Positions 1 through 64,000 of a stretch of DNA of 64,000 nucleotides are shown here, in pieces. Location: IMG/VR virus record IMGVR_UViG_3300045988_183453. The stretch is one strand, 5' to 3'. Numbering within the stretch: the stretch's first letter is position 1; each line of letters opens with the position of its first letter. The stretch is from a virus. The notes beneath the pieces are model-generated. The model made no database searches, was not told where the DNA came from, and was given only the letters and a program-made list of their open reading frames with translations. The position numbers were made by a program, and so were the translations under genes.

Positions 1-49
1 GGACCCCGAAATTGAAATGAGTAACTAAACTAATTGAAGAAAGGAGTAA

Positions 50-84
50 GGCCCCACTTGAGATAGAAGTGGGGTCATTTTTAT
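50..84 (+). terminator. Rho-independent terminator
   Basis: Hairpin ccccacttgagatagaagtgggg (52-74) followed by a T-run; likely ends an upstream + strand gene. Confidence 0.6.
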
Positions 85-85
85 T

Positions 86-1492
86 ATGGACAACTTTATG
101 AAAAGTGCCGCTATTTTGGGTGCTTGCCTTTGCTGTCTGACTGCTTGTAAAGGAAACAGCGGAAACAGCGACACGAATGCTAATAGCTCCACCGCGCCGA
201 CCCCGTCCATTCAAAGTACATCGGAACCGTCATCAAATCCCGATATCGGTGGTGAAGTGGATACATCAGGCGGCACCCAAATGAAAGACGGTGAAATCGT
301 TCTAACCAAGCTTAATGTCAAAAACCCGAACAACCTCGATTGCAACGGATACAAGGAAGTGAAAATGGGCGATGGCTCTCCTTTATATAAGGAGAAGGCT
401 CAGGTGATAGAAAGCATGGGCTTGATTCCGTATACGGATGATAACGGAAACGGCCTTGAGATTTTCAGCGGCCATACCGTGTATCTGCGTCCGAACCCGG
501 AACACATGGAGCCGGAAGAGACTCCCGTTCCTGACGATGAAGCCTCGGAAAGTGAGACTGTGGATGAGACGGAGACTTCCTCCGATGACTCCGCGTCAAG
601 TGAAGAATCCGATGGCACGGTTTTGGGCGTTGATGAGAAGGATATCGTTTCGGAATCCGGACACTTTGATGCTGATGGGAACTATGTTGTCGATAGAGTG
701 AGCACGACTGGATATGACGATTCGAACGGCTATAGCGTTGACGATGAATATTTGAAGTGCATTGTTTCCGGTGAGGAAGTCTATGAGCTTGATAAGGATT
801 CGCTTGTCATTGATTATCCAACAGATTTTTCACAGCTTCGAAAAGAAGGTTCCTGTGAACGGCTTTACATCTTCGGCACCCAGGAAGATTACGACCAGGC
901 AATCAAGAATCGAGAAGATGGTCAGGCTATCCTGAAAGGTGAAAAGACTGCTCCTACGAAATGCGTTATCTTGAACGGTTCTTTGGTGCCCGGGATGCAC
1001 TTCTCCATCAATAGCGATGGCCGCTTGTGCGTTTCGGTTCGTGCGTTGGCTGAGGCTTATGACAGCAATACGCAGTATGCGGAAGACGCAGGTCTTCTCT
1101 ATGTTCCCATCACTTATGGGCATTGGGAATATGTGCCGTCCGCAAGAGCTTTGACCAAAGCAAGCGAGTATTTTGAAATCCACGGTGACAGGAAAAACTT
1201 CAAATATACGTCGCGCAATACATCGTATGCCTGGACCGATACGATGACGCTGGCCCAAGATAATACGTTCACAATGCCGATTGAAGACGTTTCGAGAATC
1301 TTTGGCTGGGAATTCTGGTACAGCGATAATATTTTGAAGGTCGTCACGGATTCTCTTGACGATACAAACCCTAACAACTTTATCTTGCAGGAAGTGGATA
1401 CGACCGTTACAGAAGGAGAAGTTGAGGATTTGGATACTTCCGACAGCGAAGAAGAAACCGAAAACACTGACAGTGAGGTGGACAACCAGTGA
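86..1492 (+). CDS. Acidic Ser/Asp/Glu-rich lipoprotein, unknown function
   Basis: ORF of 468 aa. An alternative start at 104 (MKSAAILGACLCCLTAC) gives a signal peptide plus LTAC lipobox; low-complexity acidic repeats. Confidence 0.6.
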   Translation: MDNFMKSAAILGACLCCLTACKGNSGNSDTNANSSTAPTPSIQSTSEPSSNPDIGGEVDTSGGTQMKDGEIVLTKLNVKNPNNLDCNGYKEVKMGDGSPLYKEKAQVIESMGLIPYTDDNGNGLEIFSGHTVYLRPNPEHMEPEETPVPDDEASESETVDETETSSDDSASSEESDGTVLGVDEKDIVSESGHFDADGNYVVDRVSTTGYDDSNGYSVDDEYLKCIVSGEEVYELDKDSLVIDYPTDFSQLRKEGSCERLYIFGTQEDYDQAIKNREDGQAILKGEKTAPTKCVILNGSLVPGMHFSINSDGRLCVSVRALAEAYDSNTQYAEDAGLLYVPITYGHWEYVPSARALTKASEYFEIHGDRKNFKYTSRNTSYAWTDTMTLAQDNTFTMPIEDVSRIFGWEFWYSDNILKVVTDSLDDTNPNNFILQEVDTTVTEGEVEDLDTSDSEEETENTDSEVDNQ

Positions 1493-3657
1493 CCAAATGG
1501 AACGAATTCAAAACGAAAATTCTGATGCTATCAAAGGGAGAAAAGCTCGTACTTTTGTTCTGCTTTTCCTTTCTTGTCAGCCTTTTCCCAGCAGGATGTA
1601 TTGCGAAAGTCTTTGTCGGGGAATGGGATGCGGGGCTTTTGCGGGGTTTCGTGCTTGCCTTGACGACAGGCTACGGCATTGTGACGGCGCTTGTCTTTGC
1701 GTGTGCCATTACATTCATTATTATCCGGTTTTCCGTCAATAACACAGACCTCAATGCAACCAAAGAAGTTGACGACCGTGGCGTTGCAACGTCTATGGCG
1801 GGCACATACGGCACAGCTCGCTGGATGAATGAAACGGAAGCTAAAAAAGTCTATGAGGTTGGTCCTGTCGAAAACGTAACGGGTACGATTCTTGGACAGT
1901 TCACGCAAGACGGTGAGGAAGTCATCGCACTTCCTTTTGAACCTACCGGCAACCGAAACCTTATCCTTATCGGACCTCCGGGCTCCGGCAAGTCTTTTGG
2001 CTATGTCAGAACGGCTGTATTTCAGTCTATTGTACGCGGTGAATCAGTTGTGGTCACTGACCCGAAAGGCGAAATCCACAACGATATGCGTAAACTTTTG
2101 GAGTCCCGTGGTTATAAGGTCAAGGTCTTTAACCTTATCAATCTGGACCTTTCTAATGCGTGGGATTGTGTTCAGGAAATCTACGACCCGATTACTGGTA
2201 ACATTGATGACCAGCGTGTGATTACCTTCTGTAAGACCGTTATTGCTAACACGGGAGGCGGTGCAAACAGTAAGGGCGACCCGTTCTGGGAAAGCTCGGA
2301 AGAAAACTTGTTCCGCGTTGCTGTTTCCTATTGTGCGTATATCCGTGAAAAGAGCTTAATTGAGATTTATGAGCGCCGTGCAAAAGAGCTTTTGACTCAG
2401 CTGCCGTATATCACTCAGGAAGATGAGCAATCTCTGATTGAGATTGTAAAGAACCCGGAATCCGCCATGGTGGATAGACGCCGGGTTGTAGAATATCTTG
2501 CTCATTCGTTCTATGGCGATGAAGAAGGGAACAGAAAACTCTCTGAATGGGAGGAGGATGCTCCGACCTGTAACATCTCCGATATCTATGACGCGCTGCT
2601 TCACAACGACCTGGATAAATGGGAAGCAAACTTCAAGTATGTACCGCTGAGCCATCCGGCCGCATCTGCATGGGCAGTGTTTAAGGGTATGGGTGAGCGC
2701 GTACAGCCCAACATTGTTGGCGGCTTGAATACTCGACTCCAGCTGTTCATGACCTACAAGGTTCGCCGCGTTATCAGTAACGATGACATTCGCCTGGCAA
2801 ATCTTGGCGCGGAAAAAACCGCATTGTTCCTTATCATTTCCGATGATAACGCTTCTATGCAGCTGCTTTCCTCTCTGCTTTTGAGCTTCCTGTTCAAAGA
2901 CCTGAAAGAAGCTTTCGATGCAGTTGGTGGTGAAGGACGCATCCCGGTCAACGTTGTTGCGGACGAGTTGGCAAACACTGGCGTCTGGCCGAACTTTGAA
3001 AAGACGATTGCTACTGCACGTTCTCGTAAGATTGCAGTTTCCCTCATTTTGCAGAGCTTGCCGCAGTTGACTCAGTTGTACGGCGAAGAAAACGCCGAAA
3101 CTATCATCGGCTGCTGCAATACGATGCTGGTTCTGGGCTGTAATGATAAGTATACAGCCGAATACATTTCCGATAAGAGCGGCATTGTTACGATTCGCGC
3201 TAAGAGCGTCAGCGATACTCGTGCTTCCTCTGCCGGAAATCGCGGCGTGATGCAAGGGTATTCGCTCAGTGAAGGCGACGGCAAACGCAATCTTGTGAAC
3301 CCTGATGAAGTTCAGCATTTGGACAAGGAACAGATTTTGATTATGACGAATGGCCAGAACATGTTGGAAGCCAAGCGCTTCGGATTTATTCATCATCCTC
3401 TGTTCAATGACTCGCATTTTGTCCCCACCAAATGGGCAGAACTTCCGAAAACCGCAGACCTTTATCCCAATGCCCGGAAACACGACGCAATTGAATCCCG
3501 TGAATCGTCGTTCGGTGATATCCAGCGCCAGAAAGAAATCAATACAGATATTACGCAGAAGCGTTCCGAAGAGCGCATGAAACCGCGTTTGTCCAAGAAA
3601 GATTTGCTGGCTACGGATGAACCTGCTCCCAAAAAGAAAAACGCATTCAAAAAATAA
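1489..3657 (+). CDS. Type IV secretion coupling protein (TraG/VirD4 family)
   Basis: N-terminal TM helices, Walker A LILIGPPGSGKSF, the T4CP motif VVTDPKGEIH, and Walker-B-like VVADELANTG. GTGA overlap with the upstream gene. Confidence 0.85.
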   Translation: MTKWNEFKTKILMLSKGEKLVLLFCFSFLVSLFPAGCIAKVFVGEWDAGLLRGFVLALTTGYGIVTALVFACAITFIIIRFSVNNTDLNATKEVDDRGVATSMAGTYGTARWMNETEAKKVYEVGPVENVTGTILGQFTQDGEEVIALPFEPTGNRNLILIGPPGSGKSFGYVRTAVFQSIVRGESVVVTDPKGEIHNDMRKLLESRGYKVKVFNLINLDLSNAWDCVQEIYDPITGNIDDQRVITFCKTVIANTGGGANSKGDPFWESSEENLFRVAVSYCAYIREKSLIEIYERRAKELLTQLPYITQEDEQSLIEIVKNPESAMVDRRRVVEYLAHSFYGDEEGNRKLSEWEEDAPTCNISDIYDALLHNDLDKWEANFKYVPLSHPAASAWAVFKGMGERVQPNIVGGLNTRLQLFMTYKVRRVISNDDIRLANLGAEKTALFLIISDDNASMQLLSSLLLSFLFKDLKEAFDAVGGEGRIPVNVVADELANTGVWPNFEKTIATARSRKIAVSLILQSLPQLTQLYGEENAETIIGCCNTMLVLGCNDKYTAEYISDKSGIVTIRAKSVSDTRASSAGNRGVMQGYSLSEGDGKRNLVNPDEVQHLDKEQILIMTNGQNMLEAKRFGFIHHPLFNDSHFVPTKWAELPKTADLYPNARKHDAIESRESSFGDIQRQKEINTDITQKRSEERMKPRLSKKDLLATDEPAPKKKNAFKK

Positions 3658-3858
3658 ATAGTTTGTTCCTTAACCCCTGGTTACTGATTGTGTGACCGGA
3701 GGTTTTCTTTTTCCCTGATTCGCTCCATGCGGGTCAGGAACCACACAAATCGACAGCCTCCGCGCGGCGTGTGGTGGACAGTGCCCGAATCCTGCTACCG
3801 GGCAGCGACAAATGTCGATAATCTCATATTTCTTTTTAATACAAAGGAGACAAATACC

Positions 3859-4995
3859 ATGAACGAAAATGAAATGCTGAATCCCACTGCCGTTGAAACC
3901 AATGAAGCTGCTGTCGCTGCTGCGCCTGGAGAAAATGTAAACGCCGCGCCGGTATCTGAACCGCAGGAACCGAAAGAGGCTACCGAAGCAGCTCCCGCCG
4001 ATGAGGGCGTTGACGAAGAAGTCAATGAGGTTCCTCGTGCGACTCGCCGCTTCAATGATGATGACTTGGCGATTGGTGCTTTCATTGATGACGGCAACGA
4101 TATGCTGCATGTCGATATGCCCGAAGACCGCCGCGCTCGTGACCTGGCTGAGATGCGCCGCTGCGTTGCTGACAACAAGCACGGTCCTCGACGCTTCCTG
4201 CAGGGCAAGGTCTTTGGCGTTCGCCCGGTTCAGAATGGCAGCGCTGTCGTTGAAGTGAGCCGTGGCACGCTGCGCGTCATGATTCCGGCAGAGGACTTCT
4301 TCTACTTCAGTCTGATGAAGGGCATTGAGGAGAACGATGCGACTACCCGGCAGCGCCGTTATCTGCGTAAGGCAAAGCTGATGAATGGCGCTATCATCAA
4401 CTTCTGCCCGTACATGGAAGCCAAGTCTGAGGATGGCGAGGTCGTATTCGCTGGCTCTCGTCAGGACGCTATGCAGCTCCAGCGCAACCGTCACTTCTTT
4501 GGCCGTAATGCGGATGTTCAGAACGGCTCCCGCGCTATCGCTTCTATTCTGTCCAGCGGCCCGGATTACGTCATCGCTGAAGCTCTGGGCGTTGAGACCA
4601 GCATCGGTGCTGGTGCTCTGTCTGCTTACGAGTATATCGATGATGTGTCCAAGAAGTTTCATGTCGGTGAAGGCATTCCCGTGGTTATCGAAGACCTGAA
4701 CGTGGATAACGAAAATGGCACTGTCAGCCTGCGCATGAACCGCGCTATCCTGGAACGCCGCGCTAATCCCGCAATGAACATCCACAGCCTGGCTCGCAAC
4801 GGCGCATACGGTGCTACCGTGACTTCCGTTCAGGACAACTACTACCGCCTGATTGTGGATGTCGGTAACATTCAGGCTCGCGTTGCTCGTACCGCTTCCG
4901 ATGAACTGCTGACTCGCGGCGACCGCGTGACGCTGCTTGTCTACGGTTACGACGATAAGCGCAACTACGTTTGGGGCGCTTGCCATAAGGCGTAA
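3859..4995 (+). CDS. Hypothetical protein with repeated S1/OB-fold-like segments
   Basis: ATG at 3859 preceded by the RBS AAAGGAG; the ORF-track start at 3688 lacks an RBS. Acidic N-terminus, then about 5 segments resembling S1 domains (GKVFGVRPVQNGSAVVEVSRG...). Confidence 0.5.
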   Translation: MNENEMLNPTAVETNEAAVAAAPGENVNAAPVSEPQEPKEATEAAPADEGVDEEVNEVPRATRRFNDDDLAIGAFIDDGNDMLHVDMPEDRRARDLAEMRRCVADNKHGPRRFLQGKVFGVRPVQNGSAVVEVSRGTLRVMIPAEDFFYFSLMKGIEENDATTRQRRYLRKAKLMNGAIINFCPYMEAKSEDGEVVFAGSRQDAMQLQRNRHFFGRNADVQNGSRAIASILSSGPDYVIAEALGVETSIGAGALSAYEYIDDVSKKFHVGEGIPVVIEDLNVDNENGTVSLRMNRAILERRANPAMNIHSLARNGAYGATVTSVQDNYYRLIVDVGNIQARVARTASDELLTRGDRVTLLVYGYDDKRNYVWGACHKA

Positions 4996-5151
4996 CTGAA
5001 ACCCGGCCACTTACTTTTTCTGGCGAGTGGCCGGATACCGCGCATTGTCATCAGCCTTCTCGCGGCGCGTGGTGAGCAACTGCAAAAATTGCAGGCCAAT
5101 GATGACTCTTGTTGAAAATGAATTTATTAAGTGGTGACGAGGTGATTTTTT

Positions 5152-5493
5152 GTGAGTAGGTGTGCGAATATGCGGTCGGGAATGTTTCATACGACAATAA
5201 ATGACACAGAAATTTTTGTTACGTGCAGTATAAATGGGCCATGCGTCAAACTGACGGTCTCTGCGTTCTTTGAAAGTGGTTTATCTGATATGTGCAGTCA
5301 GATGCAGGCAATGAAAAGCGAGCCGGTTTTGCTTTCAATGGATGTCTATAAAAACGGTACAGTAGCAAACATCAGCGCTATTGGATTATTGTCCAGAAAA
5401 GAAAAGGAAGACCAGAATATGCTGATGCAGCTATATCGTAATTGCTGCGCCGCAATGCTTGTATTGGCTCGGCAAAAGGGGGAAAAAGCATGA
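5152..5493 (+). CDS. Hypothetical small protein
   Basis: 113 aa ORF; its stop overlaps the next start (ATGA), suggesting translational coupling. Confidence 0.35.
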   Translation: MSRCANMRSGMFHTTINDTEIFVTCSINGPCVKLTVSAFFESGLSDMCSQMQAMKSEPVLLSMDVYKNGTVANISAIGLLSRKEKEDQNMLMQLYRNCCAAMLVLARQKGEKA

Positions 5494-6827
5494 GTAAAGA
5501 AGAGCAGAAGCCAAATATTTATCAAATCCCCAAAAACTCGTTTGATACCGGGTATGTGTTGAACGGACAATTCAAAACTCGGAACTTCGTTGAAGGTATC
5601 ATCCTGGCACTACCGTTCTTGGGAATTTTCATTTATGGATGGCATGATTTGGGATGGGATGTACAAAGTACCGTGGCCTATTGCGCAATACTCTGTGCTG
5701 CTGCTTTCCTTGGTGCAGCTCATGGTGTTGGCGGCGATAGCTTGTTTGAGTTTATTCAACGTGTTATCCGTTTCCGGCAAAGTCGCAGAATCTCAAAATA
5801 CAATCCTCGTATCAAAACCGAACTTGAACCGGAATATCTGATTCATGACGGGCGGATGCTCCCGAAAGACAAGCTCAAGCAAATGCTTGGCACTGTAAAG
5901 GGAAAAGTCCTTGGTGAAGAGAACGGTCCTATCAGTTCCGATATTACAGATGAAGAGCTCAAGGTCTTCTACGATGATGACTATGGGTTCCTGGAAAAAC
6001 CGGATGCCCTCAAATCTAAAGCAGAACTCCGTGCTGAAGCAAAACAGCGTGCGAAAGAAGAGAAGGAATACATTAACTCTTTGCCCCGTTCTGAACGCAA
6101 GGCTGCTAGAGAAAAAATTAAGCGTAAGCGTGAGCAGGAAGAGGCTGAGAAGAAGGCAAAAGAGGCAGAGCGCGAACGCATTATTAACGAAGCTATCAAG
6201 AAGCGTCTGGATAAAGCCGAGCGTGTTAAGACCGCACAGTATTACGAGAAGTTCATGGACCCCGACAATGAGCAGGAAGATGACAAGCTGGAAGAGAATA
6301 ACGCTGAACTGAATCCTCAGGCTGTAGAGTTCAAGCCCGTCACTGTAGGGCCGAGCAATAATGTGGTTCAGGATGATGTCGATATCTTTGACAGTGAAGA
6401 AAGCATCGACACCGATGAAGTAGAAGCGAATGTGGAAGCAGATGCGGATACAGAGCTGTTTGAGGACGGCACTGATACCGACATCCAAGCCCCGCAGATT
6501 GATGATGTAGTCTTTGACGATGAAACGGAAGTACTTGACGTCGATGAGGACTGGGATGACTTATCGGTTGATATCCAGGATACTCAGTCTGCACAGCCCG
6601 CAAAGCAGGGCAGGGGACAAGTCGTGAACAGCGATGACGATGTCAGCTTGGATGATGTAGACCTTTTCGATGACAGCACGGTCAGCCGCACAGAGGAAAG
6701 ACCTCAGAACGTCAAAACCTCTGGAAAGACGATGGGCTCGCAAAAGCAGCCGCAAACCACACAGAACAACAGCGATATTGATTATATGTCCTTGAATGAC
6801 ATTTCTATCTTTGATAGTGAGGAGTGA
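5490..6827 (+). CDS. Membrane protein, possible VirB3/PrgI/TcpE-like T4SS component with acidic C-terminal tail
   Basis: RBS GGGGG then ATG at 5490 (MSKEEQ...). Two TM helices near the N-terminus and a long D/E-rich tail; lies immediately upstream of the VirB4-like ATPase. Confidence 0.5.
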   Translation: MSKEEQKPNIYQIPKNSFDTGYVLNGQFKTRNFVEGIILALPFLGIFIYGWHDLGWDVQSTVAYCAILCAAAFLGAAHGVGGDSLFEFIQRVIRFRQSRRISKYNPRIKTELEPEYLIHDGRMLPKDKLKQMLGTVKGKVLGEENGPISSDITDEELKVFYDDDYGFLEKPDALKSKAELRAEAKQRAKEEKEYINSLPRSERKAAREKIKRKREQEEAEKKAKEAERERIINEAIKKRLDKAERVKTAQYYEKFMDPDNEQEDDKLEENNAELNPQAVEFKPVTVGPSNNVVQDDVDIFDSEESIDTDEVEANVEADADTELFEDGTDTDIQAPQIDDVVFDDETEVLDVDEDWDDLSVDIQDTQSAQPAKQGRGQVVNSDDDVSLDDVDLFDDSTVSRTEERPQNVKTSGKTMGSQKQPQTTQNNSDIDYMSLNDISIFDSEE

Positions 6828-6832
6828 AGCCT

Positions 6833-9493
6833 ATGTTTCGATTCAAAAATGGCGGAGAAATCCCCCACGGTGTTGTGGAACAGAGTATCGGTACAATCCC
6901 GCTGACGAAAAAGGAACGCGATGAAATCGCCAAAGAAGAGCGGCGGCGGATGAATCAAAAGCTGGAAGCTCAGAATGAGCGCTATCAAATCATTCGAAGC
7001 ACACAGCGTATCATCCCTATTGAGGATATTTACGGCGGCATTGTTGTGACAAAGGACCACCGATATATCAAAATCATGGAATTTCGCCCTATCAACTTTG
7101 CCTATATGGACGCGGAAACTCAAAACCGTATTATTTCGCTTTTCTATCAAACGTTCAAAGCAACTCCCTGCAATATCCAGTTCAAAACCTTTTCTCGTAA
7201 AGCTGATGTCGAGAATTCAATCGCGACCGTGACGGACTATTACAAAGCAGAAAAGAATCCGAGTCGTAAGCGAATGCTGCAGGCATACATCGGATTGCTT
7301 CGTAAGACGGCTTTGTCCGTTGGTATTACCCGTCGCTTCTTTGTGGTCGTAGAATTCCAGCGCACTATCAGCAACGATGGTTCTAAATTTGAAATGGTTG
7401 TGGCCGACTTGAATGCCGTTGCGGCAAACGTCCGCTCTCACATGGAACAGTGTGGTAATATCTTTATTCCTGCACTTGGTAACCCTGACGGAAACGAGGA
7501 CGCAGGTCTACACCAGCTTTTTTACCAGCTCTTGAACCGTAGAAAAAGTGAGACCATCACGTTCAAGCAGCACATGGACCCCATTGTGGACCGTTATTTT
7601 GAAGCCGAAAAGAATGGCGTTAAGACGTCTTTGCAGGCAACGGAACTGATTGCTCCGGACTGGATTGACTTTACGCATCACGATTACATTGTCATTGATG
7701 GCAAGTTTTATACTTTCGCTTACATTCCCTCGAACGGGTTCAGCCAGCGTGTCTATGCGGGCTGGGTGGCTACGTTCGTAAATGCTGGTGAAGGCATTGA
7801 CGTCGATATGTTCTTTGAGCACATGTCCCGTGAAGCTGTCTTCAATAAAATCAGTACACAGCTTCGTCTGAGCCGTGCAAACGCCATGGACAGTCACGAT
7901 ACTGACTCTGACTATCAGGCGCGTATGGAAAAAATTTCGTCCAGTGAATATATGCTGCGCGGCCTTTCCAGCGGCGAAGAGTTCTATTACCTGTCAATGC
8001 TCATCACTATCGTGGCAGATACAAAGAAGGAACTCGATTACAAGTTCGATGCTTTGAAAAAGCGTATCGAAGGTCAGAGCATGAAGATTCGCCGTGCGGA
8101 TTTCATGATGGAAGAATGCTTCGATTCTTGCCTGCTTCCTCTTGCGAAAATCAATAAGGAGCTGGCAAAGAAATCTCATCGCAATCTTCTGACTTCGGGT
8201 GTTGCATCCTGCTATCCGTTCATCTCGTTTGAAATGCAGGACCCGGGCGGCGTTATGGTCGGTACAAACCATGTCAACAACTCTCTGGTCACCATCGATA
8301 TGTTTGATACCCGCGCTCATGCAAACGCAAACGCCGTTATCTTGGGCTCTTCCGGTTACGGCAAGACTTTCACCGCACAGCTGTTCGCACTACGCTTGTC
8401 TGAGATGGACACGCAGGTGTTTATCATCTCTCCTCTGAAAGGTTTGGAGGACTACGGCGGCGGTTGTAAGGCAGTCAATGGTCAGTTCGTCTCCATGGAC
8501 CCCTCTTCGGACAACAACATCAACATCATGGACATTCGCGCTCCTGACGATGAGGACGCAAAACTGCTGGATGATTATGAGGCTTCCGGTTCCTTCTTGA
8601 CCAAAAAGATTCACACGATTCTTTCGTTCCTGCACCTGGTTGTTCGCAATATGACGCAGGAAGAAGAGCAGCTAATTGACGGCTGCCTGTATGCGACATA
8701 CGCAAAGTTCGGCATTACCCGTGATAACAACTCTATCTACGATAAAGATGGCAACTATAAGGTGATGCCGCTGTTGGAAGATTTGCAGGAAGAAATGAGA
8801 AAAAAACCTGAACTGCATACCGTCTGCAACATCTTGAATCCGCTAATTAACGGTTCTATGGCTTGCTTCAATCACCACACCAACGTGGACCTTGACTCCA
8901 AGTACATCGTATTTGACTTCAATGGCATGAAAGGCTCTTTGCTTACCATGTCTATGTTCGTGGTTCTGGACTTTGTCTGGACGAAAATCAAAGAGGACCG
9001 TACACAGCGCAAAGCCGTATTTATTGACGAATGCTGGAAATTGATTGGCACTGACTCCAACGAGCAGGCAGCTGAAGACGTTGTTGAAATCTTCCGTACG
9101 ATTCGTGCTTATGGCGGTTCCGCTTTTGCTATGACTCAGGATATTTCTCAGTTCTACGAATACAAGGGCGGCAAATACGGCAAGGCAATTATTGGTAACG
9201 CCGATACCAAAATCATTATGCACCTGATTCCGTCCGAAGCAAAAGCCCTTCAGGAAGCCATTCAGCTGACCAGCGTTGAGATGGAAGCGGTATCCAGCCT
9301 GCCGCGTGGTCAAGGTCTGGTTTGCTCTGCATCCGCAAAACTGTTCGTCGATTTTGTGGCCGATGACTATGAAGCCAAGGAAATCACAACCGATGCTAAG
9401 TCCTTCTACGAACGCCGCAAGGCTCTGGAAAAGAAAAAGCGGGAAGAAGAAGAGAAGGCGGCGGAAAATACCGTCATTGATGTTGAAATGTGA
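6833..9493 (+). CDS. VirB4-family conjugal transfer ATPase (TrsE/TcpF/Orf16-like)
   Basis: Walker A VILGSSGYGKTF and Walker B VFIDECWKL; about 885 aa, a size typical for Gram-positive VirB4. RBS GGAGTGA before ATG 6833 (the track uses GTG 6824). Confidence 0.85.
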   Translation: MFRFKNGGEIPHGVVEQSIGTIPLTKKERDEIAKEERRRMNQKLEAQNERYQIIRSTQRIIPIEDIYGGIVVTKDHRYIKIMEFRPINFAYMDAETQNRIISLFYQTFKATPCNIQFKTFSRKADVENSIATVTDYYKAEKNPSRKRMLQAYIGLLRKTALSVGITRRFFVVVEFQRTISNDGSKFEMVVADLNAVAANVRSHMEQCGNIFIPALGNPDGNEDAGLHQLFYQLLNRRKSETITFKQHMDPIVDRYFEAEKNGVKTSLQATELIAPDWIDFTHHDYIVIDGKFYTFAYIPSNGFSQRVYAGWVATFVNAGEGIDVDMFFEHMSREAVFNKISTQLRLSRANAMDSHDTDSDYQARMEKISSSEYMLRGLSSGEEFYYLSMLITIVADTKKELDYKFDALKKRIEGQSMKIRRADFMMEECFDSCLLPLAKINKELAKKSHRNLLTSGVASCYPFISFEMQDPGGVMVGTNHVNNSLVTIDMFDTRAHANANAVILGSSGYGKTFTAQLFALRLSEMDTQVFIISPLKGLEDYGGGCKAVNGQFVSMDPSSDNNINIMDIRAPDDEDAKLLDDYEASGSFLTKKIHTILSFLHLVVRNMTQEEEQLIDGCLYATYAKFGITRDNNSIYDKDGNYKVMPLLEDLQEEMRKKPELHTVCNILNPLINGSMACFNHHTNVDLDSKYIVFDFNGMKGSLLTMSMFVVLDFVWTKIKEDRTQRKAVFIDECWKLIGTDSNEQAAEDVVEIFRTIRAYGGSAFAMTQDISQFYEYKGGKYGKAIIGNADTKIIMHLIPSEAKALQEAIQLTSVEMEAVSSLPRGQGLVCSASAKLFVDFVADDYEAKEITTDAKSFYERRKALEKKKREEEEKAAENTVIDVEM

Positions 9494-9747
9494 TATTTGA
9501 AACGTCAAAATAAGGCAAAGGAGCGCTGATTATTATAAAGAATGATACATTTTGAGTAAAGCTGTGAATGTACACGTTAAAATGTGTTCATTTTGCACTT
9601 TCAAAATGTGTCATTCTTTTTCTTTTATCCATAAAAAGGCACAATTCAATTTCACGTAAGCACAACGCTAATGCGTTTAATTTATGGTTCACAAACGGCA
9701 AAAGAACACATTGGTTCATTTTGCTAGAAATGAAAGGAGACATTTGT

Positions 9748-10338
9748 ATGTCTGAGATTCACAATTCCGATATCCGCGAACTGCTGGATGCTATCCCCGT
9801 TATTCCCAATGAACTGATGGCCGAGTATCTCACTCGTCAATATCAGGTCAGCAAAAACATGGCACAGGAAATCATTTACAACGCCTGCCGTAAAGGCTCC
9901 AACCGCCGTCCGGCTTGCTATCCTACCAAAGAAGGGTTGGCAAAAGCCGATTACATCACGATGACGAGCAGTATCCGCAAGCGCTGCCGTGCTTTCCGCG
10001 TTGCATGTGAATTTTTGCCGGAGAGTCGTAATTTTACGATTCCCAGCGGCACTCCCTGGCTGTTGAGCTTCTGCTTCGATGGCAGTGTCTACTATGTTTG
10101 TGAATTTGAACGTGGCAACGAACTTATTTTGGGAGACACGATTCGGAGCCTTGGCATTCGTGAGGATATGATGCCGGTCACTTCCCGTATCGCAATCCTG
10201 GCCCCCGGCGCAAATCGAAAGCTTCTGAGTGAATGCGGGATTCGTTATTTCTGCATGGTCAGCGACAACTATGACCTGAATGTGACGGAACAAATTGACG
10301 ACGAGGATGTTTGGAATGGCGTTCCCATCATTAAATGA
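9748..10338 (+). CDS. Hypothetical protein
   Basis: ATG at 9748 with RBS AAAGGAGA; the upstream part of the track ORF is AT-rich and non-coding. Confidence 0.5.
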   Translation: MSEIHNSDIRELLDAIPVIPNELMAEYLTRQYQVSKNMAQEIIYNACRKGSNRRPACYPTKEGLAKADYITMTSSIRKRCRAFRVACEFLPESRNFTIPSGTPWLLSFCFDGSVYYVCEFERGNELILGDTIRSLGIREDMMPVTSRIAILAPGANRKLLSECGIRYFCMVSDNYDLNVTEQIDDEDVWNGVPIIK

Positions 10339-11083
10339 TTATAAACGTTGTATCGATAAAAACGATGTCAAACGCAACGCCGGTGATGATGCCCCTGAAG
10401 CCGAATATCAAGCCCCGGTTTTGTACAATGCATCGACAAAGTTCGTAAAAAGCAAGCTCCAAAAGGCAGTGGATGCTTTGAAATCGGTTCCGGATGATGT
10501 TCCCTTGAAAAAGCTGCCGGATTCCATTCGCAATGATGTCTCGATTGAGATTCTTAAAGCCGAGCGGTCAATCATTGTCTCATTTGAGAGTGATGAAGCC
10601 CCTGCACCGTATCAGCGAAAAAACATTGCAACGTCAATTCAAAACGATTTCTGTATGGTTTCTATCCCTCAAAATGGCTTTCTCAAGCTCCGGTTTTCTT
10701 CCTTTTTGCCGCCTTTTCAGCATGAGTGGTACAGCCGCAAGGCAAAGGCGAAAGACGCTGTTGGGCAGTATTATCTTGATGCCGAATTCGATTACATCAC
10801 AGAGGCTGCTATCAAGGCATTTATCGCTCAAAATGGGCCAATTAACCTGCCTTCCGAACAGCTTTTTCTCGTGTTTTGTCGCGGCGTTTCACCCACGAAA
10901 AAGACCCCGATTGACAGCAACAATGTCTATACGGGAGCCATCACAAATGCCATTTGCAGGGTGCTCCAACACGGTGATGGATGGGATATGATGAGCTTCC
11001 TTTACACTGCAATTCCGACCGAATATGACCCGTATTTGGAAGTGATTCTTTGCTCAAAAGCCGACCTCTTTCATTGGCTTTAA
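10316..11083 (+). CDS. Hypothetical protein
   Basis: ORF overlapping the previous stop; start uncertain (track start 10295, ATG 10316). Confidence 0.45.
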   Translation: MAFPSLNDYKRCIDKNDVKRNAGDDAPEAEYQAPVLYNASTKFVKSKLQKAVDALKSVPDDVPLKKLPDSIRNDVSIEILKAERSIIVSFESDEAPAPYQRKNIATSIQNDFCMVSIPQNGFLKLRFSSFLPPFQHEWYSRKAKAKDAVGQYYLDAEFDYITEAAIKAFIAQNGPINLPSEQLFLVFCRGVSPTKKTPIDSNNVYTGAITNAICRVLQHGDGWDMMSFLYTAIPTEYDPYLEVILCSKADLFHWL

Positions 11084-11092
11084 CGTAGTCCG

Positions 11093-11170
11093 GTAGTAAC
11101 ATTTTAAGGGATATAAAAGAGTAACATTTTTAGGTGTCATATTTTCGTTCCCTAGAAATGTTACTCTTTC
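11093..11170. promoter_or_regulatory. Operator-like repeats GTAACATTT (two direct, one inverted)
   Basis: ggtagtaacatttt ... aagagtaacattt ...(30 bp)... aaatgttactctt. A 13-bp perfect inverted repeat upstream of gene 11256. Confidence 0.5.
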
Positions 11171-11255
11171 TTTTTGATTTTACGCGGTACGATATGAATT
11201 TCAGCCCTGCGATTCGTATGAGGTACGGAATCGAACGGACAACTTTGGTGGTACT

Positions 11256-12533
11256 ATGACGAACGAACAAAAGCTTCTCGTATATCTCTATAGCGTTGAT
11301 TCTATCCAGCACAAGCAGCTTGCCATTGCTCTCTCTGACATCCCATATCAATGCGTTACCAAAGCTCTGAGAGCGGCCAAAAAGCATGGGTATGTTGAGG
11401 TCTTTATGAGAGATGAATCGCGGTATGTGCGTATCTCTCCGGACGGTCTGAAATACATTCGAAGCACTCAAAAAGACGCTCTGGATGTAGACAAGCGGGC
11501 GGCTATGAAGCGGCGAATCAAAGGCGAACAAGGACGGCTCACCAGGGTGGAAACGACACTCTGCATGTGCCGAGCAGCGGGAATTCAGCCTGCCAAGGAA
11601 GCTGGTATCAAGTTAATCGATGTGCTTGACCCCGAGCAGGATGCGACCCAAACTTTCATGAATGACTTCTTCTATGACAAAGGACTTCTTTTCCTGTCCG
11701 ATGAAATCTCTGCAACTATCAAGACGAGCACCACAATGGGCGAGGAGTACACGCTCGGTCAAAGCCGTCTGGTAGGTATCGTAATCAACCGCACAGGCAT
11801 TTCTTTTCTCTACTGTACGCTCGATAAGCTGATGCGATGGGTTGTGTCTTACGAACAGCGGCGTGTAAGTGCAGTGATGGAACTCTTGAAATCCAGCTCA
11901 CTTGCGGCAACTGACGAGGACTTCGCAACAATCTGCAATATGTCTCCTAAGTGCATCGTTATCGGCAAGACCTGCGCTATAGTTCCAAAAATCATTACTG
12001 GCGATAAGTATGGCAAAGCAATCGACAGCACTGATATTATCAAAACCCATAACGCAACAAGGCTCTTGACGCTCACGAATCTCGAACAAGTCTACAAGTA
12101 CAGCTATTTCGTTCCAGCAAGTTCTATCGGCGTGGAACTTCTTGCTCGAACAGCAGCTTTAACACGAAACGAACTCAATGAAATGATTTCCGTGTGGCTG
12201 GATGAGATGGCTGAAAGCCATACAACCGTTACTACTGGGCGATATGTTGAAGCATACATCAATGAACAGAAATGCAAAACCATAACGCTGCCGGTCATTG
12301 AGTTTGAAGAACTCGAATATCAAAAAAACGGACGAGTGCCTTATCATGTCGTTTGTGAGCGAGGAACGCAAGACGGTATCAGCCGGGCACTAGGAAGCAA
12401 AGTTCTCGATTTCAAGGATTTTGACAACATCCCAATGCCAGCACATAAATACGACGACGACGGAATTCGCCGCGATGGAATTAACCCATTGACGCATAAT
12501 GGATACAATGAAGAGGAGATGGATGACCAATGA
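11256..12533 (+). CDS. Hypothetical protein with N-terminal winged-HTH-like region
   Basis: 425 aa; the N-terminal 70 aa look wHTH-like (…QHKQLAIALSDIPYQCVTKALRAAKKHGYVEV…). No relaxase or recombinase motifs recognised. Confidence 0.55.
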   Translation: MTNEQKLLVYLYSVDSIQHKQLAIALSDIPYQCVTKALRAAKKHGYVEVFMRDESRYVRISPDGLKYIRSTQKDALDVDKRAAMKRRIKGEQGRLTRVETTLCMCRAAGIQPAKEAGIKLIDVLDPEQDATQTFMNDFFYDKGLLFLSDEISATIKTSTTMGEEYTLGQSRLVGIVINRTGISFLYCTLDKLMRWVVSYEQRRVSAVMELLKSSSLAATDEDFATICNMSPKCIVIGKTCAIVPKIITGDKYGKAIDSTDIIKTHNATRLLTLTNLEQVYKYSYFVPASSIGVELLARTAALTRNELNEMISVWLDEMAESHTTVTTGRYVEAYINEQKCKTITLPVIEFEELEYQKNGRVPYHVVCERGTQDGISRALGSKVLDFKDFDNIPMPAHKYDDDGIRRDGINPLTHNGYNEEEMDDQ

Positions 12534-12832
12534 TAGCGATTCGAGTATGTCCAACCTGCAAGCGCAAGTTTGAAGCTCGTGTGGGAGAACCCCAAACTTA
12601 TTGTGAAGAGTGTCTTGAACTCAAAACCATGAGTGAATCGTCCGTGTGCTCTTGGTTCTTTGATGACGATGACTTCGATGACGATTTCGATATCTCGGAA
12701 GCTGGAAAAGAAGAAAAGGCGGAGACACAAGAGGGAAAGCAGAGTAGACAAGTATTTGACTTGATTCCGCCGCACAAGGAAAAGACAAGACGCATGGACA
12801 ACGCTTTCTTCCAGGAAGCATTGAAAGGCTGA
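12530..12832 (+). CDS. Small zinc-ribbon protein with acidic tail
   Basis: CPTCKRKF…YCEEC is a CxxC…CxxC motif. Overlaps the upstream stop (ATGA). Confidence 0.5.
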   Translation: MIAIRVCPTCKRKFEARVGEPQTYCEECLELKTMSESSVCSWFFDDDDFDDDFDISEAGKEEKAETQEGKQSRQVFDLIPPHKEKTRRMDNAFFQEALKG

Positions 12833-12930
12833 CAGAAGGGTTGATGGAGCTACTTCAACCTCTCGTCTGGCAGGCTGGCAACACTTTGACCGCTAATCGT
12901 GAACTTTCATTTAACAAACCGGCTTCCAAA

Positions 12931-12959
12931 TTGAGAAAAAGTGCAATTTATGGTATAAT
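12931..12959 (+). promoter_or_regulatory. Sigma70-like promoter (TTGAGA-N17-TATAAT), degenerate copy of the element-wide spacer motif
   Basis: ttgagaaaaagtgcaatttatggtataat; the spacer GTGCAATTT resembles the GTGCGAATT motif. Confidence 0.5.
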
Positions 12960-13063
12960 GCAGATATAGAAAAGAAAAATTGTACATACCTCTGACCACA
13001 AATCATTCAGATGCAATCTAATCAAAGTTTGAGGTTATCTAAATCAAATCGGAAGCATGTCCT

Positions 13064-13732
13064 ATGAAAAGAAAGTTTTTAATTCCATACGCTGCAGCAA
13101 CACTGGCAATGGCAGCCGCAATCTGCACTGCCAGAATACCTTCCGTTGCTTTAGCAAGGACCTATGAGGGCTATAATGGAATGAAGCGTAGCTCGACGGC
13201 AGAAGAGACATTCCAGGAAATCAAAGTTTCTGCCTTTGCCTCCATCAAAGAAGTGACGGCGGAGGAAGCACGAAGCGTAGCTGATGGCATCATCGTTTTT
13301 GCATTTCCTACCTGCCCTTATTGCCGGAACCTGATGCCGGAACTTATCGAGACCGCAAAAGAGGAGGGAAAGACCCTCTACTATTGCCAGATTGATAACT
13401 ACCGCGACAAGTATGAATTTGATGAGACTCTGAATGGCCCGGTCATGACCGTGGCTCCCGGAAAAGGGTATTATGAGCTTCTTGACTGGCTGAGCGATTA
13501 TCTCAGCGACTATACTGTGAAAGACGAGAACGGCGAAAGCATCAGTATCGGTGAAAAGAGAATCGGAGCGCCCACCATAATTACAGTCCAGAACGGGGTT
13601 CCTGTATCCTCCTGGAAGCTGAGCATGGTAGAGAACGCCGAGTTCCCTGACAATGCGTATACTCGTTGGAGCCAGGAAACACAGGAAATCGTATCGGAGT
13701 CACTGCATCAATATTTTGCTGAGGAGGCATAA
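13064..13732 (+). CDS. Secreted thioredoxin-fold protein (CPYC active site)
   Basis: Signal peptide (…AAICTARIPSVALA), then FAFPTCPYCRNLMPEL, a thioredoxin/glutaredoxin-like CxxC. Confidence 0.7.
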   Translation: MKRKFLIPYAAATLAMAAAICTARIPSVALARTYEGYNGMKRSSTAEETFQEIKVSAFASIKEVTAEEARSVADGIIVFAFPTCPYCRNLMPELIETAKEEGKTLYYCQIDNYRDKYEFDETLNGPVMTVAPGKGYYELLDWLSDYLSDYTVKDENGESISIGEKRIGAPTIITVQNGVPVSSWKLSMVENAEFPDNAYTRWSQETQEIVSESLHQYFAEEA

Positions 13733-13735
13733 ATC

Positions 13736-13960
13736 ATGTCGAATATCACTGTTGGTCGAATCTTGCTTCTGGACCTTGTGTTCCTTGTTAATTCTGCTTT
13801 AACTCTTGTTGTTTTCAAGTTCGTTGGCCTTTTGGATGTTATGACTACACCGGCCTTGTTCTTTCATTTTGTTGGTTCTTATATTATCCTGGCATATTTC
13901 ATGTTTTGGATTTATCCGCAGATTCTGGAAGACCGGGAAAACAACGACGACGATAAATAA
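13736..13960 (+). CDS. Small membrane protein
   Basis: 74 aa with two hydrophobic helices; starts 4 nt after the upstream stop. Confidence 0.4.
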   Translation: MSNITVGRILLLDLVFLVNSALTLVVFKFVGLLDVMTTPALFFHFVGSYIILAYFMFWIYPQILEDRENNDDDK

Positions 13961-13964
13961 CTTG

Positions 13965-14195
13965 GTCGGAACCGTAGGTGCTTGAAACCGTAGGTACTTG
14001 CCTAAAGTTGAGCGAAATGTACTTGCGGGAAGCGTAGCCGCAATAGACTACTCCGAAAGTACCGTAGGCCCGCATGCCGTAGGCCATACAATGAAGCGTA
14101 GCTGTTTGTAAAGAAATGAAAGACGGATGATGGAAGCGTAGCCGCTGCCCGGTAACAGGCTGCCGGTTGCGTAGCTGCCATTCGTCTTTTTTGGT
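13965..14195. repeat. Cluster of short repeats (A)ACCGTAGG and GAAGCGTAGC
   Basis: CCGTAGG occurs 4 times and GCGTAGC 4 times within 230 bp. The same motif pair recurs at 47280-47340. Confidence 0.6.
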
Positions 14196-14212
14196 TTAGA
14201 GGAGAGACGAGA

Positions 14213-14446
14213 ATGGTATATGAGGTAATCAGTCCACGCCCACATGGTTCAGAAACATTCGTGGGATTGCATACGCAATACCCGGAATGCATCGACCCGT
14301 TGAGTGTGCAGGAAGCGATGCTCAGCGGCGGTAACAAAATTACATTCAAGGGCACTGAGAAAGAATATGAGGCGGTCAAGAAAAAGCTGGCAGCCAAAGT
14401 CAAGGTGACCATCATCAAAGAACAGAAAACGGAGAAAGAAAGATAA
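14213..14446 (+). CDS. Hypothetical small protein
   Basis: 77 aa with RBS GGAGAGA; the next gene starts 2 nt after its stop. Confidence 0.4.
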   Translation: MVYEVISPRPHGSETFVGLHTQYPECIDPLSVQEAMLSGGNKITFKGTEKEYEAVKKKLAAKVKVTIIKEQKTEKER

Positions 14447-14447
14447 T

Positions 14448-15197
14448 ATGGTAAAGACTGATTTCAAGAACACTTATGAAGCATTTATGCATTGCGATAA
14501 AAACAAGCTGGCGAAAGAATTTGCTGCCATGTATTCCGATAACGAGGAACAGGCGGCAGCAGTTAAGGAGGTCGATAGAGCATTTGCCAGAATGAAGACC
14601 GTCACGCCAAAAGCAGTAAACCCGGATGAGCAAAGTATCATTGTGGTTTGCAAGGGATTTGGCGATGAAGGCGATGACACTGTCTGTATCGAAGTGAGAG
14701 ACCTCCGTAACTGGAAAGAAAAGCACACGAAAAAGTCTGAGCCTATTAGTGACGAGATGCTGACCTTTATGAGCACGGACGAAATCGAGAATGCAGTGAT
14801 GAAGCAGGACCTTCCCACGAAATATGCTTTTGAGCTCAGTGCTTGGAATGAAATTCTTAGCTGGAAACTGGCACCATCCAGCATCTACATCTATGGCCTT
14901 GAATTCTGCCTGTCCCGTGTGTTATGGGAAATAACCTTCTTTGGTGTAGATGCATCCGGCGTTGAGCTGGAAAAGGAAAAGCTCGATACGAGATTTGAGG
15001 AAGCGCAGAGGGCTTTTGATGAAAACAAGGAACCTCGAATTGGATTCTCAATTGAAGACATTGCCAAGAAACTTCTCGGTGATGACTATACCGAAGACTG
15101 GTATCCCGAAGAGGAGCAGGAACGCGACCGCCGAAATATGGTTATTTCCTCCTATAAGGACAACAATGAAATGGAACGGCTGCTCATGATGCTTTAA
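14448..15197 (+). CDS. Hypothetical protein
   Basis: 249 aa acidic ORF; no motif recognised. Confidence 0.5.
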   Translation: MVKTDFKNTYEAFMHCDKNKLAKEFAAMYSDNEEQAAAVKEVDRAFARMKTVTPKAVNPDEQSIIVVCKGFGDEGDDTVCIEVRDLRNWKEKHTKKSEPISDEMLTFMSTDEIENAVMKQDLPTKYAFELSAWNEILSWKLAPSSIYIYGLEFCLSRVLWEITFFGVDASGVELEKEKLDTRFEEAQRAFDENKEPRIGFSIEDIAKKLLGDDYTEDWYPEEEQERDRRNMVISSYKDNNEMERLLMML

Positions 15198-15222
15198 GAG
15201 AAAACGAGAAGGGGAGATGAGG

Positions 15223-16062
15223 ATGAGCGAAATCTTCGTGGCGGGAGATATCCATGGAAACTATCAAGGATTGATGGAATCTCTCAATGCAGCAGGCTGG
15301 CAGGAAGGCGATACCATCATCTGCGTGGGAGATGTCACCGACCGTGGAAAAGATAATGCCAGAACGGTGTCCTTTCTGCAGGAGCATGAATGTAATGTGA
15401 GATTGGTTCAGGGCAACCATGAGCTTCAGCATAAGAAGCTGCTGCAGTACTATCATGTGCTAATCAAAGTTCCACAGATTCGATTGTTTGCAGCAGGGAT
15501 ATTCAGAACATACAAGGCAGGATATACTTATCCCAAAACAAAAGAAGAACTCAAAGAGTATGAGTGCAGTGCCGATAAACGAATCGAAATCATTCAGGGA
15601 AAGCCTAAGACCTTTCATGCTTTTGTTCGAGCCTTTATCGCTTATACATTAGCATGGGAAGACGATAGCCTTTGGAAGATTATTCTGTACTTGCTGGAAG
15701 TGATGTGCGGCAATCCCTATGATGCCGAAAGAACTATATACGAGTATCTCTCCTGTACAAGGAAACAAAGAGCAGCGTTTGAATGGCTTTGGAATCAGAC
15801 GGCTACTGAGGTTAATATCGATTATACGGAACCATATAAGTATCAGCATATAGTGATTACGCATAATAATCCTTTTGGAAGATATTATAGCTATGACCCG
15901 GATGAGGTACGGTCTGGACACGATAAGACGCTCTATATCTTTGGGCACATCCCGCATTCCGAAATCGTCAGGTTTGACAGGGCTTGTTCCGGATGCACTT
16001 ATCTGGACATTGACACATCCCTGAATTCGGTCGGCGTCATTAAGCTGAGTGATTATCTCTAA
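15223..16062 (+). CDS. Metallophosphoesterase, PPP (lambda phosphatase-like) family
   Basis: Motifs GDIHGN, GDVTDRG and GNHE. ATG 15223 has better RBS spacing than 15217. Confidence 0.8.
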   Translation: MSEIFVAGDIHGNYQGLMESLNAAGWQEGDTIICVGDVTDRGKDNARTVSFLQEHECNVRLVQGNHELQHKKLLQYYHVLIKVPQIRLFAAGIFRTYKAGYTYPKTKEELKEYECSADKRIEIIQGKPKTFHAFVRAFIAYTLAWEDDSLWKIILYLLEVMCGNPYDAERTIYEYLSCTRKQRAAFEWLWNQTATEVNIDYTEPYKYQHIVITHNNPFGRYYSYDPDEVRSGHDKTLYIFGHIPHSEIVRFDRACSGCTYLDIDTSLNSVGVIKLSDYL

Positions 16063-16071
16063 GAAAGCATA

Positions 16072-16114
16072 AGCACCATGGGGGCAGAGAGCCTCTGTGG
16101 TGCTTTTTCTTTTT
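16072..16114 (+). terminator. Rho-independent terminator
   Basis: agcaccatgggggcagagagcctctgtggtgct followed by TTTTTCTTTTT. Confidence 0.65.
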
Positions 16115-16625
16115 GTGCGGGTAAGTTCTCTCCTGACTCGCACGGAAGCGGAGCGCAGGCGACGGCTTTCTGGCGGCTGTGGGGTGGTAGAACAATCAGT
16201 CCAAAGTCTGGTTTCATAATGTTCATCAGAACGGATGGCCTGGTCAAAACGAATCTATGCCAAGGCATACCGATTTCTCAGCAGAGCGCAGTCGTCCCAA
16301 TAAGATAGGTTCAGAACGTCTGCAGCAGTTTGCGACAACTGCCAGCTTATCACTTTTGCTGCCTGCTTGTCTCAGCAAACTCTCCTGTAACCAAAACCAG
16401 AGACTTGGCTATTCGGCTTTGATAAAAGCAGTTCACAAAGCGGACTTCCCATTGTATAATAGTGACATACATTTGAGTTTCGCAGGACTGATATCAGGTG
16501 GAGCAGATGGGCAAGAATCGGATGAACTGCAGGGAAGCGTGAGCAAAGAAAACCACAAGGACAGCAAAGATAATCTTGGCAGAACGGGGAAATTCTGATA
16601 TCGTTCAAGGAAGGAGGAATGAGAC

Positions 16626-18023
16626 ATGGAACAAACGATTGACACAGAGACAGAGGGGCTCTCAAAGCGGGAAAAGTACCGCGAATGGCGCGGTGAGGAG
16701 TATGATGTTGTCTCAAAAGTCGCTTTCCTTATTGGCGTGACAGACTCTCACTGGAAGAGCCAGTATACGGGTTTGGATTCAGATATTTATGAGCAACTCA
16801 GCGATAACCGAGACGCTCGCATTATCCGAAACCTCTGTGGCTTACGAACCGAGATAGAGCGGAACTTCAAGCGCTTCTCAATGCTGATTCTGATGGAGTT
16901 AAAGAACCTGCATACGATTCCGCAGACACAGGGAATGGTCAATCAACTCCGCAAGGATGGAATCGATATCATAAAAGCAAATCCAAAGCTGGAAGAATAC
17001 CTTCCAAAAATCAATGCTCTCTTGCTGCAGCACATCGATGCCTGTAAATCTCTGTTTCCAATCTGGGTCAACTGGGAGTTCGTGCGGCAGCTGTTTATCA
17101 TCCCTGGCGGCAACAGCACAAAGAAGTCCAAGGAAGTCTTCGAGTATTATATGGAGAACCTCGAACGCTATCCGTATCGCATGTTCATTAACTGGCGGTG
17201 GAGCAAAGACGAAGAGGGGAATCTTCTCTATAATGACGAAAAGTTCCTGAGCCGACTCTATCAGCAGAATGGTGAGGTGTTCACCGGTTATTCCAATGTC
17301 AGAGGAGAAGGAAGAGAAACCAAGAGAAACATTTATGGATTTGTGGATGCCAGCGAACAGACGGTTGCTCTCGTTGACTGCGAAAACTGTGACCCGCTGA
17401 AACTGTGTGCGGCTCTTCAAAGTATGCAGCCGGAAACGCTTGCTAAAATCACAAAAATCATTTTGTACAATGATGTTAATGCTTCTTCTGCCTGGAATCT
17501 GCTTCAGAAACACACAAAGGCGGTTATTGAACATCAGATGTCGGAACGGGTCCTTACAGGGAAAAGCCTTGTGGATGTGATGCTAGTGGCAGGATGCTGT
17601 AAGGAGCACTATGTCAACAAGGTGGACAGTTTCTTACTGTTTTCATCGGATTCTGATTATTGGGGGCTTATCAGCTCGGTGTCCACTGCCAAATTTCTCG
17701 TGATGGTTGAGCAAAATAAAGTCAGCAGCGAAATTGTACAGAAAATGATTGACAGTGATATTCCCTTTTGCTATCTAGACCAGTTTTGCCAAGGTGGGCA
17801 ATCTCACAAAATGAAGGTTGATGCACTGCTCAGTGAATGCCAGCGCTTTGTCGGCAGGCACTTTGAAAGCTTTAACGTCAAGGAAATGATGAATGTGGCT
17901 CATCTACAGACCCGCATCGAGCTTTCGAAGGCTGAGGAAAAACAGTTTTATGAACGATATATCAAAACCATGCGCATCAAGATTTCAGCGGATGGTTCCG
18001 TAAATATTGAGTTCGGAAGCTGA
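16626..18023 (+). CDS. NYN/LabA-like (PIN-fold) nuclease domain protein with unknown N-terminal domain
   Basis: C-terminal half carries VALVDCENCD … LFSSDSDYWGLI, matching the NYN aspartate motifs. RBS AAGGAGGA. Confidence 0.55.
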   Translation: MEQTIDTETEGLSKREKYREWRGEEYDVVSKVAFLIGVTDSHWKSQYTGLDSDIYEQLSDNRDARIIRNLCGLRTEIERNFKRFSMLILMELKNLHTIPQTQGMVNQLRKDGIDIIKANPKLEEYLPKINALLLQHIDACKSLFPIWVNWEFVRQLFIIPGGNSTKKSKEVFEYYMENLERYPYRMFINWRWSKDEEGNLLYNDEKFLSRLYQQNGEVFTGYSNVRGEGRETKRNIYGFVDASEQTVALVDCENCDPLKLCAALQSMQPETLAKITKIILYNDVNASSAWNLLQKHTKAVIEHQMSERVLTGKSLVDVMLVAGCCKEHYVNKVDSFLLFSSDSDYWGLISSVSTAKFLVMVEQNKVSSEIVQKMIDSDIPFCYLDQFCQGGQSHKMKVDALLSECQRFVGRHFESFNVKEMMNVAHLQTRIELSKAEEKQFYERYIKTMRIKISADGSVNIEFGS

Positions 18024-18028
18024 AGACG

Positions 18029-18361
18029 ATGCACAATGATAGCAAGGAGGGTAAATACCAAGTGATACCGATTGTATGTGTCGATGACCAATTCGGCATG
18101 GCGTTCAACAAACGGCGCTGCAGCTCGGATGTGGCCGTCCTCAAAGATATTCTTGGCAGAACGGATAATGCCAAGCTATGGACCGACTCGTACTCAGCAA
18201 AACTGTTTTCACCTGAATCTGAGATTCTAGTGGATGACAGGGCTTTTGAGAAAGCCGGGGCAGGGGAATATGTGTTTTGCGAGCGAGTAGACCCAGGAAA
18301 ATATCAGGATAGAATCGAGAAAGTCCTTGTGTATTTCTGGAACCAGAAATATCCTTCCTGA
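18029..18361 (+). CDS. Hypothetical protein
   Basis: 110 aa ORF, 5 nt after the upstream stop. Confidence 0.45.
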   Translation: MHNDSKEGKYQVIPIVCVDDQFGMAFNKRRCSSDVAVLKDILGRTDNAKLWTDSYSAKLFSPESEILVDDRAFEKAGAGEYVFCERVDPGKYQDRIEKVLVYFWNQKYPS

Positions 18362-18390
18362 AGCCAATAAATTATTGCGGAGAAACCTTA

Positions 18391-19536
18391 ATGGGAACAT
18401 ATATCACACATGAGGGCCTGCCATTTCATGGGGGTCTCAAGAAAATCAGAATCAGGTCCTACCGAGCAACCGACCCATCTATGCCAGGATTTGATGAAGA
18501 GCAGCTTCTCGAAATCACACGGGACGGAACAGTGAAGCTCACGCAAAAGACTCCGTCAGGAACAGAAAAGGTGAAAACCCGTATTTCACAAGCTGATGCT
18601 GCTTATATCTTTGCTGCATTCTCCGAAGTATTCGCGAGCTATCGAAGGGAACACATCCCATCACTTAGTGGTCATTGGCGAGTTCGGCTTCTAACGGATA
18701 ATAATGAGGTATACTTCTACCACGGCGCAAATGGGCAGGATTACCGCTACCATGACGAGTCTCTTACGGATATTCTTCGACAAAGAACCGGAATGCAGAA
18801 ACTATTTGGTCTGAGCGTTAAGGCTGAGACAAAGAGTAAGGTGGAATCCATAGAAATCAGTCTGGAACAGACTGCAACAGATGAGGTAAAAGACAAATAT
18901 GCCAGCGAGTATGGAATTTGTATACATGATATAAATGAGTGGCTGCTTGTCAGTTCAGAAGGTACGCTGACCTATAACCGCCGTATCGCAAAGATAGGAA
19001 GAGTCTCCTTGCAGTATGAGCTAAAAGACAAGGTGGCGGAATTCCTCAAACTATATGAGGACCGAGATGTGTTTTCTCGTCCAAAAGGGAACTCGCCAGA
19101 TACTGTACAAAATGAGATTCGAAAGACATACAAGATAGTTGTGACCCGTGATGACGGAGAAAGTTCCGTTCTGGAAGGCTCATTCGACAAGGACGGTCTG
19201 CCCGATAACTGGGCGGACTTTGTTGGCAGGCTGACAGACTTCTTCCAAGGTCAAAGCCTCGGGATGCTTTTCGATTCTCGCTCGTACAACAAGGTGCTGA
19301 GGAAGAACAATGAAGTGGCTTTTTGCGGCGTTGATATTGATGGCGCAGTAGGAACGCGCTATTACCGCTGCGGAGATGAAATCTGCGAGGGAGATACGGT
19401 CGTGGTCCCGACACCGATGAAGCACACATTGGCTATAGGACGGGCTGTCGAAATTCGGTATTGTCCCAAAGACCAGATTCCGAAAGAGATGGCGCAGGCA
19501 CAAGAGATTCTGGGCCTTGCCAAAGAAACAGAATAG
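18391..19536 (+). CDS. Hypothetical protein
   Basis: 381 aa ORF; no motif recognised. Confidence 0.5.
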   Translation: MGTYITHEGLPFHGGLKKIRIRSYRATDPSMPGFDEEQLLEITRDGTVKLTQKTPSGTEKVKTRISQADAAYIFAAFSEVFASYRREHIPSLSGHWRVRLLTDNNEVYFYHGANGQDYRYHDESLTDILRQRTGMQKLFGLSVKAETKSKVESIEISLEQTATDEVKDKYASEYGICIHDINEWLLVSSEGTLTYNRRIAKIGRVSLQYELKDKVAEFLKLYEDRDVFSRPKGNSPDTVQNEIRKTYKIVVTRDDGESSVLEGSFDKDGLPDNWADFVGRLTDFFQGQSLGMLFDSRSYNKVLRKNNEVAFCGVDIDGAVGTRYYRCGDEICEGDTVVVPTPMKHTLAIGRAVEIRYCPKDQIPKEMAQAQEILGLAKETE

Positions 19537-19540
19537 GGAA

Positions 19541-19580
19541 AAGAAAAAAGAGGGGCTTAGAACAGCTCCTCTTTTCTTGT
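19541..19580. terminator. Bidirectional terminator between convergent genes
   Basis: A-run, then hairpin aagaggggcttagaacagctcctctt, then T-run. Confidence 0.6.
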
Positions 19581-19584
19581 TGCT

Positions 19585-19974
19585 TTATTCGCCCAGAGCC
19601 TCTCCGAGCGAAAGGACCGCATTGCGGACACATTCAGGGCAGGGACACAGAACTTTGCCGGTTCCAATGCCTTTCAGGTCCTTGCAGATGGTAGCACCGC
19701 ATTTACGCTCGAAATTCTGTACAAGCTCTTTGGAAATACGGGGCGTGCCTTTGCCATCTGTGAGAATGCCTGCCACCATGACAGCGCCAATCAGGGCCCC
19801 GCAAGTGCTTTCCATACACCCCATCCCGGCAGCGTATCCCGCCGTCAGCTTCATCAGCGTTTCATCATCGATAGGTAGTTTATCCTCAAACACCTTGACC
19901 ACAGACTGTGTGCAGTTGCATTTCCCGGTCGCCTTCAGTTCAGCAGCCACCGCTGCGCGTTCCTCAATACTCAT
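19585..19974 (-). CDS. Cysteine-rich putative redox protein (C_GCAxxG_C_C-like)
   Basis: 129 aa with CNC…C-GALIGA…C…CPC; the spacing resembles the C-GCAxxG-C-C family. Confidence 0.5.
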   Translation of the reverse strand: MSIEERAAVAAELKATGKCNCTQSVVKVFEDKLPIDDETLMKLTAGYAAGMGCMESTCGALIGAVMVAGILTDGKGTPRISKELVQNFERKCGATICKDLKGIGTGKVLCPCPECVRNAVLSLGEALGE

Positions 19975-20021
19975 ATTTTACACTCCTTTTTCTTTCCAGT
20001 ATACCACAAAAAGACGGGCAC

Positions 20022-20058
20022 AGGCAAAAAAAGAAAGGAGCCACCCGAAGGTGACTCC
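20022..20058 (-). terminator. Rho-independent terminator (minus strand)
   Basis: Minus-strand hairpin ggagtcaccttcgggtggctcc followed by TTTCTTTTTTT. Confidence 0.6.
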
Positions 20059-20093
20059 AATAGTTTAGGTTCCTGTTTTAGCCGTAAAAAGCA

Positions 20094-21131
20094 TCAGGCG
20101 ACAGATGGGGTATCCGTTGCTGCGTCAAAGAGCAGTGTGCCTTCGCCGTTATAGCTTGCGTCGTTCAGAGCGGCGTAGATGTAGTCAATGAAATAGCCAT
20201 CATCACCATTGTAGGTGGACTTCATGGAGACAAGATTGCCGTTGTCATCATAGGTGTTCTCGAAGGTCTGTTCGAAGTTGCCCATCGTAGCATCTTTGCC
20301 CTGCTGTTTGGTCATATTACCATGCTCATCGTATTCGGTCGAGACCTCACTGCCCTGACCAAAATAATAAGTGGTCTTGTTGTCGCTCACGCGCTTGTGA
20401 TACACAATGTCATCTGCACCATCTTCGCTGACAGTCTCGATATACAGACTATCGACGTCCATCGTATCAAAGTCACGAGTCGTGGTTTGAACGCCACTGT
20501 CATTCGTGATGACCTCCGTAACAGGCAGCTCGTGGGTGTCATCATAGGTGTAGGCAGTGGAGTAGTTCAGATACTGCTCACCATCACTTACGGTGTAGGA
20601 CTCTTCGCTCAGTTTCCGGCCGTTGTCATCATAGGTATACTGGCACACGATGGAAGGATTGCCATCCTCATCATCGCGTTCAATCAGGTCCCCGTGGTCG
20701 TTAAAAACCTGAGTGTACAGATAGTTTTGCTCGCCATTGAGGTAGGAGGTCATTTTCAGGACATTGCCGTTCTCGTCCAGCTCTTTGATGATAACGGTGT
20801 CCATATCACTTGCTTTGTCGATTTCACGCATGAAAACCTCATTGCCGTTCTCATCGTACTTATGGACGGTAACAACGCCATCTTCATCATCAGCACTGTA
20901 GTGCATCGTCTCGGTGCTCAACAGCAGGTCCTCTGCAGCAGCTTCGTCTACATCAGTAACCTCGGAAGGCGCTTCCTTCGGCGTAGTCTCCTCAACCACA
21001 GAACTTTCAGCCGGGGCGGTAGAAGCTGCTTCGGACGAGGAAGCGGCAAGCTTCTGGGTAGCACATCCGGCAAGCATCAGGGCTGTGGCGGTTGCCATGG
21101 CAGCGGCAGCGGTCAAGTTTTTGTTTCTCAT
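20094..21131 (-). CDS. YD-repeat (RHS-like) lipoprotein
   Basis: Start MRNKNLTAAAAMATATALMLAGCAT with a lipobox, after the RBS GAAGGAGAA. Repeated YDENGN / YDDNGN YD-repeat units. The track ORF extends 36 aa upstream without an RBS. Confidence 0.6.
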   Translation of the reverse strand: MRNKNLTAAAAMATATALMLAGCATQKLAASSSEAASTAPAESSVVEETTPKEAPSEVTDVDEAAAEDLLLSTETMHYSADDEDGVVTVHKYDENGNEVFMREIDKASDMDTVIIKELDENGNVLKMTSYLNGEQNYLYTQVFNDHGDLIERDDEDGNPSIVCQYTYDDNGRKLSEESYTVSDGEQYLNYSTAYTYDDTHELPVTEVITNDSGVQTTTRDFDTMDVDSLYIETVSEDGADDIVYHKRVSDNKTTYYFGQGSEVSTEYDEHGNMTKQQGKDATMGNFEQTFENTYDDNGNLVSMKSTYNGDDGYFIDYIYAALNDASYNGEGTLLFDAATDTPSVA

Positions 21132-21289
21132 GTTCTTTCGTTCTCCTTCGTTTGGATAGTTTTTGCACAAATACTTCAATGTAGTATTTGTTGTACATCT
21201 CCTATTGTATCTGGCTCGCATATCCCGGCAAGCAAACAAGCATTACAAATTGGTAACCATTCGTGCAGCTACTGAAAAAATCGCGAAAT

Positions 21290-21425
21290 TTCTTCGATGA
21301 CTTCCGGTTGTAGTGTATTTGATTGGACTTCCAAATTCTATTTTATCCGCACATATTGCAACTTACGGTTGTATTTGCTATACTATTAACAACCAATTAC
21401 AACCAGCAGAACATAAATAACAACC
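21290..21425. promoter_or_regulatory. Repeated TACAACC(R)/CGGTTGTA motifs upstream of the Y-family polymerase
   Basis: ccggttgtagtgtatttg, acggttgtatttgc, aacaaccaattacaaccagc, aacaaccaac. Confidence 0.35.
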
Positions 21426-21458
21426 AACAGGTGTTGCAGCGGACGGAGGAGGCCAATC

Positions 21459-22760
21459 GTGGCGAGTGAACGAATCATTCTTCATTGTGACATGAATTGC
21501 TTTTATGCAAGCGTGGAGATGGCCTATAACCCAAAGCTGCAGGGGAAGCCGATTGCAGTATGTGGTGACCCGGAAAGGCGAAACGGCATTGTGTTGACTG
21601 CCTCGTATCCGGCCAAACGGATGGGCGTGAAAACCGGGATGGCACTCTGGGAAGCGCAGCAGCATTGCCGTGACATCATCTTTGTTCCGGCTCATTATGA
21701 CCTATATACCAGGTACAGTGGGTATACCAGAGAGATATTCCTCAGATACTCTGACATGGTCGAACCGTTTGGCTTGGATGAAGCATGGCTCGATTGTACC
21801 GCAAGCCGGTCTCTCTTTGGAAGCGGGGAAGAGATAGCCAAGAAAGTATCTGATACCGTGAAGAATGAACTGGGCATTACCTGTTCCATCGGAGTGAGCT
21901 GGAATAAAGTCTTTGCCAAGTTGGGGTCTGATTACAAGAAGCCAGATGCCACCACCGTTATATCAAGGTCAAACTGGAAAGATATCGTGTTCCCGCTGCC
22001 TGCCACGGACCTTCTGTATGTTGGGTCCAGAACGGGGAAAAAGTTATCAAGCTACTGTATCCATACAATCGGTGATTTGGCGACCGCCAATCCAAACTTT
22101 CTGAAAGAAAAATTCGGGAAAATCGGCCCGATGCTTTGGGGATTCGCCAATGGCCTTGACACGGGAGCAGTGGCGAAATACGAGGGAAGGGAAGCTCAGG
22201 TACCTATCAAGAGCATCGGAAACAGCTGGACAACGCCACGGGACTTGAAGACTAACCGGGATGTCTGGATTGTTATTTATCTGCTCGCGGAAAGTGTCGC
22301 TGCGCGGCTCAGAGAGAACCATTTCCGATGCCGAGGCGTAGAGGTGAGTCTCCGGGATTCCAGCCTTTTCTCTTTTGAGAGACAGTGCAAGCTCGGCCAG
22401 CCAACGATGCAGGAAAAGGATATTGCGGAGGCAGCTTACCAGCTGTATAAGAAGAACTACCGGTGGAGTGAGCACCTACGCTCAGTTGGCGTGCGTGCCA
22501 TTGACCTGCGGCCGGATACCGAGCCAAATCAGATATCTTTTGAGTACAGCGCCGAAAAGCAGGAAGAGACCGAGCGGCTTGAATCCGCGATTGACGGAAT
22601 ACGGAACCGATTCGGGTATTACTCTGTGCAGCGAGCCGTCATGTACAAAGACCGGTTTCTCTCTCATTGTGATGCAAAGGGAGACCATACGATTCACCCA
22701 CATGGGTATTTACAGGGAAGCACAGGGGAGCATCTAATCTATGTCAGAACCAAGAATTAA
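21459..22760 (+). CDS. Y-family DNA polymerase (UmuC/DinB-like)
   Basis: N-terminal ILHCDMNCFYASVE, the DxDxFFAxVE signature; 433 aa. Confidence 0.85.
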   Translation: MASERIILHCDMNCFYASVEMAYNPKLQGKPIAVCGDPERRNGIVLTASYPAKRMGVKTGMALWEAQQHCRDIIFVPAHYDLYTRYSGYTREIFLRYSDMVEPFGLDEAWLDCTASRSLFGSGEEIAKKVSDTVKNELGITCSIGVSWNKVFAKLGSDYKKPDATTVISRSNWKDIVFPLPATDLLYVGSRTGKKLSSYCIHTIGDLATANPNFLKEKFGKIGPMLWGFANGLDTGAVAKYEGREAQVPIKSIGNSWTTPRDLKTNRDVWIVIYLLAESVAARLRENHFRCRGVEVSLRDSSLFSFERQCKLGQPTMQEKDIAEAAYQLYKKNYRWSEHLRSVGVRAIDLRPDTEPNQISFEYSAEKQEETERLESAIDGIRNRFGYYSVQRAVMYKDRFLSHCDAKGDHTIHPHGYLQGSTGEHLIYVRTKN

Positions 22761-23013
22761 GAAATATGTCGAGGTCATTGCCGATTTCTCTCCTGAAGGC
22801 ATTTTGACACCGCAGACAGTCATCTGGGACACGGGCCAGAGATTCGATATCACCTGCATCTCGGAAGTGTTGCCCCGGAAATACTCGAAAACTGGCGGAG
22901 TAGGAGTTCGCTATGCCTGCCAGATAGGAAGAGCCAAAACATATCTGTTCTTTGAGGAGGACAGGTGGTTCGTGGAAGCAAAGGAAAATGCTGCAGCCGG
23001 AGACCCCTGCTAA
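22741..23013 (+). CDS. Small protein downstream of Y-polymerase, possible YolD-like accessory
   Basis: 90 aa overlapping the polymerase gene. Called from position and size only. Confidence 0.35.
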   Translation: MSEPRIKKYVEVIADFSPEGILTPQTVIWDTGQRFDITCISEVLPRKYSKTGGVGVRYACQIGRAKTYLFFEEDRWFVEAKENAAAGDPC

Positions 23014-23399
23014 AAATCGAAGAAATAATCGCCCGTCAAGACTCCACCAACTTCCATGGTCGAGTTTGGGTCGGGCTTGCAACCAGATTTGCAGCAGAAT
23101 GACTCCATTTCGGGCGTCAACACAGATTGGATAATAATGCGGTGTACGCCGTTTTCTTCGCAGATTTTCTTTAAGGCAAAAAGTATCGCTGTCATCGTAC
23201 CACAACGTTTGTGAGCAAACTCAACGCGAGAAAGAACCAATGCAAAATTTCCAAGGAAAGCAACACGCAGCTCATTTTCCCCGTCGCTAGAAGTAATCCA
23301 AATAGTACGCATACTGTTGGAAACACTGCAATGACAGTCTTGCTTGCTCTCGATAGTATCTACAAGTTGTTGTATTTGCTCTTTCGTAAGCTCAAGCAT
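23010..23399 (-). CDS. Hypothetical protein, possible GNAT-fold
   Basis: Start MLELTKEQ chosen after the RBS GGAGG; the track start is an upstream TTG. Weak GNAT-like core (HKRCGTMTAIL…). Confidence 0.35.
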   Translation of the reverse strand: MLELTKEQIQQLVDTIESKQDCHCSVSNSMRTIWITSSDGENELRVAFLGNFALVLSRVEFAHKRCGTMTAILFALKKICEENGVHRIIIQSVLTPEMESFCCKSGCKPDPNSTMEVGGVLTGDYFFDF

Positions 23400-23494
23400 A
23401 CCTAAAGCCTCCATCATTTTTTGGTTGTAAAAATTATACCACAAACAGTGTCAAGCAGACGAAGTGATTTTGCAACGAAAGGAGAAGAAACAAG

Positions 23495-24025
23495 GTGAAT
23501 AGCAAATACCGAGAGCAAACCTGCTGCTTTGTTGGGCACAAGGATATCCCACCGGGCGAGCAGCTCAAAATATTGGCCAGGGTGGAACACCGGCTTATTC
23601 CACTTATCCAGCAGGGAGTCACTTACTTTGGTATCGGCGGTTCTTTAGGTTTTGATACTCTTATGGCGGATATGCTGGTTTCGTTGAAAGCAGCACATCC
23701 CCGAATTCGCGTTATTGAGGTTTTGCCTTTTGAGGGATACCGTTCTAAATGGAGCTTAGAACAGCAGCGGCATGCCGAGAAAATAGACAAGCAGGTAGAC
23801 AAAATAGTATATGCTGCGAAAGAACCAGGCAGGGGAGTATACCTTCTAAGAGACCGACATCTAGTCGATTACTCTGCTTATTGTATCTCCTATTGCACAA
23901 GGACTACCGGCGGCACGGCATATACGGTGAAATACGCTCTGGAACACGGCATAACGGTGTACAACGCCTCCAGTTTCGATGTGAGCGCCTTGCTTCAGGC
24001 CCGACCGCTTGCGAAGAACGGATGA
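23495..24025 (+). CDS. DUF1273/SLOG-family (YoqJ-like) protein
   Basis: CCFVGHKDIP … GIGGSLGFD … TGGTAYT. Rossmann-like SLOG pattern, common in prophages and plasmids. Confidence 0.55.
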   Translation: MNSKYREQTCCFVGHKDIPPGEQLKILARVEHRLIPLIQQGVTYFGIGGSLGFDTLMADMLVSLKAAHPRIRVIEVLPFEGYRSKWSLEQQRHAEKIDKQVDKIVYAAKEPGRGVYLLRDRHLVDYSAYCISYCTRTTGGTAYTVKYALEHGITVYNASSFDVSALLQARPLAKNG

Positions 24026-24106
24026 AAAAGCGCCCTTGCACAAAACATGAGGGAGATTTCCTGGCGTTTGGAAAAAGCACCCCTATGACTTTGAGCTTTG
24101 CCGCAC

Positions 24107-24145
24107 AAAAAGCGAGCCTCCGCTCTTTGGCGGGGGCTCTTCTTG
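24107..24145 (+). terminator. Rho-independent terminator
   Basis: gagcctccgctctttggcgggggctc followed by ttcttgtattc. Confidence 0.5.
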
Positions 24146-24279
24146 TATTCTCAAAAACGTTGAATTCAATTTCACTGAATTCCGATTCAGCATTATTTGG
24201 CGTGGCTCAGCTTGGCCCGGTAGCACGATACCATGGCGGCCGAACACAATGATTCTCCAGAACGGAATTCTCGACATTC

Positions 24280-24298
24280 GGTGCGAATCGTATATAAT
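24280..24298 (+). promoter_or_regulatory. Promoter carrying the element-wide spacer motif (GGTGCGAATCGTATATAAT)
   Basis: TCGACA-N16-TATAAT with GTGCGAATCG in the spacer. Confidence 0.55.
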
Positions 24299-24330
24299 CT
24301 AAATAATAAAACAGTATAGGAATATAGCTA

Positions 24331-24372
24331 AGCCGCCAAGCGAGTGAAATCGTTTGGTGGCTTTTCTTTTTG
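24331..24372 (+). terminator. Terminator closing a short RNA about 65 nt from promoter 24280
   Basis: gccgccaagcgagtgaaatcgtttggtggc followed by TTTTCTTTTT. The tail GGTGGCTTTTCTTTTTG recurs at 16095 and 47440. Confidence 0.5.
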
Positions 24373-24395
24373 CTACGGAAAAGTAGACATTGTAC

Positions 24396-24470
24396 TTGTC
24401 ATGAGCTTGTTGCATACTTGCTACGAACTTGCTAAAAACTTGCTAAGCACTTGCTACGCTTCACCTCGAA
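24396..24470 (+). repeat. Iteron-like direct repeats ACTTGCTA (4 perfect copies plus 2 degenerate) at 10-11 bp spacing
   Basis: acttgtcatg agcttgttgcat acttgctacg aacttgctaaa aacttgctaag cacttgctacg. The last repeat forms a hairpin with gcaagt, followed by T9. Confidence 0.6.
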
Positions 24471-24978
24471 GCAAGTTCATTTTTTTTTGCGCGAAAGAAT
24501 ATCGGATAAGTGACGCTTCCTACTCGTATGACCGAAAGAAAACATGCAAAGACTCTACCATTCTGGTAGGGCTTTTTTGCTGCCCAAAAAGTTGGAAAAA
24601 TGTCGCAAGCGAGCCGCTGAAACCTCGGAATTTTGTCGCAGCCTTTCCGAATATGAGATGTATCTCACAAAAGCGAAATGCGCTGCTTCGTATCTGTGGT
24701 GAGACAATCGGAACAGGCGAATAGCAAAATCTCAGCTGCCGCAAATGCTGTCAAGTTCAAATCACAACTCCCAAAAGTTTCGTTTGGGAAAGCCTGCATT
24801 AAAAGTTTCGTTCTGGAAAATGCAGAGGGGAAAGGAAAATGCCGAAGCATATATGCACTGATTTTCTTCTTGCTATTTGTGCAATCCGCTCAAATTGGCG
24901 ATAAATATTCCCAAAATAAATAAGTCAAAGTGCTTTTGGTGTATAATGGCTCTGACAAACAGAAAAAAGGAGAACACT

Positions 24979-26061
24979 ATGAAAAAGGTTGTATCATTAG
25001 CACTTTCGACTTTGCTCGTCCTCTCGTTGGCTGCCTGCGGCAAGGCGAATAGTTCCGCTGCAACAGCCGCAAGTGAATCCAAGTCAAGTGCTTCGTCAAA
25101 TAGCACTTCCAATAGCACGCAAGATTACAGCCCTGACGGGATTAAAGTAGGAGAGACATATACTACAGAAGACGGCAAAACATATGAAAGGGTGTGGAAC
25201 GGCACAGGCAGCGATTTACCTACGCCGTCCCCCGAACCCAAAATTACATACGATAATGATTTCCAGGCACAGACACTTGTTGATAATGAAGAATGCACCA
25301 TTATCTTGCAGAGCGTTGGTTACGATGATGATTACGGCTATTATTGGAAGCTTTATTTCAAGAATAAGACATCAGATAAAAAACTCGGTTACTCGTTTGA
25401 TGACTGCACATTGAATGGCGTGGGTGCGAGCCTTTGGCTTACGAGTGTTGAACCTGGTCAAGAGGAAACGGAGATTCATCATTGGGAAAGTTCCGGGCTT
25501 AAAATTTATAACATCAATCCGCAGGATATCAATACGGTAAGTTTTTATCTCGATGTCTATAACGAATTAGATTATGATGTTATCCCACGGCATGACTTTG
25601 TTGATGACGATTTCGTGGTTTATCCAAAAGGGGAAGAAAACGCAACCGAGCCAAAGCATGAAACCCAACCCACAGACCTCGTACTGGTTGATAATGACGC
25701 TTGCGCCCTGATGATTTGTGGATTTGACCCCAACGGCCTACACGGTTATACGGCCAAAGCTTACATAGAAAACAAGACGGATAAAGAAATCATGTTTGCC
25801 TTTAGAAGCGGAGGCTCTATAAACGGTTTTGAGTGCTTCCCTGAAACAGATACAATGGGAATTGATGCGCACACTAATGCCTATGTAGACATCTACTATT
25901 ACGATTATTTAGATACTTATGAGGCCAACGGTAAAGACCCCACCTCTGTCACCGAAATGGTGATGCCAATCGTTATAAACAATTCCAGCACTCGGGACAT
26001 CTATGTAGATGAGACTTTCACTATTAACCCTCAGACAAATTCCGTGACAACATCGGAATAA
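24979..26061 (+). CDS. Lipoprotein, paralog A (internally duplicated domain)
   Basis: MKKVVSLALSTLLVLSLAACG lipobox with RBS AAAAGGAG. Two internal repeats (…CTIILQSVGYDDDYGYYWK… and …ACALMICGFDPNGLHGYTAKAY…). Confidence 0.7.
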   Translation: MKKVVSLALSTLLVLSLAACGKANSSAATAASESKSSASSNSTSNSTQDYSPDGIKVGETYTTEDGKTYERVWNGTGSDLPTPSPEPKITYDNDFQAQTLVDNEECTIILQSVGYDDDYGYYWKLYFKNKTSDKKLGYSFDDCTLNGVGASLWLTSVEPGQEETEIHHWESSGLKIYNINPQDINTVSFYLDVYNELDYDVIPRHDFVDDDFVVYPKGEENATEPKHETQPTDLVLVDNDACALMICGFDPNGLHGYTAKAYIENKTDKEIMFAFRSGGSINGFECFPETDTMGIDAHTNAYVDIYYYDYLDTYEANGKDPTSVTEMVMPIVINNSSTRDIYVDETFTINPQTNSVTTSE

Positions 26062-26218
26062 TTTGACGCCCTCCTGCGATTAAAATTATTAACTTTCCCG
26101 GGCTTCGTTTGCAACTTTGTAAGTAAAGGTTTCGTTCTGGGAAAACACGGTGGAAAAGTAAAATGTCGAAGCGCTTTTGATGTATAATAGCCTTATACAA
26201 AGAAAAAAGGAGAAAATC

Positions 26219-27241
26219 ATGAAAAAGGTTGTATCATTAGCACTTTCGGCTTTGCTTGTACTTTCCCTGGCCGCCTGTAGCAGCTCTAACACTACCAGTA
26301 CTGCTGCCAGCAGTGCAGCTACATCTGATGCTGCATCCTCCGAGGAAAGCACCAGCGACTCTTCAACGAGTACTGCAAGTAGTGCTGCCGATAATGCAAC
26401 GGCTGAACCCGACATCCAGTTCGATGAGAGCTTCCAGCCACAGACGATTGCCGACAACGATACCTGTACCATCATCTTGCAGAACGTGGGTTATGATGAC
26501 AGCTATGGCTACTACTGGACCGTTGATTTCCAAAATAAAACGGATGACAAAACTCTTTGCGCTATCACAAGCAGCTCGTCCTTGAATGGAATCCCGGCAG
26601 ATACCAGTTGGTTCCCGGAAATTGGACCAGGAGTGAAAACCACCGAGGTCGTTTCGTGGGATAAAGCAGGACTGGAAATCTATGGAGTGAAACCGCAAGA
26701 CATCGATACCGTCAAACTTCACATCGATGTCTATGATGAAGCAGAATGGGATGTGTCGAATCGTGATGACCCTGTCGATGATGACTTTGTGATTTATCCG
26801 AAAGGTGAAGAGAAAGCGACAGAACCAAAACACGAGATTCAGCCCACGGATATTGTGCTGTTCGACAATAATGCCTGCAGCATGGTCGTTTGCGGATTTT
26901 ATTCTGATAGTTTCATGGGCTATACGGCAAAAGCCTACTACGAAAACAAAACCAACGACCGTATCAATGTCATTCTGGACAAAGGCTCTATCAATGGTTT
27001 TGAGTGTACCCCGGAAGGGACAACGCTGCTGGAACCACATTCTAACGCCTATATTGATATTCGTTGGCAGGAATATGCCGAAACCTACGCAGAAAATGGC
27101 AATGACCCAACATCCATCACAGAAATTGTAATGCCAGTTTTTGTGAGAAAAGACACAGGGAGCAATACGGTATACATTGACGCCACTTATTCCATTGACC
27201 CACAAGCAAGAACAGCAACGCCGATAGTGAATCCCCAATGA
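26219..27241 (+). CDS. Lipoprotein, paralog B of 24979..26061
   Basis: MKKVVSLALSALLVLSLAAC. Motifs colinear with paralog A (CTIILQNVGYDDSYGYYW, DFVIYPKGEEKATEPKHEIQPTD); the upstream ~100 bp is also duplicated. Confidence 0.7.
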   Translation: MKKVVSLALSALLVLSLAACSSSNTTSTAASSAATSDAASSEESTSDSSTSTASSAADNATAEPDIQFDESFQPQTIADNDTCTIILQNVGYDDSYGYYWTVDFQNKTDDKTLCAITSSSSLNGIPADTSWFPEIGPGVKTTEVVSWDKAGLEIYGVKPQDIDTVKLHIDVYDEAEWDVSNRDDPVDDDFVIYPKGEEKATEPKHEIQPTDIVLFDNNACSMVVCGFYSDSFMGYTAKAYYENKTNDRINVILDKGSINGFECTPEGTTLLEPHSNAYIDIRWQEYAETYAENGNDPTSITEIVMPVFVRKDTGSNTVYIDATYSIDPQARTATPIVNPQ

Positions 27242-27353
27242 TAGCCGCATAATTTTCCAAAGCCAAAAAAATTCTTGGGAAAACAGCAAAACTTTTCTGA
27301 GTTCAAAAAACTTTTAGTATTTTTGGGAAAAGTTTTCTGGAACGGAAAATATT

Positions 27354-27395
27354 AAAGCGCTCACCATCTTCGGTGGGCGCTTTCGTGTTTATTCT
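27354..27395. terminator. Bidirectional terminator
   Basis: aaagcgctcaccatcttcggtgggcgcttt with T-rich flanks on both strands. Confidence 0.55.
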
Positions 27396-28918
27396 TCAGT
27401 TTTCTTTTTCAGCCACTGCCTTCTAACGAACGGCGTTACATAGGTTTCATCACTCTTCAGCTCATAGCCATAGCTTTCAGCTATCAGGATGGCACGTTCG
27501 CTTGCTTTCTGTCCGGCAGGCAGATGGCGAATGAAACCATTGATGTTTTTGGACGAAGCATCATATTTGGACTTGTCGAACACCCGCAGCGGCTCGTCGT
27601 CATCATTGCCTTTCTTGCGATAATCGCGGGGCTTTCCGCCAATCATCAGACAACGAATCCCGAATGGAGTATCCGCGTGTGTCACAAACGAAGACCGGAA
27701 CGACGCATCAGTGGGCAGGACATCCGGCAAATCACAGGCGAGAGAAGTGTACAGCCAGAGAATCAGATTCGTGACGCTGTCAACCAGCTCTGGAAATTGA
27801 GCCCGGTCAGTCAAAATATAAAACCACTCGGTGCTTGTGTTATAGTATCCGGCCAGGTCACCAAACTTGGTTACGATTTTATACAGACACACAATCTCGT
27901 TGTCGCGGCAAGTCTCTTTCAGCTTAATTTCCTGTATCAGCTGGCAGGCATCAAACTGAAACAATGCACCGTTGGCGGGAAGAGTTCTGCGGCGATGGTG
28001 CAGCGTATCTTTCAGAAACTCTGTCGTATATTTGGGTGAGATGGGCTTTGGCCACCAGGACCACATGTTCGGAGTATTCTCAATCAGCGGCTTGTCCGGC
28101 AGCATGTCCACGGTATACTCGTTCACATAGGTAGCCATCGAAAGGACTGTGTTCGTATACAAATGTGAGAGCAAAGCGAGGTTGTTGATGCTGTCGAAGT
28201 CGGCAACGCCCTCATAACCATAACGCTTATAGTACGAAAAGACCATATCCAAGCGTCTGTCTTCAGAAATCTGAGATTCACATTTGTCGTATGGCCGATT
28301 GTTGAAAAGAGCATCACTATAATAGACAGGAACATCGGCGAGGGGATAGGGGTCCCGGATGATGATTGGCTCGTTCTCAGTTGAGATACCGACAATGTTG
28401 TTCACAATATCGAATTCCTGAGGCTTGAGGTATTCGCTCCCCTGCATCAGCATATCGATTACCGCGTACAGGACAGAATCATTACGTTCCACATTTCCGT
28501 CAATGGTCAAACCTAAATGAACGCATTCCTGCGCATAAGCAATAGCCTTAAAATACAAAGCATAGTCCTTATTCTTCTTGATGGGCTTTGTGAGCTCCTG
28601 CAAGAACCGATGATATCCCTTGATGAATTTATCAGAGTTCGCCATGGCAAGCTCTACCTGAGAGCTGACGGCCTCAATGATGGGTTTGCACTCCTCAGCT
28701 TCACGGACCAGGTGAAAGAGGAAAGTAGATGCTTTCCCAAAATCCATGTCATGCAATGTCGTCGCAACCTGGCAAGCGCTGGACAGGGTTCTTCTCTGAA
28801 ATACCCAGATAGACTCGCCTTTGCTCCGATACTTCTTATCCCATACCGGTGCGTATTTATCGACTAAGGCATTACCGAAATCTTCCTGCACTGCCAAAAC
28901 ACCATTTTCGTTCTGCAC
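27389..28918 (-). CDS. Hypothetical protein (509 aa)
   Basis: Long ORF, last in a 3-gene minus-strand operon; no motif recognised. Confidence 0.55.
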   Translation of the reverse strand: MQNENGVLAVQEDFGNALVDKYAPVWDKKYRSKGESIWVFQRRTLSSACQVATTLHDMDFGKASTFLFHLVREAEECKPIIEAVSSQVELAMANSDKFIKGYHRFLQELTKPIKKNKDYALYFKAIAYAQECVHLGLTIDGNVERNDSVLYAVIDMLMQGSEYLKPQEFDIVNNIVGISTENEPIIIRDPYPLADVPVYYSDALFNNRPYDKCESQISEDRRLDMVFSYYKRYGYEGVADFDSINNLALLSHLYTNTVLSMATYVNEYTVDMLPDKPLIENTPNMWSWWPKPISPKYTTEFLKDTLHHRRRTLPANGALFQFDACQLIQEIKLKETCRDNEIVCLYKIVTKFGDLAGYYNTSTEWFYILTDRAQFPELVDSVTNLILWLYTSLACDLPDVLPTDASFRSSFVTHADTPFGIRCLMIGGKPRDYRKKGNDDDEPLRVFDKSKYDASSKNINGFIRHLPAGQKASERAILIAESYGYELKSDETYVTPFVRRQWLKKKTEE

Positions 28919-28928
28919 AGTATCCTCC

Positions 28929-29729
28929 TCATAGTTTCAGCTGCCCTACACAGCTCTGCGCAGTGGGCAGTAGTTTGTGGGTTATCTCGTTGCGGAAATA
29001 CTTAGGGTCCACGGCCCGCATCCCGAACCGCACACGGTCTAAAGCATCTGCATCCTTGAGAATCGTATATAGCAGCCACACCCGTTCTTTGTTTCGAATA
29101 TTGGATGTTTTGAGGTCTGCAAGAGCCTTGCGGTCATCCAAGCAATGATACTCGATGAGGAAAGCAGTTGCCGGATTGCAGTCGGAGACTGTGTCATAAT
29201 AAATGTCCCTAGACTTTGCTCCGTGGCTGTCATCGACATCATCGTTTGTCCGCCCAATATCATGGTAAAGAATCGCATCACATAGCTGGTGGGATTCTTT
29301 TCTTGTTAAGGCAATGCCCTGAACCTGAACCAAAAGCAGCGCATCAAAGAGAACTCGCAGCGTATGCTCGGCGTCGTGCTCCTCATCATTAGCCCGGCCA
29401 TAAGCATCATACAGAGTGGAAATGCGGCTCCGGTAGTGCTGGTAGAGAGGGTAGAACGCCTGGATTTCGTCTGTCAGAGCGTTGATACCGAGAAGCACAT
29501 CGACCTTTACATCTTTTACGGCAGCCGTGGGGACAAGGACCTCTTTTTCCTCATCGTCCGGAAAATACTCGATAATATCACTTTTGTTGATATGGGCAGT
29601 GATGATTCTGCTGTTCTCGAGACTCGGAATGCGGCAGGCGAAGAAACAGGCTGCCTTGTAGCTCGTGGTCCAGGAAAAGGACTTTTTGTATGTAGTAGAC
29701 TTGCTGCCTTCCCCACGATAAACAGTCAC
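28929..29729 (-). CDS. HD-domain phosphohydrolase-like protein
   Basis: H..R…LYHDIGR … KDADALDRV, the HD superfamily metal-binding motifs. Confidence 0.6.
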   Translation of the reverse strand: MTVYRGEGSKSTTYKKSFSWTTSYKAACFFACRIPSLENSRIITAHINKSDIIEYFPDDEEKEVLVPTAAVKDVKVDVLLGINALTDEIQAFYPLYQHYRSRISTLYDAYGRANDEEHDAEHTLRVLFDALLLVQVQGIALTRKESHQLCDAILYHDIGRTNDDVDDSHGAKSRDIYYDTVSDCNPATAFLIEYHCLDDRKALADLKTSNIRNKERVWLLYTILKDADALDRVRFGMRAVDPKYFRNEITHKLLPTAQSCVGQLKL

Positions 29730-29777
29730 GGTATCCGGCAGGCTGGATAGCCTCTTTATAGTATCCTGCTTTTGTTT

Positions 29778-30326
29778 CTAAGATTTTTCGGCAAAGACTT
29801 TTTGGAGGTCATCCTCCTTGAGAGCAGAGAAGCCAAAGTCGCTGGTACGATAAAGGTCCAGAAAGAGTGAGTACAAGTCCTCGTCAGGGTTAGACAACTC
29901 AATGTACCTGGAAAGAACAGACACACGAAGGCTGTTTTCCAGGGAAAAGAGGTAGCTGCGAATGAAGGGGGCGTTTCCCGATGAGATTTTCTCGGCCATA
30001 TCCAGAACTCTCTGCTGAAACTTTTCGTCCGATTCGCCGTTCACAGCCAGACGCTTGTCCCCGTAAATGTTCAGAGAGAGAACAATGGGAACGGTCGTGC
30101 TATCGAGCTCGCAATAATAAAGAGGAGCAAGCATATTGTGCGCAGCATAAATCTTGTCGACGGGGAGTCTCGGATACTTTTTAGCGAATTCAGTGGCCGT
30201 TATACCGATGCTGTAGCCTTCTTTGTAGTACCGTTCAATGTCAGCACTTGTCTGCACTGCAGTGAGGGGTAGCATCGTCTCGAGACTTGCTTGGTTGATG
30301 CTTACAAGAATATTCCCGACCGTCAT
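29778..30326 (-). CDS. Hypothetical protein (182 aa), first gene of the HD-domain operon
   Basis: ORF with an 8-codon gap to the HD gene. Confidence 0.5.
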   Translation of the reverse strand: MTVGNILVSINQASLETMLPLTAVQTSADIERYYKEGYSIGITATEFAKKYPRLPVDKIYAAHNMLAPLYYCELDSTTVPIVLSLNIYGDKRLAVNGESDEKFQQRVLDMAEKISSGNAPFIRSYLFSLENSLRVSVLSRYIELSNPDEDLYSLFLDLYRTSDFGFSALKEDDLQKVFAEKS

Positions 30327-30625
30327 TGTTTTTCTCCTCCCACAATTCTTTCTAACATAATTATATCATATTTTACAGATGGACGGGCCAAAATCGCAAC
30401 TTTGTTCATGAATACTTAAACTTTATGCACGAGATTTATTGTTGCCCTAATATATAAAACTAGAACCCCGTCATCTTGGATGGGGCTCTTGAGTTGTAAC
30501 TGGAGGTGTATCTCATTTTGTGCCAGGGGTATTGTATGGTAGTTTTCGAAAATGAGTGCAAAAAAACAAACACCAGAAGTCGAACTCAAAAATATCTTAG
30601 TCTTGGCAAGTTTACCCTTGCGCCG

Positions 30626-30645
30626 CTGTGCGAACTTCGTACAAT
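30626..30645 (+). promoter_or_regulatory. Motif promoter P1a (TTGCGC-N16-TACAAT, spacer CTGTGCGAACTTCG)
   Basis: ctgtgcgaacttcgtacaat. Confidence 0.55.
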
Positions 30646-30651
30646 AAGAAT

Positions 30652-30786
30652 TGTACAAGAGAAACGGCAAGAGACATTTGTAGTGATTATAGTTGGTCGC
30701 CACGAATCGATGCCGTGTCTGCTTGCGCATAATTACCTCTTTTCGAAGCCCACAGGTCATTCTCTCACCTGTGGGTTTTGTTTATT
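30652..30786 (+). ncRNA. Candidate short RNA (~135 nt) between P1a and a strong intrinsic terminator
   Basis: Terminator hairpin cccacaggtcattctctcacctgtggg (30748-30773) plus TTTTGTTTATT. No credible ORF with an RBS. Confidence 0.4.
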
Positions 30787-30794
30787 GCGGAATC

Positions 30795-30812
30795 GTGCGA
30801 ATTGCAGACAAT
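30795..30812 (+). promoter_or_regulatory. Motif promoter P1b (GTGCGAATTGCAGACAAT)
   Basis: TTGCGG-N16-GACAAT immediately after the terminator. Confidence 0.55.
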
Positions 30813-30883
30813 TAAAGACAGAGCGATTGTGAGATGGGGCGATACCGATGCAGTAGGGATGAGAATCTTAGCAGCTAAAAGAG

Positions 30884-30958
30884 TCAACAACCCCGCCTAA
30901 ACCGGTTCACCGGTTATAGACGGGGCTTGCGGGGTAACCCGTAAGCTCGGTTGATTAG
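30884..30958 (+). ncRNA. Conserved structured RNA-like module, copy A
   Basis: caacaaccccgcctaaaccggttcaccggttatagacggggcttgcggggtaacccgtaagctcggttgattagcc. Nested hairpin (ccccgcc[aaccggt-ttca-accggtt]ggcgggg) plus hairpin gcttgcgggg-taa-cccgtaagc. About 92% identical to 43118-43195. Confidence 0.45.
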
Positions 30959-31138
30959 CCTAAGTCTGCTGCTCCGGCGGCAGGAAACTACGTTGTGTAC
31001 TAATAATATAGGCACCTTATCCATGCTCCACAAGTGGTGAGCTCTGCAGGCGTTTCGTTAAACATCTCCGAGGGGAGGAGAAGTGCGAGCGTCATGTCGA
31101 AAGGCTAAAACAGTGCATAACATTGGCGAAGTGGACCA

Positions 31139-31178
31139 CAGGACGCAAGTCCTGACTTATAGTTTTATTACTATTTTA
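31139..31178 (+). terminator. Possible leader terminator before the flotillin gene
   Basis: caggac-GCAA-gtcctg hairpin followed by a U-rich tract (acttatagttttattactatttta). Weak. Confidence 0.35.
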
Positions 31179-31198
31179 CGAATGGAGAAACAAAAATT

Positions 31199-32842
31199 AT
31201 GGTATATGTGATTGGAATTGTAGCAGCCCTGATTATTCTCTTTGGATTTCTCTGCTACAAGAAAGCTCCGCCCACGGAGGCTATCGTTGTAACTGGCTTT
31301 GGCCTGTCTAAGCCTAAAGTGGTTTGCGGAAAGGGTACATTTGTTCTGCCCGTTCTTCAACGGGCTGACCGACTGAATATGCGCCTTTTGAAAATCGATG
31401 TCAAGACTCCTGAAACAGGTGTTAAGACGAAGAACGGCGTAAGTCTCTGGATTGACTCTGTTGTCACGATTCAAGTCTACAGCGAAAACTCTACCGTTCT
31501 GGATGAAGAAGTGAAGGCATCCGGTCTGAAAGACGCCAAGGCGTACATCATGTCCCGACAACAGGCAGCCATCTCGAACTTTCTGGGCATGAACGAGCAG
31601 GGCATCAATGAGAAAGTTAATGACGTTCTGCAGGGCAATTTGCGTGAGATTGTCTCTGACATGACCGTTGACCAAATTCTGACGAACCGCAAGCAGATGG
31701 CTGTGAGCGTTATCGAGAATGCTCGCCCCGACCTTGCTAAGATGGGACTTGAGGTCGTGACTTTTAATGTCCAGGACATCAGGGATGCAGTGGATGTTCA
31801 AGGCCACAATCACGGCGTTATCGAAGCTATCGGCATTGAACAGGAAGAGCTTGTGAAAAAACAGGCTGAAATTGCCCGTGCTCAGGCTGCCCGTGATGTA
31901 GCCTGCGCGAAGGCCGATGCTGAGATGGCTGCAAATGCCAAGGAAGTTGAAGCGCAGACTGCGATTGCAAAACGCAACAATGAATTGCAGCTCGCCAAGG
32001 CAAAGCTGAAAGCTGAAGCTGATAAAGCTGCGGCTGACGCAGATGCTGCCGGTCAGATTCAGATGAATCTCCGCGCCAAAGAAATCAAAGAAGCGGAAGC
32101 GGATGCTGAAATCGCCAAGCAGAAGAAAATGGTAGACCTTGCCGCACAGGAAGCCGAGGTCCAGCAACGCAAACTGGATGCGGAAGTCCGCAAACAGGCA
32201 GATGCTGACCTGTACCGCCGCCAGAAAGAGGCAGAAGCCAAGAAATATGAGGCGGAACGTGCAGCTGAGGCACAGAAGTTCTCCAAGCAGCAGGAAGCAG
32301 AAGGCATTGAGCTTGTCGGTAAGGCAGAAGCTGAAGCGATTCGTCAGAAAGGCTTGGCTGAAGCGGAAGCCATGAAACAGAAAGCAGAGGCATATAAGCA
32401 GTATAACGATGCGGCTGTGGCTGAAATGCTCATCAAGGTTCTTCCTGACATTGCCAAGAGCGTGGCTCAGCCTTTGTCCAGCATTGATAAGGTTTCTATC
32501 ATTGGCGGTGATGCCTCCGGCGTATCCGGCGTTTCCGGGAACGTTCCTATCCTGATGGCTCAAACCATGCAGACGGTGAAAGAAGCGACCGGCATTGACA
32601 TGGGCGAAATTGTCCGTGCCAACAGCATCCAGGCAAAGACAGACCGCAACATCAACATTATGACTCAATGTGAACAGCCTGAGAATAACAAAGAGAAAGG
32701 AGGTGCCAAGGCAATGGAACGCGTAGAAGGCGGCTATCTGATTCATGAGAAGAATCTCAACGGTGAGGAAGTCACTCATTTTCGACCGGATGTGACCGAA
32801 GAAGAGAAGGCTATCATGAAAGACAAAAAGGCCAAAGATTAA
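31199..32842 (+). CDS. Flotillin-like SPFH/band-7 protein (FloT/YuaG-like)
   Basis: N-terminal TM, SPFH domain, long Ala/Glu-rich coiled coil (AEAEAIRQKGLAEAEAMKQKAEAYKQY); 547 aa. Confidence 0.85.
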   Translation: MVYVIGIVAALIILFGFLCYKKAPPTEAIVVTGFGLSKPKVVCGKGTFVLPVLQRADRLNMRLLKIDVKTPETGVKTKNGVSLWIDSVVTIQVYSENSTVLDEEVKASGLKDAKAYIMSRQQAAISNFLGMNEQGINEKVNDVLQGNLREIVSDMTVDQILTNRKQMAVSVIENARPDLAKMGLEVVTFNVQDIRDAVDVQGHNHGVIEAIGIEQEELVKKQAEIARAQAARDVACAKADAEMAANAKEVEAQTAIAKRNNELQLAKAKLKAEADKAAADADAAGQIQMNLRAKEIKEAEADAEIAKQKKMVDLAAQEAEVQQRKLDAEVRKQADADLYRRQKEAEAKKYEAERAAEAQKFSKQQEAEGIELVGKAEAEAIRQKGLAEAEAMKQKAEAYKQYNDAAVAEMLIKVLPDIAKSVAQPLSSIDKVSIIGGDASGVSGVSGNVPILMAQTMQTVKEATGIDMGEIVRANSIQAKTDRNINIMTQCEQPENNKEKGGAKAMERVEGGYLIHEKNLNGEEVTHFRPDVTEEEKAIMKDKKAKD

Positions 32843-32970
32843 AGACAACATGAAAAGAGGGTGACTCGAAAGAGCCATCCTTTTTTCTGTTGTGACGCAA
32901 ACGAAAAGTTCATGGTAGCCATCCAATTTGGGTAACTGTCTTTTTTGCATGTTAAGGCTTTGTTGCTGAA

Positions 32971-32989
32971 TTGTGCGAATTGAAGATAA
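32971..32989 (+). promoter_or_regulatory. Motif promoter P2 (TGTGCGAATTGAAGATAAT)
   Basis: TTGCTG-N16-GATAAT. Confidence 0.55.
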
Positions 32990-33044
32990 TTAAAAACAAA
33001 AGATGCTTTGTATCAAATCGATTGAAACCGAAGAGGTGAAGTTA

Positions 33045-33848
33045 ATGCTCGGCGTGAGTTTGATTATCATAGCAGCGGCTATAGTCTACATGGTCGAAAC
33101 CTATATCAGCACCTATTACACTATCGAATACATGCACGGAACATCGCTGTTCCTTATCCTCCTTGCGAAATATGGCACGCCAGTCCTGTTCCTGCTGCTC
33201 TGCGCCTACATTGCATATCGCAATTTCCTCAAAAAGCAGAAAGCTGCGGCTTCTGCTGCATCTGAACGGCCTACAAGCAAAGAAGAGCTGTATACCAACA
33301 AAATTCAAACGGCAGTAAAGACAAAAAGCGTCTTCTCAGAGCAGGCTGACCAAATGCTGTATCAGGTACGGCGCTTCGGGCAAAAAATGGCCGTTGCCTA
33401 CAGCATGACCCAGGATAGCAAGACATCCGGGGAACAAGCCAAGTGCCTAACGTTATTGGAATCCGCAGAACGTATCTTCTATGACCGACTGGATGACGCG
33501 ATTCGCTCGGCTTCAATGTTTGATGAAACGGAATACAAGGCTTTCTGTCAAGGCTCTATCTCGTTTGGAAACAAAGAAGAAGCGCAGAAAAAGAAAGAAA
33601 TCTACAATGGTATCGTAAGTACCGTGGATAAGGTAGTTCATGACAATGAGCGCTTAATCCTCCGATTAGATTCTTTAGCATACGCTCTGAACCAACGTTC
33701 TGCCCAGAATCCGTGGGATACAGAGGTTGTGCTCGCAATGTCAAAGCTCGATGCTGTCATTAACAAGACGACGCAGGATATTGAACAGGATGAAGATATC
33801 AGTCGTGAGGCTATGAAACGATATAACAACTTGAAAGGAGAAATTTAA
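33045..33848 (+). CDS. Membrane protein (3 TM) with soluble C-terminal domain
   Basis: Start MLGVSLIIIAAAIVYM with RBS GAGGTG (the track start 33003 lies in the promoter). Adjacent to the flotillin gene. Confidence 0.5.
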   Translation: MLGVSLIIIAAAIVYMVETYISTYYTIEYMHGTSLFLILLAKYGTPVLFLLLCAYIAYRNFLKKQKAAASAASERPTSKEELYTNKIQTAVKTKSVFSEQADQMLYQVRRFGQKMAVAYSMTQDSKTSGEQAKCLTLLESAERIFYDRLDDAIRSASMFDETEYKAFCQGSISFGNKEEAQKKKEIYNGIVSTVDKVVHDNERLILRLDSLAYALNQRSAQNPWDTEVVLAMSKLDAVINKTTQDIEQDEDISREAMKRYNNLKGEI

Positions 33849-33849
33849 C

Positions 33850-35544
33850 GTGACAAAAAAGAACATTTTCCCTGTAGTTGCAACCATCGCCGTGGTGGGT
33901 GTTGTTCTCGGAGTATTTTCGATGACGGTGATGAGGGACTCGAATGTCAGCATCAGCACGATGACTTCCGAGCAGGCATATGCCAACTTGAGCAGCAAGA
34001 TGAAACGTATCGGGGTGCAGGAAGTATCCGTCAATCCGCAGCAGCTTGATGTATCGGAGTTTCTGGACGCAAAGGATGAACTGCCCGACATTGAATCCTC
34101 CTACCCATTCGTGGTGGAGGGGAACGGTGATGTCAACATTGAAGTCTTCTCTTCCGGCGAGAAAGCAGCAGAATCCGGCTCCGATTCTTTCCTGACAAGC
34201 ATGGCAAAAAAGTTCAATGCCCAGCACAACAAGACTTCCGGAGACAAGACTATGAGTGTCTCCCTGCGCTCCGTTCCGTCCGGTACGGCGGCTGAGTACA
34301 TCTCGACGGGAAAGTATCAGCCCGAGTGCTATACCCCCTCAAATACGCTCTTTGGCGAGCTGGTGAAGAACGAGGGCGTAGAATTGACCGTTGAGGCTGA
34401 CCGTCTGGTCGGCAATGTGGCGGGTATTCTCGTATCAAAGAAGACAGGGGATATGCTTCGCTCTGAATACGGTGAAGCGTCTGTTTCTTCCGTTCTGAAC
34501 GCAACCATCGATGGCAAACTCATGATGGGGTATTCCAACCCATATACCAGCGCAACTGGTCTTAACTTCCTGCTTGCTGCATTGGCAAGCAGCGGCAGCG
34601 ATACGATTGTCGATACGGCTGCTGTTGAGAATTTCCAGAAATTTCAAGCGAACGTCCCTCTCGTATCCTTCACGACCCAGCAGATGGTCCAGTCGGCTGA
34701 CAAGGGTATCGTGGACGGTGTCGTGATGGAGTACCAGTCTTATCAGAATGACCCGACCTTGCAGCGCAACTACGAGTTCATCCCGTTCGGTGTGCGGCAT
34801 GATAACCCCCTGTATTCTATTGGAAGCATCTCGGCCGAAAAGAAGGAAGTTATTGCTGCGTTCGTTTCCCTCTGCGCCCAGAATCAGGCAGAAGCGACGA
34901 AGGACGGGTTCAATGGTCTTGACGACTATGCTTATACAGGCAAGGCATACGACGGCAACACCATCGCACAGGCTCAGAGTGTCTGGAAAGAAGAGAAGGA
35001 TTCCGGTATTCCTATTGTGGCAGAGTTCGTTGTCGATACTTCCGGCTCGATGCGCGGCGAACCCCTGAATGCCCTGAAAACCGCGATGATAAACACCATC
35101 CAGTATATCAATGACGACAACTATATCGGCATCATTGGCTTTGATTCAGATGTCAGGGAATACCTGCCCATTGACCAGTTCTCTCTGACCCAGAAAACTC
35201 TGTATAAGGGTGCCGTGAACTCCCTCGATGCGAACGGCAGCACCGCAATGTACAACGGTCTTTGCGTTGCTATGGACCGCATCTACCAGAAATCTCAGGA
35301 ACTGGGTGGGAATTGCACGCTCATCATCTTTGTGCTCACGGACGGTGACAACAATACCGGATATGGCTTCTCCGATACGAAGAACATCATTGCCGGTATG
35401 GATATCCCCATTTACACCATCAGCTACAACTACGCAGCGGATAGTCTTTCGGAGCTCGCTTCCATCAACGAAGCGGCAGCTATCGTTGGTAACAGCGAGG
35501 ATATCACCTACAAGCTCCGCAACCTGTTTAACGCAGAGATGTAA
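33850..35544 (+). CDS. Membrane-anchored protein with C-terminal von Willebrand factor A (vWA) domain
   Basis: N-terminal TM; MIDAS-like VVDTSGSMRGEPL and the LTDGDNNTG motif. Confidence 0.7.
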   Translation: MTKKNIFPVVATIAVVGVVLGVFSMTVMRDSNVSISTMTSEQAYANLSSKMKRIGVQEVSVNPQQLDVSEFLDAKDELPDIESSYPFVVEGNGDVNIEVFSSGEKAAESGSDSFLTSMAKKFNAQHNKTSGDKTMSVSLRSVPSGTAAEYISTGKYQPECYTPSNTLFGELVKNEGVELTVEADRLVGNVAGILVSKKTGDMLRSEYGEASVSSVLNATIDGKLMMGYSNPYTSATGLNFLLAALASSGSDTIVDTAAVENFQKFQANVPLVSFTTQQMVQSADKGIVDGVVMEYQSYQNDPTLQRNYEFIPFGVRHDNPLYSIGSISAEKKEVIAAFVSLCAQNQAEATKDGFNGLDDYAYTGKAYDGNTIAQAQSVWKEEKDSGIPIVAEFVVDTSGSMRGEPLNALKTAMINTIQYINDDNYIGIIGFDSDVREYLPIDQFSLTQKTLYKGAVNSLDANGSTAMYNGLCVAMDRIYQKSQELGGNCTLIIFVLTDGDNNTGYGFSDTKNIIAGMDIPIYTISYNYAADSLSELASINEAAAIVGNSEDITYKLRNLFNAEM

Positions 35545-35815
35545 CTCAAAAGCGCGGTTTTGTCCGCGCAGCTGCTCCAAAAGACAGCCTCCACACGGCG
35601 AGCAGCGGGAACATGCTGGTCGGAAACGGCACGGTCGGCAGCTACCAGTGCCACTCGATGAATGAGGCGGTCGATATGGTCGCCGCCTTGTACAATGGCA
35701 GAAAAACAGAAGCAGCGCAAGCATAACCATTCTGCAAAAATATATGCCGTTCACCTTTTTGGGTGGACGGCTTTTTGTTTTGTGAATACAGCGATTCAGT
35801 GGCGAAGCGAGCCGA

Positions 35816-35860
35816 TTTTACCAGCAGTTTGATATTCTGCGGCATGATTTCCAGCAGTTT
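35816..35860 (+). repeat. Direct repeats ACCAGCAGTTTGATAYTCTG, two copies with a third at 42008-42030
   Basis: ccagcagtttgatattctgcgg … ccagcagtttgatactctgtgg; compare ccagcactttgatattttgtgg at 42010. Confidence 0.5.
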
Positions 35861-35884
35861 GATACTCTGTGGGCAGTTGCACAG

Positions 35885-35904
35885 CCGTGCAAATTGCATA
35901 CAAT
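35885..35904 (+). promoter_or_regulatory. Motif promoter P13 (CCGTGCAAATTGCATACAAT)
   Basis: TTGCAC-N16-TACAAT, followed by a ~340-nt leader before gene 36248. Confidence 0.5.
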
Positions 35905-36247
35905 GGGAATTGAAGAACAAAAAGAGCGATGCAAGGCTGTATTTACAAAAAATCCTGTGAGCGTTTTTTAGTATTCATTAAACGACACGAAATTCAACAA
36001 AACGTGAAGAGAATACAAGAAAAGGTGAATGAAATCCGGCTGAGGCGGATAAAACTTGCGCTGAGTGGTTTGAAGTCCGGACAATGGGACAGCTAAAGTG
36101 GTAAAATGAAACTAGGAATACCTAAAATCAGATTTAACCGAAAAAACAAAAACCATGAATGAATAATTGGTTGCTAAAAAGTAACCGCTCGCTTTTATAC
36201 CCAAACCAACAAATGACCCAAATCTGTTTAGGAAGGATAGGTACAAA

Positions 36248-38413
36248 ATGGCAAGAAGAAAAGCAAACGACTTGGAAAATCAGATGTCGCTGATGGACAT
36301 GATGGCATCGGAAAGCCCCGAATATACCGAAGAAGGTCCGGAAGAACTCTTGGACCCCGGCGAGGACATGGGGGACAGTGAAGGGCAGACGGATAAGCCC
36401 TTCAAACTCGTGGCGAACAAGACCACGAAGACAAAGGTGAGCATCTCCACGCAGGCGCTGAATGTTGTGAAGGCGGTATATGCTGATACGGTCGAAACGA
36501 ATTGGGAAGAGTTGTTTGACGGGTTCGACAGACTCTATGCTATCACTTTTTCGTCCGGTATCGAGTTCGTGAATAAGGTCATCAACAAGTTCTCGTATGC
36601 GGAAGTCGTGTTCGGATGCGAGAAAATCATCGCCAACGACATTGCTGCCATCATGTCGGTGCAAATCGACAGCGTGCAGCGGCTCGCTAAGTCTAAGTCG
36701 GCAGGGAACCTTGCGAACCGCCTCGATGACGGGTCTTTGCAGTTGTATGTATCGCGGGACACGAAATCGCACGAGAAAATCTTCATTTTGGAGAGCGCTG
36801 ACCATAAGCGTGTCCGAGTCATCACCGGCAGTGCGAATATGTCGGCATCGGCGTTTTGCGGCATCCAGCGAGAGAATATCGTTTGCTTCGATGACGAGGC
36901 GGCATTTTCGCATTATAAGGTCCTGTTCGAGACCTTCAAGGAGACCTGCTCCGACAATGTCTCCTATAAGGCAGTCGTGAACACCATGAACCAGGAAGAT
37001 TATCTGAAAGAGAACATCAAAGAAGTGCCCGTCTTTCAGTCTATTGAAAAGCAGAAGCTTGTCTTTCTGGAACAGGCACAGCCCGAGGATGAGGTCGAAT
37101 ACGAGATAGTTGCCGATGTCAAGAAAATGCAGGAACTCGTCAAGCCAATCATGCCTAAGATGCCAGTACAGGCGAATCGTATTGTAGTGGCAGCGGAACC
37201 GATGCGCGTTTTCGGGAAACGATATACCGAGGTTCGGCATGTGGCAGCTGAGGCAGTTAAGCAGCTCCCGAAATTACATATCGACTATGATGCCGGGACA
37301 ATGACCTTCAACGACGAGAATATCGACCTCAATCCGAATCTCAACGAGGTGGCAAAGAACATCAAGAGCATCCAGAAGTTTTTCTCAGGCATGGACTACT
37401 TTTACGGCGATGTCGAGCAGGCCAAGAAGGACTACTTCAAATACATGACCTGGTATCTGGCTACTCCGTTCATGGCGTTTCTGCGGTATTTCGCATCGAG
37501 GAACAACTACGATACGAAGCTGTTCCCGATGTACGGCGTTATATACGGCGACTCAAACGGCGGCAAGACGACATTTATAAAATTTCTTGTCAAACTCATG
37601 TGCGGTGAGACCGTTAAGATGAACACAACGGAGGATTTCACAGCCACAAGAATCGACGGCCTCAAACGAGTTTGTGAGGGACTGCCGCTGAACATCGACG
37701 ACCTCGCCAAGACCCAGTTCCAGAACCATTCAGAACGGGTAATCAAGAACGATGAATGGGGCATCTCGGACAGGCTCGTGAACTATCCTGCTGTATCTAT
37801 CACATCGAATAAAATCACCTCGCTGACAAAAGACCTCTCGAAACGCGCTATCATCTGTCGAATCGGTGCTAAAATCGACAACGAGCGCGGTGCCAAGAAC
37901 TCGAAGCGTGTGAATGAGAGTATGTCGGAGCTGACAACCGCGTTCTATGGCGAATATGTCCGCCGAATGCTTGTTTGCATCGATGAGATGACGACGGAAA
38001 TGCGTGAAAATGCGAATGGCAAGGAATACTTCCCGGATATCTTCCATGCCTCGTCCAGCGTGATTGCGGATATCTTCGAAGATTGCAGAATCGATTTGCC
38101 GGACTATGTGCGTATCCTGTATTACAACGACTACATGGGTGATGAGAGCATTGGTCGTGCTGCGATTGAAAAAATCGAACTGGCGTGGCAGGCTGACCCG
38201 AGCAAGTTCCGGGTGGATAAGAAGCAGAACCGGCTCATTTACTCCTATCCACCGGATGGACCGTGGTACGAACTGAAATACATTGCAGATGAGCTGCCGA
38301 ACTCCCTCGAAGCAGAGATTTCTGGCGGCAACCAGCTTATCATGAACTACGAGCAGGCACAGGAATTGTTCGGCATCAAGTTTCGGCGCTGGCTGGGCAT
38401 CTTTAACCTCTAA
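36248..38413 (+). CDS. Fusion protein: N-terminal PLD-like (HKD-type) domain plus C-terminal SF3 (D5/VirE-like) helicase P-loop NTPase; candidate replication initiator
   Basis: SHEKIFILESADHKRVRVITGSANMS is an HxK…GSxN-like motif. Walker A GDSNGGKTTF, Walker B LNIDDL, and motif C AVSITSN. Confidence 0.55.
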   Translation: MARRKANDLENQMSLMDMMASESPEYTEEGPEELLDPGEDMGDSEGQTDKPFKLVANKTTKTKVSISTQALNVVKAVYADTVETNWEELFDGFDRLYAITFSSGIEFVNKVINKFSYAEVVFGCEKIIANDIAAIMSVQIDSVQRLAKSKSAGNLANRLDDGSLQLYVSRDTKSHEKIFILESADHKRVRVITGSANMSASAFCGIQRENIVCFDDEAAFSHYKVLFETFKETCSDNVSYKAVVNTMNQEDYLKENIKEVPVFQSIEKQKLVFLEQAQPEDEVEYEIVADVKKMQELVKPIMPKMPVQANRIVVAAEPMRVFGKRYTEVRHVAAEAVKQLPKLHIDYDAGTMTFNDENIDLNPNLNEVAKNIKSIQKFFSGMDYFYGDVEQAKKDYFKYMTWYLATPFMAFLRYFASRNNYDTKLFPMYGVIYGDSNGGKTTFIKFLVKLMCGETVKMNTTEDFTATRIDGLKRVCEGLPLNIDDLAKTQFQNHSERVIKNDEWGISDRLVNYPAVSITSNKITSLTKDLSKRAIICRIGAKIDNERGAKNSKRVNESMSELTTAFYGEYVRRMLVCIDEMTTEMRENANGKEYFPDIFHASSSVIADIFEDCRIDLPDYVRILYYNDYMGDESIGRAAIEKIELAWQADPSKFRVDKKQNRLIYSYPPDGPWYELKYIADELPNSLEAEISGGNQLIMNYEQAQELFGIKFRRWLGIFNL

Positions 38414-38474
38414 TATGCATGGCAGGTTCTTTTCGGAGCCTGCCTTCTTATTTCGCAAAAATAGTTGCCCATTT

Positions 38475-38493
38475 GTGCGAATTGCAGACAATC
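38475..38493 (+). promoter_or_regulatory. Motif promoter P3 (TGTGCGAATTGCAGACAAT) with a structured ~125-nt leader
   Basis: TTGCCC-N16-GACAAT. The leader has hairpins cccacgatttcaatcgtggg and ccgcatacaaggcagcgagttatgcgg. Confidence 0.55.
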
Positions 38494-38620
38494 AGAATTG
38501 ACACCTCCCACGATTTCAATCGTGGGATTCCCGGGTGGCGGTGGCAAGGCTTATCACCATGCCGCATACAAGGCAGCGAGTTATGCGGTTCCCCACCATC
38601 CGCTACGGGTGTAGCGCACA

Positions 38621-38866
38621 ATGAGCATCCAGCCTAAAAGGGTAAAGCATAAAGCAGTCAACAAGGTAAACCTTAATCCGGGTGATTTAGTCTCTCTCAA
38701 CGGAGAAGTTCTCGTTGTGCATGGTACTCATACCAATAAAAAGGGTGCTGTAAATGTAGAATTCAAAACACCCGGAAAAAGCGGTCAAAAATCTGCAAGC
38801 CTTAAAAAACTTAAAATTGTAAAAGCAGCAGATTCCATGCATTCTGCATGGGAAAAAATATCTTAA
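38621..38866 (+). CDS. Hypothetical small basic protein
   Basis: 81 aa ORF. Confidence 0.45.
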   Translation: MSIQPKRVKHKAVNKVNLNPGDLVSLNGEVLVVHGTHTNKKGAVNVEFKTPGKSGQKSASLKKLKIVKAADSMHSAWEKIS

Positions 38867-38996
38867 TCATTTAAAGAAAGGAGTAGCAGGGTATTTGTGC
38901 TAACTGAGTACACTTCAAATTGCCTCTTGGTTAGCGCATTCCTCACCGCCTAAGTCGCAAGCGACTATAGACGGTGTACCCTGCGCACATAATTTG

Positions 38997-39635
38997 ATGA
39001 AATGGATTGTCAAGCAAACCAAATCGAAAGGATATGAGTTCACCTTCGATATCGTGAAAGGCAAGGCCGTTATCGGGCAGGCACACTATATCCCGAAAAT
39101 GCTGCGGCAGGGTTATGGTATTCGACTGAATGATTCCAAGTTCCTGCTGCAATACATGCCAGCTGCTGACGCAAGGGCGTACATGCGCGGCATCAACACG
39201 AAAGATATTCTGAGACACCCTTTTGCTATCTGTGAGAACAACCGCACGGTAGGCGAGATTTCCGTCATCCATACAAAAACCGGATTCCTCCAAGGATACA
39301 ATTCTATCGCCATGCAGCTGTATGGCGAGGAATACCAGAGCTACAAAATCGGCTTTGGAAAAGAAGGAGTATGCTGCCCTGTATTCCTTTGCGGACAGCA
39401 AATCGCCCAAATCAATAAGAGCGCGGTGGTCAAGGATAATCTGGATGAATACCTGATTTACGCAGTGAATGAAAAGGCACTGATGCCGTCCGTCATGTTC
39501 GCCATTTATATCGATGGAATATACTACGCAAACCGAGGCGTGTATGTGGATGACGCAACGACTATCAACTGCGAATACAGCTTGAACGAGGAAGTTCTGT
39601 CCCACTACGACCCGAATTTTGTCAAGGGACTATGA
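38997..39635 (+). CDS. Hypothetical protein
   Basis: ATG 38997 (the track uses TTG 38994). A conserved ~55-nt module lies upstream, shared with 43264-43333. Confidence 0.5.
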   Translation: MKWIVKQTKSKGYEFTFDIVKGKAVIGQAHYIPKMLRQGYGIRLNDSKFLLQYMPAADARAYMRGINTKDILRHPFAICENNRTVGEISVIHTKTGFLQGYNSIAMQLYGEEYQSYKIGFGKEGVCCPVFLCGQQIAQINKSAVVKDNLDEYLIYAVNEKALMPSVMFAIYIDGIYYANRGVYVDDATTINCEYSLNEEVLSHYDPNFVKGL

Positions 39636-39676
39636 CTCCGATAACTGGTATTCACAGACAATATCATGTTGCGAAA

Positions 39677-39696
39677 CTGTGCGAATCGCAGACAAT
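39677..39696 (+). promoter_or_regulatory. Motif promoter P4 (CTGTGCGAATCGCAGACAAT)
   Basis: TTGCGA-N16-GACAAT. Confidence 0.55.
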
Positions 39697-39735
39697 TAAA
39701 AGTGAATGAATTACAAAAGCTACAGAGGATAAACA

Positions 39736-40332
39736 ATGAGCTATGAACCCATTATCACACCGGGCAGGAATTTCTTTCTTGTCTCGACGGAGTACAAAGA
39801 GAGCTGCTCTGCCTGGTGCCGCAAGCAAATTAGAGCGACACTGAGGACCTGTCAGGGACGAGTCATCATCATTGATGCAACGGGCGAGTACGCGGACTTG
39901 GCGCTTGAACATGACAGATTGATTCGAGAGAAAATTCCGTCCATTATTTATCGGTATAAGCTGGTGGACGGGAAACCGTATATTGCTCATGTCATTGAAG
40001 TTGATACGGAAGCAAATGAAGCACCGCACCTGATTGTATACGATATCAGCCGGACCATAATCATCAGCTGGAAGGTCGGCGTGGAAGCCGTCAATAAAAT
40101 CCTGCAATCCTATGCCGTGATGCAGGACAGTGAAATTGCGTGGCTGTATGTTCCGTTGGACCTATATACCAATGTCAAGCCCGAAAGCGAATCCTGGAAC
40201 ATTCTGGAACGAACCATCAAGGGCAATGAAGGAAAGCTCATGACAGTGCTAACGACTCGAAAATTCACCATCGGCATGGTTCAGCGCTGTTTGCATATGA
40301 CAAAAAATAAACTTTTGGAGGATAGCAAATGA
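39736..40332 (+). CDS. Hypothetical protein
   Basis: 198 aa with RBS AGAGGA. Confidence 0.5.
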   Translation: MSYEPIITPGRNFFLVSTEYKESCSAWCRKQIRATLRTCQGRVIIIDATGEYADLALEHDRLIREKIPSIIYRYKLVDGKPYIAHVIEVDTEANEAPHLIVYDISRTIIISWKVGVEAVNKILQSYAVMQDSEIAWLYVPLDLYTNVKPESESWNILERTIKGNEGKLMTVLTTRKFTIGMVQRCLHMTKNKLLEDSK

Positions 40333-41216
40333 CCAATGAACAGCTGAGAATCGCATTGACGGCGAATGCCGTTACCAAACAGACCCGTAACCATTTTGGG
40401 TTCAGTGACCCGTGTGGGAAGACTCTGGAAGAGTACAACAAATCTTCAACGCTTTGCTGTGTGACGGCAGCGCAGAAAATGAACACGCCGGGTTTCGAGC
40501 GTGTCCTTGCTGCACAGATTTTCCCCTGCTTCACCATCGGCTGCTGGAACCAGACGAAGACGGTCTATGATTTTGACTACGAGTTCCAGAAAATTCTTAT
40601 GGATACGGATGACATGGCGATTCATCAGGATATCCTGCAGCGGCTTCCGATTCGTGATTTCTTTATCCCGGTGTATGACAGCTACGACTACAACGGTATG
40701 TTCGTGCATGTGGAATTCGAAGAGAAAGAGAAGACCACTGCTTTCGGCATCGTTCTTGTCGGCCCGGCCAAAGGCAGCCATGATGATTTCACGTTCCTGA
40801 CTCTGCCTGCCTGGGCCAAAGAAAACCAGAGTTTGACGGAAGCAACTCGGAGCACGAAAGAATACCTGGAAAAGGCAGCCGGGCAGCGGCAGGTAAATGG
40901 TATCAGCGTACCGGCTGTGATGGAAGCAGTTCCTTCGGTCTTTGACGGCGGCACACCTTATGTTCGCCTGGCAATCCTGTGTGCCTACTATCTTGCCAGT
41001 AAGAACCCTGATGTCCGCTTGGAAACTTCCAAAAAGCGCGACCGCCCAGTATTCGTGTTTCAGGGAAAGGCACAGCGAATCAACGTCAAGACATATACCG
41101 TTGGTGAGAATGCGGCCAAAGAATACAAAAAGAATGGGGAAGGCAAAACTCCCCGCTGGCGGCATTACTGGTGCGGCAATGGCCGGGAACGCCGGGAATG
41201 CAAGTTTATTTACTGA
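40329..41216 (+). CDS. Hypothetical protein
   Basis: 295 aa; ATGA overlap with the upstream gene. Confidence 0.5.
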   Translation: MTNEQLRIALTANAVTKQTRNHFGFSDPCGKTLEEYNKSSTLCCVTAAQKMNTPGFERVLAAQIFPCFTIGCWNQTKTVYDFDYEFQKILMDTDDMAIHQDILQRLPIRDFFIPVYDSYDYNGMFVHVEFEEKEKTTAFGIVLVGPAKGSHDDFTFLTLPAWAKENQSLTEATRSTKEYLEKAAGQRQVNGISVPAVMEAVPSVFDGGTPYVRLAILCAYYLASKNPDVRLETSKKRDRPVFVFQGKAQRINVKTYTVGENAAKEYKKNGEGKTPRWRHYWCGNGRERRECKFIY

Positions 41217-41234
41217 TGGCGGTGAGGGTGAATC

Positions 41235-41942
41235 ATGGCTCCCCATACTTATCAGGACCCGATTGGGTTCTATGAATGGTTCGATGACCTTCCTTATGCT
41301 ATCCAGGATAGTATTCTGAAACACCTGCCGCATATGGAAGGCGAGGAATGGCTCATTGTCATTATCCTTGCAGCTCTTCTTCTGATGATTCTGGTTTCAG
41401 CGTATCTGGGCTTTGCAAGACATAATGTCAAAAAAACGAGTGAACGACTCAACGCTTTGAAAGAGCTGAACAACACGACTGAATTCATGCCGGTCGAGGC
41501 GCAGTACCGCTACTATCTACGTTCTGATACGAAGCTGGAATACGAGGAGTTCTCGCTCCCGAAATTCTTCCGCCGCGAAGTGAGAGAAAACTTTAAGCTG
41601 TTCAACACTCTTCTTGGCAATGCTCGGGCAAACACGGTATTGTATGAAACATACGGCCGCGAAATCCAGGAACTCCCGGATTGGACAGAATCGGATGACG
41701 ATTGCGGGCGGCATATCCCGTTCTTTCTCTACCACAACATCGAGAAAGAGTTGTACGATGAAACTGTCCTGGACTGCCCTGTAACGAGCCCTGAGTTTGT
41801 CTGTACGAAAAGCTATCTGCCCAAAGATGCCAAAGAGCCGATTGAGACGGAAGAGACCTATACACTGGAGGAACTGGAAGAGTACATACGCCGCTTGAAG
41901 GTTGCAGCCGATGTCAAGAAGAACAGCCAGAACGCAGGCTGA
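41235..41942 (+). CDS. Hypothetical membrane-anchored protein
   Basis: One TM helix (WLIVIILAALLLMILVSAYLGF) near the N-terminus. Confidence 0.5.
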   Translation: MAPHTYQDPIGFYEWFDDLPYAIQDSILKHLPHMEGEEWLIVIILAALLLMILVSAYLGFARHNVKKTSERLNALKELNNTTEFMPVEAQYRYYLRSDTKLEYEEFSLPKFFRREVRENFKLFNTLLGNARANTVLYETYGREIQELPDWTESDDDCGRHIPFFLYHNIEKELYDETVLDCPVTSPEFVCTKSYLPKDAKEPIETEETYTLEELEEYIRRLKVAADVKKNSQNAG

Positions 41943-42089
41943 AAAAGGCGGTAAACAAATGCAAGAGGCGGGAGTCCCGGGTTTGTTGGTTCCAGAACGT
42001 CTTCTCACCTTAATTTTACCAGCACTTTGATATTTTGTGGTTATTGACAAACGGCGCAAAAGGTGCTTGAGTTAAAAGCCATTGCAAAA

Positions 42090-42109
42090 AAGTGCGATAT
42101 CCATATAAT
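42090..42109 (+). promoter_or_regulatory. Degenerate motif promoter P14 (AAGTGCGATATCCATATAAT)
   Basis: TTGCAA-N16-TATAAT. The upstream repeat ccagcactttgatattttgtgg matches the 35816 repeats. Confidence 0.45.
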
Positions 42110-42139
42110 AAATTGAAATCCAAAAGGGAGATACACATT

Positions 42140-42748
42140 ATGAGTGAACAGAAAGAAAATGCTCAGCTCGAAGCTTATCGGAAGCTCGTTGAAGATTTCA
42201 AGCGCTTTGTCAGCTCTGAGATTCGGACGGAGGAAAACAGTTACCGAATTGTGGACATGACTTCTGAAGATGCCGAAATCAATGACCCTAGTGTTCCGGT
42301 AACTCAGCTGGAAGACGATAAGGCAGAGAAGCTTGCCGGTATCTGCATGGACCTGTCCAATGCCACGCTGTGGCTCTACTACAACCGTGACAAATTTGCA
42401 AACGTCGAGTTTATGCCCCTGACTGATGAAACTCTGAAAGAATACCAGAAGCAGGCTCAGAATGCTCTGAATGAACCGAAGAGCCCTCTGTATCTGAAAT
42501 CCTGGTATCAGCTCATTGAAATGTTGAGTCAGGAATGTATCCCGCAGCGCTACGAGGACGACGGTCAGCGATATACAGACGTCTATGTGAACACCTATAT
42601 GCTCATGTACCTGACCATGACCCGACTCAAGAATGGCGGCACCTTTACGCGCCTTGCAAACGGGCAGGGAAGCGATGCTGTGAAAATCACGACCATCGCA
42701 ATGTACTACTTCTCCAGCCTTTTGACGGTTCTCTGCACTGAATATTAA
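42140..42748 (+). CDS. Hypothetical protein
   Basis: Start MSEQKENAQ after the RBS AGGGAG; the track start 42092 lies in the promoter. Confidence 0.5.
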   Translation: MSEQKENAQLEAYRKLVEDFKRFVSSEIRTEENSYRIVDMTSEDAEINDPSVPVTQLEDDKAEKLAGICMDLSNATLWLYYNRDKFANVEFMPLTDETLKEYQKQAQNALNEPKSPLYLKSWYQLIEMLSQECIPQRYEDDGQRYTDVYVNTYMLMYLTMTRLKNGGTFTRLANGQGSDAVKITTIAMYYFSSLLTVLCTEY

Positions 42749-42823
42749 GAAATTTTTTCCCGTGTGAGCAGTGACGCTCATGCGGGAATTTTTTGTAATT
42801 TTCTATTGTCAATCTGTGCGAAT

Positions 42824-42843
42824 TGCGTACAATGAAAAATATA
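42824..42843 (+). promoter_or_regulatory. Motif promoter P5 (CTGTGCGAATTGCGTACAAT)
   Basis: TTGTCA-N16-TACAAT. Confidence 0.6.
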
Positions 42844-42866
42844 AACCAAAAATATATCTTATCGTT

Positions 42867-42903
42867 GTCCCGCATGAGTTGTTTGTGCGGGACTTTTTGT
42901 TTG
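42867..42903 (+). terminator. Leader (promoter-proximal) intrinsic terminator / attenuator
   Basis: gtcccgcatgagttgtttgtgcgggac followed by TTTTTGTTT, between P5 and the start codon at 42921. Confidence 0.55.
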
Positions 42904-42920
42904 CGGAAAGGAAATGCACT

Positions 42921-43127
42921 ATGTACGGTTTATCAGAAGAAAGCTTAACGATTGTTGGTGTTATTTTGATTGTGGTTGGTGTCGCTATGATTGGTTGGGG
43001 ATTTGAATGGAATCAGGACATTACCAATGATAAACGGGTCGGAACCGTTGTCAGAGACATTGGCGTTATGGTTTTGGCAACCGGCATCATATTTGTGATG
43101 CAGCGGGCAGTCAACAACCCCGCCTAA
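42921..43127 (+). CDS. Small membrane protein (68 aa)
   Basis: MYGLSEESLTIVGVILIVVGVAMIGWGFEW… after the RBS GAAAGGAAA. Its last 6 codons overlap the conserved structured module. Confidence 0.4.
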   Translation: MYGLSEESLTIVGVILIVVGVAMIGWGFEWNQDITNDKRVGTVVRDIGVMVLATGIIFVMQRAVNNPA

Positions 43128-43195
43128 ACCAGTTCGCCGGTTATAGGCGGGGCTTGCGGGGCAACCCGTAAGCCCGGTTGATTAGCCTTGGTGAA
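43118..43195 (+). ncRNA. Conserved structured RNA-like module, copy B
   Basis: caacaaccccgcctaaaccagttcgccggttataggcggggcttgcggggcaacccgtaagcccggttgattagcc. Same double-hairpin architecture as 30884-30958, with compensatory-looking loop differences. Confidence 0.45.
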
Positions 43196-43474
43196 CGGCA
43201 ACTTCGGTTGCTGCGAACTCCGTTATGCATTTGAGTAAGCAGGAAATGCTGTATCTTAGTCTTTTCTAAGAAGCGCATTCCTCCCCACCAAAGCCTTACG
43301 GCTATAGATGGGGTGTCCTGCTCCATTATCATGAAACTTACAAGAGTGAGCAGGCAGCTCAGAATGCCCGAAAGCAGATTACCCGGCGCGGTGAGACGGC
43401 AGTGTATGCCACAGTAGAGGAAGCCGAAGCGTGGGTCGAACAACAGAAGGCGGCAAGAACCAGGAGGTAATCAT

Positions 43475-44017
43475 ATGCGTACAGACAAAACAGCAAGCCA
43501 CATTTGCTACGAGCTTGACCACGATGTGCAGGAATATGCGAAACGGCTTTTAGCCAAAAAAGTTCTGCACGCGGTACGGCAGGACAATACTGCTTCATTG
43601 CCTGACGAAATGGCAAAAAAACTCTCCGAAACGGCAGTATTTCTGACCGAACGCCTCGCGCTTTTGTATGAGCTGAATTCTGGATTCCGAGGCATCCGAT
43701 TCAGCACTTTCGGAGAACAACCTGCTGTTTACACTACCATGGTCCAGCACAATGCTCCGCTGTACGATGAGCTGATGCTTGGACGGGCCTATAACCTTGC
43801 CAACTACCTTGCTGCTGATAACGCGGATATCAAAGAATCTGCTTTGATGAAGCACAAGGTTTTGGCAGCAATTTATAGTGCCGCTGCACACATGAAAGGG
43901 CAGACTCCGGAGCGGAGAAAAATCTCGATTCAGAACCAGCTGTTTGTGTCTACGGCTGTTGAGCTGTTTGATGGTCTTTTGAGTGCAGCGGAAGAGAAAA
44001 AAGAACGGCAGCGATAA
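43475..44017 (+). CDS. Hypothetical protein
   Basis: 180 aa with RBS AGGAGG. Confidence 0.5.
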   Translation: MRTDKTASHICYELDHDVQEYAKRLLAKKVLHAVRQDNTASLPDEMAKKLSETAVFLTERLALLYELNSGFRGIRFSTFGEQPAVYTTMVQHNAPLYDELMLGRAYNLANYLAADNADIKESALMKHKVLAAIYSAAAHMKGQTPERRKISIQNQLFVSTAVELFDGLLSAAEEKKERQR

Positions 44018-44052
44018 AAGTGCCGCCTGAGTTAGAAATTAGGAGAATTTGC

Positions 44053-44505
44053 ATGATTCGAGTTAAGAAAGAGAACCACCGTAGTTGGTTCATGAGCAAC
44101 TATTATCCTTGCGAATTTGTGATGAATGGGATTCGCTACAAGAACGCTGAAGCAGCGTTTCAGAGTCACAAGGTCCCACTGGAAGAGCGCAGACAGTTTG
44201 CGGACATGCCACCGGCTTCTGCCAAGCGCTTTGGCCGCAATGTAGCTATCCCCGCAAACTGGGGTGAGGCTCGGGACGACGTGATGCGCCGCGTGGTGAT
44301 GGCCAAGTTCGAGCAGAATGAGGACCTCAAACAGCGCCTCCTCGAAACGGGTACGCAGCCTATTGAGGAAGACACGACCAGCTGGCATGACAATTACTGG
44401 GGCAACTGCCACTGCCCGAAATGCCAGAACATCCCAGGTCAAAACCGGCTTGGGATTATTCTGATGGAAACGAGGGATAAACTGAAAAAGCAAGCGGGCA
44501 AATAA
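44053..44505 (+). CDS. NADAR-domain protein (YbiA-like ADP-ribose / N-glycosidase family)
   Basis: Colinear with E. coli YbiA: NYYPCEFVMNGIRYKNAEAAFQSHKV; VMRRVVMAKFEQNEDLKQRLLETG; SWHDNYWG…GQNRLGIILMETR. Confidence 0.85.
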   Translation: MIRVKKENHRSWFMSNYYPCEFVMNGIRYKNAEAAFQSHKVPLEERRQFADMPPASAKRFGRNVAIPANWGEARDDVMRRVVMAKFEQNEDLKQRLLETGTQPIEEDTTSWHDNYWGNCHCPKCQNIPGQNRLGIILMETRDKLKKQAGK

Positions 44506-44707
44506 TGCTTGCAATGCATTGCGGGTTCCATATAATTAAAACCGTAATCAAAAAGAACTATCTTTTGCGAGGACTCCGTTGCCGACGGTGTTCTCGTTTT
44601 CTTTTTTCAAGACAAAAGGCTGCCGCCCAGTAATGGGTAGCAGCCTTCTTTTTTTTGATTGTGTCAGCCAATATGGCAGCAAATCACCTTACCGCGTTCA
44701 GAACGAT

Positions 44708-46594
44708 TCACTGCACAATCTCGCCAAGGTCGTTTGCATATTTCGGGCCACACATCATGAAGTAGTTGACGGGGCCGTACTCCAGACCGAGCTCCTGCGC
44801 GTATGCCTTGATAGCTTCCAGAACGTCCTCTTTCTTGAGGCCAAACTTGGAATGCAGACGGGCAAACTCTTTGTCAGAGACAGAAACGCAAGAGCAATTT
44901 TCTGCATCGGTTTCTTTGCTGCCCAGCATCCCGTCAAAGATGTCCTGCCCTGCACAGAGAATCGTCTCATTGTTCATCGCATAGGCGATAACGGAAGCCT
45001 TACAGTCAAAGTCGCTGTCTTCCACAAGGAAATCCTCAGGGCGGCCGTGACGCTCAACAACGTTTTCATAGATGTCCCGGAGTTCGATAGGAGCAGAAGG
45101 AGCGGTCAGAGCTGCTTTATGAAGGCGCATGAATTCCACAAACTTTTCATTCGAGAGGGTATCGGTATAAAAGCCGATGCCGGAAACGCGAACCTTCACT
45201 TCGCTGGCAAAGTAATCGTCAATTTTGGAAACGATTTTCTGCTGGACCCGCTTGTATGCTTCCTGAACATTGGAAGCCGTGTAAAATACCGGGAACTTCA
45301 TGATGTCGATTCCCTCCGGCAGACTCGCGTCATAGGCCGCATCAATGCCACCTCGCAGCGCCGGAACCGCGTCATGCAGCTCTTTCACAGAAGAAATGTA
45401 TCCGGTAATGTACAGCTCATCGTTTTTGCTGTAATGCCCGATAAGTCCCACATAGAGGGTCTGCATCAGCATCCGCTTGAAGCTGAACCAACAAAGACGA
45501 ATGGGTAGAATGACATTAGCAGCCGTACCTTCCGCACGATAGGTGCCGGGGGCAGAGACCTTTTCCAGCAGAATCTGGTCGTTCTTGTCACCGTATTTTT
45601 CCTTGAAAAGAGCTTGAAGAATTTCAGTGGACGAAAGAGGAGTGGACATTGGAATCGTTTCATTCAGAAAAGAGAGGAATGCATCCACGTTGTCTTTCTG
45701 CCATGCGTCATCAGACATGCTTGCACGCTGCATAGAGAGCTTGTCTTTCCCGTCGTCAGGCAAGGGCTTATACCCACAGGCGATACGAAGCTCGTTCTCC
45801 GTGACAGCATCCGTTGCGCTTGCAATTTTCTTGATGGTATTTTCGGTCGGCTGAGCTTTTGCGTTGCCATTCACGAGGCTGCTGATATACCCACGAGTCA
45901 GTCCTGCCTGAAACGCAAACTTACCCTGTGTTCGGGTTCCGATGGCTTTTTTGACCAGCGATGCCAGCCTTTGAAAGTCGGGCTCTTTGGGAAAGGTGGC
46001 CTCCGTATCCTTATTGCTGTTCTTTTCAAGTACCGACTTGTCCCAACCGGTGACAAGAGAATACCCAATATCCCTCAAGGATTGATAGGCAACCCCATTC
46101 TGGTCAAGAGCCGGGGAGTATGTACCGCTGTTATCTTCCAGCTGCTCTACTGCGTCACGCACCATCCTTGCTTCGTTCATCAGGATGACGTCCGGGGCTT
46201 CAAGCCGGGCAAGACTCTTGTACCGATTATTGAGGCGCTCGACTCGTGCGGCCAATGCAGTGATGTTGGCAACTTGGTCTTCCGTTGCATGGGCAGAGAT
46301 ATCTGCACCAAGTTCAAAATGGTTCAGTGCAGGAATATCCACGCCTTTGCTCTTGGCGAATTCCACAATGGCTTCCGCGCCATAGAAACGCTTCTCATGG
46401 GCTGCGACAACTTTCGTTATCGTGTCGGCCGAGTTGTCCAGCTCAAGCACTTCACCTTTTCCGGCATCCTCGACATAACACCTGGCGTTGGTGAGAAAGC
46501 CTTTCAAAAAATCAGCATCCACATCCAGCTTCTTAGCGATGCCGGGCAGCTGCTTATAGAAAATCACGGGCGTGGCGAGGTTAACAGAAATCAT
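44708..46594 (-). CDS. Large protein with central XRE-type HTH (628 aa)
   Basis: Central GLTRGYISSLVNGNAKAQPTENTIKKIASATDAVTENELRIACGY, an HTH_XRE pattern. The flanking domains are unassigned. Confidence 0.55.
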   Translation of the reverse strand: MISVNLATPVIFYKQLPGIAKKLDVDADFLKGFLTNARCYVEDAGKGEVLELDNSADTITKVVAAHEKRFYGAEAIVEFAKSKGVDIPALNHFELGADISAHATEDQVANITALAARVERLNNRYKSLARLEAPDVILMNEARMVRDAVEQLEDNSGTYSPALDQNGVAYQSLRDIGYSLVTGWDKSVLEKNSNKDTEATFPKEPDFQRLASLVKKAIGTRTQGKFAFQAGLTRGYISSLVNGNAKAQPTENTIKKIASATDAVTENELRIACGYKPLPDDGKDKLSMQRASMSDDAWQKDNVDAFLSFLNETIPMSTPLSSTEILQALFKEKYGDKNDQILLEKVSAPGTYRAEGTAANVILPIRLCWFSFKRMLMQTLYVGLIGHYSKNDELYITGYISSVKELHDAVPALRGGIDAAYDASLPEGIDIMKFPVFYTASNVQEAYKRVQQKIVSKIDDYFASEVKVRVSGIGFYTDTLSNEKFVEFMRLHKAALTAPSAPIELRDIYENVVERHGRPEDFLVEDSDFDCKASVIAYAMNNETILCAGQDIFDGMLGSKETDAENCSCVSVSDKEFARLHSKFGLKKEDVLEAIKAYAQELGLEYGPVNYFMMCGPKYANDLGEIVQ

Positions 46595-46837
46595 GGTGTA
46601 CTCCTTTCAAACGTGTCATTTACTGTACAAAACTGTCATCTTATGTAATTATAATAGCACATCTCGCACTAAAAAGCAAGCGCTAATTTACAACAAATGA
46701 CAATAAAACACACAAGATGACATATTTGAGCAAAGCGATTGATTCTTGAGCTTTCCGGCTTGGTGACAGAACAAGCTCTATGCGCCTTGTCTTTACCACA
46801 ATTTTGCCACAGTTTTGCCTTGTGCATCCGTGCAAAT

Positions 46838-46857
46838 TGAATGCAATTAAAGATGTC
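46838..46857 (+). promoter_or_regulatory. Variant motif promoter P6 (CCGTGCAAATTGAATGCAAT)
   Basis: TTGTGC-N16-TGCAAT, in the divergent region between 44708..46594(-) and 46897(+). Confidence 0.45.
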
Positions 46858-46896
46858 GAAAGATAAAGCACAACACACAAAAAAGGAAATTTCACT

Positions 46897-47217
46897 ATGA
46901 ACACCAGTATTTTGAAACTCGAAGCCACTGTAATCCGCCCCAAAGACGATGATGAACTTGACGACCTTGCCGCATCCATCAGCTTTCCCGTCGAATGCGA
47001 TGATGAAGCAATTGGCGAGGCTCTGGGCGACCATGACCTGATGGCCTATGTTGTCGGAGAGCTACACGACCTCGTTGTCCGAATGCGTCCCGAATGGCTG
47101 GATAATGAGGATACTAGCCTGACCATCAAGGCATTCCTGGACGAAGCTGAGTACCAGACGTTCAAGGGCCTTGTCGCGATGAAAGAAGACAGCTACACCT
47201 TTGATATTGAGGGCTAA
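46897..47217 (+). CDS. Small acidic protein (106 aa)
   Basis: RBS AAAAAGGAAA. Confidence 0.5.
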   Translation: MNTSILKLEATVIRPKDDDELDDLAASISFPVECDDEAIGEALGDHDLMAYVVGELHDLVVRMRPEWLDNEDTSLTIKAFLDEAEYQTFKGLVAMKEDSYTFDIEG

Positions 47218-47244
47218 ACGCCACAGAGCAAAAAGCAAACCCTG

Positions 47245-47274
47245 CCTGCAGTAAAATGCGGGTAGGACTTTTTT
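47245..47274 (+). terminator. Possible terminator
   Basis: cctgca-gtaaaa-tgcggg followed by ttttttg after a 6-nt gap. Confidence 0.35.
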
Positions 47275-47279
47275 GTCTG

Positions 47280-47340
47280 CGTAGCTGCATCCTTTTGTCC
47301 GCAGAAACCGTAGGTGCCAGGATGCGTAGCTGCCAGTATG
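47280..47340. repeat. Second locus of the GCGTAGCTGC / AACCGTAGGTGCC motif pair
   Basis: gtctgcgtagctgc…aaaccgtaggtgccaggatgcgtagctgcc; the same 10-12-mers occur in 13965-14195. Confidence 0.55.
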
Positions 47341-47352
47341 ACTTGACCTGAT

Positions 47353-47370
47353 GTGCGAATTTTATACAAT
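47353..47370 (+). promoter_or_regulatory. Motif promoter P7 (TGTGCGAATTTTATACAAT)
   Basis: TTGACC-N16-TACAAT. Confidence 0.55.
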
Positions 47371-47376
47371 CGGATT

Positions 47377-47455
47377 TGTACGAGAGATACTATTCACACA
47401 ATAGGATTCACACGAAGCTGCTCGGGAGCCGTATGGCTGCTGGGTGGCTTTTTCT
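47377..47455 (+). ncRNA. Candidate short RNA (~80 nt) from P7, ending in a T-run terminator
   Basis: Contains AGATACTA…ATAGGATTCACA, shared with the leader at 54915-54965. 3' end …GGGTGGCTTTTTCTTTT. Confidence 0.4.
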
Positions 47456-47458
47456 TTT

Positions 47459-47477
47459 GTGCGAGTTGCGTACAATA
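47459..47477 (+). promoter_or_regulatory. Motif promoter P8 (TGTGCGAGTTGCGTACAAT)
   Basis: Directly after the P7 RNA terminator; weak -35. Confidence 0.5.
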
Positions 47478-47500
47478 TAAATCAAACGGAGGAAATTACC

Positions 47501-47908
47501 ATGAAAAAATTTATTGGAACTGCTTTGGCATTATGCTGCCTGGCTCTACCTTTGGCTGGCTGTGAGGACGCAATCAGCACTGTGACAAGTACCACAATGT
47601 CTGAACTCGAAGATATCCCGAACCAGATATTGGCCACACCGGAAAGTGCTGAGATGAAACTGGAATACAATTACATTCATTTTCGTTACGACAACATCTG
47701 GACTGTATCCGCTCTCGTAAGCTACGAAATCGTGGACAACGGGCAAAACATCAAATTTGAAATCAACGATAGTCGTTATCGAGACAAGGTTTTCTATACC
47801 AGCATGTCGAATGTAGAGCTCGTATACCGAGACAATAACGTTGATTATGACACGGACTACACCATCTATCCAGGGAATGCTTCGAAATTTGGAAAGGGTG
47901 GTAAGTAA
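47501..47908 (+). CDS. Lipoprotein (135 aa)
   Basis: MKKFIGTALALCCLALPLAGC lipobox after the RBS GGAGGAAA. Confidence 0.6.
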   Translation: MKKFIGTALALCCLALPLAGCEDAISTVTSTTMSELEDIPNQILATPESAEMKLEYNYIHFRYDNIWTVSALVSYEIVDNGQNIKFEINDSRYRDKVFYTSMSNVELVYRDNNVDYDTDYTIYPGNASKFGKGGK

Positions 47909-47909
47909 G

Positions 47910-48386
47910 ATGGGCATTAGATTTATCGACGGCAATATTTTTTCACGACTTTCTGCGAGTAAGCCAACTTACATTTGCCAGCAAGTAAATTGCAAAGGCG
48001 TGATGGGAGCCGGACTCGCGATGCAAATTCGCAGCCAATGGCCGGTAGTATATCGGCGCTATCTGGGACTTTGCTATGGCAGTGATGGCAACAAGCTTGG
48101 GACTTATCAAGAAGTTCTGGTAGAGCCGAAGCTGTACATCGTGAACCTGTTCGGCCAAAATGGCTATGGCCGGAGCGAAAGACAAACAAATTACGCTGCA
48201 CTGGCGGCTGCGCTGTTCTCGTTTTTTAGAGACTGCGCTCGAAAGAATCAGGACGTAACTATCCGGCTGCCATATGGTTTAGGCTGCGGACTTGCCGGAG
48301 GCGACTGGGACACGGTTCTGGACATCATCAGCGATGCAGCAAAAGCCTGGAATCTGAATGTTGAGATTTGGGAACTCCAGAAATAA
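47910..48386 (+). CDS. Macro-domain protein (ADP-ribose binding / hydrolase fold)
   Basis: FIDGNIF…YICQQVNCKGVMGAGLAMQI … LPYGLGCGLAGGDW, colinear with YmdB/MacroD-type macro domains. ATG 1 nt after the upstream stop. Confidence 0.6.
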   Translation: MGIRFIDGNIFSRLSASKPTYICQQVNCKGVMGAGLAMQIRSQWPVVYRRYLGLCYGSDGNKLGTYQEVLVEPKLYIVNLFGQNGYGRSERQTNYAALAAALFSFFRDCARKNQDVTIRLPYGLGCGLAGGDWDTVLDIISDAAKAWNLNVEIWELQK

Positions 48387-48395
48387 TAGCAATAA

Positions 48396-48433
48396 GACCT
48401 TTACCGAAATTCGGTAAGGGTCTTTCTTTTTTT
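48396..48433 (+). terminator. Rho-independent terminator
   Basis: agacctttaccgaaattcggtaagggtct followed by TTCTTTTTTT. Confidence 0.7.
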
Positions 48434-48556
48434 GTAGGGATGCAAATATGTACAGATTGCAAACAAATGACACCTGCCGTTGCAGAAAAAGCACGATAGT
48501 GGGATAATATTAGTAAAGAAACAACAACATCATCAGTAAAGTAAGTGAAAAAGCCT

Positions 48557-49564
48557 ATGACAAACGCAGAACTAAAAGCAATCGTCCAGCGCGAGGAATA
48601 CGATTTCCTGCGCACTAACAAACACTTGGGGAGCAACATTTTATTCCTAACGCTTAGCGGCAGTCACGCCTACGGAACCAACGTCGAAGGCTCCGATATC
48701 GATATACGTGGCGTGGCAGGCTCACCCGAAATCTTAGGGTTTAACCACTTCGAGCAGGCCATTGACAACCGGACAGATACAGTCATCTACGCTGTGAACA
48801 AGTTTGTCAGCTTGCTTGCGCAGGGTAATCCCAACATTATCGAACTTTTTGGCAATGACCCGGAGCTATATGTGAACATGACGCCGGAAGGCCAAATGCT
48901 GCTTGACAATAGGGAACTGTTCTTGACTCGGCGCATTGCCTACAGCTATGGCGGCTTTGCGAACGACCAGCTCAGACGTTTGCAGATGGGACTCCTTCGT
49001 AATGGGGCCTCGCCGGAAGCATTCAAGAACAAATTCGAGAAGAGAAGCCTGGAACGGTCGATTACCGGATGGGGCGTGGATGACATTTTTGAAATCTCCA
49101 TCAGTGAGGATACAGATGAAGAAGGCAAACATCCGCTCCTGATTTCTTGCAGCTTGAACGATTATCCAGTCACCTCTCTAAAGTCGCTGCTAAAGAGTCT
49201 GACTACGACCATCGACCAGTATGAGCAGCCGCAGCATCCGAAAGCACAAAAAGATGCTGCCCACATCAACAAACACGCGATGCACATTGTGCGGTTATAC
49301 TACACGGCGTTCGATATTCTGGAAAAAGGCGAGATTATCACTCACCGAGACAAGGAACGCGAGGAACTGTTGGCGATTCGCAACGGCAAGTACCTGCGTG
49401 AAGACGGGTCGTACGCACCCGAATTCTTTGAGTTTGTTGATGCGCTTGAAAAGAGATTTCAGGATGACGTGAGGAAAACCTCTCTTCCTGCTAAGCCTGA
49501 CTTTGGAAAAATTGAGGAGCTTCTGGTGGAAATCAACAAGTCATATTTGCGGCGTATCGTGTGA
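48557..49564 (+). CDS. Pol-beta superfamily nucleotidyltransferase-domain protein
   Basis: LTLSGSHAYGTNVEGSDIDIRGV, the hG[GS]…[DE]h[DE]h NTase signature. Confidence 0.6.
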   Translation: MTNAELKAIVQREEYDFLRTNKHLGSNILFLTLSGSHAYGTNVEGSDIDIRGVAGSPEILGFNHFEQAIDNRTDTVIYAVNKFVSLLAQGNPNIIELFGNDPELYVNMTPEGQMLLDNRELFLTRRIAYSYGGFANDQLRRLQMGLLRNGASPEAFKNKFEKRSLERSITGWGVDDIFEISISEDTDEEGKHPLLISCSLNDYPVTSLKSLLKSLTTTIDQYEQPQHPKAQKDAAHINKHAMHIVRLYYTAFDILEKGEIITHRDKEREELLAIRNGKYLREDGSYAPEFFEFVDALEKRFQDDVRKTSLPAKPDFGKIEELLVEINKSYLRRIV

Positions 49565-49688
49565 AGCGGAACACCAACGACAACAACCATTAAGGCTGTA
49601 CAAGATTATGCGCTCATTCGCAAGTCGCGGGTGGGCGTTCTTTTTTGCCCAAAAAACAAAAATAAACATAGTAAAAAGCCTTGCACAT

Positions 49689-49708
49689 CTGTGCGAATCA
49701 GATATAAT
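49689..49708 (+). promoter_or_regulatory. Motif promoter P9 (CTGTGCGAATCAGATATAAT)
   Basis: TTGCAC-N16-TATAAT. Confidence 0.6.
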
Positions 49709-49732
49709 AACCCTAATAAGATAAAAATTGTG

Positions 49733-49773
49733 CCCTGACGGCATCTGAATTGGATGCTGCCGGGGCATTTTTG
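49733..49773 (+). terminator. Leader hairpin plus T-run (attenuator-like) before the helicase gene
   Basis: ccctgacggcatctgaattggatgctgccgggg followed by cATTTTTG. Confidence 0.45.
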
Positions 49774-49794
49774 TTTGTTAAGGAGAATTTGGCT

Positions 49795-52515
49795 ATGACA
49801 CTGAACGACTTGTCAAGCGAACAGCAGGAATTCGTACATTTGGCATTGTCGGGCAAAAACGTATTGTGTGACGCCTGCATCGGCAGCGGAAAAACATCGA
49901 CTATCAACGTACTCTGCGATGCATATCCACCAGAACGGCGTATTTTGTACTTGACCTACAACCGATTACTCAAACTTGATGCCAAAGACAAAATCAAGAA
50001 TGGCAATGTCCTGGTTCAGAACTATCATGGATTTGCAAGCCTGCTGCTGAACAAAAAGGGAATCCGGAATTGCGGACAGGGCGAACAGCTTGCCATGGTA
50101 TTGGAAAAGAAAATTCCGATTCCGCCGATTGATACTCTTATCATTGACGAGTATCAGGATATCAATGACGAGATTGCAGAACTGCTCAAATATATCCGTT
50201 CTCAGAATCCGGGCCTTCAAATCGTCGCAGTGGGCGATATGAAGCAGAAAATCTACGATGATACAGCGCTGGATGTCTGGGAGTTCATGCAGAATTTTCT
50301 CGGCCGCCATGAACAGGTGGTTTTCACGAAATGCTTCCGTATTTCTCATGACTTGGCAGAACGACTCGGCAATATCTGGGGCAAGACCATCAACGGCGTA
50401 AATGGTTCCTGCATCGTGGAACAGATGTCAGTCGATGAGGTGACGGAGTTTCTGAATAAACAAAACCCGAAAGATGTTTTGTGTCTGGGCGCTCGAATCG
50501 GAGCTATGACAAAGGTGCTCAATGACCTGGAAAATCGCCCCGGAAACCTCTATGACAAGCATCACGTCTATGCAAGTATCGCGGACAATGACGGGGATAA
50601 GGCGGTAGCACCTTCCTCAGATGTTGGTATCTTCACAACATTTGACGGCAGCAAAGGTATGGAGCGACCTATCTGTGTCGTGTTCGATTTCACGGAAGAA
50701 TACTGGTCGTCTCGCACAAGCAAACCGATGGCACGATATGAGATTCTTCGGAATCTGTTTTGTGTCGCAGCAAGCCGAGGAAAGCAGCGAATCATTTTCG
50801 TAAACTCAGACCATCCGTTGAGCGATAAATCTCTGATGACCCCAACTGAAACTCTTCGCGGATTTCCGCATCCGTTCGCATTCTCTGAGATGTTTGACCA
50901 TAAATTCATCGAGGATGTAGATGCCTGCTATAAGCTGTTGGAAGTCACACCGATTGAACGTAATGATACCACGACCATTGATATCCAGACGGCAGATGCA
51001 ATGATTGATTTGTCTCCCTGCATCAGCATCTACATGCAGGCAGGATTCTTTAATTCCTACGATATAGATGACGCACTTGCGTATTACATGGACCTGCATA
51101 AAGACATGCAGTATTTGAAAATCAAGAAGGGCGCAACGGTCGAGGATAAGGTTCTACTGCTCACAGCACTCGAAACGAATCAGTGCAGGTATGTAAAACA
51201 GGTCAAGCCTCCTTTTGTGAACGCAAAAGCCAAAATGTCGCTCAGTATGCGGCTTGGAACCGTGTTCACTCCCGATGAATATGTTCAGGCACGCGGCGAT
51301 ATCGAAATTCATACTAAGGACTATAAAGTGATTTATACCTCGGGCCTTGCAGATGTCGTAAAGAACAACACCGTCTACTGCATCAAGTTCATTAGCAGTC
51401 TGGCACACAAGCATTTTCTGCAGTGTGCGTGTTCTATGATTGCGCTGGGTCTTCCATATGGCGTTGTCTGGAACGTGAAAAGTAACCTGATGTACAGCGT
51501 AAAAATCAAGGATAAGGACGCTCTGATTGACGCAATCCTCAAGTGCATCACGAAACGAGCTTACAACGGCGCGGATTATTACACCTGCCGAAAAGGCTTT
51601 GTACAGGATACGGCATCGATTATTGACCGCTGGACTGACGACGGATATGCGGAAGAGCCCACCACTATCACTTCTGGCGACGGTATCGCCATCATCAAGC
51701 AGGGAACTCGCTATTTTGTGATGGACGGAGCACGCCGAAACACCCTGAACGATAATTTCGGGCTTGGTTTTGCCGATGTGAAAGACGCTTGTCTTGCTTA
51801 TGCGAAGAGTTGCGAACTTCAAAAAACCGTGGACCATGATTCTCCTTATTCCGAAGTCGAGTTCTGGCTCGACCAGAACAAAGCGTTTGAGGAATACATG
51901 ACGCAAGTAAGCCATGAAATCGAACAGCACAAGGAAGGACCGTATGCAAAGTATAAGTCTTTTGCTGCTCCCGCTGTCCGAAAGATGCTGGCTGAAAAGG
52001 GACTGACCATCACGTTCCCGGAAAAAGCCCTCATCAAGGTCTGGAAGATGCGCCGTGTCGAAGATGCCATGTATCAGAAAATTGAAGAAGCAAAGAAGCA
52101 GAACAGCTCCAATGTACCGCTTGATGAGGCGTTCTTTGACTCTGAACTGGTGGATTCCGTTGAGGGAAGCATCGAAAGCGCCAAGGCAAAATCCAAGCCC
52201 AAAAAGGAATCCGCATTACCATTTTCCAAGTACGGCACAGATGAGAAGAAGAGCTATCGTGTCGTGAAAAGCGATGAACTCTCAAAGCCCAACCAGCCCC
52301 GTTATGTTGTGGTCGAGACCGCTACTGATAAAGTCCTGGACAATGCTAACGGATATGGCTACCTTTCCTATCAGGCTGCCTGGAAAGGCTATTCGTACAA
52401 GAGCAAGCATCATCTGGACGGCACGAAGAAAACGATAAGTAAGAGTGCAAAAGAGCAGGCAAAGAAAAAGGCGGCTTTCTTTTCAACTGACTCGGAGCAG
52501 CTCAGCTTTGGCTGA
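49795..52515 (+). CDS. UvrD/Rep-like superfamily 1 helicase
   Basis: Walker A CDACIGSGKTS and Walker B LIIDEYQDI (DExQD). 906 aa with RBS AAGGAGAA. Confidence 0.7.
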   Translation: MTLNDLSSEQQEFVHLALSGKNVLCDACIGSGKTSTINVLCDAYPPERRILYLTYNRLLKLDAKDKIKNGNVLVQNYHGFASLLLNKKGIRNCGQGEQLAMVLEKKIPIPPIDTLIIDEYQDINDEIAELLKYIRSQNPGLQIVAVGDMKQKIYDDTALDVWEFMQNFLGRHEQVVFTKCFRISHDLAERLGNIWGKTINGVNGSCIVEQMSVDEVTEFLNKQNPKDVLCLGARIGAMTKVLNDLENRPGNLYDKHHVYASIADNDGDKAVAPSSDVGIFTTFDGSKGMERPICVVFDFTEEYWSSRTSKPMARYEILRNLFCVAASRGKQRIIFVNSDHPLSDKSLMTPTETLRGFPHPFAFSEMFDHKFIEDVDACYKLLEVTPIERNDTTTIDIQTADAMIDLSPCISIYMQAGFFNSYDIDDALAYYMDLHKDMQYLKIKKGATVEDKVLLLTALETNQCRYVKQVKPPFVNAKAKMSLSMRLGTVFTPDEYVQARGDIEIHTKDYKVIYTSGLADVVKNNTVYCIKFISSLAHKHFLQCACSMIALGLPYGVVWNVKSNLMYSVKIKDKDALIDAILKCITKRAYNGADYYTCRKGFVQDTASIIDRWTDDGYAEEPTTITSGDGIAIIKQGTRYFVMDGARRNTLNDNFGLGFADVKDACLAYAKSCELQKTVDHDSPYSEVEFWLDQNKAFEEYMTQVSHEIEQHKEGPYAKYKSFAAPAVRKMLAEKGLTITFPEKALIKVWKMRRVEDAMYQKIEEAKKQNSSNVPLDEAFFDSELVDSVEGSIESAKAKSKPKKESALPFSKYGTDEKKSYRVVKSDELSKPNQPRYVVVETATDKVLDNANGYGYLSYQAAWKGYSYKSKHHLDGTKKTISKSAKEQAKKKAAFFSTDSEQLSFG

Positions 52516-52741
52516 TTCAGAAAATCGAACTATAGCTCATGAACTCGTGGTTCAATCGGCAGGGATGCCATATCGCTGCTGATGAGAGGGGGCGTTATGC
52601 ACAGACTCAGAACGTTGCGCATTGTTTCGATGCAGCCACGCCAACTCGACCAACACGAATATAATCACAAATCAGGGAATTTTTCTGAATATCAATAACA
52701 AATATCAAACACACGCCTACTTGGGCAGAAAGGAATCACAA

Positions 52742-53608
52742 ATGGGACGCTATAATTTTAATCAGAGGACTCGGGACGGCTACGAAATCTCGCCCGAACA
52801 GGCTAAAAAGTGGCTCGAAAAAAACGACAATAACCGGAACATCAACTACGCCAAAGTCAAGAAGATGGCGAAAGACATGAAGGAAGGACACTGGGATACA
52901 ACACATCAAGGTATCGCCATTGCCTCCGACGGTACACTGGTCGATGGTCAGCATAGATTGCTCGCTATCGTGGAGTCCGGCGTGACTGTGCGTATGAATG
53001 TTACCTTCAATGCCTCCAAATCTCAACATATCGACTCCGGCAACAGCCGCTCAATGGCAAACCGTGTACAGATGTCGGACTACGATATGAGTTGGACGAA
53101 CAAGACGATTCTCTCCGCAGCAAACCTCATTGGTCGCCTGTTTGCAGGCTCAAATCTCAGCCACGAAGAAGCTCTGAGCGAGTGGCTGATGAGGTATCGC
53201 ACGCAAATCGAATCTACATCCAAATGCATCAAAAAAGCTACGCTGCCGGGACTCAACTCCGCCGGTACGACAGCGGCTATCATTGTAGCCGCCATGAACG
53301 ATGTCCCCGCTATCTACATTGAGAAATTCATGGACGTGTTCTATTCTGGATTCACCAACAACGAAGCCGAGCATTATGCTATCACGCTGCGGGACGAACT
53401 GCTGCGTGAAAATCGTGTCAAACGCGGCACACAGTATGCAAAGTTTGCCTTCTACCGTACAGCCAACCGGCTGAACCAGTATTATAAGACGGCTACCGGG
53501 CAGCGCGTTGCCAAGCGCGTCAATGACGGCGATTTCCCGTACAATGTTTATGATGCCAACGGCGGTATCGTAAAACCAGAAACCAAGAAAACCAAGAAAG
53601 CCGGGTAA
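52742..53608 (+). CDS. DGQHR-domain protein (ParB/Srx-fold; DndB-like)
   Basis: EGHWDTTHQGIAIASDGTLVDGQHRLLAI contains the literal DGQHR motif. The start MGRYNF is inferred from the first ATG; the upstream part of the track ORF has many rare codons. Confidence 0.55.
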   Translation: MGRYNFNQRTRDGYEISPEQAKKWLEKNDNNRNINYAKVKKMAKDMKEGHWDTTHQGIAIASDGTLVDGQHRLLAIVESGVTVRMNVTFNASKSQHIDSGNSRSMANRVQMSDYDMSWTNKTILSAANLIGRLFAGSNLSHEEALSEWLMRYRTQIESTSKCIKKATLPGLNSAGTTAAIIVAAMNDVPAIYIEKFMDVFYSGFTNNEAEHYAITLRDELLRENRVKRGTQYAKFAFYRTANRLNQYYKTATGQRVAKRVNDGDFPYNVYDANGGIVKPETKKTKKAG

Positions 53609-53715
53609 TGCCATCAACTTGAGTCTTAACAGCTGTATGGATGTTGCAAAACTAAGATATAGCCCAAAAAATTCCGATAAATCGCATAAAAAATTGTTGC
53701 AAGGAGACAAAAACT

Positions 53716-53991
53716 ATGAATAAGTTTGAAGCAAGGAGCACGCTGGGGAGCGAGGCTGTCCCGGTTTTCGACGATGACGGTGAGCTCACGGAATGGCTGC
53801 ACCGGGATAACTACACTGTTGAAGAGCTGGAACTGATGAACTTCGTCGGCAAAGAAAAGCCTGTCATCAATAAGGATGGCGTGAAAATCGTTCGGGATGG
53901 CACGGTCATTCGGAGAACCAACACTGAAACAAGAAAAACTGAATTTCTATTCATCCCGCGCATTGTCACCAGCGAACAGAAAACGGTGTGA
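53716..53991 (+). CDS. Hypothetical small protein
   Basis: 91 aa with RBS AAGGAGA. Confidence 0.45.
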   Translation: MNKFEARSTLGSEAVPVFDDDGELTEWLHRDNYTVEELELMNFVGKEKPVINKDGVKIVRDGTVIRRTNTETRKTEFLFIPRIVTSEQKTV

Positions 53992-54281
53992 GGTGCAACG
54001 TGGTCAAAATTTATGGGTCCAGTGACGACCTTGTCTGCCTGGATAATTCCAACTATGGGGTCGATGAAATTGGTTGCTTCGATGTCAAGGGAGTTCGGCT
54101 GTTCCTGGATGATGACACGATTTTGGTAGTGCGCTATTCGAACGGTATCTGGCGCATCGAAATCGAGCGAAAGGGTACTGCACCATATCAGCATGAGGTC
54201 TGTGCGGGCAATGATGAGGCCGATTACAGCGATATCTTTTGTACGGAATCCGACGTTATTGCGCACGAAATCATTCGATGA
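53988..54281 (+). CDS. Hypothetical small protein
   Basis: GTGA overlap with the upstream gene; 97 aa. Confidence 0.4.
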   Translation: MRCNVVKIYGSSDDLVCLDNSNYGVDEIGCFDVKGVRLFLDDDTILVVRYSNGIWRIEIERKGTAPYQHEVCAGNDEADYSDIFCTESDVIAHEIIR

Positions 54282-54295
54282 GGATTGGAGCAGCC

Positions 54296-54481
54296 ATGGC
54301 AAAAACTCTTCTGACTCAAAAAATAGAATCAGCGCTAAAGGTTTGGCATCCTGCCAACTATGGTGAATACCAGGTTGATTCGTTCCGTCAAGGCTTCGAC
54401 GCTCTGGAAGTACCTGTCGAGTGCGGTTCGATAAAATCCGGCCTTGTTCGCCTATTCAAAACTGGAATATCAGTAATGTGA
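54296..54481 (+). CDS. Hypothetical small protein (61 aa)
   Basis: ATG after the RBS GAGGATTGGAG. Confidence 0.35.
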   Translation: MAKTLLTQKIESALKVWHPANYGEYQVDSFRQGFDALEVPVECGSIKSGLVRLFKTGISVM

Positions 54482-54554
54482 CTTCACGAACTGATATGTT
54501 TACAAATGCTCCGTGCGGTGACATCTTTGCATCTGCAGCATAAAGGAGGACTAA

Positions 54555-54674
54555 ATGAAAAGGCTTTTGAAAATCATCATTTTCGCTATCCTGGCCGGAC
54601 TTAGTATTTTTTGGTATACAGAAAGTCAGAAGCGCCGAACTCTGATTCCGCTCGAATTTCGAGGCGAGTGAGAT
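54555..54674 (+). CDS. Small single-TM protein (39 aa)
   Basis: RBS AAAGGAGGA; MKRLLKIIIFAILAGLSIFWY. Confidence 0.35.
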
Positions 54675-54885
54675 GCGAAAAGACATCAAAATTGTGCTGG
54701 AAACCATCTGGTATCTAATTCTGCCGGTGTTTATTTTTGTACTTAACATTAGATATTGGCATGGGTATCTTGCGAATCCCGGCTGGTCCTTGACCCATCC
54801 GTCATATGTTGTTCTTGGATTTGTCTTGAGCGCTGCATTGTGCTTTGAGATTGTATATATCGACATCAAGTTTGGGGAAAAATAG
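54673..54885 (+). CDS. Small two-TM membrane protein (70 aa)
   Basis: Overlaps the previous stop; hydrophobic helices. Confidence 0.4.
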   Translation: MRKDIKIVLETIWYLILPVFIFVLNIRYWHGYLANPGWSLTHPSYVVLGFVLSAALCFEIVYIDIKFGEK

Positions 54886-54895
54886 CGCTTGCCAA

Positions 54896-54913
54896 AATAT
54901 ACGAACGCCGTAC
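54896..54913 (+). promoter_or_regulatory. Degenerate motif promoter P10 (ATACGAACGCCGTACAAT)
   Basis: TTGCCA-N16-TACAAT. Confidence 0.5.
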
Positions 54914-54969
54914 AATGTAAAGTGTGAACAGATACTAAGCAATCAGTAGGATTCACAATCTGTATTTTA

Positions 54970-55008
54970 AGCGGACTTATCCCATCACGGGGTAGGTCCG
55001 CTTTTTTT
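54970..55008 (+). terminator. Leader terminator before the MBL-fold lipoprotein gene
   Basis: agcggacttatcccatcacggggtaggtccgct followed by TTTTTTTG. The leader shares AGATACTA…TAGGATTCACA with the 47377 RNA. Confidence 0.6.
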
Positions 55009-55026
55009 GTTGAAAGGAGAAAAAGT

Positions 55027-56187
55027 ATGAAACTCAAAAACAATCTATTCCGGAGCACGGCGGCAATCATCGCTACGCTCTTTGCACTCAGCTTCACCGG
55101 CTGCGGTCAGAATCCGATAATATCGGAAAGTCCATCCAGTATCGGGGTCGTCTCAGAAAGTACTGTGAGCAGTGACCAGACGGCTGGCGGTTCGGTGGAC
55201 GGCAGCTTTACCATTCATTTTATAGACGTAGGGCAGGCGGATTCCGCTCTTGTTACCTGCGACGGCCACTCAATGCTCATTGATGGCGGCAATGTCGATG
55301 ATTCTAACGTTCTTTACTCTGTCATGCAGCGTGAAACCGATGGACACCTGGATTATGTCGTTGGGACTCACGCGCACGAAGACCACATCGGCGGCTTGTC
55401 CGGTGCTTTTGAGGCCGTCTCTGCGGACATGACTCTATGCCCTGTGACAGAATACGACAGCAAAGCATTTCGGGACTTTGCAAGCTACGCGGAGCAAAAA
55501 GGCGGAGGCATCACGATACCGGATGTGGGTGAAACCTACACTCTAGGGGAAGCAGAATTCACGATAGTTGGTGTTAATTCTGTTCCCGATGATACGAACA
55601 ATACATCGATTGTTTTGCGTATTGTCTATGGAGACACCTCGTTCCTCTTTACCGGAGATGCGGAACAGGAAGCGGAAAACGTGATGCTTGCATCGGGACA
55701 AGACATTCAGTCAACAGTTCTGAAAGTAGGGCATCATGGCTCAAGTACATCTACCTCAGAGGCTTTTCTGGATGCGGTAAATCCAACATATGCTGTGATT
55801 TCTTGTGGCGCAGGGAACAGTTACGGCCACCCGCATCAGGAAACACTCGACAAGCTGCAAAACAAAGGTGTCGAGGTTTATCGCACAGACCTGCTGGGTG
55901 ATATTTACTGCACCTCGGATGGCAAAGAGGTAAGTTTCACTTCCGGTGAATATCATGATGAGAATCGGATTGAAGCCGGTTCTGCTGCAGAGTCCAATGA
56001 TGAACAAAACAGCAGACCTCTTGTAATAGACGAAACATACGTTCTGAATACAAGCACTATGAAGTTTCACAAACCCGATTGCTCTGTAGTCGAGTCCATG
56101 AGTCAAAAGAATAGAATCGACTATATGGGGCCCCGCGATGAGCTCATCCAGGAAGGGTATTCGGCGTGCGGGATTTGCAAACCTTAA
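55027..56187 (+). CDS. Secreted lipoprotein with MBL-fold metallo-hydrolase domain (ComEC-type extracellular beta-lactamase fold) and Cys-containing C-terminal domain
   Basis: Lipobox LSFTGC; HxHxDH motif in VVGTHAHEDHIGGL; C-terminal …PDCSVV…GYSACGICKP. Confidence 0.7.
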   Translation: MKLKNNLFRSTAAIIATLFALSFTGCGQNPIISESPSSIGVVSESTVSSDQTAGGSVDGSFTIHFIDVGQADSALVTCDGHSMLIDGGNVDDSNVLYSVMQRETDGHLDYVVGTHAHEDHIGGLSGAFEAVSADMTLCPVTEYDSKAFRDFASYAEQKGGGITIPDVGETYTLGEAEFTIVGVNSVPDDTNNTSIVLRIVYGDTSFLFTGDAEQEAENVMLASGQDIQSTVLKVGHHGSSTSTSEAFLDAVNPTYAVISCGAGNSYGHPHQETLDKLQNKGVEVYRTDLLGDIYCTSDGKEVSFTSGEYHDENRIEAGSAAESNDEQNSRPLVIDETYVLNTSTMKFHKPDCSVVESMSQKNRIDYMGPRDELIQEGYSACGICKP

Positions 56188-56524
56188 AGGGGTATTTACG
56201 AAATTTGGTGGCTTGAAATATAACCGTAACGATAAGGTAACGGACTTTCATCTGGCTTATTTACTGAACGAAGGGCGTGCTAAGAATCTCGATTCGAATA
56301 TCTATAAAAAGCGTGAACCTCATGTAGACAAGCTCGAATACGAATTCAACAAAACCGGCGATATCGACTTTTACAGCGGCGAGCTGTACTTGAACGCCAT
56401 CGGTGATGTCGTTTCCGGCTGCGATTGGTCCTACAAGTCGCAGAAGAAATATCGTTTTGGTAATGTAATGAACAAAAACTGGCTGGAGAACATTTCCAAC
56501 AGCGAGTTGTACATTGCAAGCTAA
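56138..56524 (+). CDS. Hypothetical protein, start uncertain
   Basis: The ORF overlaps the 3' end of the previous gene. The true start is probably downstream (TTG near 56210?); no clear ATG or RBS. Confidence 0.3.
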   Translation: MSSSRKGIRRAGFANLKGVFTKFGGLKYNRNDKVTDFHLAYLLNEGRAKNLDSNIYKKREPHVDKLEYEFNKTGDIDFYSGELYLNAIGDVVSGCDWSYKSQKKYRFGNVMNKNWLENISNSELYIAS

Positions 56525-56594
56525 ACCATATCACTTATACATTGCCACTGTTTTCCTACAGAAACGGTGGCTTTTTTAGAAAAGGAGACCACAA

Positions 56595-58028
56595 ATGACT
56601 GAAACAAAAGACATGTTTGAACAAATCAGCGCCATCTTAACCGATAAGAAAGATAAGCCGTTTTCCTATGAGGAGCTTGCAGCAATGCTCAAAACTGACC
56701 CTGATGCCCTCAAAACCTTTGATGAGGTCTATAAGACACAGGTTCTTGAAAGCGGAGAGCTGCATGAAAATATGCTCCAGTGGGATACAGCTACAGTCAA
56801 AGCAATTCTCGACAAAAAGGTCTACTTCCCACCGGAACTCAATTCGCTCATTGACCGCATCGTCACAGAACTGGTGCTTGAAACGCGTCTGTACATCTAC
56901 AACGCGGAACGCGGTGGCTATTATGTGACATACTCTGCCAACCGCGACTTTATGACAGAGGTTACAAACGAGGAGTTGAAACGCTACCCCGAAGAACTCC
57001 GTCCGCAGCTCACCGGAAAGTTGATGAAGATTGACATTTCTGAGCCGTCGTACAAGGAACTGCTTCAAAACTACGCAGGCTACAAGAATGCAAAGAACGA
57101 CAGCACAAAAATGTTTTACTACAACATGTTCCGTCAAGGTCTTGACATCCTCGACCTTGATGACTTCACTTATCAGATGCTTGAGATGAACCCCAACTCT
57201 ATGGGCTTCTGGTTTCCTCCTCTGGTAGAGGGATTGTACGGCAGCGCATTTTTCAAGGTTCCGGACACAAAAATTCTTCGCGTACCTATCACCATGCTGC
57301 AGCTTACCCGCCTTGGTTTCGAGACGTTGAATCCCGTTACAAAGGAAATCGTGAACCGTTATTGCCAGAAAGTCTTCCATCTTGATGGATACGAAGACTA
57401 TTTTATCAAAACGGGCACGTATTCTTCCAAATACGAATTCCGCAACGCTCATATCCATAACCCGAAGGAAATCAATGAGATGGGCGAGTATTTCTTGTTT
57501 TTGAATCATCTGACATGTTCGATGGCATCCCCTCTGAACAATCGCTGCTTCTACGGCGCGAACACCACGAACGAGTGGGTCGTCAGAGAATACATCAAGG
57601 ACAAAGAAAATAACCCCACCATCTACAACGGTTTGCCGCTGCACACTGAATATCGCGTGTTTGTGGATTTTGATACAAAGGAAATCCTTGGCGCAAGTCC
57701 TTATTGGCGCAGCGATGTTATGAAGAACGAATTCAAAAAAGTCAGCAGCCCACAGGAACGCCATGATTATGTTGTCTACAAGATGCATGAAGACATTCTG
57801 AACCAGCGTTACCACGAAAGCGTTCAAACTGTTCTGGCTGAGCTGAAGAAGGTTATTCCTCGCATTGAGTTGACAGGGCAGTGGAGCATCGATGTGATGC
57901 GCAATGGTGATGACTATTACATCATCGACATGGCTCTTGCTGAACACTCCGCTCTGAACGACTGCGTGCCAAAGAACCTGCTTCGAGCTTATCCGCAACA
58001 GTGGCTGCCGGGGGAATCGAATAGCTAA
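56595..58028 (+). CDS. Hypothetical protein, possible ATP-grasp fold
   Basis: C-terminal IELTGQWSIDVMRNGDDYYIIDMALAEHS resembles the ATP-grasp metal-binding loop; EYRVFVDF resembles the central strand motif. Weak. Confidence 0.4.
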   Translation: MTETKDMFEQISAILTDKKDKPFSYEELAAMLKTDPDALKTFDEVYKTQVLESGELHENMLQWDTATVKAILDKKVYFPPELNSLIDRIVTELVLETRLYIYNAERGGYYVTYSANRDFMTEVTNEELKRYPEELRPQLTGKLMKIDISEPSYKELLQNYAGYKNAKNDSTKMFYYNMFRQGLDILDLDDFTYQMLEMNPNSMGFWFPPLVEGLYGSAFFKVPDTKILRVPITMLQLTRLGFETLNPVTKEIVNRYCQKVFHLDGYEDYFIKTGTYSSKYEFRNAHIHNPKEINEMGEYFLFLNHLTCSMASPLNNRCFYGANTTNEWVVREYIKDKENNPTIYNGLPLHTEYRVFVDFDTKEILGASPYWRSDVMKNEFKKVSSPQERHDYVVYKMHEDILNQRYHESVQTVLAELKKVIPRIELTGQWSIDVMRNGDDYYIIDMALAEHSALNDCVPKNLLRAYPQQWLPGESNS

Positions 58029-58064
58029 CAACAACTGACTAATAACATTTCAGGAGGTAAAATT

Positions 58065-59144
58065 ATGGCCACTATTAACAACGTGAAACATCTGACAGAA
58101 GAAGGAGTATATGAATTTCTTCACAACCCGAACGAGAATTATTTTGAGGGGTTCGCGGTAGATAAGGAACCCGCTTTCTATTGTCCACGCAACTGCGAAG
58201 ATGGAGCGTATATAAAGCTCTTCAAGGCCCCGGTTAACAGTAGGATGACAGAACTGTTTATGCAGAATTTTAGATGGAGCGCACGAGAAGGCTGTTACAA
58301 CACGCCGCTCCCTGAAGACTGCACAATCAGCTTTAAGCGTGCTGGATTTATTGCCGATTCATCCAAGTTCTGGATTTTGTCGGATTATCTTCTTAAAGTT
58401 TGCCCTAAATTGAAACCTGAATTAGCAGATTTTCGTCAGCAGTTTGAGCAGGCGTTCTGCAAGAAAATTCTCGATGATTTCAGTATAAGCCAAAGCCCTA
58501 TCAATAGCAAAGAAGCAGAAGAACGTGCAGAGCAGTATGCCATCTATGCTATGCTTGAAAAAGAACCGGTTTACCATGAATATGTACTTCAAGATGCAAT
58601 GAGCATTGTTCGCAGTTTTGGCTTTAGAAGCATGGCAAACTATATTCTTGACGCGAATGATTATCTTGAAAGTGCATTAGCCAATCTCAAAGATAGAGTA
58701 ATAAGAAGCTTTGTTTTTCAAGGAGTTTGGTACAGCAGACGAGCATATGAATTTCCTAAAAAAGTTGAAGCAGCAAGACTGGCAGATAAAATTGCACATA
58801 CGTTCATTGCTGACGACAACGAGTCTCAACGTATTGCAAAAAGTGTATGTGCATATTGCTCACGGGAACTTAATGATAGAAAAAACATGACCATCACGAT
58901 TGGAACCGGCGATGACAACGGCATTTCCGTTAAAGTTTCTTGCGATACCCTGCTTCATTACGAGCCAACCTCCAAAGAGGTTTTTGTCAATGTCAAATCC
59001 GCAAGCAAGAACGAACGCGAAAAAATCAATCAATACGTAAAAGACAACGGCACTTTTGTAAGCGAAGACCTTGTTCCAATGAGCCTTTTACAGTCTGTTG
59101 TCTCCTACGGTTTGGAATATTGGAATCGAGACTTTCCTGAATAA
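58065..59144 (+). CDS. Hypothetical protein
   Basis: 359 aa with RBS AGGAGG. Confidence 0.5.
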   Translation: MATINNVKHLTEEGVYEFLHNPNENYFEGFAVDKEPAFYCPRNCEDGAYIKLFKAPVNSRMTELFMQNFRWSAREGCYNTPLPEDCTISFKRAGFIADSSKFWILSDYLLKVCPKLKPELADFRQQFEQAFCKKILDDFSISQSPINSKEAEERAEQYAIYAMLEKEPVYHEYVLQDAMSIVRSFGFRSMANYILDANDYLESALANLKDRVIRSFVFQGVWYSRRAYEFPKKVEAARLADKIAHTFIADDNESQRIAKSVCAYCSRELNDRKNMTITIGTGDDNGISVKVSCDTLLHYEPTSKEVFVNVKSASKNEREKINQYVKDNGTFVSEDLVPMSLLQSVVSYGLEYWNRDFPE

Positions 59145-59301
59145 TAATCCTAGATATTTGTATCACTCATACAAGGCCGGAAAACTACTGGATTGATTTT
59201 CAAAAGCAATAGCAATCGAGACCACTGCCCCGAAAAGGGTAGTGGTCTTATTTTTTGCACAATACTTACCATAAATTACCAGAAAGAAAAACATTGTGCA
59301 T

Positions 59302-59321
59302 CTGTGCGAATTGCATATAAT
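59302..59321 (+). promoter_or_regulatory. Motif promoter P11 (CTGTGCGAATTGCATATAAT)
   Basis: TTGTGC-N16-TATAAT. Confidence 0.6.
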
Positions 59322-59388
59322 ACAAAATATAGAACGAAAGGCATCAAAAAATATCGTTGGTCGGGCAAAATTCGACCGAAAGGCTAGG

Positions 59389-59421
59389 GCAGGCTCAGTT
59401 TTGAACCTGCTCTTTCTTTTT
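59389..59421 (+). terminator. Leader terminator before the HTH-repeat gene trio
   Basis: gcaggctcagttttgaacctgc followed by TCTTTCTTTTT. A second upstream hairpin is tcggtcgggcaaaattcgaccga. Confidence 0.5.
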
Positions 59422-59433
59422 ATCGGAGGCTTT

Positions 59434-59961
59434 ATGTCAAACAAAGAGGAACGCATGAACCGCAATAAAAGCATCATCGAAGATTACAAAAATGGAAAGC
59501 CGATTTTAGAAATCGCGAGGGAATATAATCTTTCAGAAACGATGTGCTACAAGATTCTAAAAGGTACGCAGGAGCCGCCCCGTTATTTTGAAAAAAAGAG
59601 GAAGAGACTTACCACTCGAAATGAGCAGATTGTTAAACAGTATAAAGGCGGTATGACGGCCAGAGAATTGGGCAAGATGTACGGCATTTCCATGCAGCGT
59701 ATTTATGCAATCTTGCATTCGAGCGGAGAGTACGAAAGCCAAAAATACAATCATATTGAAACGACTCTCAAAAAAGAGAAAAAGATGCGGAACCAAACTT
59801 TTCTTGATGCTTACAAGAAAAATCCTCGAAAATCGATTATCGAGTTGAGCAGGGAGGTAAATATCAGCCCTTCACTAGGTTACCTTATCCTTCATCAAAA
59901 TGGGATTTACCAGTATAACGTAAAAGCCAGAGCTAAGGAGAATAGCGAAAATGCCGATTAA
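59434..59961 (+). CDS. Tandem HTH-repeat protein (3 repeats)
   Basis: Three ~50-aa repeats of the pattern Y(K/E)xGx(S/T)xxEIAxEYxISxxxxYxIL, resolvase/sigma-region-4-like HTHs. Confidence 0.6.
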   Translation: MSNKEERMNRNKSIIEDYKNGKPILEIAREYNLSETMCYKILKGTQEPPRYFEKKRKRLTTRNEQIVKQYKGGMTARELGKMYGISMQRIYAILHSSGEYESQKYNHIETTLKKEKKMRNQTFLDAYKKNPRKSIIELSREVNISPSLGYLILHQNGIYQYNVKARAKENSENAD

Positions 59962-60469
59962 CAAGATTACCCACATGTGTCTAACTCATGACAAAGTCAG
60001 AGCACGAAATGAAAAGATGCTGGAGGATGCCAAGGACGGTATGTCCCAGGAACAGCTGGCCGAAAAGTATCAAATTTGTGTTTCTACTGTCCGATATAGT
60101 CTGAAGGACTTTTACAAAGAACAGGCCCGGCAGAGGAAAGCAAAGAAGAAAGCCTGGCAAACCCAGATGATTCATGAATATGAGATGGGCGCAAAATCTC
60201 CGGAGCTCCAGGAAAAATACGGCATCAGTGGAACGCTCTTTTATCGGATTCTTCATGCGCATGGAAAGAATGGCCGACAAATCCACAGCCAAAACCGTAT
60301 CGAGACTGGCAAGAAAAGAAACGCCGAGATGGTCAGGAAATACAAAAACGGCGTTTCTGTCAAAGAGCTTGCGGAAGAATACGGGCTCAAAAAGGGAAGC
60401 GTATATCGCGCCATGAAGCGGTATAGTCCAGGCCCAGGGAAAAGTAAAAGTTGTCAAAGCGAGGAATAA
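59951..60469 (+). CDS. Tandem HTH-repeat protein (3 repeats), paralog
   Basis: DAKDGMSQEQLAEKYQICVSTVRYSL; EYEMGAKSPELQEKYGISGTLFYRIL; KYKNGVSVKELAEEYGLKKGSVYRAM. Overlaps the upstream gene. Confidence 0.6.
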   Translation: MPINKITHMCLTHDKVRARNEKMLEDAKDGMSQEQLAEKYQICVSTVRYSLKDFYKEQARQRKAKKKAWQTQMIHEYEMGAKSPELQEKYGISGTLFYRILHAHGKNGRQIHSQNRIETGKKRNAEMVRKYKNGVSVKELAEEYGLKKGSVYRAMKRYSPGPGKSKSCQSEE

Positions 60470-60473
60470 TTGC

Positions 60474-61427
60474 ATGGCTGCATCAAAGAAAGATGTTGCG
60501 AAGCAGCAGGTCAAAGAAGACCGCGAAAAGGTTCGGGAAATGTATCTTTCTGGCAAAACTGTCAAGGAAATCGCCAAGGAAACGTATTTTTCAAGCTCTT
60601 ATTGCTATGCCATGGTGAGAGACCTAGCAAAAGAAAAGAATCTTGCAAAGAAAGCAAAAAGAGCACCTCTCGACGAAGCTATGATTCAAGATGCGAAAGC
60701 CGGGATGACGGTTGCTGAAATCGCAAAGAAGCATGGCGTGACCTATCAGCAGTGCTACTATACTGTTTCTGAATACGCTCAAGCTACGATTAAGAAGAAC
60801 AAGAAAAAGCAGTCTGCTGCCACGAAAGTTCGCAATGCGGCTATGTTGGAAGATGCGAAAGCCGGAATGACTGATAAGGAAATCGCCAAAAAATACTTTT
60901 TGTCTCGAAGCAGTGTCCGTACCGTCCTTGCAGGGCATTTACATACAAATTCCAAAAAGTTGGATGAAAGGCGCAAGGCGATTCTTGCGGATTATGAGGC
61001 AGGAACGTCCTCAAAAGACATCTGTGAAAAATACGGTATTTCAAAATCCACTCTTTACAAGGACATACGCCAAATTGGAAAAACCTGTCAGGAATACTAT
61101 CACAAGGCGCTGAAAGACAAGACCAATCAAAGGAATTCCGATATTCGAAGCAAAATCGAAAGAGGGGTCTCGGTCAGCACTATTGCCAAGGAATACGGAA
61201 TCTCTAAAACGGCGATTTATGAAACGTTTCATCAGGAAAATGTCAGAGCTGGAATTTTACAGAAACGCGGCCGTCCGCGAAAAAACACGGAACGTAATGC
61301 ACTGATTGCTAAACGCCACAGGGAAGGCGAGAAGGTGCAGGCGCTTGCCACTGAATATAATCTCTCTGTTTCGACGGTAAACACTATTTGCAGTAGAAAC
61401 AAAAATCAGAATATAACCTCATATTAA
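60474..61427 (+). CDS. Tandem HTH-repeat protein (6 repeats), paralog
   Basis: Six repeats (…DAKAGMTVAEIAKKHGVTYQQCYY…, …DYEAGTSSKDICEKYGISKSTLYKDI…, etc.). Confidence 0.65.
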   Translation: MAASKKDVAKQQVKEDREKVREMYLSGKTVKEIAKETYFSSSYCYAMVRDLAKEKNLAKKAKRAPLDEAMIQDAKAGMTVAEIAKKHGVTYQQCYYTVSEYAQATIKKNKKKQSAATKVRNAAMLEDAKAGMTDKEIAKKYFLSRSSVRTVLAGHLHTNSKKLDERRKAILADYEAGTSSKDICEKYGISKSTLYKDIRQIGKTCQEYYHKALKDKTNQRNSDIRSKIERGVSVSTIAKEYGISKTAIYETFHQENVRAGILQKRGRPRKNTERNALIAKRHREGEKVQALATEYNLSVSTVNTICSRNKNQNITSY

Positions 61428-61430
61428 CAG

Positions 61431-61460
61431 GCTGCCATTTGGCGGCCTATTTCTTTTTTA
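61431..61460 (+). terminator. Rho-independent terminator
   Basis: ggctgcc-attt-ggcggcc followed by TATTTCTTTTTT. Confidence 0.6.
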
Positions 61461-61472
61461 GGAGGAAATGAA

Positions 61473-62387
61473 ATGACAGACGACGTACGTAATTTAATTC
61501 GATTTGTGGTGGATGGCGATATTCGAAACGCGCAGACTCAGTGTCGAATCATGCTTGAAAAGAATGTACCCGAAAAGGACGCCAGGTTCAAAGAAAACGA
61601 ACTCAGAAAGTTGAATCTTCTGAAACCGGAACTGATTCAGCTGCCCGCCAACCTGGAAAACCTCTTGATTGCGGAGGATGCCACGAATTTCCCTGAGAGC
61701 CGGTTCCTGCTCCGCGAGGAGGAAGAAACAGTCATCAACAAGCTCTTGGCCACCAGAAAAGCAGCTTTAGCCATCAAGGAGCTTGGCATCCACTATACTT
61801 GCTCTTTGCTTTTGACGGGCCTTCCTGGTGTTGGTAAGACTGAATTGGCCCGCTACATTGCACACAAGGCGAATTTACCGTTTGTTTTCCTGAAATTTTC
61901 TGGCCTTGTCAATTCTGCTCTTGGCCGGACACAGCAGAACATCGGCAGAGTGTTCGATTACGCAAAGCGCACGCCTTGTGTTCTTTGTGTTGATGAAATT
62001 GATGCCATCGGAATGTGCCGTGGCAGCCGCGATGATGTCGCTGAAATGAGCCGCGTCACCATCGCATTGATGCAGGAACTTGACCGGCTCCCGAATGACG
62101 TCATTCTCATTGGCACTACAAACCGCGTCGATAACCTTGACGAAGCCCTCATTCGCCGATTCACTTTCAAACACCGCGTCAAGCCTTTAGGCGACGATGA
62201 TATGAAAGAACTGTGCAAGAAGTTCCTTGCTTCGGCAGACTATCCCTTCACGGAATCCGAACTCGACGAACTCTGCCATTCGCTGCGTGAACAGCGGACT
62301 GCCAGCGCCGCTGTCAATGCCTGTACAGAACGTATCGTTACACATATCGTATCGCAGCTGCCTGAAAATTCGGCAGATGCCGTGTAA
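61473..62387 (+). CDS. AAA+ family ATPase
   Basis: Walker A LLLTGLPGVGKTELA, Walker B VLCVDEIDAI, sensor-1 IGTTNR, and arginine finger region LIRRFTF. Confidence 0.8.
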   Translation: MTDDVRNLIRFVVDGDIRNAQTQCRIMLEKNVPEKDARFKENELRKLNLLKPELIQLPANLENLLIAEDATNFPESRFLLREEEETVINKLLATRKAALAIKELGIHYTCSLLLTGLPGVGKTELARYIAHKANLPFVFLKFSGLVNSALGRTQQNIGRVFDYAKRTPCVLCVDEIDAIGMCRGSRDDVAEMSRVTIALMQELDRLPNDVILIGTTNRVDNLDEALIRRFTFKHRVKPLGDDDMKELCKKFLASADYPFTESELDELCHSLREQRTASAAVNACTERIVTHIVSQLPENSADAV

Positions 62388-62427
62388 AAGTATGATAGCC
62401 TGGGAAGAAAGCCCTCGTCAGTTTAAG

Positions 62428-63090
62428 ATGTCCAAGCAACTCGATGAGGGAAAATTCGGAGAAGACTTGGCTCGCAAATTCCTTAACGACCCGATTATCA
62501 AAGTGAATCATGGCATTAGCCATTACGATGACGTGACTCAGGATAAATCATATCAAGACAAAGATACCGATTTCATTGTCTGGAAGAAGAATGGTAAGAC
62601 CTTTGGCCTGGAAGCGAAAGTGGACAGTCACAATACCGGAAATTTCTACCTGGAAACCTCGGTGGACTACTTCTCCATGGTGCCTGACGCTCTGAACGAA
62701 CAGCGGGTAGCGCGGCGGTATCGGGATGGCATCGACCCTTTATGGCACACCCCGGGCTGGGTATACAGGAGTGGTGCGGACCAGATTCTCTATTATTTCA
62801 GAACCACGCAGCTGCTTTACATTTTCTCCCGCGTTGATGTCTGGTTCTATGCTGAAAAGCTGATGCGCGGTGGAATTCATCTCGACCCCGGAATCAGAAA
62901 GCCAAAAATGTATTCTGCCGAAAATATCAGTGAACGCAATGGTTCCACTCTCTTCTTTGCCAACGGCTTATGCGTGAATGCTGAGCAGACATACAAGGCT
63001 TTAGGGGCGCAAAAAAGAGTCATTAAATACCAGGTTGAGAACCCGAATTCAGACGTCCCAACGTTCAGCTTTTGCCCTTTCAAATTATGA
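62428..63090 (+). CDS. Hypothetical protein with PD-(D/E)xK-like nuclease motif
   Basis: DKDTDFIVWKKNGKTFGLEAKVD is a D…(E)xK arrangement. The start is ambiguous (62377, 62392 or 62428), overlapping or adjacent to the AAA gene. Confidence 0.45.
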   Translation: MSKQLDEGKFGEDLARKFLNDPIIKVNHGISHYDDVTQDKSYQDKDTDFIVWKKNGKTFGLEAKVDSHNTGNFYLETSVDYFSMVPDALNEQRVARRYRDGIDPLWHTPGWVYRSGADQILYYFRTTQLLYIFSRVDVWFYAEKLMRGGIHLDPGIRKPKMYSAENISERNGSTLFFANGLCVNAEQTYKALGAQKRVIKYQVENPNSDVPTFSFCPFKL

Positions 63091-63171
63091 ATTTTCCGCT
63101 AACAATCGACAAAAAATCACATTTCAGTTCAGCGGAAGAGTATAATTGTAGTAGAAAGAGAGGAAAAAAGC

Positions 63172-63294
63172 ATGAACCAAATCAACGTTGTCACGATTGG
63201 GAAACTCATTGAAGCGCATCGTGGAGGTGACGAGCAGAAGTTCAAAACTCACGTCGATTTTATAAAAACAAGCCGGGAAAACCCACGACTTTAG
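63172..63294 (+). CDS. Possible small ORF (40 aa)
   Basis: RBS GAGAGGAAAAAAG with an upstream TATAAT. Ends inside the hairpin cccacgactttagtcgtggg. Confidence 0.25.
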   Translation: MNQINVVTIGKLIEAHRGGDEQKFKTHVDFIKTSRENPRL

Positions 63295-63373
63295 TCGTGG
63301 GATGAAAGGCGTTAAGAACGAATCAATTCACGCTGCATATCCGCAAGATGGACAGCATTTTTTTGCTGTCAAA

Positions 63374-63393
63374 GCGTGCGAATTGCGTACCAT
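63374..63393 (+). promoter_or_regulatory. Motif promoter P12 (GCGTGCGAATTGCGTACCAT) directly upstream of tnpB
   Basis: 17 of 19 identical to P5; the tnpB RBS AAAGGAGG follows. Confidence 0.55.
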
Positions 63394-63429
63394 AGATAGT
63401 AGATTCTAAAGAAAAGGAGGCTACTACTC

Positions 63430-64000
63430 ATGCGTCTGGTTGTTAAAACTTACAAGTATAAGCTGTACAACAGTAAAAAGAACAGATACCTGGTGCGCCA
63501 GATTGAACTTGCCTCCGAGATTTGGAATTTTTGCATTGCTATGCGGCGTATGTACTATTTGGTCTATGGCAAAACGCTTAAAGCCAATGATTTGAAAAAG
63601 TACATTGCTAAAATCTGCAAGCGCCGCAAGTGGGCACATTGGCATAATCTCGGCAGCCAGGCGATTCAGGATGTGGTGGAACGGGTTGACCGTGCCTATA
63701 AAGCCTATTTCGATAATAAGAAAAAGGAGCATCCAAAAAAGAAGTCCCTACCAAAATTCAAGAAGCGTGAACTGTACAAAAGTTTTACACTCAAGCAAGC
63801 AGGCTACAAGTTTGAAGGAAAAGGCCGCATTACCATCAATGGCAAAAGGTATCGGTATTTTGATTCTCGGCCATTGAAAGGTAAAGTGAAAACCTTAACC
63901 GTCAAGCGCGACAATTTGGGCGACATCTATATTTTTGCCGTCACGCAGGAAGAATACAATGAAGTCCTTCCACGAGCAGGTAAAGCTGTCGGGATGGATT
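63430..64000 (+). CDS. tnpB: TnpB (IS200/IS605 OrfB family RNA-guided nuclease-like protein), N-terminal 190 aa, truncated by the window end
   Basis: MRLVVKTYKYKLYNSKKNRYLVRQIELASEIWNFCI… matches the OrfB_IS605 N-terminal pattern (yKfrlyP.k.q…r.vyN). Also …KFKKRELYKSFTLKQ…GKVKTLTVKRDNLGDIYIFAV. The frame stays open to the window end and is not in the ORF track for that reason. Confidence 0.75.
   Translation, partial: MRLVVKTYKYKLYNSKKNRYLVRQIELASEIWNFCIAMRRMYYLVYGKTLKANDLKKYIAKICKRRKWAHWHNLGSQAIQDVVERVDRAYKAYFDNKKKEHPKKKSLPKFKKRELYKSFTLKQAGYKFEGKGRITINGKRYRYFDSRPLKGKVKTLTVKRDNLGDIYIFAVTQEEYNEVLPRAGKAVGMD

Follow-up and report, generated by a model that had tools for sequence, protein, structure and literature searches.

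The first-pass annotation placed a promoter, a short transcript, and a terminator at positions 24280 to 24372 of the 64-kb stretch of DNA analyzed here (the window), saw the same micro-architecture at two further loci, and proposed that all three encode either a family of small regulatory RNAs or a shared riboregulatory leader. This raises the question of what such units are and whether the three, called L1, L2, and L3 in order of position, belong together. A promoter followed by a terminator was indeed found at each of them; the leader of L1, however, is unrelated to the RNA family described below.

An element-specific promoter followed by terminators

The promoter motif claimed for L1, L2, and L3 is present at all three. 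Its consensus is sigma-70-type, with a −35 hexamer TTGnCn, a 16-nt spacer carrying a near-invariant TGCGAA, and a −10 hexamer TAyAAT (or TAnAAT). The pattern TRCGARNNNNRTAYAAT occurs in nine exact copies in the window against 0.03 expected, and 22 copies are found when up to two mismatches are allowed (5.7 expected). The relaxed pattern yields about 17 promoter copies, all between 21 and 64 kb, and the type IV secretion gene region, at 1 to 19 kb, has no copy of the module. The spacer element reads TGCGAA at 24282 (L1) and 47354 (L2) and TACGAA at 54900 (L3), and the −10 hexamers lie at 24293 to 24298, 47365 to 47370, and 54911 to 54916, respectively. The same promoter was found upstream of all 83 distinct family leaders examined, ending 6 nt before the leader. 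Over these 83 regions, conservation reaches 92 to 96% for TTG, 92 to 93% per position for TGCG, and 89 to 92% for the −10 positions, with TGCGAA sitting at −23 to −18. A search of genome contigs with the UvrD-like helicase encoded in the window recovered only distant, unrelated loci that lack the promoter motif.

Terminators are enriched behind this promoter. A terminator with a dG of ≤−12 lies within 145 nt of 8 of the 17 family promoters and before any start codon, compared with a background of 6.1% (P = 2.7 × 10−6 by a binomial test); across loci, terminators follow 62 of 108 distinct promoter instances. The module is thus not restricted to the three loci originally singled out. Four other terminator-bearing modules (42817, 49692, 59305, and 44520), all on the plus strand, lack a structured leader. 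The first (42806 to 42900) consists of the family promoter, a 30-nt leader, and a terminator at 42867 to 42893, followed by a Shine-Dalgarno sequence and an ATG. The second (49681 to 49778; short leader, terminator at 49730 to 49767) precedes a gene for a UvrD-like helicase identified by Pfam, and the third (59294 to 59420; ∼70-nt leader, terminator at 59387 to 59412) precedes three multi-HTH (Mor-like) genes; a multi-HTH/AAA operon occupies 59416 to 62387. The fourth (44509 to 44655) is an orphan with a variant of the family promoter and tandem terminators at 44569 to 44595 and 44616 to 44647, beyond which a convergent gene on the minus strand ends. Another plus-strand module (30618 to 30790) contains a long hairpin in a 135-nt leader that starts with TGTACAAGAGAAA and ends in a terminator at 30745 to 30779; behind it, a second promoter at 30796 drives a HEARO RNA and IscB.

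At L1, L2, and L3, the annotated terminators were recovered as a strong hairpin plus a T-run at 24330 to 24372, 47415 to 47459, and 54969 to 55012, respectively. The terminator tail said to be nearly identical, GGTGGCTTTTTCTTTT, fits L1 and L2, but L3 ends in GGTCCGCTTTTTTTGTTG; allowing up to three mismatches, this tail is found 4 times in the window (1.06 expected), a number reached in 2 of 100 shuffles. The (A)TAGGAwT box thought to tie L1 to the other loci is at chance level (9 instances of TAGGAWT in the window versus 12.7 expected). When the leaders and terminators of the three loci were aligned globally, the z scores were modest (1.4 to 4.5) and mostly reflected the shared order of a stem and then a T-run. 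L2 and L3 each contain exact copies of AGATACTA and TAGGATTCACA with an identical 9-nt spacing, at 31 and 30 nt from the promoter, and their shared 11-mer has no other exact copy in the window. As annotated, L2 and L3 lie upstream of lipoprotein genes (ATG at 47501 and 55027, respectively), and L1 lies upstream of an iteron array (repeats at 24416 to 24458).

A family of structured leaders

Homologs, which the first-pass annotation had proposed to seek elsewhere, proved abundant. The pattern TACAAT-N6-TGTACGANAGATA is present in at least 119 IMG/VR stretches, and a metagenome pattern search returned at least 120 stretches, from human-gut assemblies. A covariance model (R1) gave 188 matches at an E value of ≤0.01 in 816 kb of related gut contigs, with up to 8 matches per 14 kb on one strand, a copy density that is biased upward because part of these loci (L165 and later) were chosen by a pattern that includes the start motif.

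The family begins with an invariant start, UGUACGAUAGAUAnCA (TGTACGATAGATAnCA), and across its first 16 transcribed bases, invariance is ≥95% even though the partners with which they pair differ. The transcript 5′ end closes a three-way junction, which is followed by a AAUUCACAAU box (AATTCACAAT) and then by the terminator. In the closing helix, the first seven nucleotides, UGUACGA, pair with UCGUACA ∼40 nt downstream, and the junction holds a small hairpin on UAGAUA and a variable G+C hairpin. The box is near-invariant and predicted to be single stranded. The terminator has a 5′ arm GCrGACUU and a stem of −17 to −26 kcal/mol, followed by 5 to 8 U residues. The five nucleotides after the box, UyYGC, can pair with GCRGA, the first bases of the terminator 5′ arm, and thereby form a candidate antiterminator.

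Covariation, the check suggested for the three regions, is clear in the terminator helix of the family: pairing reaches 96.8%, both partners have changed at 9 of the 13 pairs, and none of 500 shuffles attained the covariation score. G-U pairs are frequent; one terminator pair reads UG in 78 of the 102 sequences. In the closing helix, pairing of 95.5% goes with almost no two-sided covariation, because its 5′ strand is invariant. Where the 3′ strand is noncanonical, it is still complementary to the invariant 5′ strand, in another register; the closing duplex of one such locus (L233) has an energy of −9.8 kcal/mol (background fraction, 0.3%), and another (L217) shows a compensatory change from G-C to A-U. 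Among 38 nonredundant 5′ domains, the mean fold z score was −2.5, with values below −2 in 30, and the 5′ end was placed in the closing helix in 36. RNAalifold on a MAFFT alignment recovered the terminator alone, as the variable hairpins were misaligned, and the closing helix and antiterminator were therefore set by hand.

Over 102 distinct sequences, the candidate antiterminator is 88.9% paired, compared with 22 to 63% for slid controls. One of its pairs occurs as CG (39 sequences), UA (30), and UG (10), none of 500 shuffles reached its covariation score, and its terminator column also covaries with the terminator partner. On a 32-sequence alignment, it performed no better than shuffles. The pairing is thus moderately supported, by the set of 102 distinct sequences only; the helix has just 5 bp, and its covariation could come from subfamily descent.

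A Shine-Dalgarno sequence and a start codon lie downstream of 110 of 112 distinct leaders, at a median distance of 24 nt, with an intervening promoter in 3 cases. This arrangement identifies the element as a 5′ leader rather than a free-standing small RNA (sRNA) gene. At the gathering threshold, Rfam 15 matched the window at 30883 to 31141 only (HEARO). E-value scans of L2 and L3, of a canonical locus (L201), and of a 211-nt canonical module gave only terminator-like matches far below the threshold, and BLAST searches of PLSDB and INPHARED with the module returned no match. Positions 23000 to 27500, compared by megablast with phage and plasmid collections, likewise gave no match. Separately, a long 5′ untranslated region at 38493 to 38620, first suspected to be a known RNA, gave no Rfam match. 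The leader family is large and matches no Rfam 15 family, and its members precede accessory genes, in the hundreds, on giant conjugative elements of the human gut.

L3 is a diverged true member of this family. Its promoter (plus strand, 54889 to 54916) has a −35 hexamer TTGCCA, TACGAA at 54900 to 54905, and a −10 hexamer TACAAT. Its leader (54909 to 55012) has the start TGTGAACAGATAC at 54923 to 54935, the box ATTCACAATCTG at 54951 to 54962, and a terminator stem at 54969 to 55003 with the 5′ arm GCGGACTT, followed by a T-run at 55004 to 55012. R1, which was built without window sequences, matched this leader with 35.8 bits (E = 5 × 10−5), and the whole-leader fold has a z score of −5.8. Closure is predicted by an alternative pairing of UGUGAA, from the start, with UUCACA. 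A Shine-Dalgarno sequence follows, then an ATG 15 nt past the T-run with no promoter between, opening a gene for a metallo-β-lactamase (MBL)-fold lipoprotein with the lipobox FTGC. Two other loci (L233 and L253) have the canonical start before a similar-looking signal peptide and share the 3′ half with L3.

L2 is perhaps a degenerate relative of the family. Its promoter (plus strand, 47343 to 47370) has a −35 hexamer TTGACC, TGCGAA at 47354 to 47359, and a −10 hexamer TACAAT. The leader (47377 to 47459) starts with TGTACGAGAGATA at 47377 to 47389, and this start (TGTACGAGAGATAC) fits the family start at 12 of 13 positions. There follow a small hairpin, in which AGATACTA (47385 to 47392) pairs with TAGGAT (47402 to 47407), a TTCACA box (GATTCACAC, partial), a terminator at 47415 to 47450, and a T-run at 47451 to 47459. 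The terminator arm is AAGCTGCTCGG, with the GCrGACTT arm absent. No complementary 3′ strand was found for the 5′ end (duplex energy of −1.4 kcal/mol, at background level), so that the start motif, the TTCACA box, and the small hairpin are shared with the family and the closing helix is not. The R1 match is marginal and insufficient alone (15.4 bits; E = 0.63); the whole leader has a fold z score of −3.4, and the terminator is retained through compensatory changes in ∼10 variants. A second promoter (47460 to 47476; TGCGAGTTGCGTACAAT, without a −35 element) abuts the T-run on the plus strand, and the interval 47460 to 47517 continues with a Shine-Dalgarno sequence and the ATG of a lipoprotein gene with the lipobox LAGC; this arrangement is kept in all L2-type variants.

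L1 has only the promoter and a generic terminator in common with the structured-leader family and is not a member; it is an orphan unit of promoter and terminator where two cassettes meet. The notion of a shared riboregulatory leader holds for L3, is marginal for L2, and fails for L1. The L1 promoter (plus strand, 24271 to 24298) has a −35 hexamer TCGACA at 24271 to 24276, TGCGAA at 24282 to 24287, and TATAAT as its −10 hexamer. The predicted short transcript (24299 to 24372) comprises an unstructured A/T-rich part with TATAGGAAT, a terminator stem at 24330 to 24363, and a T-run at 24364 to 24372. The terminator hairpin has a dG of about −23 kcal/mol, and the whole leader has a minimum free energy of −24.6 kcal/mol (z = −4.9). 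With filters off, R1 gave no match to L1 at an E value of ≤10; neither the family start with its closing helix nor the box nor the GCrGACTT arm is present, and an Rfam E-value scan gave only subthreshold terminator-like matches.

The L1 leader and terminator are found only in orthologous positions (L156, L157, L159, and L163). In 6 of 10 sibling contigs (L155, L158, L160 to L162, and L164), the L1 promoter instead directly drives a gene for a 241-amino-acid metallophosphatase. The promoter and the first ∼15 nt after the −10 hexamer are the same in both arrangements, and the breakpoint lies at about that distance. No open reading frame (ORF) directly follows L1, only an iteron-like array on the plus strand (24416 to 24476) with four 11-bp ACTTGCTAnnn repeats (ACTTGCTA; 24416 to 24458) and an inverted AGCAAGT (24470 to 24476); its copy number varies among siblings, down to a single copy in L157. 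This array is part of the cassette that replaced the phosphatase gene, and L1 would have arisen by fusion of the family promoter to a foreign terminator where the iteron/lipoprotein cassette replaced the phosphatase cassette. We rejected the idea that L1 is a remnant of a phosphatase gene deletion, since the sibling phosphatase genes have no L1 terminator behind them and this terminator occurs nowhere else.

Possible modes of action

Judged from the sequence, the structured leaders are probably on/off gates for transcription. In the model that we propose, the window belongs to a very large, plasmid-like conjugative element from Clostridia of the human gut, and the accessory, anti-defense-rich half of this element consists of cassettes, each headed by the element-specific promoter. 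In about half of the cassettes, a short leader ends in a strong intrinsic terminator upstream of the ribosome-binding site. By default, most transcripts would stop after ∼65 to 135 nt, giving the “short RNAs” of the first-pass annotation, and the gene behind the leader terminator would be expressed only upon terminator bypass. A trans-acting factor, most likely an element-encoded RNA-binding protein, would bind the conserved domain and the box and stabilize the weak antiterminator, letting RNA polymerase enter the cassette gene. All leader-bearing cassettes would then form one regulon, expressed, for example, on entry into a new host. We regard the chances as evenly divided that the modules are such cis-acting attenuators, opened by a trans factor and united in one regulon.

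The search for a regulator was negative within its scope: Pfam found no NusG, ANTAR, CAT, Q, HutP, or PyrR domain in ∼50 ORFs of the window, and a PDB sequence search with the 317-amino-acid multi-HTH protein gave no antiterminator candidate. A leader-RNA mechanism cannot explain the modules at 42817, 49692, 59305, and 44520, which have no structured leader. For the canonical module, we tentatively consider a narrower reading, conceivable if rather doubtful, in which it represents a new, multicopy class of riboregulator: a ∼45-nt three-way-junction RNA fused to a dedicated promoter and its own terminator, placed before dozens of anti-defense or establishment cassettes per element and switched by an RNA-binding antiterminator that the element encodes or by a small ligand.

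Attenuation might instead be constitutive, with no dedicated regulator, all cassettes having a strong promoter in common, the terminator scaling expression down to a tolerable level, and the 5′ helix shielding read-through mRNA from 5′ exonucleolytic decay. A paired transcript 5′ end is the classic 5′ stabilizer architecture in Firmicutes, and it was predicted for 36 of the 38 nonredundant leaders. The wide variation of the leaders across modules with a constant promoter and the negative search of ∼50 window ORFs also fit this explanation. We think it unlikely, as the terminators look fully efficient at the stem energies and U-tract lengths given above and tuning needs less; the AAUUCACAAU box, the GCrGACUU arm, and the upstream copy of the 3′-arm sequence would also be left unaccounted for.

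The control could also lie at the level of DNA and polymerase, by processive antitermination of the Q type. Here, a DNA-binding factor at the spacer TGCGAA would join the polymerase while the −10-like TACGAT, at about +3 to +8, makes it pause in a sigma-dependent manner, and the modified polymerase would resist the leader terminator, with RNA structure being secondary. All terminator-bearing modules, among them those at 42817, 49692, 59305, and 24282, have nothing in common but the promoter with its conserved spacer, and the invariance of the first 16 transcribed bases, which RNA pairing does not explain, suggests a role at the DNA or RNA polymerase level. The module layout also resembles lambda PR′, where a Q-binding element between −35 and −10 and the pause element AACGAT are followed by a terminator downstream. 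As in the textbook lambda unit (PR′, QBE, pause, tR′, and 6S RNA), a constitutive-looking promoter carries a conserved element in its spacer, the canonical members have an invariant initial transcribed sequence with TACGAT for the lambda AACGAT, and a terminator lies close downstream, with a short RNA as the predicted default product. Lambda, however, has one Q-type promoter per phage, from which read-through of a long operon is processive, and Q needs no conserved RNA structure. The elements studied here have dozens of promoters each, every one with its own terminator and often with a cassette-end terminator, and a conserved RNA structure; no Q-family, NusG-like, or other antiterminator domain was detected in the ∼50 ORFs scanned. 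A cassette-end terminator stands immediately upstream of 27 of 87 module promoters (31%), which a processive complex would ignore and which favors local over processive read-through. Roughly half of the promoters that carry this spacer motif are not followed by a terminator, and the −10-like hexamer does not recur in L1, L2 (TACGAG), L3 (TGAACA), or the noncanonical modules. Nor would Q-like control account for the box, the closing helix, and the terminator arm that the leaders conserve. We judge it to be decidedly unlikely.

The main idea of the first-pass annotation, trans-acting sRNAs, fares less well. The terminated transcripts of 65 to 105 nt would be the functional products, for example, as multicopy sRNAs with AAUUCACAAU as a seed or as decoys that sequester a protein of the host or the element. 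An own promoter, a structured 5′ part, a conserved single-stranded stretch, and a Rho-independent terminator are typical sRNA anatomy, and efficient terminators would make the short RNAs abundant. L1, L2, and the 44520 unit are also arranged as free-standing units, since a second promoter separates L2 from its gene and the other two have no co-oriented gene directly behind them. L3 and 110 of the 112 family members do not: their start codons follow so closely (median for the family, 24 nt) that no promoter would fit, and the downstream genes hence depend on read-through. Furthermore, L1 is unrelated in sequence to the family, and no target complementarity was identified by inspection. Regulatory sRNAs as the primary function are improbable, and a by-product sRNA role may exist beside the cis function.

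Finally, the modules could be cassette-boundary recombination sites, comparable to the attC sites of integrons, which fold as single-stranded DNA, with the likeness to promoters and terminators being secondary. They coincide with mosaic junctions: either a phosphatase or an iteron/lipoprotein cassette stands behind the promoter at 24282, with the breakpoint ∼15 nt after the −10 hexamer, and in the siblings L035, L385, and L387, the MBL lipoprotein gene is followed by an inserted radical-SAM cassette that has a canonical leader. In addition, a variable central hairpin sits between conserved ends. A role as recombination sites is very hard to credit, given complete and correctly spaced promoters, terminators, and Shine-Dalgarno sequences that are always on the coding strand, frequent G-U pairs, which the opposite strand would carry as A-C mismatches, the fact that no integrase was seen beside the arrays, and ∼60 nt of near-identical sequence over which homologous recombination suffices for mosaicism.

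Known systems and implications

The attenuator reading has parallels in several described systems. In EGeRS1 and EGeRS2 of the pLS20/p576 family of Bacillus conjugative plasmids, a conserved regulatory sequence is likewise repeated before variable operons (PMC8708921). These operons contain mostly genes of unknown function or anti-restriction genes, lie in one plasmid region, and are thought to form an establishment regulon (PMC8708921). EGeRS1 is highly structured and blocks read-through (400 to 750 bp, G+C-rich, with no sigma-A promoter), whereas EGeRS2 contains a strong sigma-A promoter and is controlled by a ribbon-helix-helix repressor on dual TTATCCC heptamers that flank this promoter (PMC8708921). 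The module described here differs in combining a ∼45-bp promoter with a ∼100-nt leader that has a discrete intrinsic terminator, in its lack of sequence similarity to either, and in its much more numerous copies per element. The dual heptamer TTATCCCnnTTATCCC (the Reg576-type operator) has no exact copy here, and with up to three mismatches it was found 8 times against 4.2 expected, in no case at a family promoter.

A conserved RNA element just ahead of a leader terminator, overlapping its 5′ base, is shared with BglG/LicT-RAT, ANTAR/EutV (PMC3369931, PMC3369936), HutP, and PyrR, and as in such antitermination systems based on RNA-binding proteins, a factor would have to bind the weak antiterminator. 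One regulator governs multiple terminators within the eut locus (PMC3369931, PMC3369936). Unlike ANTAR and RAT substrates, the leader has neither a dual-hexaloop signature nor a RAT sequence: two tandem hexaloops with A1 and G4 were not found, and the leader loops are UACCAU-like or have 3 to 6 nt. It also differs from the BglG, ANTAR, HutP, and PyrR elements in starting at transcript nucleotide 1 and being fused to one specific promoter.

Other mobile elements have an RNA near the transcript 5′ end as well, namely, conAn of pLS20 (PMC8191782), canT of Tn916 (PMC11658703), and put of HK022. Like put, conAn and canT let RNA polymerase pass intrinsic terminators (PMC8191782, PMC11658703), and in all these cases, as proposed here, terminators keep the genes of the element silent until the right moment. 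Those elements, however, occur once per element, head a long conjugation operon, and act processively over many terminators, whereas the present module is repeated before single accessory cassettes and has its terminator within the conserved unit.

If the canonical module is the riboregulator outlined above, a giant gut plasmid would toggle its whole accessory arsenal as one regulon, for example, minutes after host entry, and the invariant first 16 bases and TGCGAA would couple initiation to an RNA switch, a kind of coupling not described so far for attenuators. The family may be a new structured RNA family for Rfam, and the module may provide a compact promoter-attenuator part usable in Clostridia engineering. 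The promoter and leader offer a sequence handle for establishment and anti-defense cassettes whose function is not known in metagenomes, as EGeRS does for pLS20. The host elements are widespread: one neighboring protein was found in 1,556 blocks of a public assembly collection, on contigs of ≥200 kb (up to the 0.2- to 1-Mb class). Oscillospiraceae are the likely hosts, since the closest VirB4 homologs were found on plasmids of Subdoligranulum and Vescimonas. A regulated gate would represent the control logic for the accessory, anti-defense half of widespread megaplasmid-like elements of the human gut.

A promoter family with promoter-proximal terminators

The first-pass annotation had described three loci (delimited here as L1, 24282-24372; L2, 47377-47458; L3, 54909-55012) as one recurrent module consisting of a motif promoter, a short RNA, and a terminator, and the sequence features that it named were all found where it had placed them. 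The promoter motif is genuine. The window holds nine exact copies of TRCGARNNNNRTAYAAT (0.03 expected) and 22 matches when mismatches are allowed (5.7 expected), about 17 being convincing at one to two mismatches. The copies are confined to 21 to 64 kb, lie on the plus strand in all but one case, and are absent from the transfer-gene region. In its context, the motif reads as a sigma-70-type promoter, with the -35 element TTGnCn, a 16-nt spacer centered on a near-invariant TGCGAA, and the -10 element TAyAAT.

A strong hairpin with a T-run is present at all three loci (dG, -23 to -26 kcal/mol), and the whole-leader fold z-scores are -4.9 (L1), -3.4 (L2), and -5.8 (L3). The three-locus module thus exists but is not restricted to three loci: a terminator with a dG of ≤-12 lies within 145 nt, ahead of any start codon, at 8 of the 17 family promoters in the window (24282, 30629, 42817, 44520, 47354, 49692, 54900, and 59305), compared with 6.1% of random 145-nt windows (binomial P = 2.7e-6). 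When the window and related loci were combined, 62 of 108 distinct promoter-plus-downstream instances had a downstream terminator with a dG of ≤-8. Having a terminator close behind the promoter is thus characteristic of the family as a whole. The family-promoter variant at 44509-44708 forms an orphan promoter-terminator unit, with two tandem terminators, beyond which a 628-aa minus-strand gene ends in convergent orientation; the second hairpin has flanking A- and T-runs and is bidirectional in appearance.

A family of structured 5′ leaders

The bases just past the L2 -10 element, TGTACGAGAGATA, recur behind other family promoters. Scanning IMG/VR for TACAAT-N6-TGTACGANAGATA yielded at least 119 stretches; nearly all of the matches listed lay in contigs of 27 to 390 kb from a single gut data set, at densities of up to four per 11 kb. 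They comprised 88 distinct instances in 29 sequence clusters, all with the same layout. From the 5′ start, this layout comprises an invariant TGTACGATAGATAnCA, a variable hairpin region, tCGTACA (the complement of the first seven bases), AATTCACAATy, three to five bases (TGC or CGC) with a short linker, and a terminator with the 5′ arm GCrGACTT and a T-run. We built a covariance model from 25 leaders, none of them from the window. Run on 816 kb of related loci, it matched 188 copies at an E value of ≤0.01, with as many as eight on a single strand per 14 kb, and 902 kb of loci picked without reference to the leader gave 31 more; the E values are rough because calibration was shortened, and the copy densities are upper estimates at the many loci selected by patterns containing the start motif. 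A metagenome scan for TGTACGATAGATA-N25-45-TTCACAAT likewise returned at least 120 stretches, from human-gut assemblies. The module matched no Rfam 15 family and had no BLAST match in PLSDB or INPHARED, and a literature search found the start motif in no paper.

The earlier suggestion of small regulatory RNAs or a riboregulatory leader holds in its second form for the family to which L3 belongs. Full flanks were available for 112 distinct leaders. Behind 110 of them come a Shine-Dalgarno sequence and the start codon of an open reading frame (ORF) of at least 40 codons (median leader-to-start distance, 24 nt; interquartile range, 20 to 29), and only 3 have a family promoter between leader and gene. 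Upstream, a family promoter stands at a fixed distance in 83 of 83 distinct regions. This order of promoter, leader, terminator, ribosome-binding site, and gene argues for a 5′ leader with an attenuator and against a free-standing small-RNA gene. The genes behind the leaders are mostly without known function, though a few have recognizable domains (e.g., GmrSD N-terminal and 5′-nucleotidase [NT5C]).

Within the window, the model matched L3 (35.8 bits; E = 5e-5) and, marginally, L2 (15.4 bits; E = 0.63); L1 gave no match and has only the promoter in common with the others, so the three loci do not form a single RNA family. The TAGGAwT box proposed to link them occurs at chance frequency (9 versus 12.7 expected), and of the three, only L1 and L2 match the supposedly shared tail GGTGGCTTTTTCTTTT. 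What L2 and L3 have exactly in common is AGATACTA, 9 nt, and TAGGATTCACA, at 31 and 30 nt from the promoter, respectively. L3 is a diverged member of the leader family and is the predicted gate of an MBL-fold lipoprotein gene. L2 is probably a degenerate relative, and as a second promoter uncouples its terminated RNA from the lipoprotein gene, it may be either a decaying attenuator or a stand-alone RNA. In three siblings of the window's own lineage (L035, 1933-2041; L385, 1331-1439; L387, 813-921), a canonical leader scoring up to 100.8 bits heads an extra four-gene cassette, including a radical-SAM protein, which is absent from the window; its site is right after the L3-controlled MBL lipoprotein gene, at ∼56.2 kb in window terms.

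At the L1 position, we compared ten sibling contigs with an identical upstream YpsA-like protein. In six, the same promoter is followed by ∼30 nt and then the start of a 241-aa metallophosphatase gene; the other four match the window, with a short leader, a terminator, and iterons. One promoter (24282-24312; L155 to L164 in the siblings) is followed by alternative cassettes, the metallophosphatase gene or the terminator/iteron/lipoprotein block, and homology between the arrangements ends ∼15 nt past the -10 element, which indicates that family promoters mark mosaic junctions. No further copy of the L1 leader and terminator turned up in 2.4 Mb of related DNA. The best interpretation of L1 is an orphan promoter-terminator unit that lies at a cassette junction, beside an iteron array, and is unrelated to the leader family. 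Just past its terminator (24416-24476) lie four direct 11-bp ACTTGCTAnnn repeats, one helical turn apart, and an inverted copy; the sibling L157 has a single copy. The repeats look like a putative protein-binding array, operator or centromere-like, with no replication or partition gene beside them.

Leader structure and possible antitermination

Across the model alignment of 102 distinct sequences, pairing in the terminator helix reaches 96.8%; 9 of its 13 pairs vary on both sides, and none of 500 shuffles attains its covariation score. This alignment is fitted to the model; in an independent MAFFT alignment, the helix is 93.9% paired, and 8 of its 12 pairs show two-sided changes. For the closing helix, in which the first seven bases of the transcript join UCGUACA, the paired fraction is 95.5%; the helix shows almost no two-sided covariation because its 5′ strand is invariant. 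It is supported by divergent 3′ strands that stay complementary in another register: ACGATAGA pairs with TCTATCGT in locus L233 (-9.8 kcal/mol; background fraction, 0.3%), and TGTACAA pairs with TTGTACA in locus L217, a G-C to A-U change. Among 38 nonredundant 5′ domains, the mean fold z-score is -2.5, and the 5′ end lies in a closing helix in 36. The typical fold is a three-way junction with a small UAGAUA hairpin, which has several different complements, and a G+C hairpin of varying sequence. Unlike canonical leaders, L3 closes by UGUGAA pairing with its UUCACA box, and L2 has no closing helix.

The default fold places a strong terminator ahead of the gene. Most transcripts would then stop at the leader terminator, giving RNAs of ∼65 to 105 nt, and gene expression would need terminator bypass. 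A possible switch lies in UyYGC, right behind the AAUUCACAAU box, which can pair with GCRGA, the first five bases of the terminator 5′ arm (88.9% paired; slid controls, 22 to 63%). One of these pairs alternates (C-G, 39; U-A, 30; U-G, 10), and the covariation score was reached by none of 500 shuffles, although on 32 sequences the pairing was not significant. The same terminator base also covaries with its partner inside the terminator helix. Such double covariation is what two mutually exclusive helices would be expected to produce. The pairing with UyYGC is short, and subfamily descent could account for part of its signal. Given the strong default terminator and the alternative pairing, we propose factor-dependent antitermination, in which a protein or ligand would recognize the junction domain and the AAUUCACAAU box and hold the weak antiterminator. 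A cassette-end terminator immediately precedes 27 of 87 module promoters, which favors read-through that is local and not processive. A Pfam search of ∼50 window ORFs found no antiterminator-type domain.

Three observations are equally compatible with two other readings: in four window modules (42817, 44520, 49692, and 59305), the leader ahead of the terminator is unrelated; the invariance of the first 16 transcribed bases exceeds pairing needs; and TGCGAA is conserved in the spacer of every promoter copy. The terminators may merely scale down a strong shared promoter. A promoter-loaded, Q-like mechanism, which we consider unlikely, draws in addition on a -10-like TACGAT at +3 to +8 and the nearby terminator, a layout like that of lambda PR′, where the factor site lies between -35 and -10 and is accompanied by a -10-like element and a nearby terminator.

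Separately from the terminator question, TGCGAA could be the operator of a global repressor, for which the kor regulon of RK2 is a precedent. Another precedent is provided by the p576 EGeRS2 promoters, which are Reg controlled (PMC8708921). The second promoter of L2 (47460-47476) has a TGCGAG spacer motif and a good -10 element without a -35 element, whose position is occupied by the terminator T-run; one hint from this arrangement is that the spacer motif may stand in for a -35 element, recognized by an activator or sigma-like factor, instead of serving as a repressor operator. A candidate for promoter-level control is an operon itself behind a module, in which three consecutive multi-HTH protein genes precede an AAA ATPase gene (59416-62387; Pfam). 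The multi-HTH proteins consist of tandem Mor, HTH_23, and HTH_28-like units (up to six in a 317-aa protein), and the block, with its own promoter and leader terminator ahead, is the best conserved among sibling elements.

The host element and known regulatory systems

Pfam searches identified a type IV coupling protein (1489-3657) and a VirB4-like ATPase (6824-9493), and a long run of mostly plus-strand accessory genes begins at ∼21 kb. The cargo includes anti-defense-looking genes (NADAR, an AcrVA2-like protein, an MBL/Apyc1-like lipoprotein, RlaP, a PLD nuclease, and a UvrD-like helicase). Human-gut metagenome contigs of 128 to 282 kb encode proteins identical to window proteins, and the nearest cataloged VirB4 relatives (38% identity) are on megaplasmids of Subdoligranulum variabile and Vescimonas fastidiosa; plasmid and phage collections held no close DNA relative of the window. 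Together, the transfer genes, cargo, gut-contig identities, and VirB4 relatives argue that the window belongs to a conjugative, plasmid-like element of very large size from gut Clostridia.

The cargo at 36248-56187, anti-defense rich in appearance, also has a weak Macro match, and the sibling contig L028 (1-3018) carries type I-C cas genes (Cas5d, Csd1, and Cas7) in place of the window's RlaP region. An Rfam match to HEARO, the IscB omega-RNA (30883-31141; 96.4 bits), is followed by an IscB-sized ORF (31199-32842); this unit (30796-32842) is headed by the family-promoter variant TGCGAATTGCAGACAAT at 30796, directly after the 30629 promoter with its 135-nt hairpin leader and terminator. At 38476-38620, TGCGAATTGCAGACAAT precedes a 128-nt G+C-rich 5′ untranslated region, which has no match in Rfam, and an 81-codon ORF (38621-38866), at whose site the sibling L033 has a 147-aa Mor-family gene. 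The variant TGCGAATTGCGTACCAT stands ahead of a TnpB/OrfB_IS605 gene that runs from ∼63430 off the window end (63377-64000), so the element's promoter type also heads IS605-family guide-RNA nuclease genes.

The closest concept to the module is the EGeRS of the pLS20 family, in which one conserved regulatory sequence is repeated ahead of variable establishment operons (PMC8708921). The two differ in sequence and in architecture, and the window lacks the Reg dual heptamer of EGeRS2. Mechanistically, the module is similar to RAT/ANTAR-type leader antitermination but is without its defining RNA signatures and proteins. The put element is single copy and processive, at the head of a phage operon. 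conAn (PMC8191782) and canT (PMC11658703) are likewise single copy and processive, at the head of a long transfer operon. In contrast to these three, the module is present at very high copy number. As judged from sequence, it would be a transcription-attenuating 5′ leader of a kind already known, unusual in its fusion to one dedicated promoter, in a predicted compact three-way junction that starts from +1, and in the very large number of copies on a single class of mobile element.

Follow-up and report, generated by a model that had tools for sequence, protein, structure and literature searches.

Known systems with a shared promoter box

Operator boxes placed inside promoters are well known from plasmid and phage regulons, such as those of KorA/KorB in IncP plasmids, of ArdK in IncW/N plasmids and of the Q-binding element in phage lambda. 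A sequence-only reading of the DNA described here had called a conserved promoter spacer unusual, which was overstated in view of these regulons. The operators of IncP-1 KorA/KorB, and of ArdK/StbA/KorA in IncW R388 and IncN pKM101, resemble the present motif in that one short box occurs at many promoters of one plasmid, co-ordinates establishment, anti-restriction and maintenance genes, and also stands before the regulator genes. They are palindromes or iterons with variable promoter positions and are bound by known repressors, whereas the motif in our window (the whole 64,000-nt stretch of DNA analysed) is asymmetric, keeps a single register in ~180 distinct promoters, and belongs to promoters that look weak rather than strong. 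As under a global repressor, one replicon carries the box at many of its promoters (13 strong copies in 33 kb). Operators of the KorA/KorB/ArdK type are palindromic or iterated and are bound by a known, autoregulated repressor; here there is an 11-bp near-palindrome with asymmetric conservation, and box promoters stand before the genes of candidate regulators.

The middle promoters of phage T4 (MotA box), the Pm/late promoters of Mu (Mor/C) and the late promoters of P2 (Ogr) combine a good -10 element, with A-11 and T-7, and an element-specific box that is read by an element-encoded protein. The present promoters are built similarly, and candidate HTH proteins encoded in the window exceed the Mor threshold. 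However, the MotA, Mor and Ogr boxes replace the -35 element or sit 5' of it, whereas here the -35 TTG is kept and conservation is highest at -24 to -18. The Q-binding element of lambda PR' lies between -35 and -10, as our box does, and some of our copies likewise have a promoter-proximal terminator. PR' is one site per phage, in contrast to the dozens of sites here; neither a Q-like protein nor a pause element was found, and a leader terminator is missing from most copies.

Four further types were compared and rejected. The "stoperators" bound by gp71 of mycobacteriophage L5 are asymmetric boxes of ~13 bp, present in dozens of copies, in one orientation with respect to transcription and in short intergenic regions, which is also true here. 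Stoperators are independent of promoters, lie within transcription units and block elongation, whereas every strong copy in our scan of the window is fused to its own -35 and -10 (poor elements at 63366, and no -35 TTG at 47449). We saw no free-standing box copies away from promoters in the window, where free GTGCGAA heptamers occur at about chance frequency. Frpo-type single-strand promoters resemble our motif in standing before anti-defence-type genes that are arrayed in one direction on a conjugative plasmid, but each is a long hairpin into which the transferred single strand folds. Eight motif regions folded as DNA have no hairpin in common and none that would recreate a promoter, the only significant structures being flanking terminators. 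A sigma54 promoter has GG at -24, GC at -12, the spacing TGGCAC-N5-TTGC and no -10 TATAAT; our motif has a conserved TAyAAT, and just 3 nt separate its GTGC from TTGC. Finally, MerR-type operators place a dyad inside an over-long spacer of 19-20 nt, whereas here every copy has a spacer of 16 nt, with only a weak dyad.

Sequence and geometry of the motif

The 19-mer TGTGCGAATTGCrTACAAT has 11 matches with up to three mismatches in the window, all on the + strand, while shuffled sequences had 0.06 on average and never more than 2. The 11-mer GTGCGAATTGC is matched 10 times with at most one mismatch (1.9 expected). A weight-matrix scan of the window yielded 13 strong and ~6 degenerate copies, and a separate repeat finder returned the same sites as two families, D1 (13 copies) and D2 (8 copies). 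Although only 14% of the window is non-coding, 16 of 17 sites lie in such DNA. The copies are intergenic, 20-110 nt 5' of ORFs led by a Shine-Dalgarno sequence and directly after terminators, with strong + strand terminators directly 5' of several of them.

The full unit comprises 28 bases, TTGc-N6-yGTGCGAAttgc-r-(T/G)AyAAT, and has the form TTGnnn-N16-(T/G)AyAAT with a spacer rigid at 16 nt; GTGCGAATTGC spans about -24 to -14, one base ahead of the -10. This geometry extends beyond the window. Among 293 unique GTGCGAA contexts in 2.0 Mb, a -10-like hexamer lies exactly 5 nt 3' of the heptamer in 198, compared with 13 at 6 nt, 47 at 11 nt and 44 at 12 nt; TTG lies exactly 10 nt 5' in 187, and both elements are in register in 182. 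In an aligned set of 104 motif promoters, TTG occurs in at least 100 and A-11 and T-7 in 103-104, with a 16-nt spacer throughout. A -35 TTG, a spacer of 16-18 nt and a -10 with A-11 and T-7 are features of sigma70/sigmaA-type promoters, and we consider the motif, as judged by its sequence, to be a sigma70/sigmaA-like promoter class with a position-locked conserved spacer box.

Positions -15/-14 are GC in 132 of the 182 in-register copies and TG, which would give an extended -10 (TGn), in none, and G occurs at -12 in 37% of copies. Given these features and the constant 16-nt spacer, the promoters are likely to be weak unaided. By contrast, the promoters of the one large opposite-strand gene (the XRE gene, below) are canonical, TTGnnn-17-TGnTATAAT.

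The positions of the box are invariant and the N6 stretch and flanks are variable, but within the box conservation is strongly asymmetric, the left half being invariant and the right half conserved at ~75%. At two promoters (47449 and 63366) the box is retained without a usable -35. Within the box, TGCGAATTGCA forms an 11-bp near-palindrome, and copies 35886 and 46829 have it in the perfect form TGCAAATTGCA. A 17-bp pseudo-palindrome, TGTGCGAA-T-TGCATACA, overlaps the -10; its dyad pairs at 5 of 8 positions (chance probability ~0.03), with the conserved C of TAcAAT opposite G2 of TGTG. In addition, the tetrad (T/G)TGC occurs three times in the motif, at spacings of 10 and 7 bp.

Promoters in the window

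The coordinates of strong copies are from the weight-matrix scan, and we give the starts of TGTGCG separately from the 28-base promoter spans. These starts are 30627, 30794, 32972, 35886, 38474, 39678, 42815, 46829, 47352, 47458, 49690, 59303 and 63375, and all the corresponding promoters are on the + strand. The first promoter, TTGCGCCGCTGTGCGAACTTCGTACAAT (30618-30645), is followed by a ~130-nt leader that ends in a terminator directly before the next (30785-30812), which lies ~65 nt 5' of a HEARO RNA (30883-31141) and a flotillin-like gene at 31199. The promoter at 32963-32990 precedes the 33045-35544 operon, which encodes an unknown protein and a VWA protein. A GTGCAAA variant (35877-35904) stands between a terminator directly 5' (35746-35771) and a PLD-nuclease-like gene (36248-38413), and the next promoter (38465-38492), also directly after a terminator (38421-38444), is a frequent mosaic breakpoint among relatives. 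The promoter at 39669-39696 is 5' of the 39736-41942 operon. A perfect match (42806-42833) has a terminator 5' (42757-42788) and a leader terminator (42867-42893) ahead of the ORF at 42897.

The promoter GTGCAAATTGAATGCAAT (46820-46847) diverges from the XRE gene and is predicted to drive 46897-47217. It is followed by a promoter (47343-47370) whose predicted transcript is terminated after ~85 nt and is possibly a small RNA. In the promoter at 47449-47476, predicted to drive 47501-48386, the intact box GTGCGAGTTGCGTACAAT is preceded by the T-run of a terminator instead of a -35 TTG. A UvrD-like helicase gene (49789-52515) lies 3' of the promoter at 49681-49708. The promoter at 59294-59321, with one mismatch, is predicted to drive three tandem-HTH genes and an AAA ATPase gene (59434-62387), and the last one (63366-63393), with a perfect box but poor -35 and -10 elements (CTGTCA and TACCAT), the TnpB gene starting at 63430.

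Degenerate copies on the + strand are AAGTGCAATTTATGGTATAAT (12931-12959, with a 17-nt spacer, in the transfer-gene half), GGTGCGAATCGTATATAAT (24271-24298, with no TTG at -35 but with a leader terminator), TTGCAAAAAAGTGCGATATCCATATAAT (42082-42109, AAGTGCGATATCC.. at 42090, 5' of 42140-42748) and TTGCCAAAATATACGAACGCCGTACAAT (54889-54916, TATACGAACGCC.. at 54896, with a leader terminator and 5' of a metallo-beta-lactamase-fold gene at 55027). A promoter-like + strand site with the 16-nt geometry but TTGCGGG instead of the box (44509-44536, weak copy 44518) is antisense to the XRE gene. On the - strand, the weight-matrix scan gave the weak copy TTGCCGGGATATGCGAGCCAGATACAAT (21204-21231), and the XRE gene's own promoter (46679-46651) is a TG-extended TTGCTT-N17-TATTAT in which GTGCGAG is as far from the -35 as the box is in the motif.

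The sequence-only reading had described a conserved, element-wide repeat in the spacer next to the -10, and both the repeat and its placement were borne out, including its density far above that of shuffled sequence, a comparison that the reading had itself proposed. Its coordinates fall within 1-9 nt of strong copies (42824 and 46838 point into 42815 and 46829), except that 42090 and 54896 are only degenerate; the two copies it regarded as degenerate, 12939 and 24280, are so by weight matrix too, and the weak sites at 44518 (+), 21231 (-) and 46679-46651 come in addition. Its statement that nearly every + strand unit of the distal half has a copy went too far, although most do: of the roughly 20 units from 30.6 to 64 kb, ~12-13 have a strong copy, and there is none in the gaps before 43475, 48545, 52622, 53716, 56595 and 61473.

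The element and the spread of the box

The window belongs to a Firmicute-type conjugative element and encodes VirD4 and VirB4; it contains no Rep or Par genes. An HD ORF at 28929-29729 has a weak Pfam score (E=0.0057) and no NCBIfam match. The cassettes behind motif promoters encode nucleases, a helicase, a NADAR protein, TnpB, an omega-type RNA and regulators, and those of relatives include arrays of orphan DNA methylases. Motif-bearing loci also encode sortase, Big_2 proteins and a 2979-aa protein.

The box is present on at least 240 gut-metagenome and IMG/VR loci, with contigs of up to 389,222 bp, and the weight matrix gave 267 + 270 matches in 1.9 Mb of relatives. Loci without DNA similarity to the window, whose common proteins are 26-64% identical to the window's, carry an identical box, and such conservation shows that it is functional and under selection. 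When 185,579 species representatives were scanned with a strict pattern, none had a chromosomal box regulon; a single Clostridiales MAG contig among them carries the box, in several places, together with a gene for a homologue (46% identical) of a window protein.

By its features (gut source, large contigs, VirB4/VirD4, sortase and giant proteins) the element resembles the "Hodor" conjugative megaplasmids of the human gut (bioRxiv 2026, PMC12934698). The likeness concerns the element, not the motif, and is one of described features, not of sequence: human gut origin, contigs of 200-390 kb, ~47% G+C, VirD4/VirB4, frequent TnpB, sortases, giant surface proteins and presence in viral databases (PMC12934698). 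Hodor elements are further characterised by Rep_3, ParA/ParB and a MOBH-like relaxase of the HD type. The preprint is silent on promoters, sigma factors and RNA polymerase (PMC12934698).

Candidate readers of the box

Two sets of proteins encoded in the window could read the box. The first is a trio of adjacent paralogues (59434-61427, + strand) with 3, 3 and 6 tandem repeats of the HTH_23/HTH_28/Mor/sigma-region-4-like type. They exceed the Pfam threshold for the Mor family, are confined to this element family, and sit behind one of the closest motif copies (1 mismatch). With several HTHs each, they would be well matched to the three (T/G)TGC tetrads and their spacings of 10 and 7 bp. The number of HTH repeats differs among relatives (264 aa vs 317 aa).

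The second is the XRE/clamp protein (628 aa; 44708-46594, - strand), the product of the only large opposite-strand gene in the motif-rich half. It consists of a beta-prime clamp-like N-terminal domain (aa ~1-200), an XRE HTH (aa 222-269) and an unknown C-terminal domain. The N-terminus is a copy of the RNA polymerase beta-prime clamp, with the clamp fold, two clamp helices and sequence similarity to beta-prime 264-321. The beta-prime clamp is the sigma-docking module of RNA polymerase, and R275, E295 and A302 are the E. coli beta-prime residues that bind sigma70 region 2. Of these positions, only the equivalent of E295 (E140) is invariant in the XRE/clamp family; the other two vary. The box and the candidate readers (trio and XRE protein) did not covary among the loci compared.

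Control of the motif promoters

The recurrence of one box in giant gut conjugative plasmids means that some dedicated factor probably switches these genes together. The sequence-only reading had likewise taken the box to imply a dedicated DNA-binding reader, a natural inference from a box that is identical across such divergent loci. We tentatively favor a composite promoter class in which host sigmaA acts together with a plasmid-encoded activator that reads the box, the accessory cassettes forming one regulon. Host sigmaA RNA polymerase would supply the generic contacts, to the -35 TTG and to A-11 and T-7 of the -10, while the asymmetric box with its locked position, TTGC-N6-yGTGCGAA-TTGC (about -35 to -14), would be read by a megaplasmid-encoded protein that helps the polymerase onto promoters that are weak unaided. 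A dozen or more terminator-bounded accessory cassettes would then be switched on together. We infer that such a trans factor exists, is encoded by the plasmid and activates, and it would most likely be one of the two candidates, the trio or the XRE/clamp protein. Activation is suggested by the G at -12 in 37% of copies, the lack of an extended -10, and the retention of the box where the -35 is lost. Several observations weigh against it. The direction of control is deduced solely from promoter quality, and a -35 TTG plus TAyAAT may suffice in the host; the box overlaps the space of RNA polymerase, a classical location for a repressor; the relatives' DNA sampled is the motif-adjacent part of elements of 200-390 kb, and the true reader could lie elsewhere on them. 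Moreover, neither candidate covaries with the box: homologues of the XRE protein (44-46% identity) occur in short contigs (3.9 and 8.8 kb) without the motif, and the trio is variable in repeat number.

A global repressor is nearly as likely as activation. Here sigmaA would suffice, and the box (possibly the 17-bp pseudo-palindrome) would be the operator of a plasmid-encoded repressor, most obviously the divergently transcribed XRE protein, with the cassettes silent in established hosts and expressed in a burst after transfer. The box lies between -35 and -10 and abuts the -10, as an operator might, and both the near-palindrome, perfect in two copies, and the pairing of the conserved C with G2 of TGTG are consistent with this. 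All motif-bearing lineages examined have the XRE gene as a solitary opposite-strand gene that diverges from a motif promoter. The HTH of its product is similar to those in the 434/P22 repressors, ImmR and C-proteins, and the gene's own promoter has GTGCGAG in the window and TTGCGAATTG in the related locus L143. In relatives, arrays of orphan methylases adjoin the XRE gene, and on other plasmids such methylases are expressed transiently on entry. Against repression, the conservation is asymmetric, the 17-bp dyad pairs at only 5 of 8 positions, and G at -12 without a TG extension would be odd in promoters that need repressing. The box is also kept at two promoters that have no usable -35, and no operator copies stand free of promoters. 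Recognition-helix residues of the XRE HTH differ between motif-bearing lineages, and those of one lineage (G2-like: R,V,R) recur in a homologue on a motif-free contig.

A dedicated sigma factor or specificity subunit, encoded elsewhere on the 200-390 kb plasmid, would make the 28-bp unit the promoter of an alternative holoenzyme. The rigid register and the conservation of -35, spacer and -10 as one unit agree with this, as do the atypical bases at -12 (G/T) and the conserved C at -10, which would fit a non-housekeeping sigma, and the sampling was confined to motif-adjacent DNA. We nevertheless consider it unlikely. An element-encoded sigma factor, which the sequence-only reading had listed as an option, was not found: phmmer gave no RpoD-like ORF at E≤10 in the window and ~2 Mb of related motif-adjacent DNA, and Sigma70_r2 is absent among the families listed for the individually scanned ORFs of the window and related loci, and among the 25 listed of 64 families in 150 further ORFs. 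The sole sigma-related Pfam matches among the families listed are the region-4-like HTH repeats. In addition, conservation peaks at -24 to -18, where sigma70-family proteins read no bases according to known structures, and to our knowledge the motif fits no sigma54, sigmaH, sigmaE, sigmaK, sigmaI or ECF consensus.

A complex of host sigmaA and the XRE protein that reads the box and the neighboring -10 together would, if true, account for their being locked one base apart, but seems improbable. The XRE HTH would bind yGTGCGAAttgc and the pseudo-clamp would hold sigma region 2 over (T/G)AyAAT. Such a unit would act outside core polymerase, either handing sigma and promoter to the core (activation) or parking sigma (repression). 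It is equally doubtful that a regulator encoded by the host reads the box and plugs the plasmid cargo into a host signalling pathway. Host regulators in Firmicutes do read CGAA-containing boxes, and the Spo0A box, TGNCGAA, resembles GTGCGAA, but GTGCGAA fails TGNCGAA in register. A host regulon should leave chromosomal copies, whereas only the one Firmicute contig in the 185,579 species genomes has the box, and its several sites are accompanied by the 46%-identical homologue of a window protein. In favor of a host regulator, the plasmid-encoded readers are themselves putative.

It is very unlikely that the box is a loading site for an antiterminator which, like that at lambda PR', would board the initiating polymerase and read through terminators. 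The box does lie within the spacer as in PR', and 21 of 158 distinct motif promoters have a terminator 25-100 nt 3' of them; the window has such terminators after 24271, 30618, 42806, 47343 and 54889. The clamp helices that the XRE protein copies are, on real polymerase, the docking site of NusG/RfaH-type factors. However, only ~13% of copies have a leader terminator, each cassette has its own promoter, which makes read-through needless, no Q-like, NusG-like or ConAn-like gene was identified, and no conserved -10-like pause element was seen in the transcribed leaders. Just as improbable is a box without any reader, a promoter cassette copied by recombination whose similarity would reflect ancestry or gene conversion, perhaps as a hotspot for cassette shuffling: 14% of the breakpoints of mosaic relatives lie within 40 nt of motif centres (~3% expected), driven by copies 38474 and 46829, but most lie elsewhere, and the conservation is position-specific, the box remaining invariant beside a free N6 and flanks and persisting across the divergent lineages described above.

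A repeated motif in the window

The 19-mer TGTGCGAATTGCrTACAAT has 11 matches in the window at three or fewer mismatches, every one on the + strand, against a mean of 0.06 in dinucleotide-preserving shuffles, and its 11-mer core has 10 matches at one mismatch or fewer where 1.9 are expected. In a blind repeat search, the two largest families recovered correspond to these sites. The element-wide motif noticed in the sequence-only reading is confirmed. With an iterated weight matrix, scanned over the window and its relatives, we find 13 strong copies in the window between 30.6 and 63.4 kb, and the box (the GTGCGAA-centred element of the motif) proves common to the gut-megaplasmid relatives. Weaker, partly degenerate copies lie at 12931, 24271, 42082, 44509 and 54889, and a weaker minus-strand copy lies at 21231. 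The copy positions listed earlier differ from these by no more than a few bases; those at 42090 and 54896 mark only degenerate copies.

Sixteen of 17 copies fall in non-coding DNA, which makes up 14% of the window. Several are directly 3′ of strong + strand terminators, and most are 20-110 nt 5′ of an ORF with a Shine-Dalgarno sequence. A strong copy precedes approximately 12-13 of the ∼20 + strand units in the distal half, so that “nearly every” unit was somewhat generous wording.

Architecture of the motif promoter

The full unit reads cTTGC-N6-yGTGCGAA-TTGC-r-(T/G)AyAAT. Its essentially invariant parts are the TTG of the -35 element, the GTGCGAA heptamer (about -24 to -18), A-11 and T-7; the TTGC at -17 to -14 is ∼75-80% conserved, and the N6 after the -35 TTGC varies freely. 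Register statistics were compiled over 2.0 Mb of window and related sequence, which contains 293 distinct GTGCGAA contexts. A -10-like hexamer begins exactly 5 nt downstream of GTGCGAA in 198 contexts (13 at the adjacent 6-nt offset), TTG lies exactly 10 nt upstream in 187, and both are in register in 182; the spacer is therefore always 16 nt. These counts bear out the description of a sigma70-like promoter with a conserved spacer as regards the -35 element, the 16-nt spacer and the -10 element. Promoter-like strings with a 17-nt spacer almost never contain the box, a TG extended -10 is never seen among the motif copies, and G replaces T at -12 in 37% of copies (GATAAT or GACAAT). The -10-like hexamers also show a second peak at the 11- and 12-nt offsets (47 and 44 contexts), and in ∼45 of the 293 contexts a second such hexamer begins 6-7 nt after the first (e.g., TACAATAAGAAT and GACAATCAGAAT).

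Within the unit there are three (T/G)TGC tetrads, with start-to-start spacings of 10 and 7 bp, and 11 bp, TGCGAATTGCA, that form a near-palindrome, a perfect one in both GTGCAAA variants. In a 17-bp dyad extending into the -10 element, only 5 of 8 pairs match. In a comparison by eye, none of the consensus sequences of the sigma54, sigmaH, sigmaE/K, sigmaI and ECF promoters or of the LexA (Cheo box), cre, Rex and Spo0A boxes fits in register. Single-strand hairpin promoters were excluded by folding of eight motif regions, and a literature search for the motif sequence itself returned PCR primers only.

Conservation beyond the window

Strict-pattern scans were made of 185,579 species genomes, of metagenomes and of IMG/VR. 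In the species genomes, the single Firmicute contig with the box is a 224-kb Clostridiales MAG contig, which has five copies in three loci, all on one strand; it shows no DNA similarity to the window, but one of its proteins is a homologue of a window protein at 46% identity. All other matches there, in cyanobacteria and a few further phyla, are of one copy each and are regarded as unrelated. The cyanobacterial type, ATTG-N7-GTGCGAATTGCnGAyAATGG (L001-L022 of the matched loci, apart from L011, L017 and L020), is conserved as single copies in many filamentous cyanobacteria (Microcoleus, Nostoc, Oscillatoria and others), and probably represents a conserved site or coding stretch unrelated to the box.

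Metagenomes and IMG/VR each hold at least 120 loci with the box; among the matches listed, the named metagenome records are mostly human-gut assemblies, many on 170-370 kb contigs. Copies within a locus share one strand in all but two of the 243 loci scanned. Approximately two-thirds of the loci are mosaic relatives of window positions 20-64 kb, at 85-98% identity. In 77 others (596 kb) DNA similarity is nil and shared proteins are 26-64% identical, but the box is identical, with a somewhat different -10 preference (GATAAT being commonest). Position-specific conservation across such divergence shows the box to be functional, and not merely a copied cassette. An analysis of orthologous substitutions agrees with constraint, but is weak and biased by the way loci were collected. 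Mosaic breakpoints at motifs are not a general rule, as enrichment was seen at two sites only. The original observation is extended to a whole gut-megaplasmid family, and the strict pattern, being almost exclusive to that family, allows its fragments to be recognized in metagenomes.

The host element

The window has genes for a VirD4-type coupling protein and a VirB4-like ATPase. On the plasmid side, the closest VirD4 relatives lie on Clostridium plasmids and share only ∼30% identity. Its one-directional accessory array includes a flotillin-like protein, VWA, a PLD nuclease, NADAR, an RlaP nucleotidyltransferase, a UvrD-like helicase, an MBL-fold protein, an AAA ATPase and TnpB. No megablast match to the window was found in phage or plasmid collections. 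A sortase, Big_2 proteins and a 2979-aa protein are encoded on related contigs, which are up to 389,222 bp long. Hodor elements, as described in a 2026 preprint, are human-gut conjugative megaplasmids of 211-389 kb (G1 at 47.1% G+C) with VirB4/VirD4, sortases, giant surface proteins and frequent TnpB, which are often filed in viral databases; the words “promoter”, “sigma” and “RNA polymerase” have zero occurrences in the preprint (PMC12934698). In these described features the window and its relatives fit the account, and they are probably Hodor-type megaplasmids.

Such megaplasmids occur in thousands of human-gut samples, with no cultured host and no described regulation. In them one 28-bp promoter class marks accessory and anti-restriction cassettes, and can be used for annotating transcription units, building reporters and capturing the regulator by DNA affinity. 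Clear precedents exist for element-wide promoter or operator boxes in general. What is new is the form of the box, asymmetric and register-locked within the spacer, together with its scale, at ∼180 distinct promoters, the host element, and an adjoining candidate regulator that is built from an RNA polymerase clamp.

Pfam and NCBIfam searches of the window yielded no usable relaxase or oriT, whose location would have told whether the leading region is the motif-rich half. In the related loci L143 (1-5000), L146 and L147 (both 1500-9400), the array adjoining the gene for that clamp-like candidate regulator contains 4-6 orphan DNA methyltransferase genes (C5, N6, N4/N6, and a type I M + S pair); arrays of this kind are typical of anti-restriction “early” regions. 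Long minus-strand ORFs lie almost end-to-end over + strand genes at 3670-5010, 31157-32950, 38943-39605, 42041-42781 and 56637-58034, and are probably composition artefacts, because Pfam matches, where there are any, favour the + strand.

Candidate readers of the box

Conservation of the box across the family gives good support to the earlier proposal of a dedicated reader. An element-encoded sigma factor, one form of that proposal, finds no support: the window and ∼2 Mb of related loci contain no RpoD-like ORF at E≤10, and Pfam scans of window and related-locus ORFs list no Sigma70_r2.

The first candidate, the tandem-HTH trio (59434-61427, +), consists of three paralogues with 3, 3 and 6 HTH_23/HTH_28/Mor/sigma-region-4-like repeats. 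It is confined to this megaplasmid family, is always driven by a near-perfect box copy, and always has an AAA ATPase gene directly after it. A match of three HTHs to three tetrads is weakened by a relative in which the third protein is shorter.

The second candidate is the 628-aa XRE/clamp protein (44708-46594, -), with a beta-prime clamp-like N-terminus and an XRE HTH. Its family comprises 452 clusters in which beta-prime-like residues are conserved. In every motif-bearing lineage examined, its gene is the lone opposite-strand gene, and diverges from a motif promoter ∼230-300 bp away. The link of this protein to the box is circumstantial: homologues of 44-46% identity occur on two short box-free contigs, the XRE-family recognition helix does not clearly covary with presence of the box, and of three beta-prime residues known to contact sigma70 only one is invariant. 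In the leader of its gene, a 20-nt unit is tandemly repeated 1.9 times (46609-46647), and might be a binding site.

Direction of control

The XRE/clamp gene has canonical promoters of its own (TTGnnn, a spacer of 17 nt, then TGnTATAAT or TATTAT), and these illustrate a strong promoter in this system. Motif promoters depart from them in every respect that should weaken a promoter: the spacer is 16 nt, TG is absent, the third -10 position is C, and -12 is G in over a third of copies. The box is also kept at 47449 and 63366, where the promoter no longer has its -35 element. For these two reasons we lean toward a helper, either an activator or a recruiting factor, as the reader. A reader that activates from inside the spacer, or that involves the polymerase-clamp mimic, would give a mobile element a new route to redirecting host RNA polymerase.

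Nearly as likely is a repressor for which the box is the operator: the box lies where repressors sit, the divergent XRE gene resembles a classical master repressor, and large plasmids such as IncP, IncW and IncN commonly silence such genes. Gram-positive megaplasmids would then have in it their own equivalent of the KorA/KorB and ArdK networks. Terminators in the leaders downstream of some motif promoters suggested that the box loads an antiterminator, as the lambda Q element does, but they follow only 21 of 158 distinct copies across the family.

Leaders, RNAs and repeats

Five motif promoters in the window are directly followed by short leaders ending in intrinsic terminators (24305-24380, 30652-30790, 42840-42900, 47377-47455 and 54923-55015), which are possible small RNAs or attenuators. 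The string (T)TGTACrAGAGAwAC occurs in the leaders after both 30627 and 47352, and AGGATTCACA is common to those after 47352 and 54898.

A full-length HEARO RNA (IscB omega-RNA family, 96 bits; 30883-31141, +) lies ∼65 nt 3′ of a motif promoter, and no IscB or HNH gene is beside it. A second copy is an 80-nt 5′ fragment, 94% identical (43109-43188, +). Both are flanked by mosaic breakpoints in relatives, and other motif-bearing loci encode RRXRR and HNH (IscB-type) proteins. The TnpB gene (OrfB_IS605 and Cas12f1-like TNB; 63430-64000, +, continuing into 4411-5532 of the related locus L106) has a motif promoter in which the box is perfect and the -35 and -10 elements are poor.

Two tandem copies of the 28-nt repeat ATTTTACCAGCAGTTTGATATTCTGCGG lie immediately 5′ of the 35877 promoter (35815-35872), and a single copy lies immediately 5′ of the 42082 promoter (42013-42040). 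In the leader after the 24271 promoter, ACTTGCTAAGA is tandemly repeated 3.7 times (24416-24456), and this repeat too might be a binding site.

Follow-up and report, generated by a model that had tools for sequence, protein, structure and literature searches.

HEARO RNAs are the ωRNAs of IscB nucleases (OMEGA systems). According to Meers et al. (bioRxiv 10.1101/2023.03.14.532601) the scaffold of the IscB ωRNA is at the same time the RE of the transposon, and the guide lies outside the element boundary; transcription has to enter from the upstream host DNA (10.1101/2023.03.14.532601). The target-adjacent motif (TAM) determined by experiment in the same study for GstIscB of ISGst5 is 5'-TTCAT-3' and adjoins the LE (10.1101/2023.03.14.532601). 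Orphan ωRNAs, their use in trans and PATEs were already discussed there as well (10.1101/2023.03.14.532601).

In this study we analysed a stretch of 64,000 nt of viral DNA (IMG/VR record IMGVR_UViG_3300045988_183453), which is called the window throughout. An earlier note, made from the letters alone, had described two copies of a structured, RNA-like element of 75 nt, here named copy A and copy B. We identify both repeats as the starting segment of an IscB ωRNA and as relics of IscB elements, with a probability of roughly 0.9. This estimate refers to their identity only and not to any present-day activity; the repeats are of a known kind and no new RNA is described. The features discussed below, including a further relic named C, are collected in the table. 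Loci fetched from IMG/VR carry L numbers.

Results

Host replicon and promoter-like motif

Among the proteins encoded in the window are a type IV coupling protein, a VirB4/TraG-like ATPase, a UmuC-type polymerase, NADAR and a UvrD-like helicase, besides many unknown ones. The coupling protein is ~30% identical to VirD4 of a Clostridium plasmid (CD1115 family), and the host replicon is Clostridia-type, conjugative-like or phage-plasmid-like. A 39.9-kb IMG/VR contig holds an array of 14 tRNA genes upstream of its IscB element (L006 834-3971), so at least some of the related contigs are phage-like rather than plasmid-like in appearance.

No RRXRR or HNH domain was detected among the large ORFs of the 64-kb window, in which tblastn found a C-terminal fragment of iscB only. 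Likewise, no tnpA was found in the 64 kb. An approximate IS608 TnpA query gave no tblastn match in the window and did match L034 (60% identity, E 5.5e-55) and also L027. Since the window lacks both genes, any activity of A or B depends on genes elsewhere in the cell.

The motif GTGCGAATTGCRKACAAT occurs in 13 copies in the window, all on the + strand, against 0.26 expected. The copies are mostly intergenic and stand ahead of + strand ORFs, and the motif is probably a replicon-specific promoter or operator. A consensus scan detected no sigma-70 promoter upstream of copy A, and the motif copy at 30795-30812 is presumed to be the source of transcription into the ωRNA of A, which would be made as part of the flotillin leader.

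Directly after the motif copy at 42816 and before the ORF of a small membrane protein we also observed a strong terminator-like hairpin (42829-42898, gtcccgcatgag..gtgcgggacttttt). It gave a weak CyaR-like match to Rfam (26 bits, below threshold).

Coordinates of the features in the window, grouped by relic (all on the + strand)
Feature	Position	Strand	Remarks
Promoter/operator-like motif GTGCGAATTGCAGACAAT upstream of copy A	30795..30812	+	one of 13 copies
All copies of the promoter/operator-like motif	24281, 30628, 30795, 32973, 35887, 38475, 39679, 42816, 46830, 47353, 47459, 59304, 63376	+	
Guide-equivalent flank of copy A, CTTAGCAGCTAAAAGA, just outside the boundary	30867..30882	+	present in empty and occupied sites; guide position per Meers et al.
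Copy A, 5' module	30883..30961	+	P1 (GTCAAC/GTTGAT), nested hairpin, GNRA hairpin, start of the pseudoknot strand AGCCT
Copy A, complete IscB ωRNA scaffold with terminal GCAA hairpin (31139-31154)	30883..31154	+	HEARO match 30883-31141
Remainder of the iscB leader up to the deletion junction	31155..31187	+	homology break against full elements and empty sites
Flotillin/SPFH gene, outside the element	31199..32842	+	Pfam Band_7 and Flot domains
Relic C, GTCAACAA joined to the last ~70 iscB codons, then far-end nested hairpin and terminus	38657..38996	+	
ATGAA beside relic C	38997..39001	+	also start codon of the downstream gene
Guide-equivalent flank of copy B, TGTGATGCAGCGGGCA	43094..43109	+	forms the end of the small membrane-protein ORF
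Copy B, ωRNA-side end, element nt 1-125 (module 43110-43188, B-type hairpin, start of the next stem)	43110..43234	+	96-97% identity to full B-type elements
Copy B, far end, last 96 nt, terminus ...ccattatc	43235..43330	+	exact far-end motif at 43314-43333
ATGAA target-adjacent motif beside copy B	43331..43335	+	reverse complement of the GstIscB TAM TTCAT

Identity of the repeats

The two-copy repeat is real and non-random, as the earlier note had claimed. The shared block spans 80 nt with 5 mismatches (75/80 identical) between A (30882-30961) and B (43109-43188), and a 21-mer of the repeat has just two occurrences in the window and none in 100 shuffles. The start of copy B had been placed at 43118; it lies at 43110, the previous coordinates of this copy being about 8 nt late. 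Nor do the copies diverge completely after the block, since B goes on with a hairpin that stands in the place of that of A but has other stem bases and is followed by the conserved AACTNCGTTRTG. The difference in sequence past the block arises from the presence of two variants of the same ωRNA.

A scan of the whole window against Rfam, the check that the earlier note had proposed, settled the identity at once. The single match above threshold was RF02033, HEARO, the ωRNA of IscB (30883-31141, +), with 96.4 bits and an E value of 1.7e-18 over model positions 1-211 of 211, where the curated gathering score is 83 bits. This score is on a par with those of IscB-linked copies (95.9 bits in L006, 96.6 bits in L039). 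Within the model the shared block covers positions 1 to about 70, and the module of copy A makes up the first third of a HEARO/IscB ωRNA scaffold that is complete. Copy A is an orphan HEARO member, with its scaffold intact and iscB absent from the window. Of the IscB-linked leaders L206 is the nearest to this scaffold (90.7% identity), and compensatory changes separate the two in the long 3' stem and the terminal GCAA hairpin. Copy B scored 15.3 bits only, below threshold, and is a mere fragment of a HEARO member.

What had been proposed about the nature of the element stands as far as a structured, RNA-like and presumably protein-binding element is concerned. It is neither a free-standing RNA of 75 nt nor an origin: the block is the 5' module of an ωRNA of ~260-370 nt and, seen as DNA, one end of an IS200/IS605 element. 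That no tRNA cloverleaf could be threaded through it was confirmed, as ARAGORN and the Rfam tRNA model both gave no tRNA genes in the window, and ARAGORN no tmRNA either. A tRNA-like identity was dropped because neither program detects a cloverleaf in the element. Other Rfam families at copies A and B (P37, asX6, isrA and a CyaR-like terminator) were weak matches at chance level only.

Fold of the 5' module

Both copies fold much more stably than shuffled sequences, with z = -4.55 for copy A and z = -4.26 for copy B. In an alignment of 31 distinct module versions, 94.5% of the cells of the four helices were paired, against 22-48% with the partners slid. The nested hairpin and the second hairpin seen earlier were borne out across the relatives; the outer stem that encloses them, GTCAAC/GTTGAT, had been missed. 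Double-sided changes were found at 2 pairs only, from U-A to C-G in P1 and from G-C to A-U in the inner hairpin, and 11 of the 27 pairs have G.U variants or are G.U pairs in the consensus. As a G.U pair would be a C.A mismatch on the opposite strand, this pattern of variation fits selection on the + strand RNA. With a mean column identity of 94% covariation is thin, and the pattern is supportive of the stems being a selected + strand RNA structure, not strong proof of it.

Two details of the fold described earlier need correction. The arm 'ggcgggg' exists in B; in copy A, as in the family consensus, it reads 'gacgggg', with an internal C.A mismatch as the result. Furthermore, the substitutions between the copies had been taken to leave pairing untouched, which fails for the G>A change of B at module position 22. 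It creates an uncompensated A.C (pair 22-29) that no other of the 31 versions has. A GNAA (GNRA-type) tetraloop forms the second loop, with the T/C/A variation at its N position, and the private changes of copy A in the 84-nt module alignment are all at unpaired positions.

Relatives among IMG/VR contigs

An exact 25-mer of the module matched 71 loci among the IMG/VR contigs and no GTDB representative genome; a blastn search with window 30700-31200 gave no match among PLSDB plasmids. In all fetched sequence we counted 152 copies of the module with 52 distinct left flanks (20 nt). The flanks differ right up to GTCAAC, with no conserved motif and no conserved positions in the last 6 nt. Thirty-three of the 52 sites are linked to IscB, 10 have no IscB and 9 are truncated at the end of the locus, i.e. 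33 of the 43 scorable sites carry IscB. The downstream ORFs encode proteins of 456-468 aa with RRXRR (E 1.9e-45) and HNH domains and start at +309 nt (A-type) or +369 nt (B-type). Matches to iscB in IMG/VR numbered at least 135, often several per contig.

Beyond the shared 80 nt there are two types of body, the A-type, which Rfam recognises, and a longer B-type (e.g. L001 3995-4308 on the - strand). The B-type reaches 51 bits (E 1e-9) against HEARO and stays below the threshold of 83 bits because of its expansion segments. The leaders of the B-type are ~368 nt long, were seen at 21 distinct IscB-linked sites (about 25 unique sequences) and precede IscB proteins close to those behind A-type leaders. 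The HEARO model as it stands would miss B-type ωRNAs in routine annotation.

The earlier note had named, as a result that would refute it, that the element proves to be a repeat already known from a characterised recombinase. This is what was found, given the variable flanks at 52 sites, a conserved far end beside ATGAA (TTCAT on the other strand), empty sites in relatives and an IscB downstream of most copies.

Ends of the element and its target

The far end of the element is conserved through ...ccatWatY and is followed by ATGAA, with 13 distinct right flanks. Empty sites hold a single ATGAA, or TTGAA/CTGAA at the site of A, which shows that the motif is part of the target and that no second copy of it is made. 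Read on the other strand ATGAA is TTCAT, the TAM published for GstIscB. The nested hairpin at the far end has the same design as the one on the ωRNA side, and the nested hairpin of the earlier note is best read as an IS200/IS605 subterminal hairpin that doubles as ωRNA stem-loops. Copy B has both ends of this kind, copy A the ωRNA-side end only and relic C the far end only.

At no fewer than five independent sites (>=5; window 38997 and 43331, L015, L033, L040, L042 and others) the downstream gene starts within the TAM: ATG of ATGAA is its start codon and the letter(s) after it open its second codon, in ORFs of 88-213 aa. The elements at these sites consequently sit between the ribosome-binding site and the start codon of the gene.

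A mini IscB element in L046 (3106-4870) and L060 (compare L042) has taken up a TnpB element of 1,414 nt, which follows TTTAA. The RE terminus of the TnpB element in L046, ...cccccgcgtttaggcgggggtagttgac, is the reverse complement of the start of the ωRNA (GTCAAC..CCCCGCCTAAAC), which means that IscB and TnpB elements share one RE. The shared end suggests that one TnpA may serve both types of element. A swap of nucleases within the ends of an IscB element was ruled out for L046 and L060, as the TnpB element there is a separate one that follows TTTAA in the mini-element.

Copy A in the leader of the flotillin operon

The region of about 30883-31182 is absent from about ten syntenic contigs, which represent empty sites, and is occupied in four or five syntenic loci. 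The empty allele of the A site reads ...cttagcagctaaaaaaCTGAATGTGGAGAAAT...ATG(flotillin), and that of L077 ...aaaagaTTGAATG. Similarity between copies of the element begins at 30883. Four contigs share the insertion of A as in the window, and L084 has A with a different left flank; the arrangement with a solo A is common to the window, L073, L078, L079 and L084.

At the other side, homology to full elements stops at 31187 and homology to empty sites restarts at 31183, which places the deletion junction within GGAG of the iscB ribosome-binding site. Lost with the deletion are iscB, far end and TAM, together with two more bases of the target (compare TTGAATG of the empty site). Without far end and TAM, A cannot transpose. 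The flotillin gene now occupies the position of iscB, its start codon being at +317 compared with +309 for iscB in full elements.

Most empty alleles differ from the guide of A at the second base from the TAM, and their first TAM position is C. Due to these differences the guide of A may have few cleavable targets. One contig (182459) contains a solo copy of A (L079) and an intact IscB (L161) together.

We rejected an origin of A and C as the ends of one composite transposon of 8 kb carrying the flotillin, VWA and PLD genes, because relatives with an empty site have flotillin next to the left flank of A. A rearrangement was observed in L084 (2227-2682), where the DNA abutting the ωRNA boundary (30883) corresponds to inverted window 21260-20805; the window then reads ATGGA, a near-TAM. 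This arrangement suggests that the inversion in L084 may have come from recombination between copies of the element.

Copy B, a mini-element

Copy B measures 221 nt, or 226 nt with its TAM, and is without about two thirds of the scaffold and without all of iscB. Its hairpins are CCCCGCC..GGCGGGG (43118-43152) and CCCCACC..GATGGGG (43283-43313), and the last ~101 nt including the TAM (43235-43335) are 96% identical to L061 nt 1752-1852. The note had correctly placed the start of B within the last codons of a small ORF, to which the element contributes V-N-N-P-A-stop. Similar mini-elements are present in L042 and L012.

In most relatives the small ORF ends ...cagcgggcaATGAACTAA and is followed by a terminator and a gene for a 686-aa ResIII/DEAD helicase, ending ...cattggctATGAAACTTAC. 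The helicase gene is missing from the window and the mini-element stands exactly in its place (43109/43331 compared with L095-L122, locus positions 243-2356). The flanks of B are the left side of a first ATGAA site and the right side of a second one, and these sites are 2.1 kb apart in the relatives. For this reason the exact empty-site pattern for B had no match in IMG/VR. The arrangement is best explained by recombination between two copies of the element, from which B would have arisen.

Relic C and a neighbouring repeat

The iscB part of relic C was recognised by tblastn as IscB residues 392-465 with 72% identity (38648-38863). By blastn the relic is 79% identical to the tail of L006 and 97.7% to that of L014. 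A full element is present at this position in L014, L037 and L049, and relatives have either a full element or none at the junctions of B and C. Relic C may have begun as an internal deletion, for which the support is the 8 nt of GTCAACAA only. The iscB fragment is part of an ORF of 81 aa (38621-38866) that has its own ATG, encodes a C-terminal part of IscB and gave no match to Pfam.

Between the promoter-like motif and relic C there is in addition a hairpin-rich segment of 160 nt (38498-38656). The segment belongs to another family of repeats (L207-L252), of which it is a truncated terminus; the family has 46 IMG/VR loci, and the flanks of these vary right up to TT|GACACCTCC. Complete members of this family encode on the opposite strand a protein of 578 aa with a weak OrfB_IS605 (TnpB-like) signal (E 0.009), and a search of Rfam gave no match to the family.

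Discussion

We read the repeats as the ωRNA-side termini, in TnpA terms the transposon RE, of two degenerate ISGst5-like elements of the IscB-type IS200/IS605 group. In an intact element transcription would enter from the host DNA and the ~16 nt outside the boundary would become the guide. The following ~260-370 nt would fold into the ωRNA scaffold and be followed by iscB, and the far end would abut ATGAA (TTCAT on the other strand), a motif that TnpA and IscB may read alike. The matching nested hairpin at the far end agrees with the subterminal hairpins that elements of this IS family should have. In the case of copy A the scaffold has stayed whole while iscB, far end and TAM were deleted, leaving it in the leader of the flotillin operon. 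Copy B is an internal-deletion mini-element, presumably too truncated for a guide scaffold; as it has both ends, it could be moved as a PATE by TnpA in trans. Apart from this, A and B may double as portable homology, as judged from the breakpoints of rearrangements that fall exactly on element boundaries (the loss of the helicase at B and the inversion in L084).

Only copy A could still serve as a guide, and only with IscB in trans. Supplied with the IscB of a sibling element, A might load it and direct cleavage of insertion-free alleles, i.e. CTTAGCAGCTAAAAGA followed by TTGAA or ATGAA; we hold this to be tentative and give it less than an even chance. Its counterpart, to which we assign an even chance, agrees on the identity of the repeats and takes A and B for inert, decaying relics that no protein uses and that provide homology for recombination only, A persisting just because it is harmless in a leader. 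The window without iscB or tnpA, the lack of far end and TAM in A, the unique uncompensated stem mismatch in B and the absence of A from most syntenic contigs are consistent with such relics, and the 10 IscB-less sites among the 43 scorable ones indicate that decay is common. Inertness is less easily reconciled with a scaffold of A that scores like those of IscB-linked copies and with the sequence changes it has accumulated, the private ones in the module being all unpaired and those in the body relative to L206 including compensatory ones. Moreover, IscB genes of sibling elements are abundant on related replicons, one of which also has a solo A. A step further would be that the solo ωRNA of A was kept as useful, its transcript from the plasmid promoter acting with a co-resident IscB to cleave competing plasmids with the uninterrupted allele (CTTAGCAGCTAAAAGA followed by TTGAA). 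We regard this as unlikely; if true, A would be a nuclease-less guide in a plasmid-competition or gene-drive module, and the seed and TAM differences of the empty alleles would be escape variants.

Two further explanations do without IscB. Copy A might have been co-opted as a cis-acting 5' leader for translation or stability of the flotillin-VWA operon, as the scaffold has a promoter-like motif before it and the start codon of flotillin behind it, the deletion joined the ribosome-binding site of iscB to that of flotillin, and the window shares this arrangement with L073, L078, L079 and L084. The same arrangement would however be left by a simple deletion, the operon is insertion-free in most relatives, and no covariation or conservation specific to the solo copies was detectable, which together make a leader function quite improbable. 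The block of 75-80 nt as an independent small ncRNA, protein-binding site or origin-like structure we find barely credible. It has a stable fold and two occurrences, each downstream of the same promoter-like motif; against this, 33 of the 43 scorable sites run on into a full ωRNA and an IscB gene, relatives with an empty site lack the block, its boundaries are those of the transposon, and the HEARO model of Rfam spans it.

The value of the identification of the repeats as IscB ωRNA segments lies mainly in annotation, in that a structured repeat is explained by relics of ωRNAs and transposon ends and not by a new class of RNA. It also reveals a family of gut Clostridia-like extrachromosomal elements that is heavily colonised by IscB elements. 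Orphan, intact ωRNAs like that of A lend themselves to tests of guides acting in trans, an idea that has already been published.

Among the known systems HEARO (RF02033) is the one that copy A matches in its layout of P1, hairpins and pseudoknot and in the variable 5' flank at the position of the guide. Its relatives stand directly upstream of IscB genes with RRXRR and HNH domains, whereas copy A precedes the flotillin gene instead, and copy B keeps just the first 125 nt. ISGst5 of Geobacillus stearothermophilus resembles the present family in that the scaffold is the RE with the guide outside, and the TAM TTCAT beside the LE reads ATGAA on the iscB-sense strand. In both, the ends are common to IscB and TnpB elements, most copies are without tnpA, and there are PATE derivatives. 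The host background differs, being a gut Clostridia-like extrachromosomal element here, and the comparison with ISGst5 is one of layout. PATEs, the ORF-less IS200/IS605 derivatives, resemble copy B, which has a subterminal hairpin at either end, a conserved flank with the TAM and no ORF; the flanks of B come from two different ATGAA sites, and B is a candidate PATE only. Nothing here departs from the picture drawn by HEARO/ωRNA, ISGst5-type elements and PATEs.
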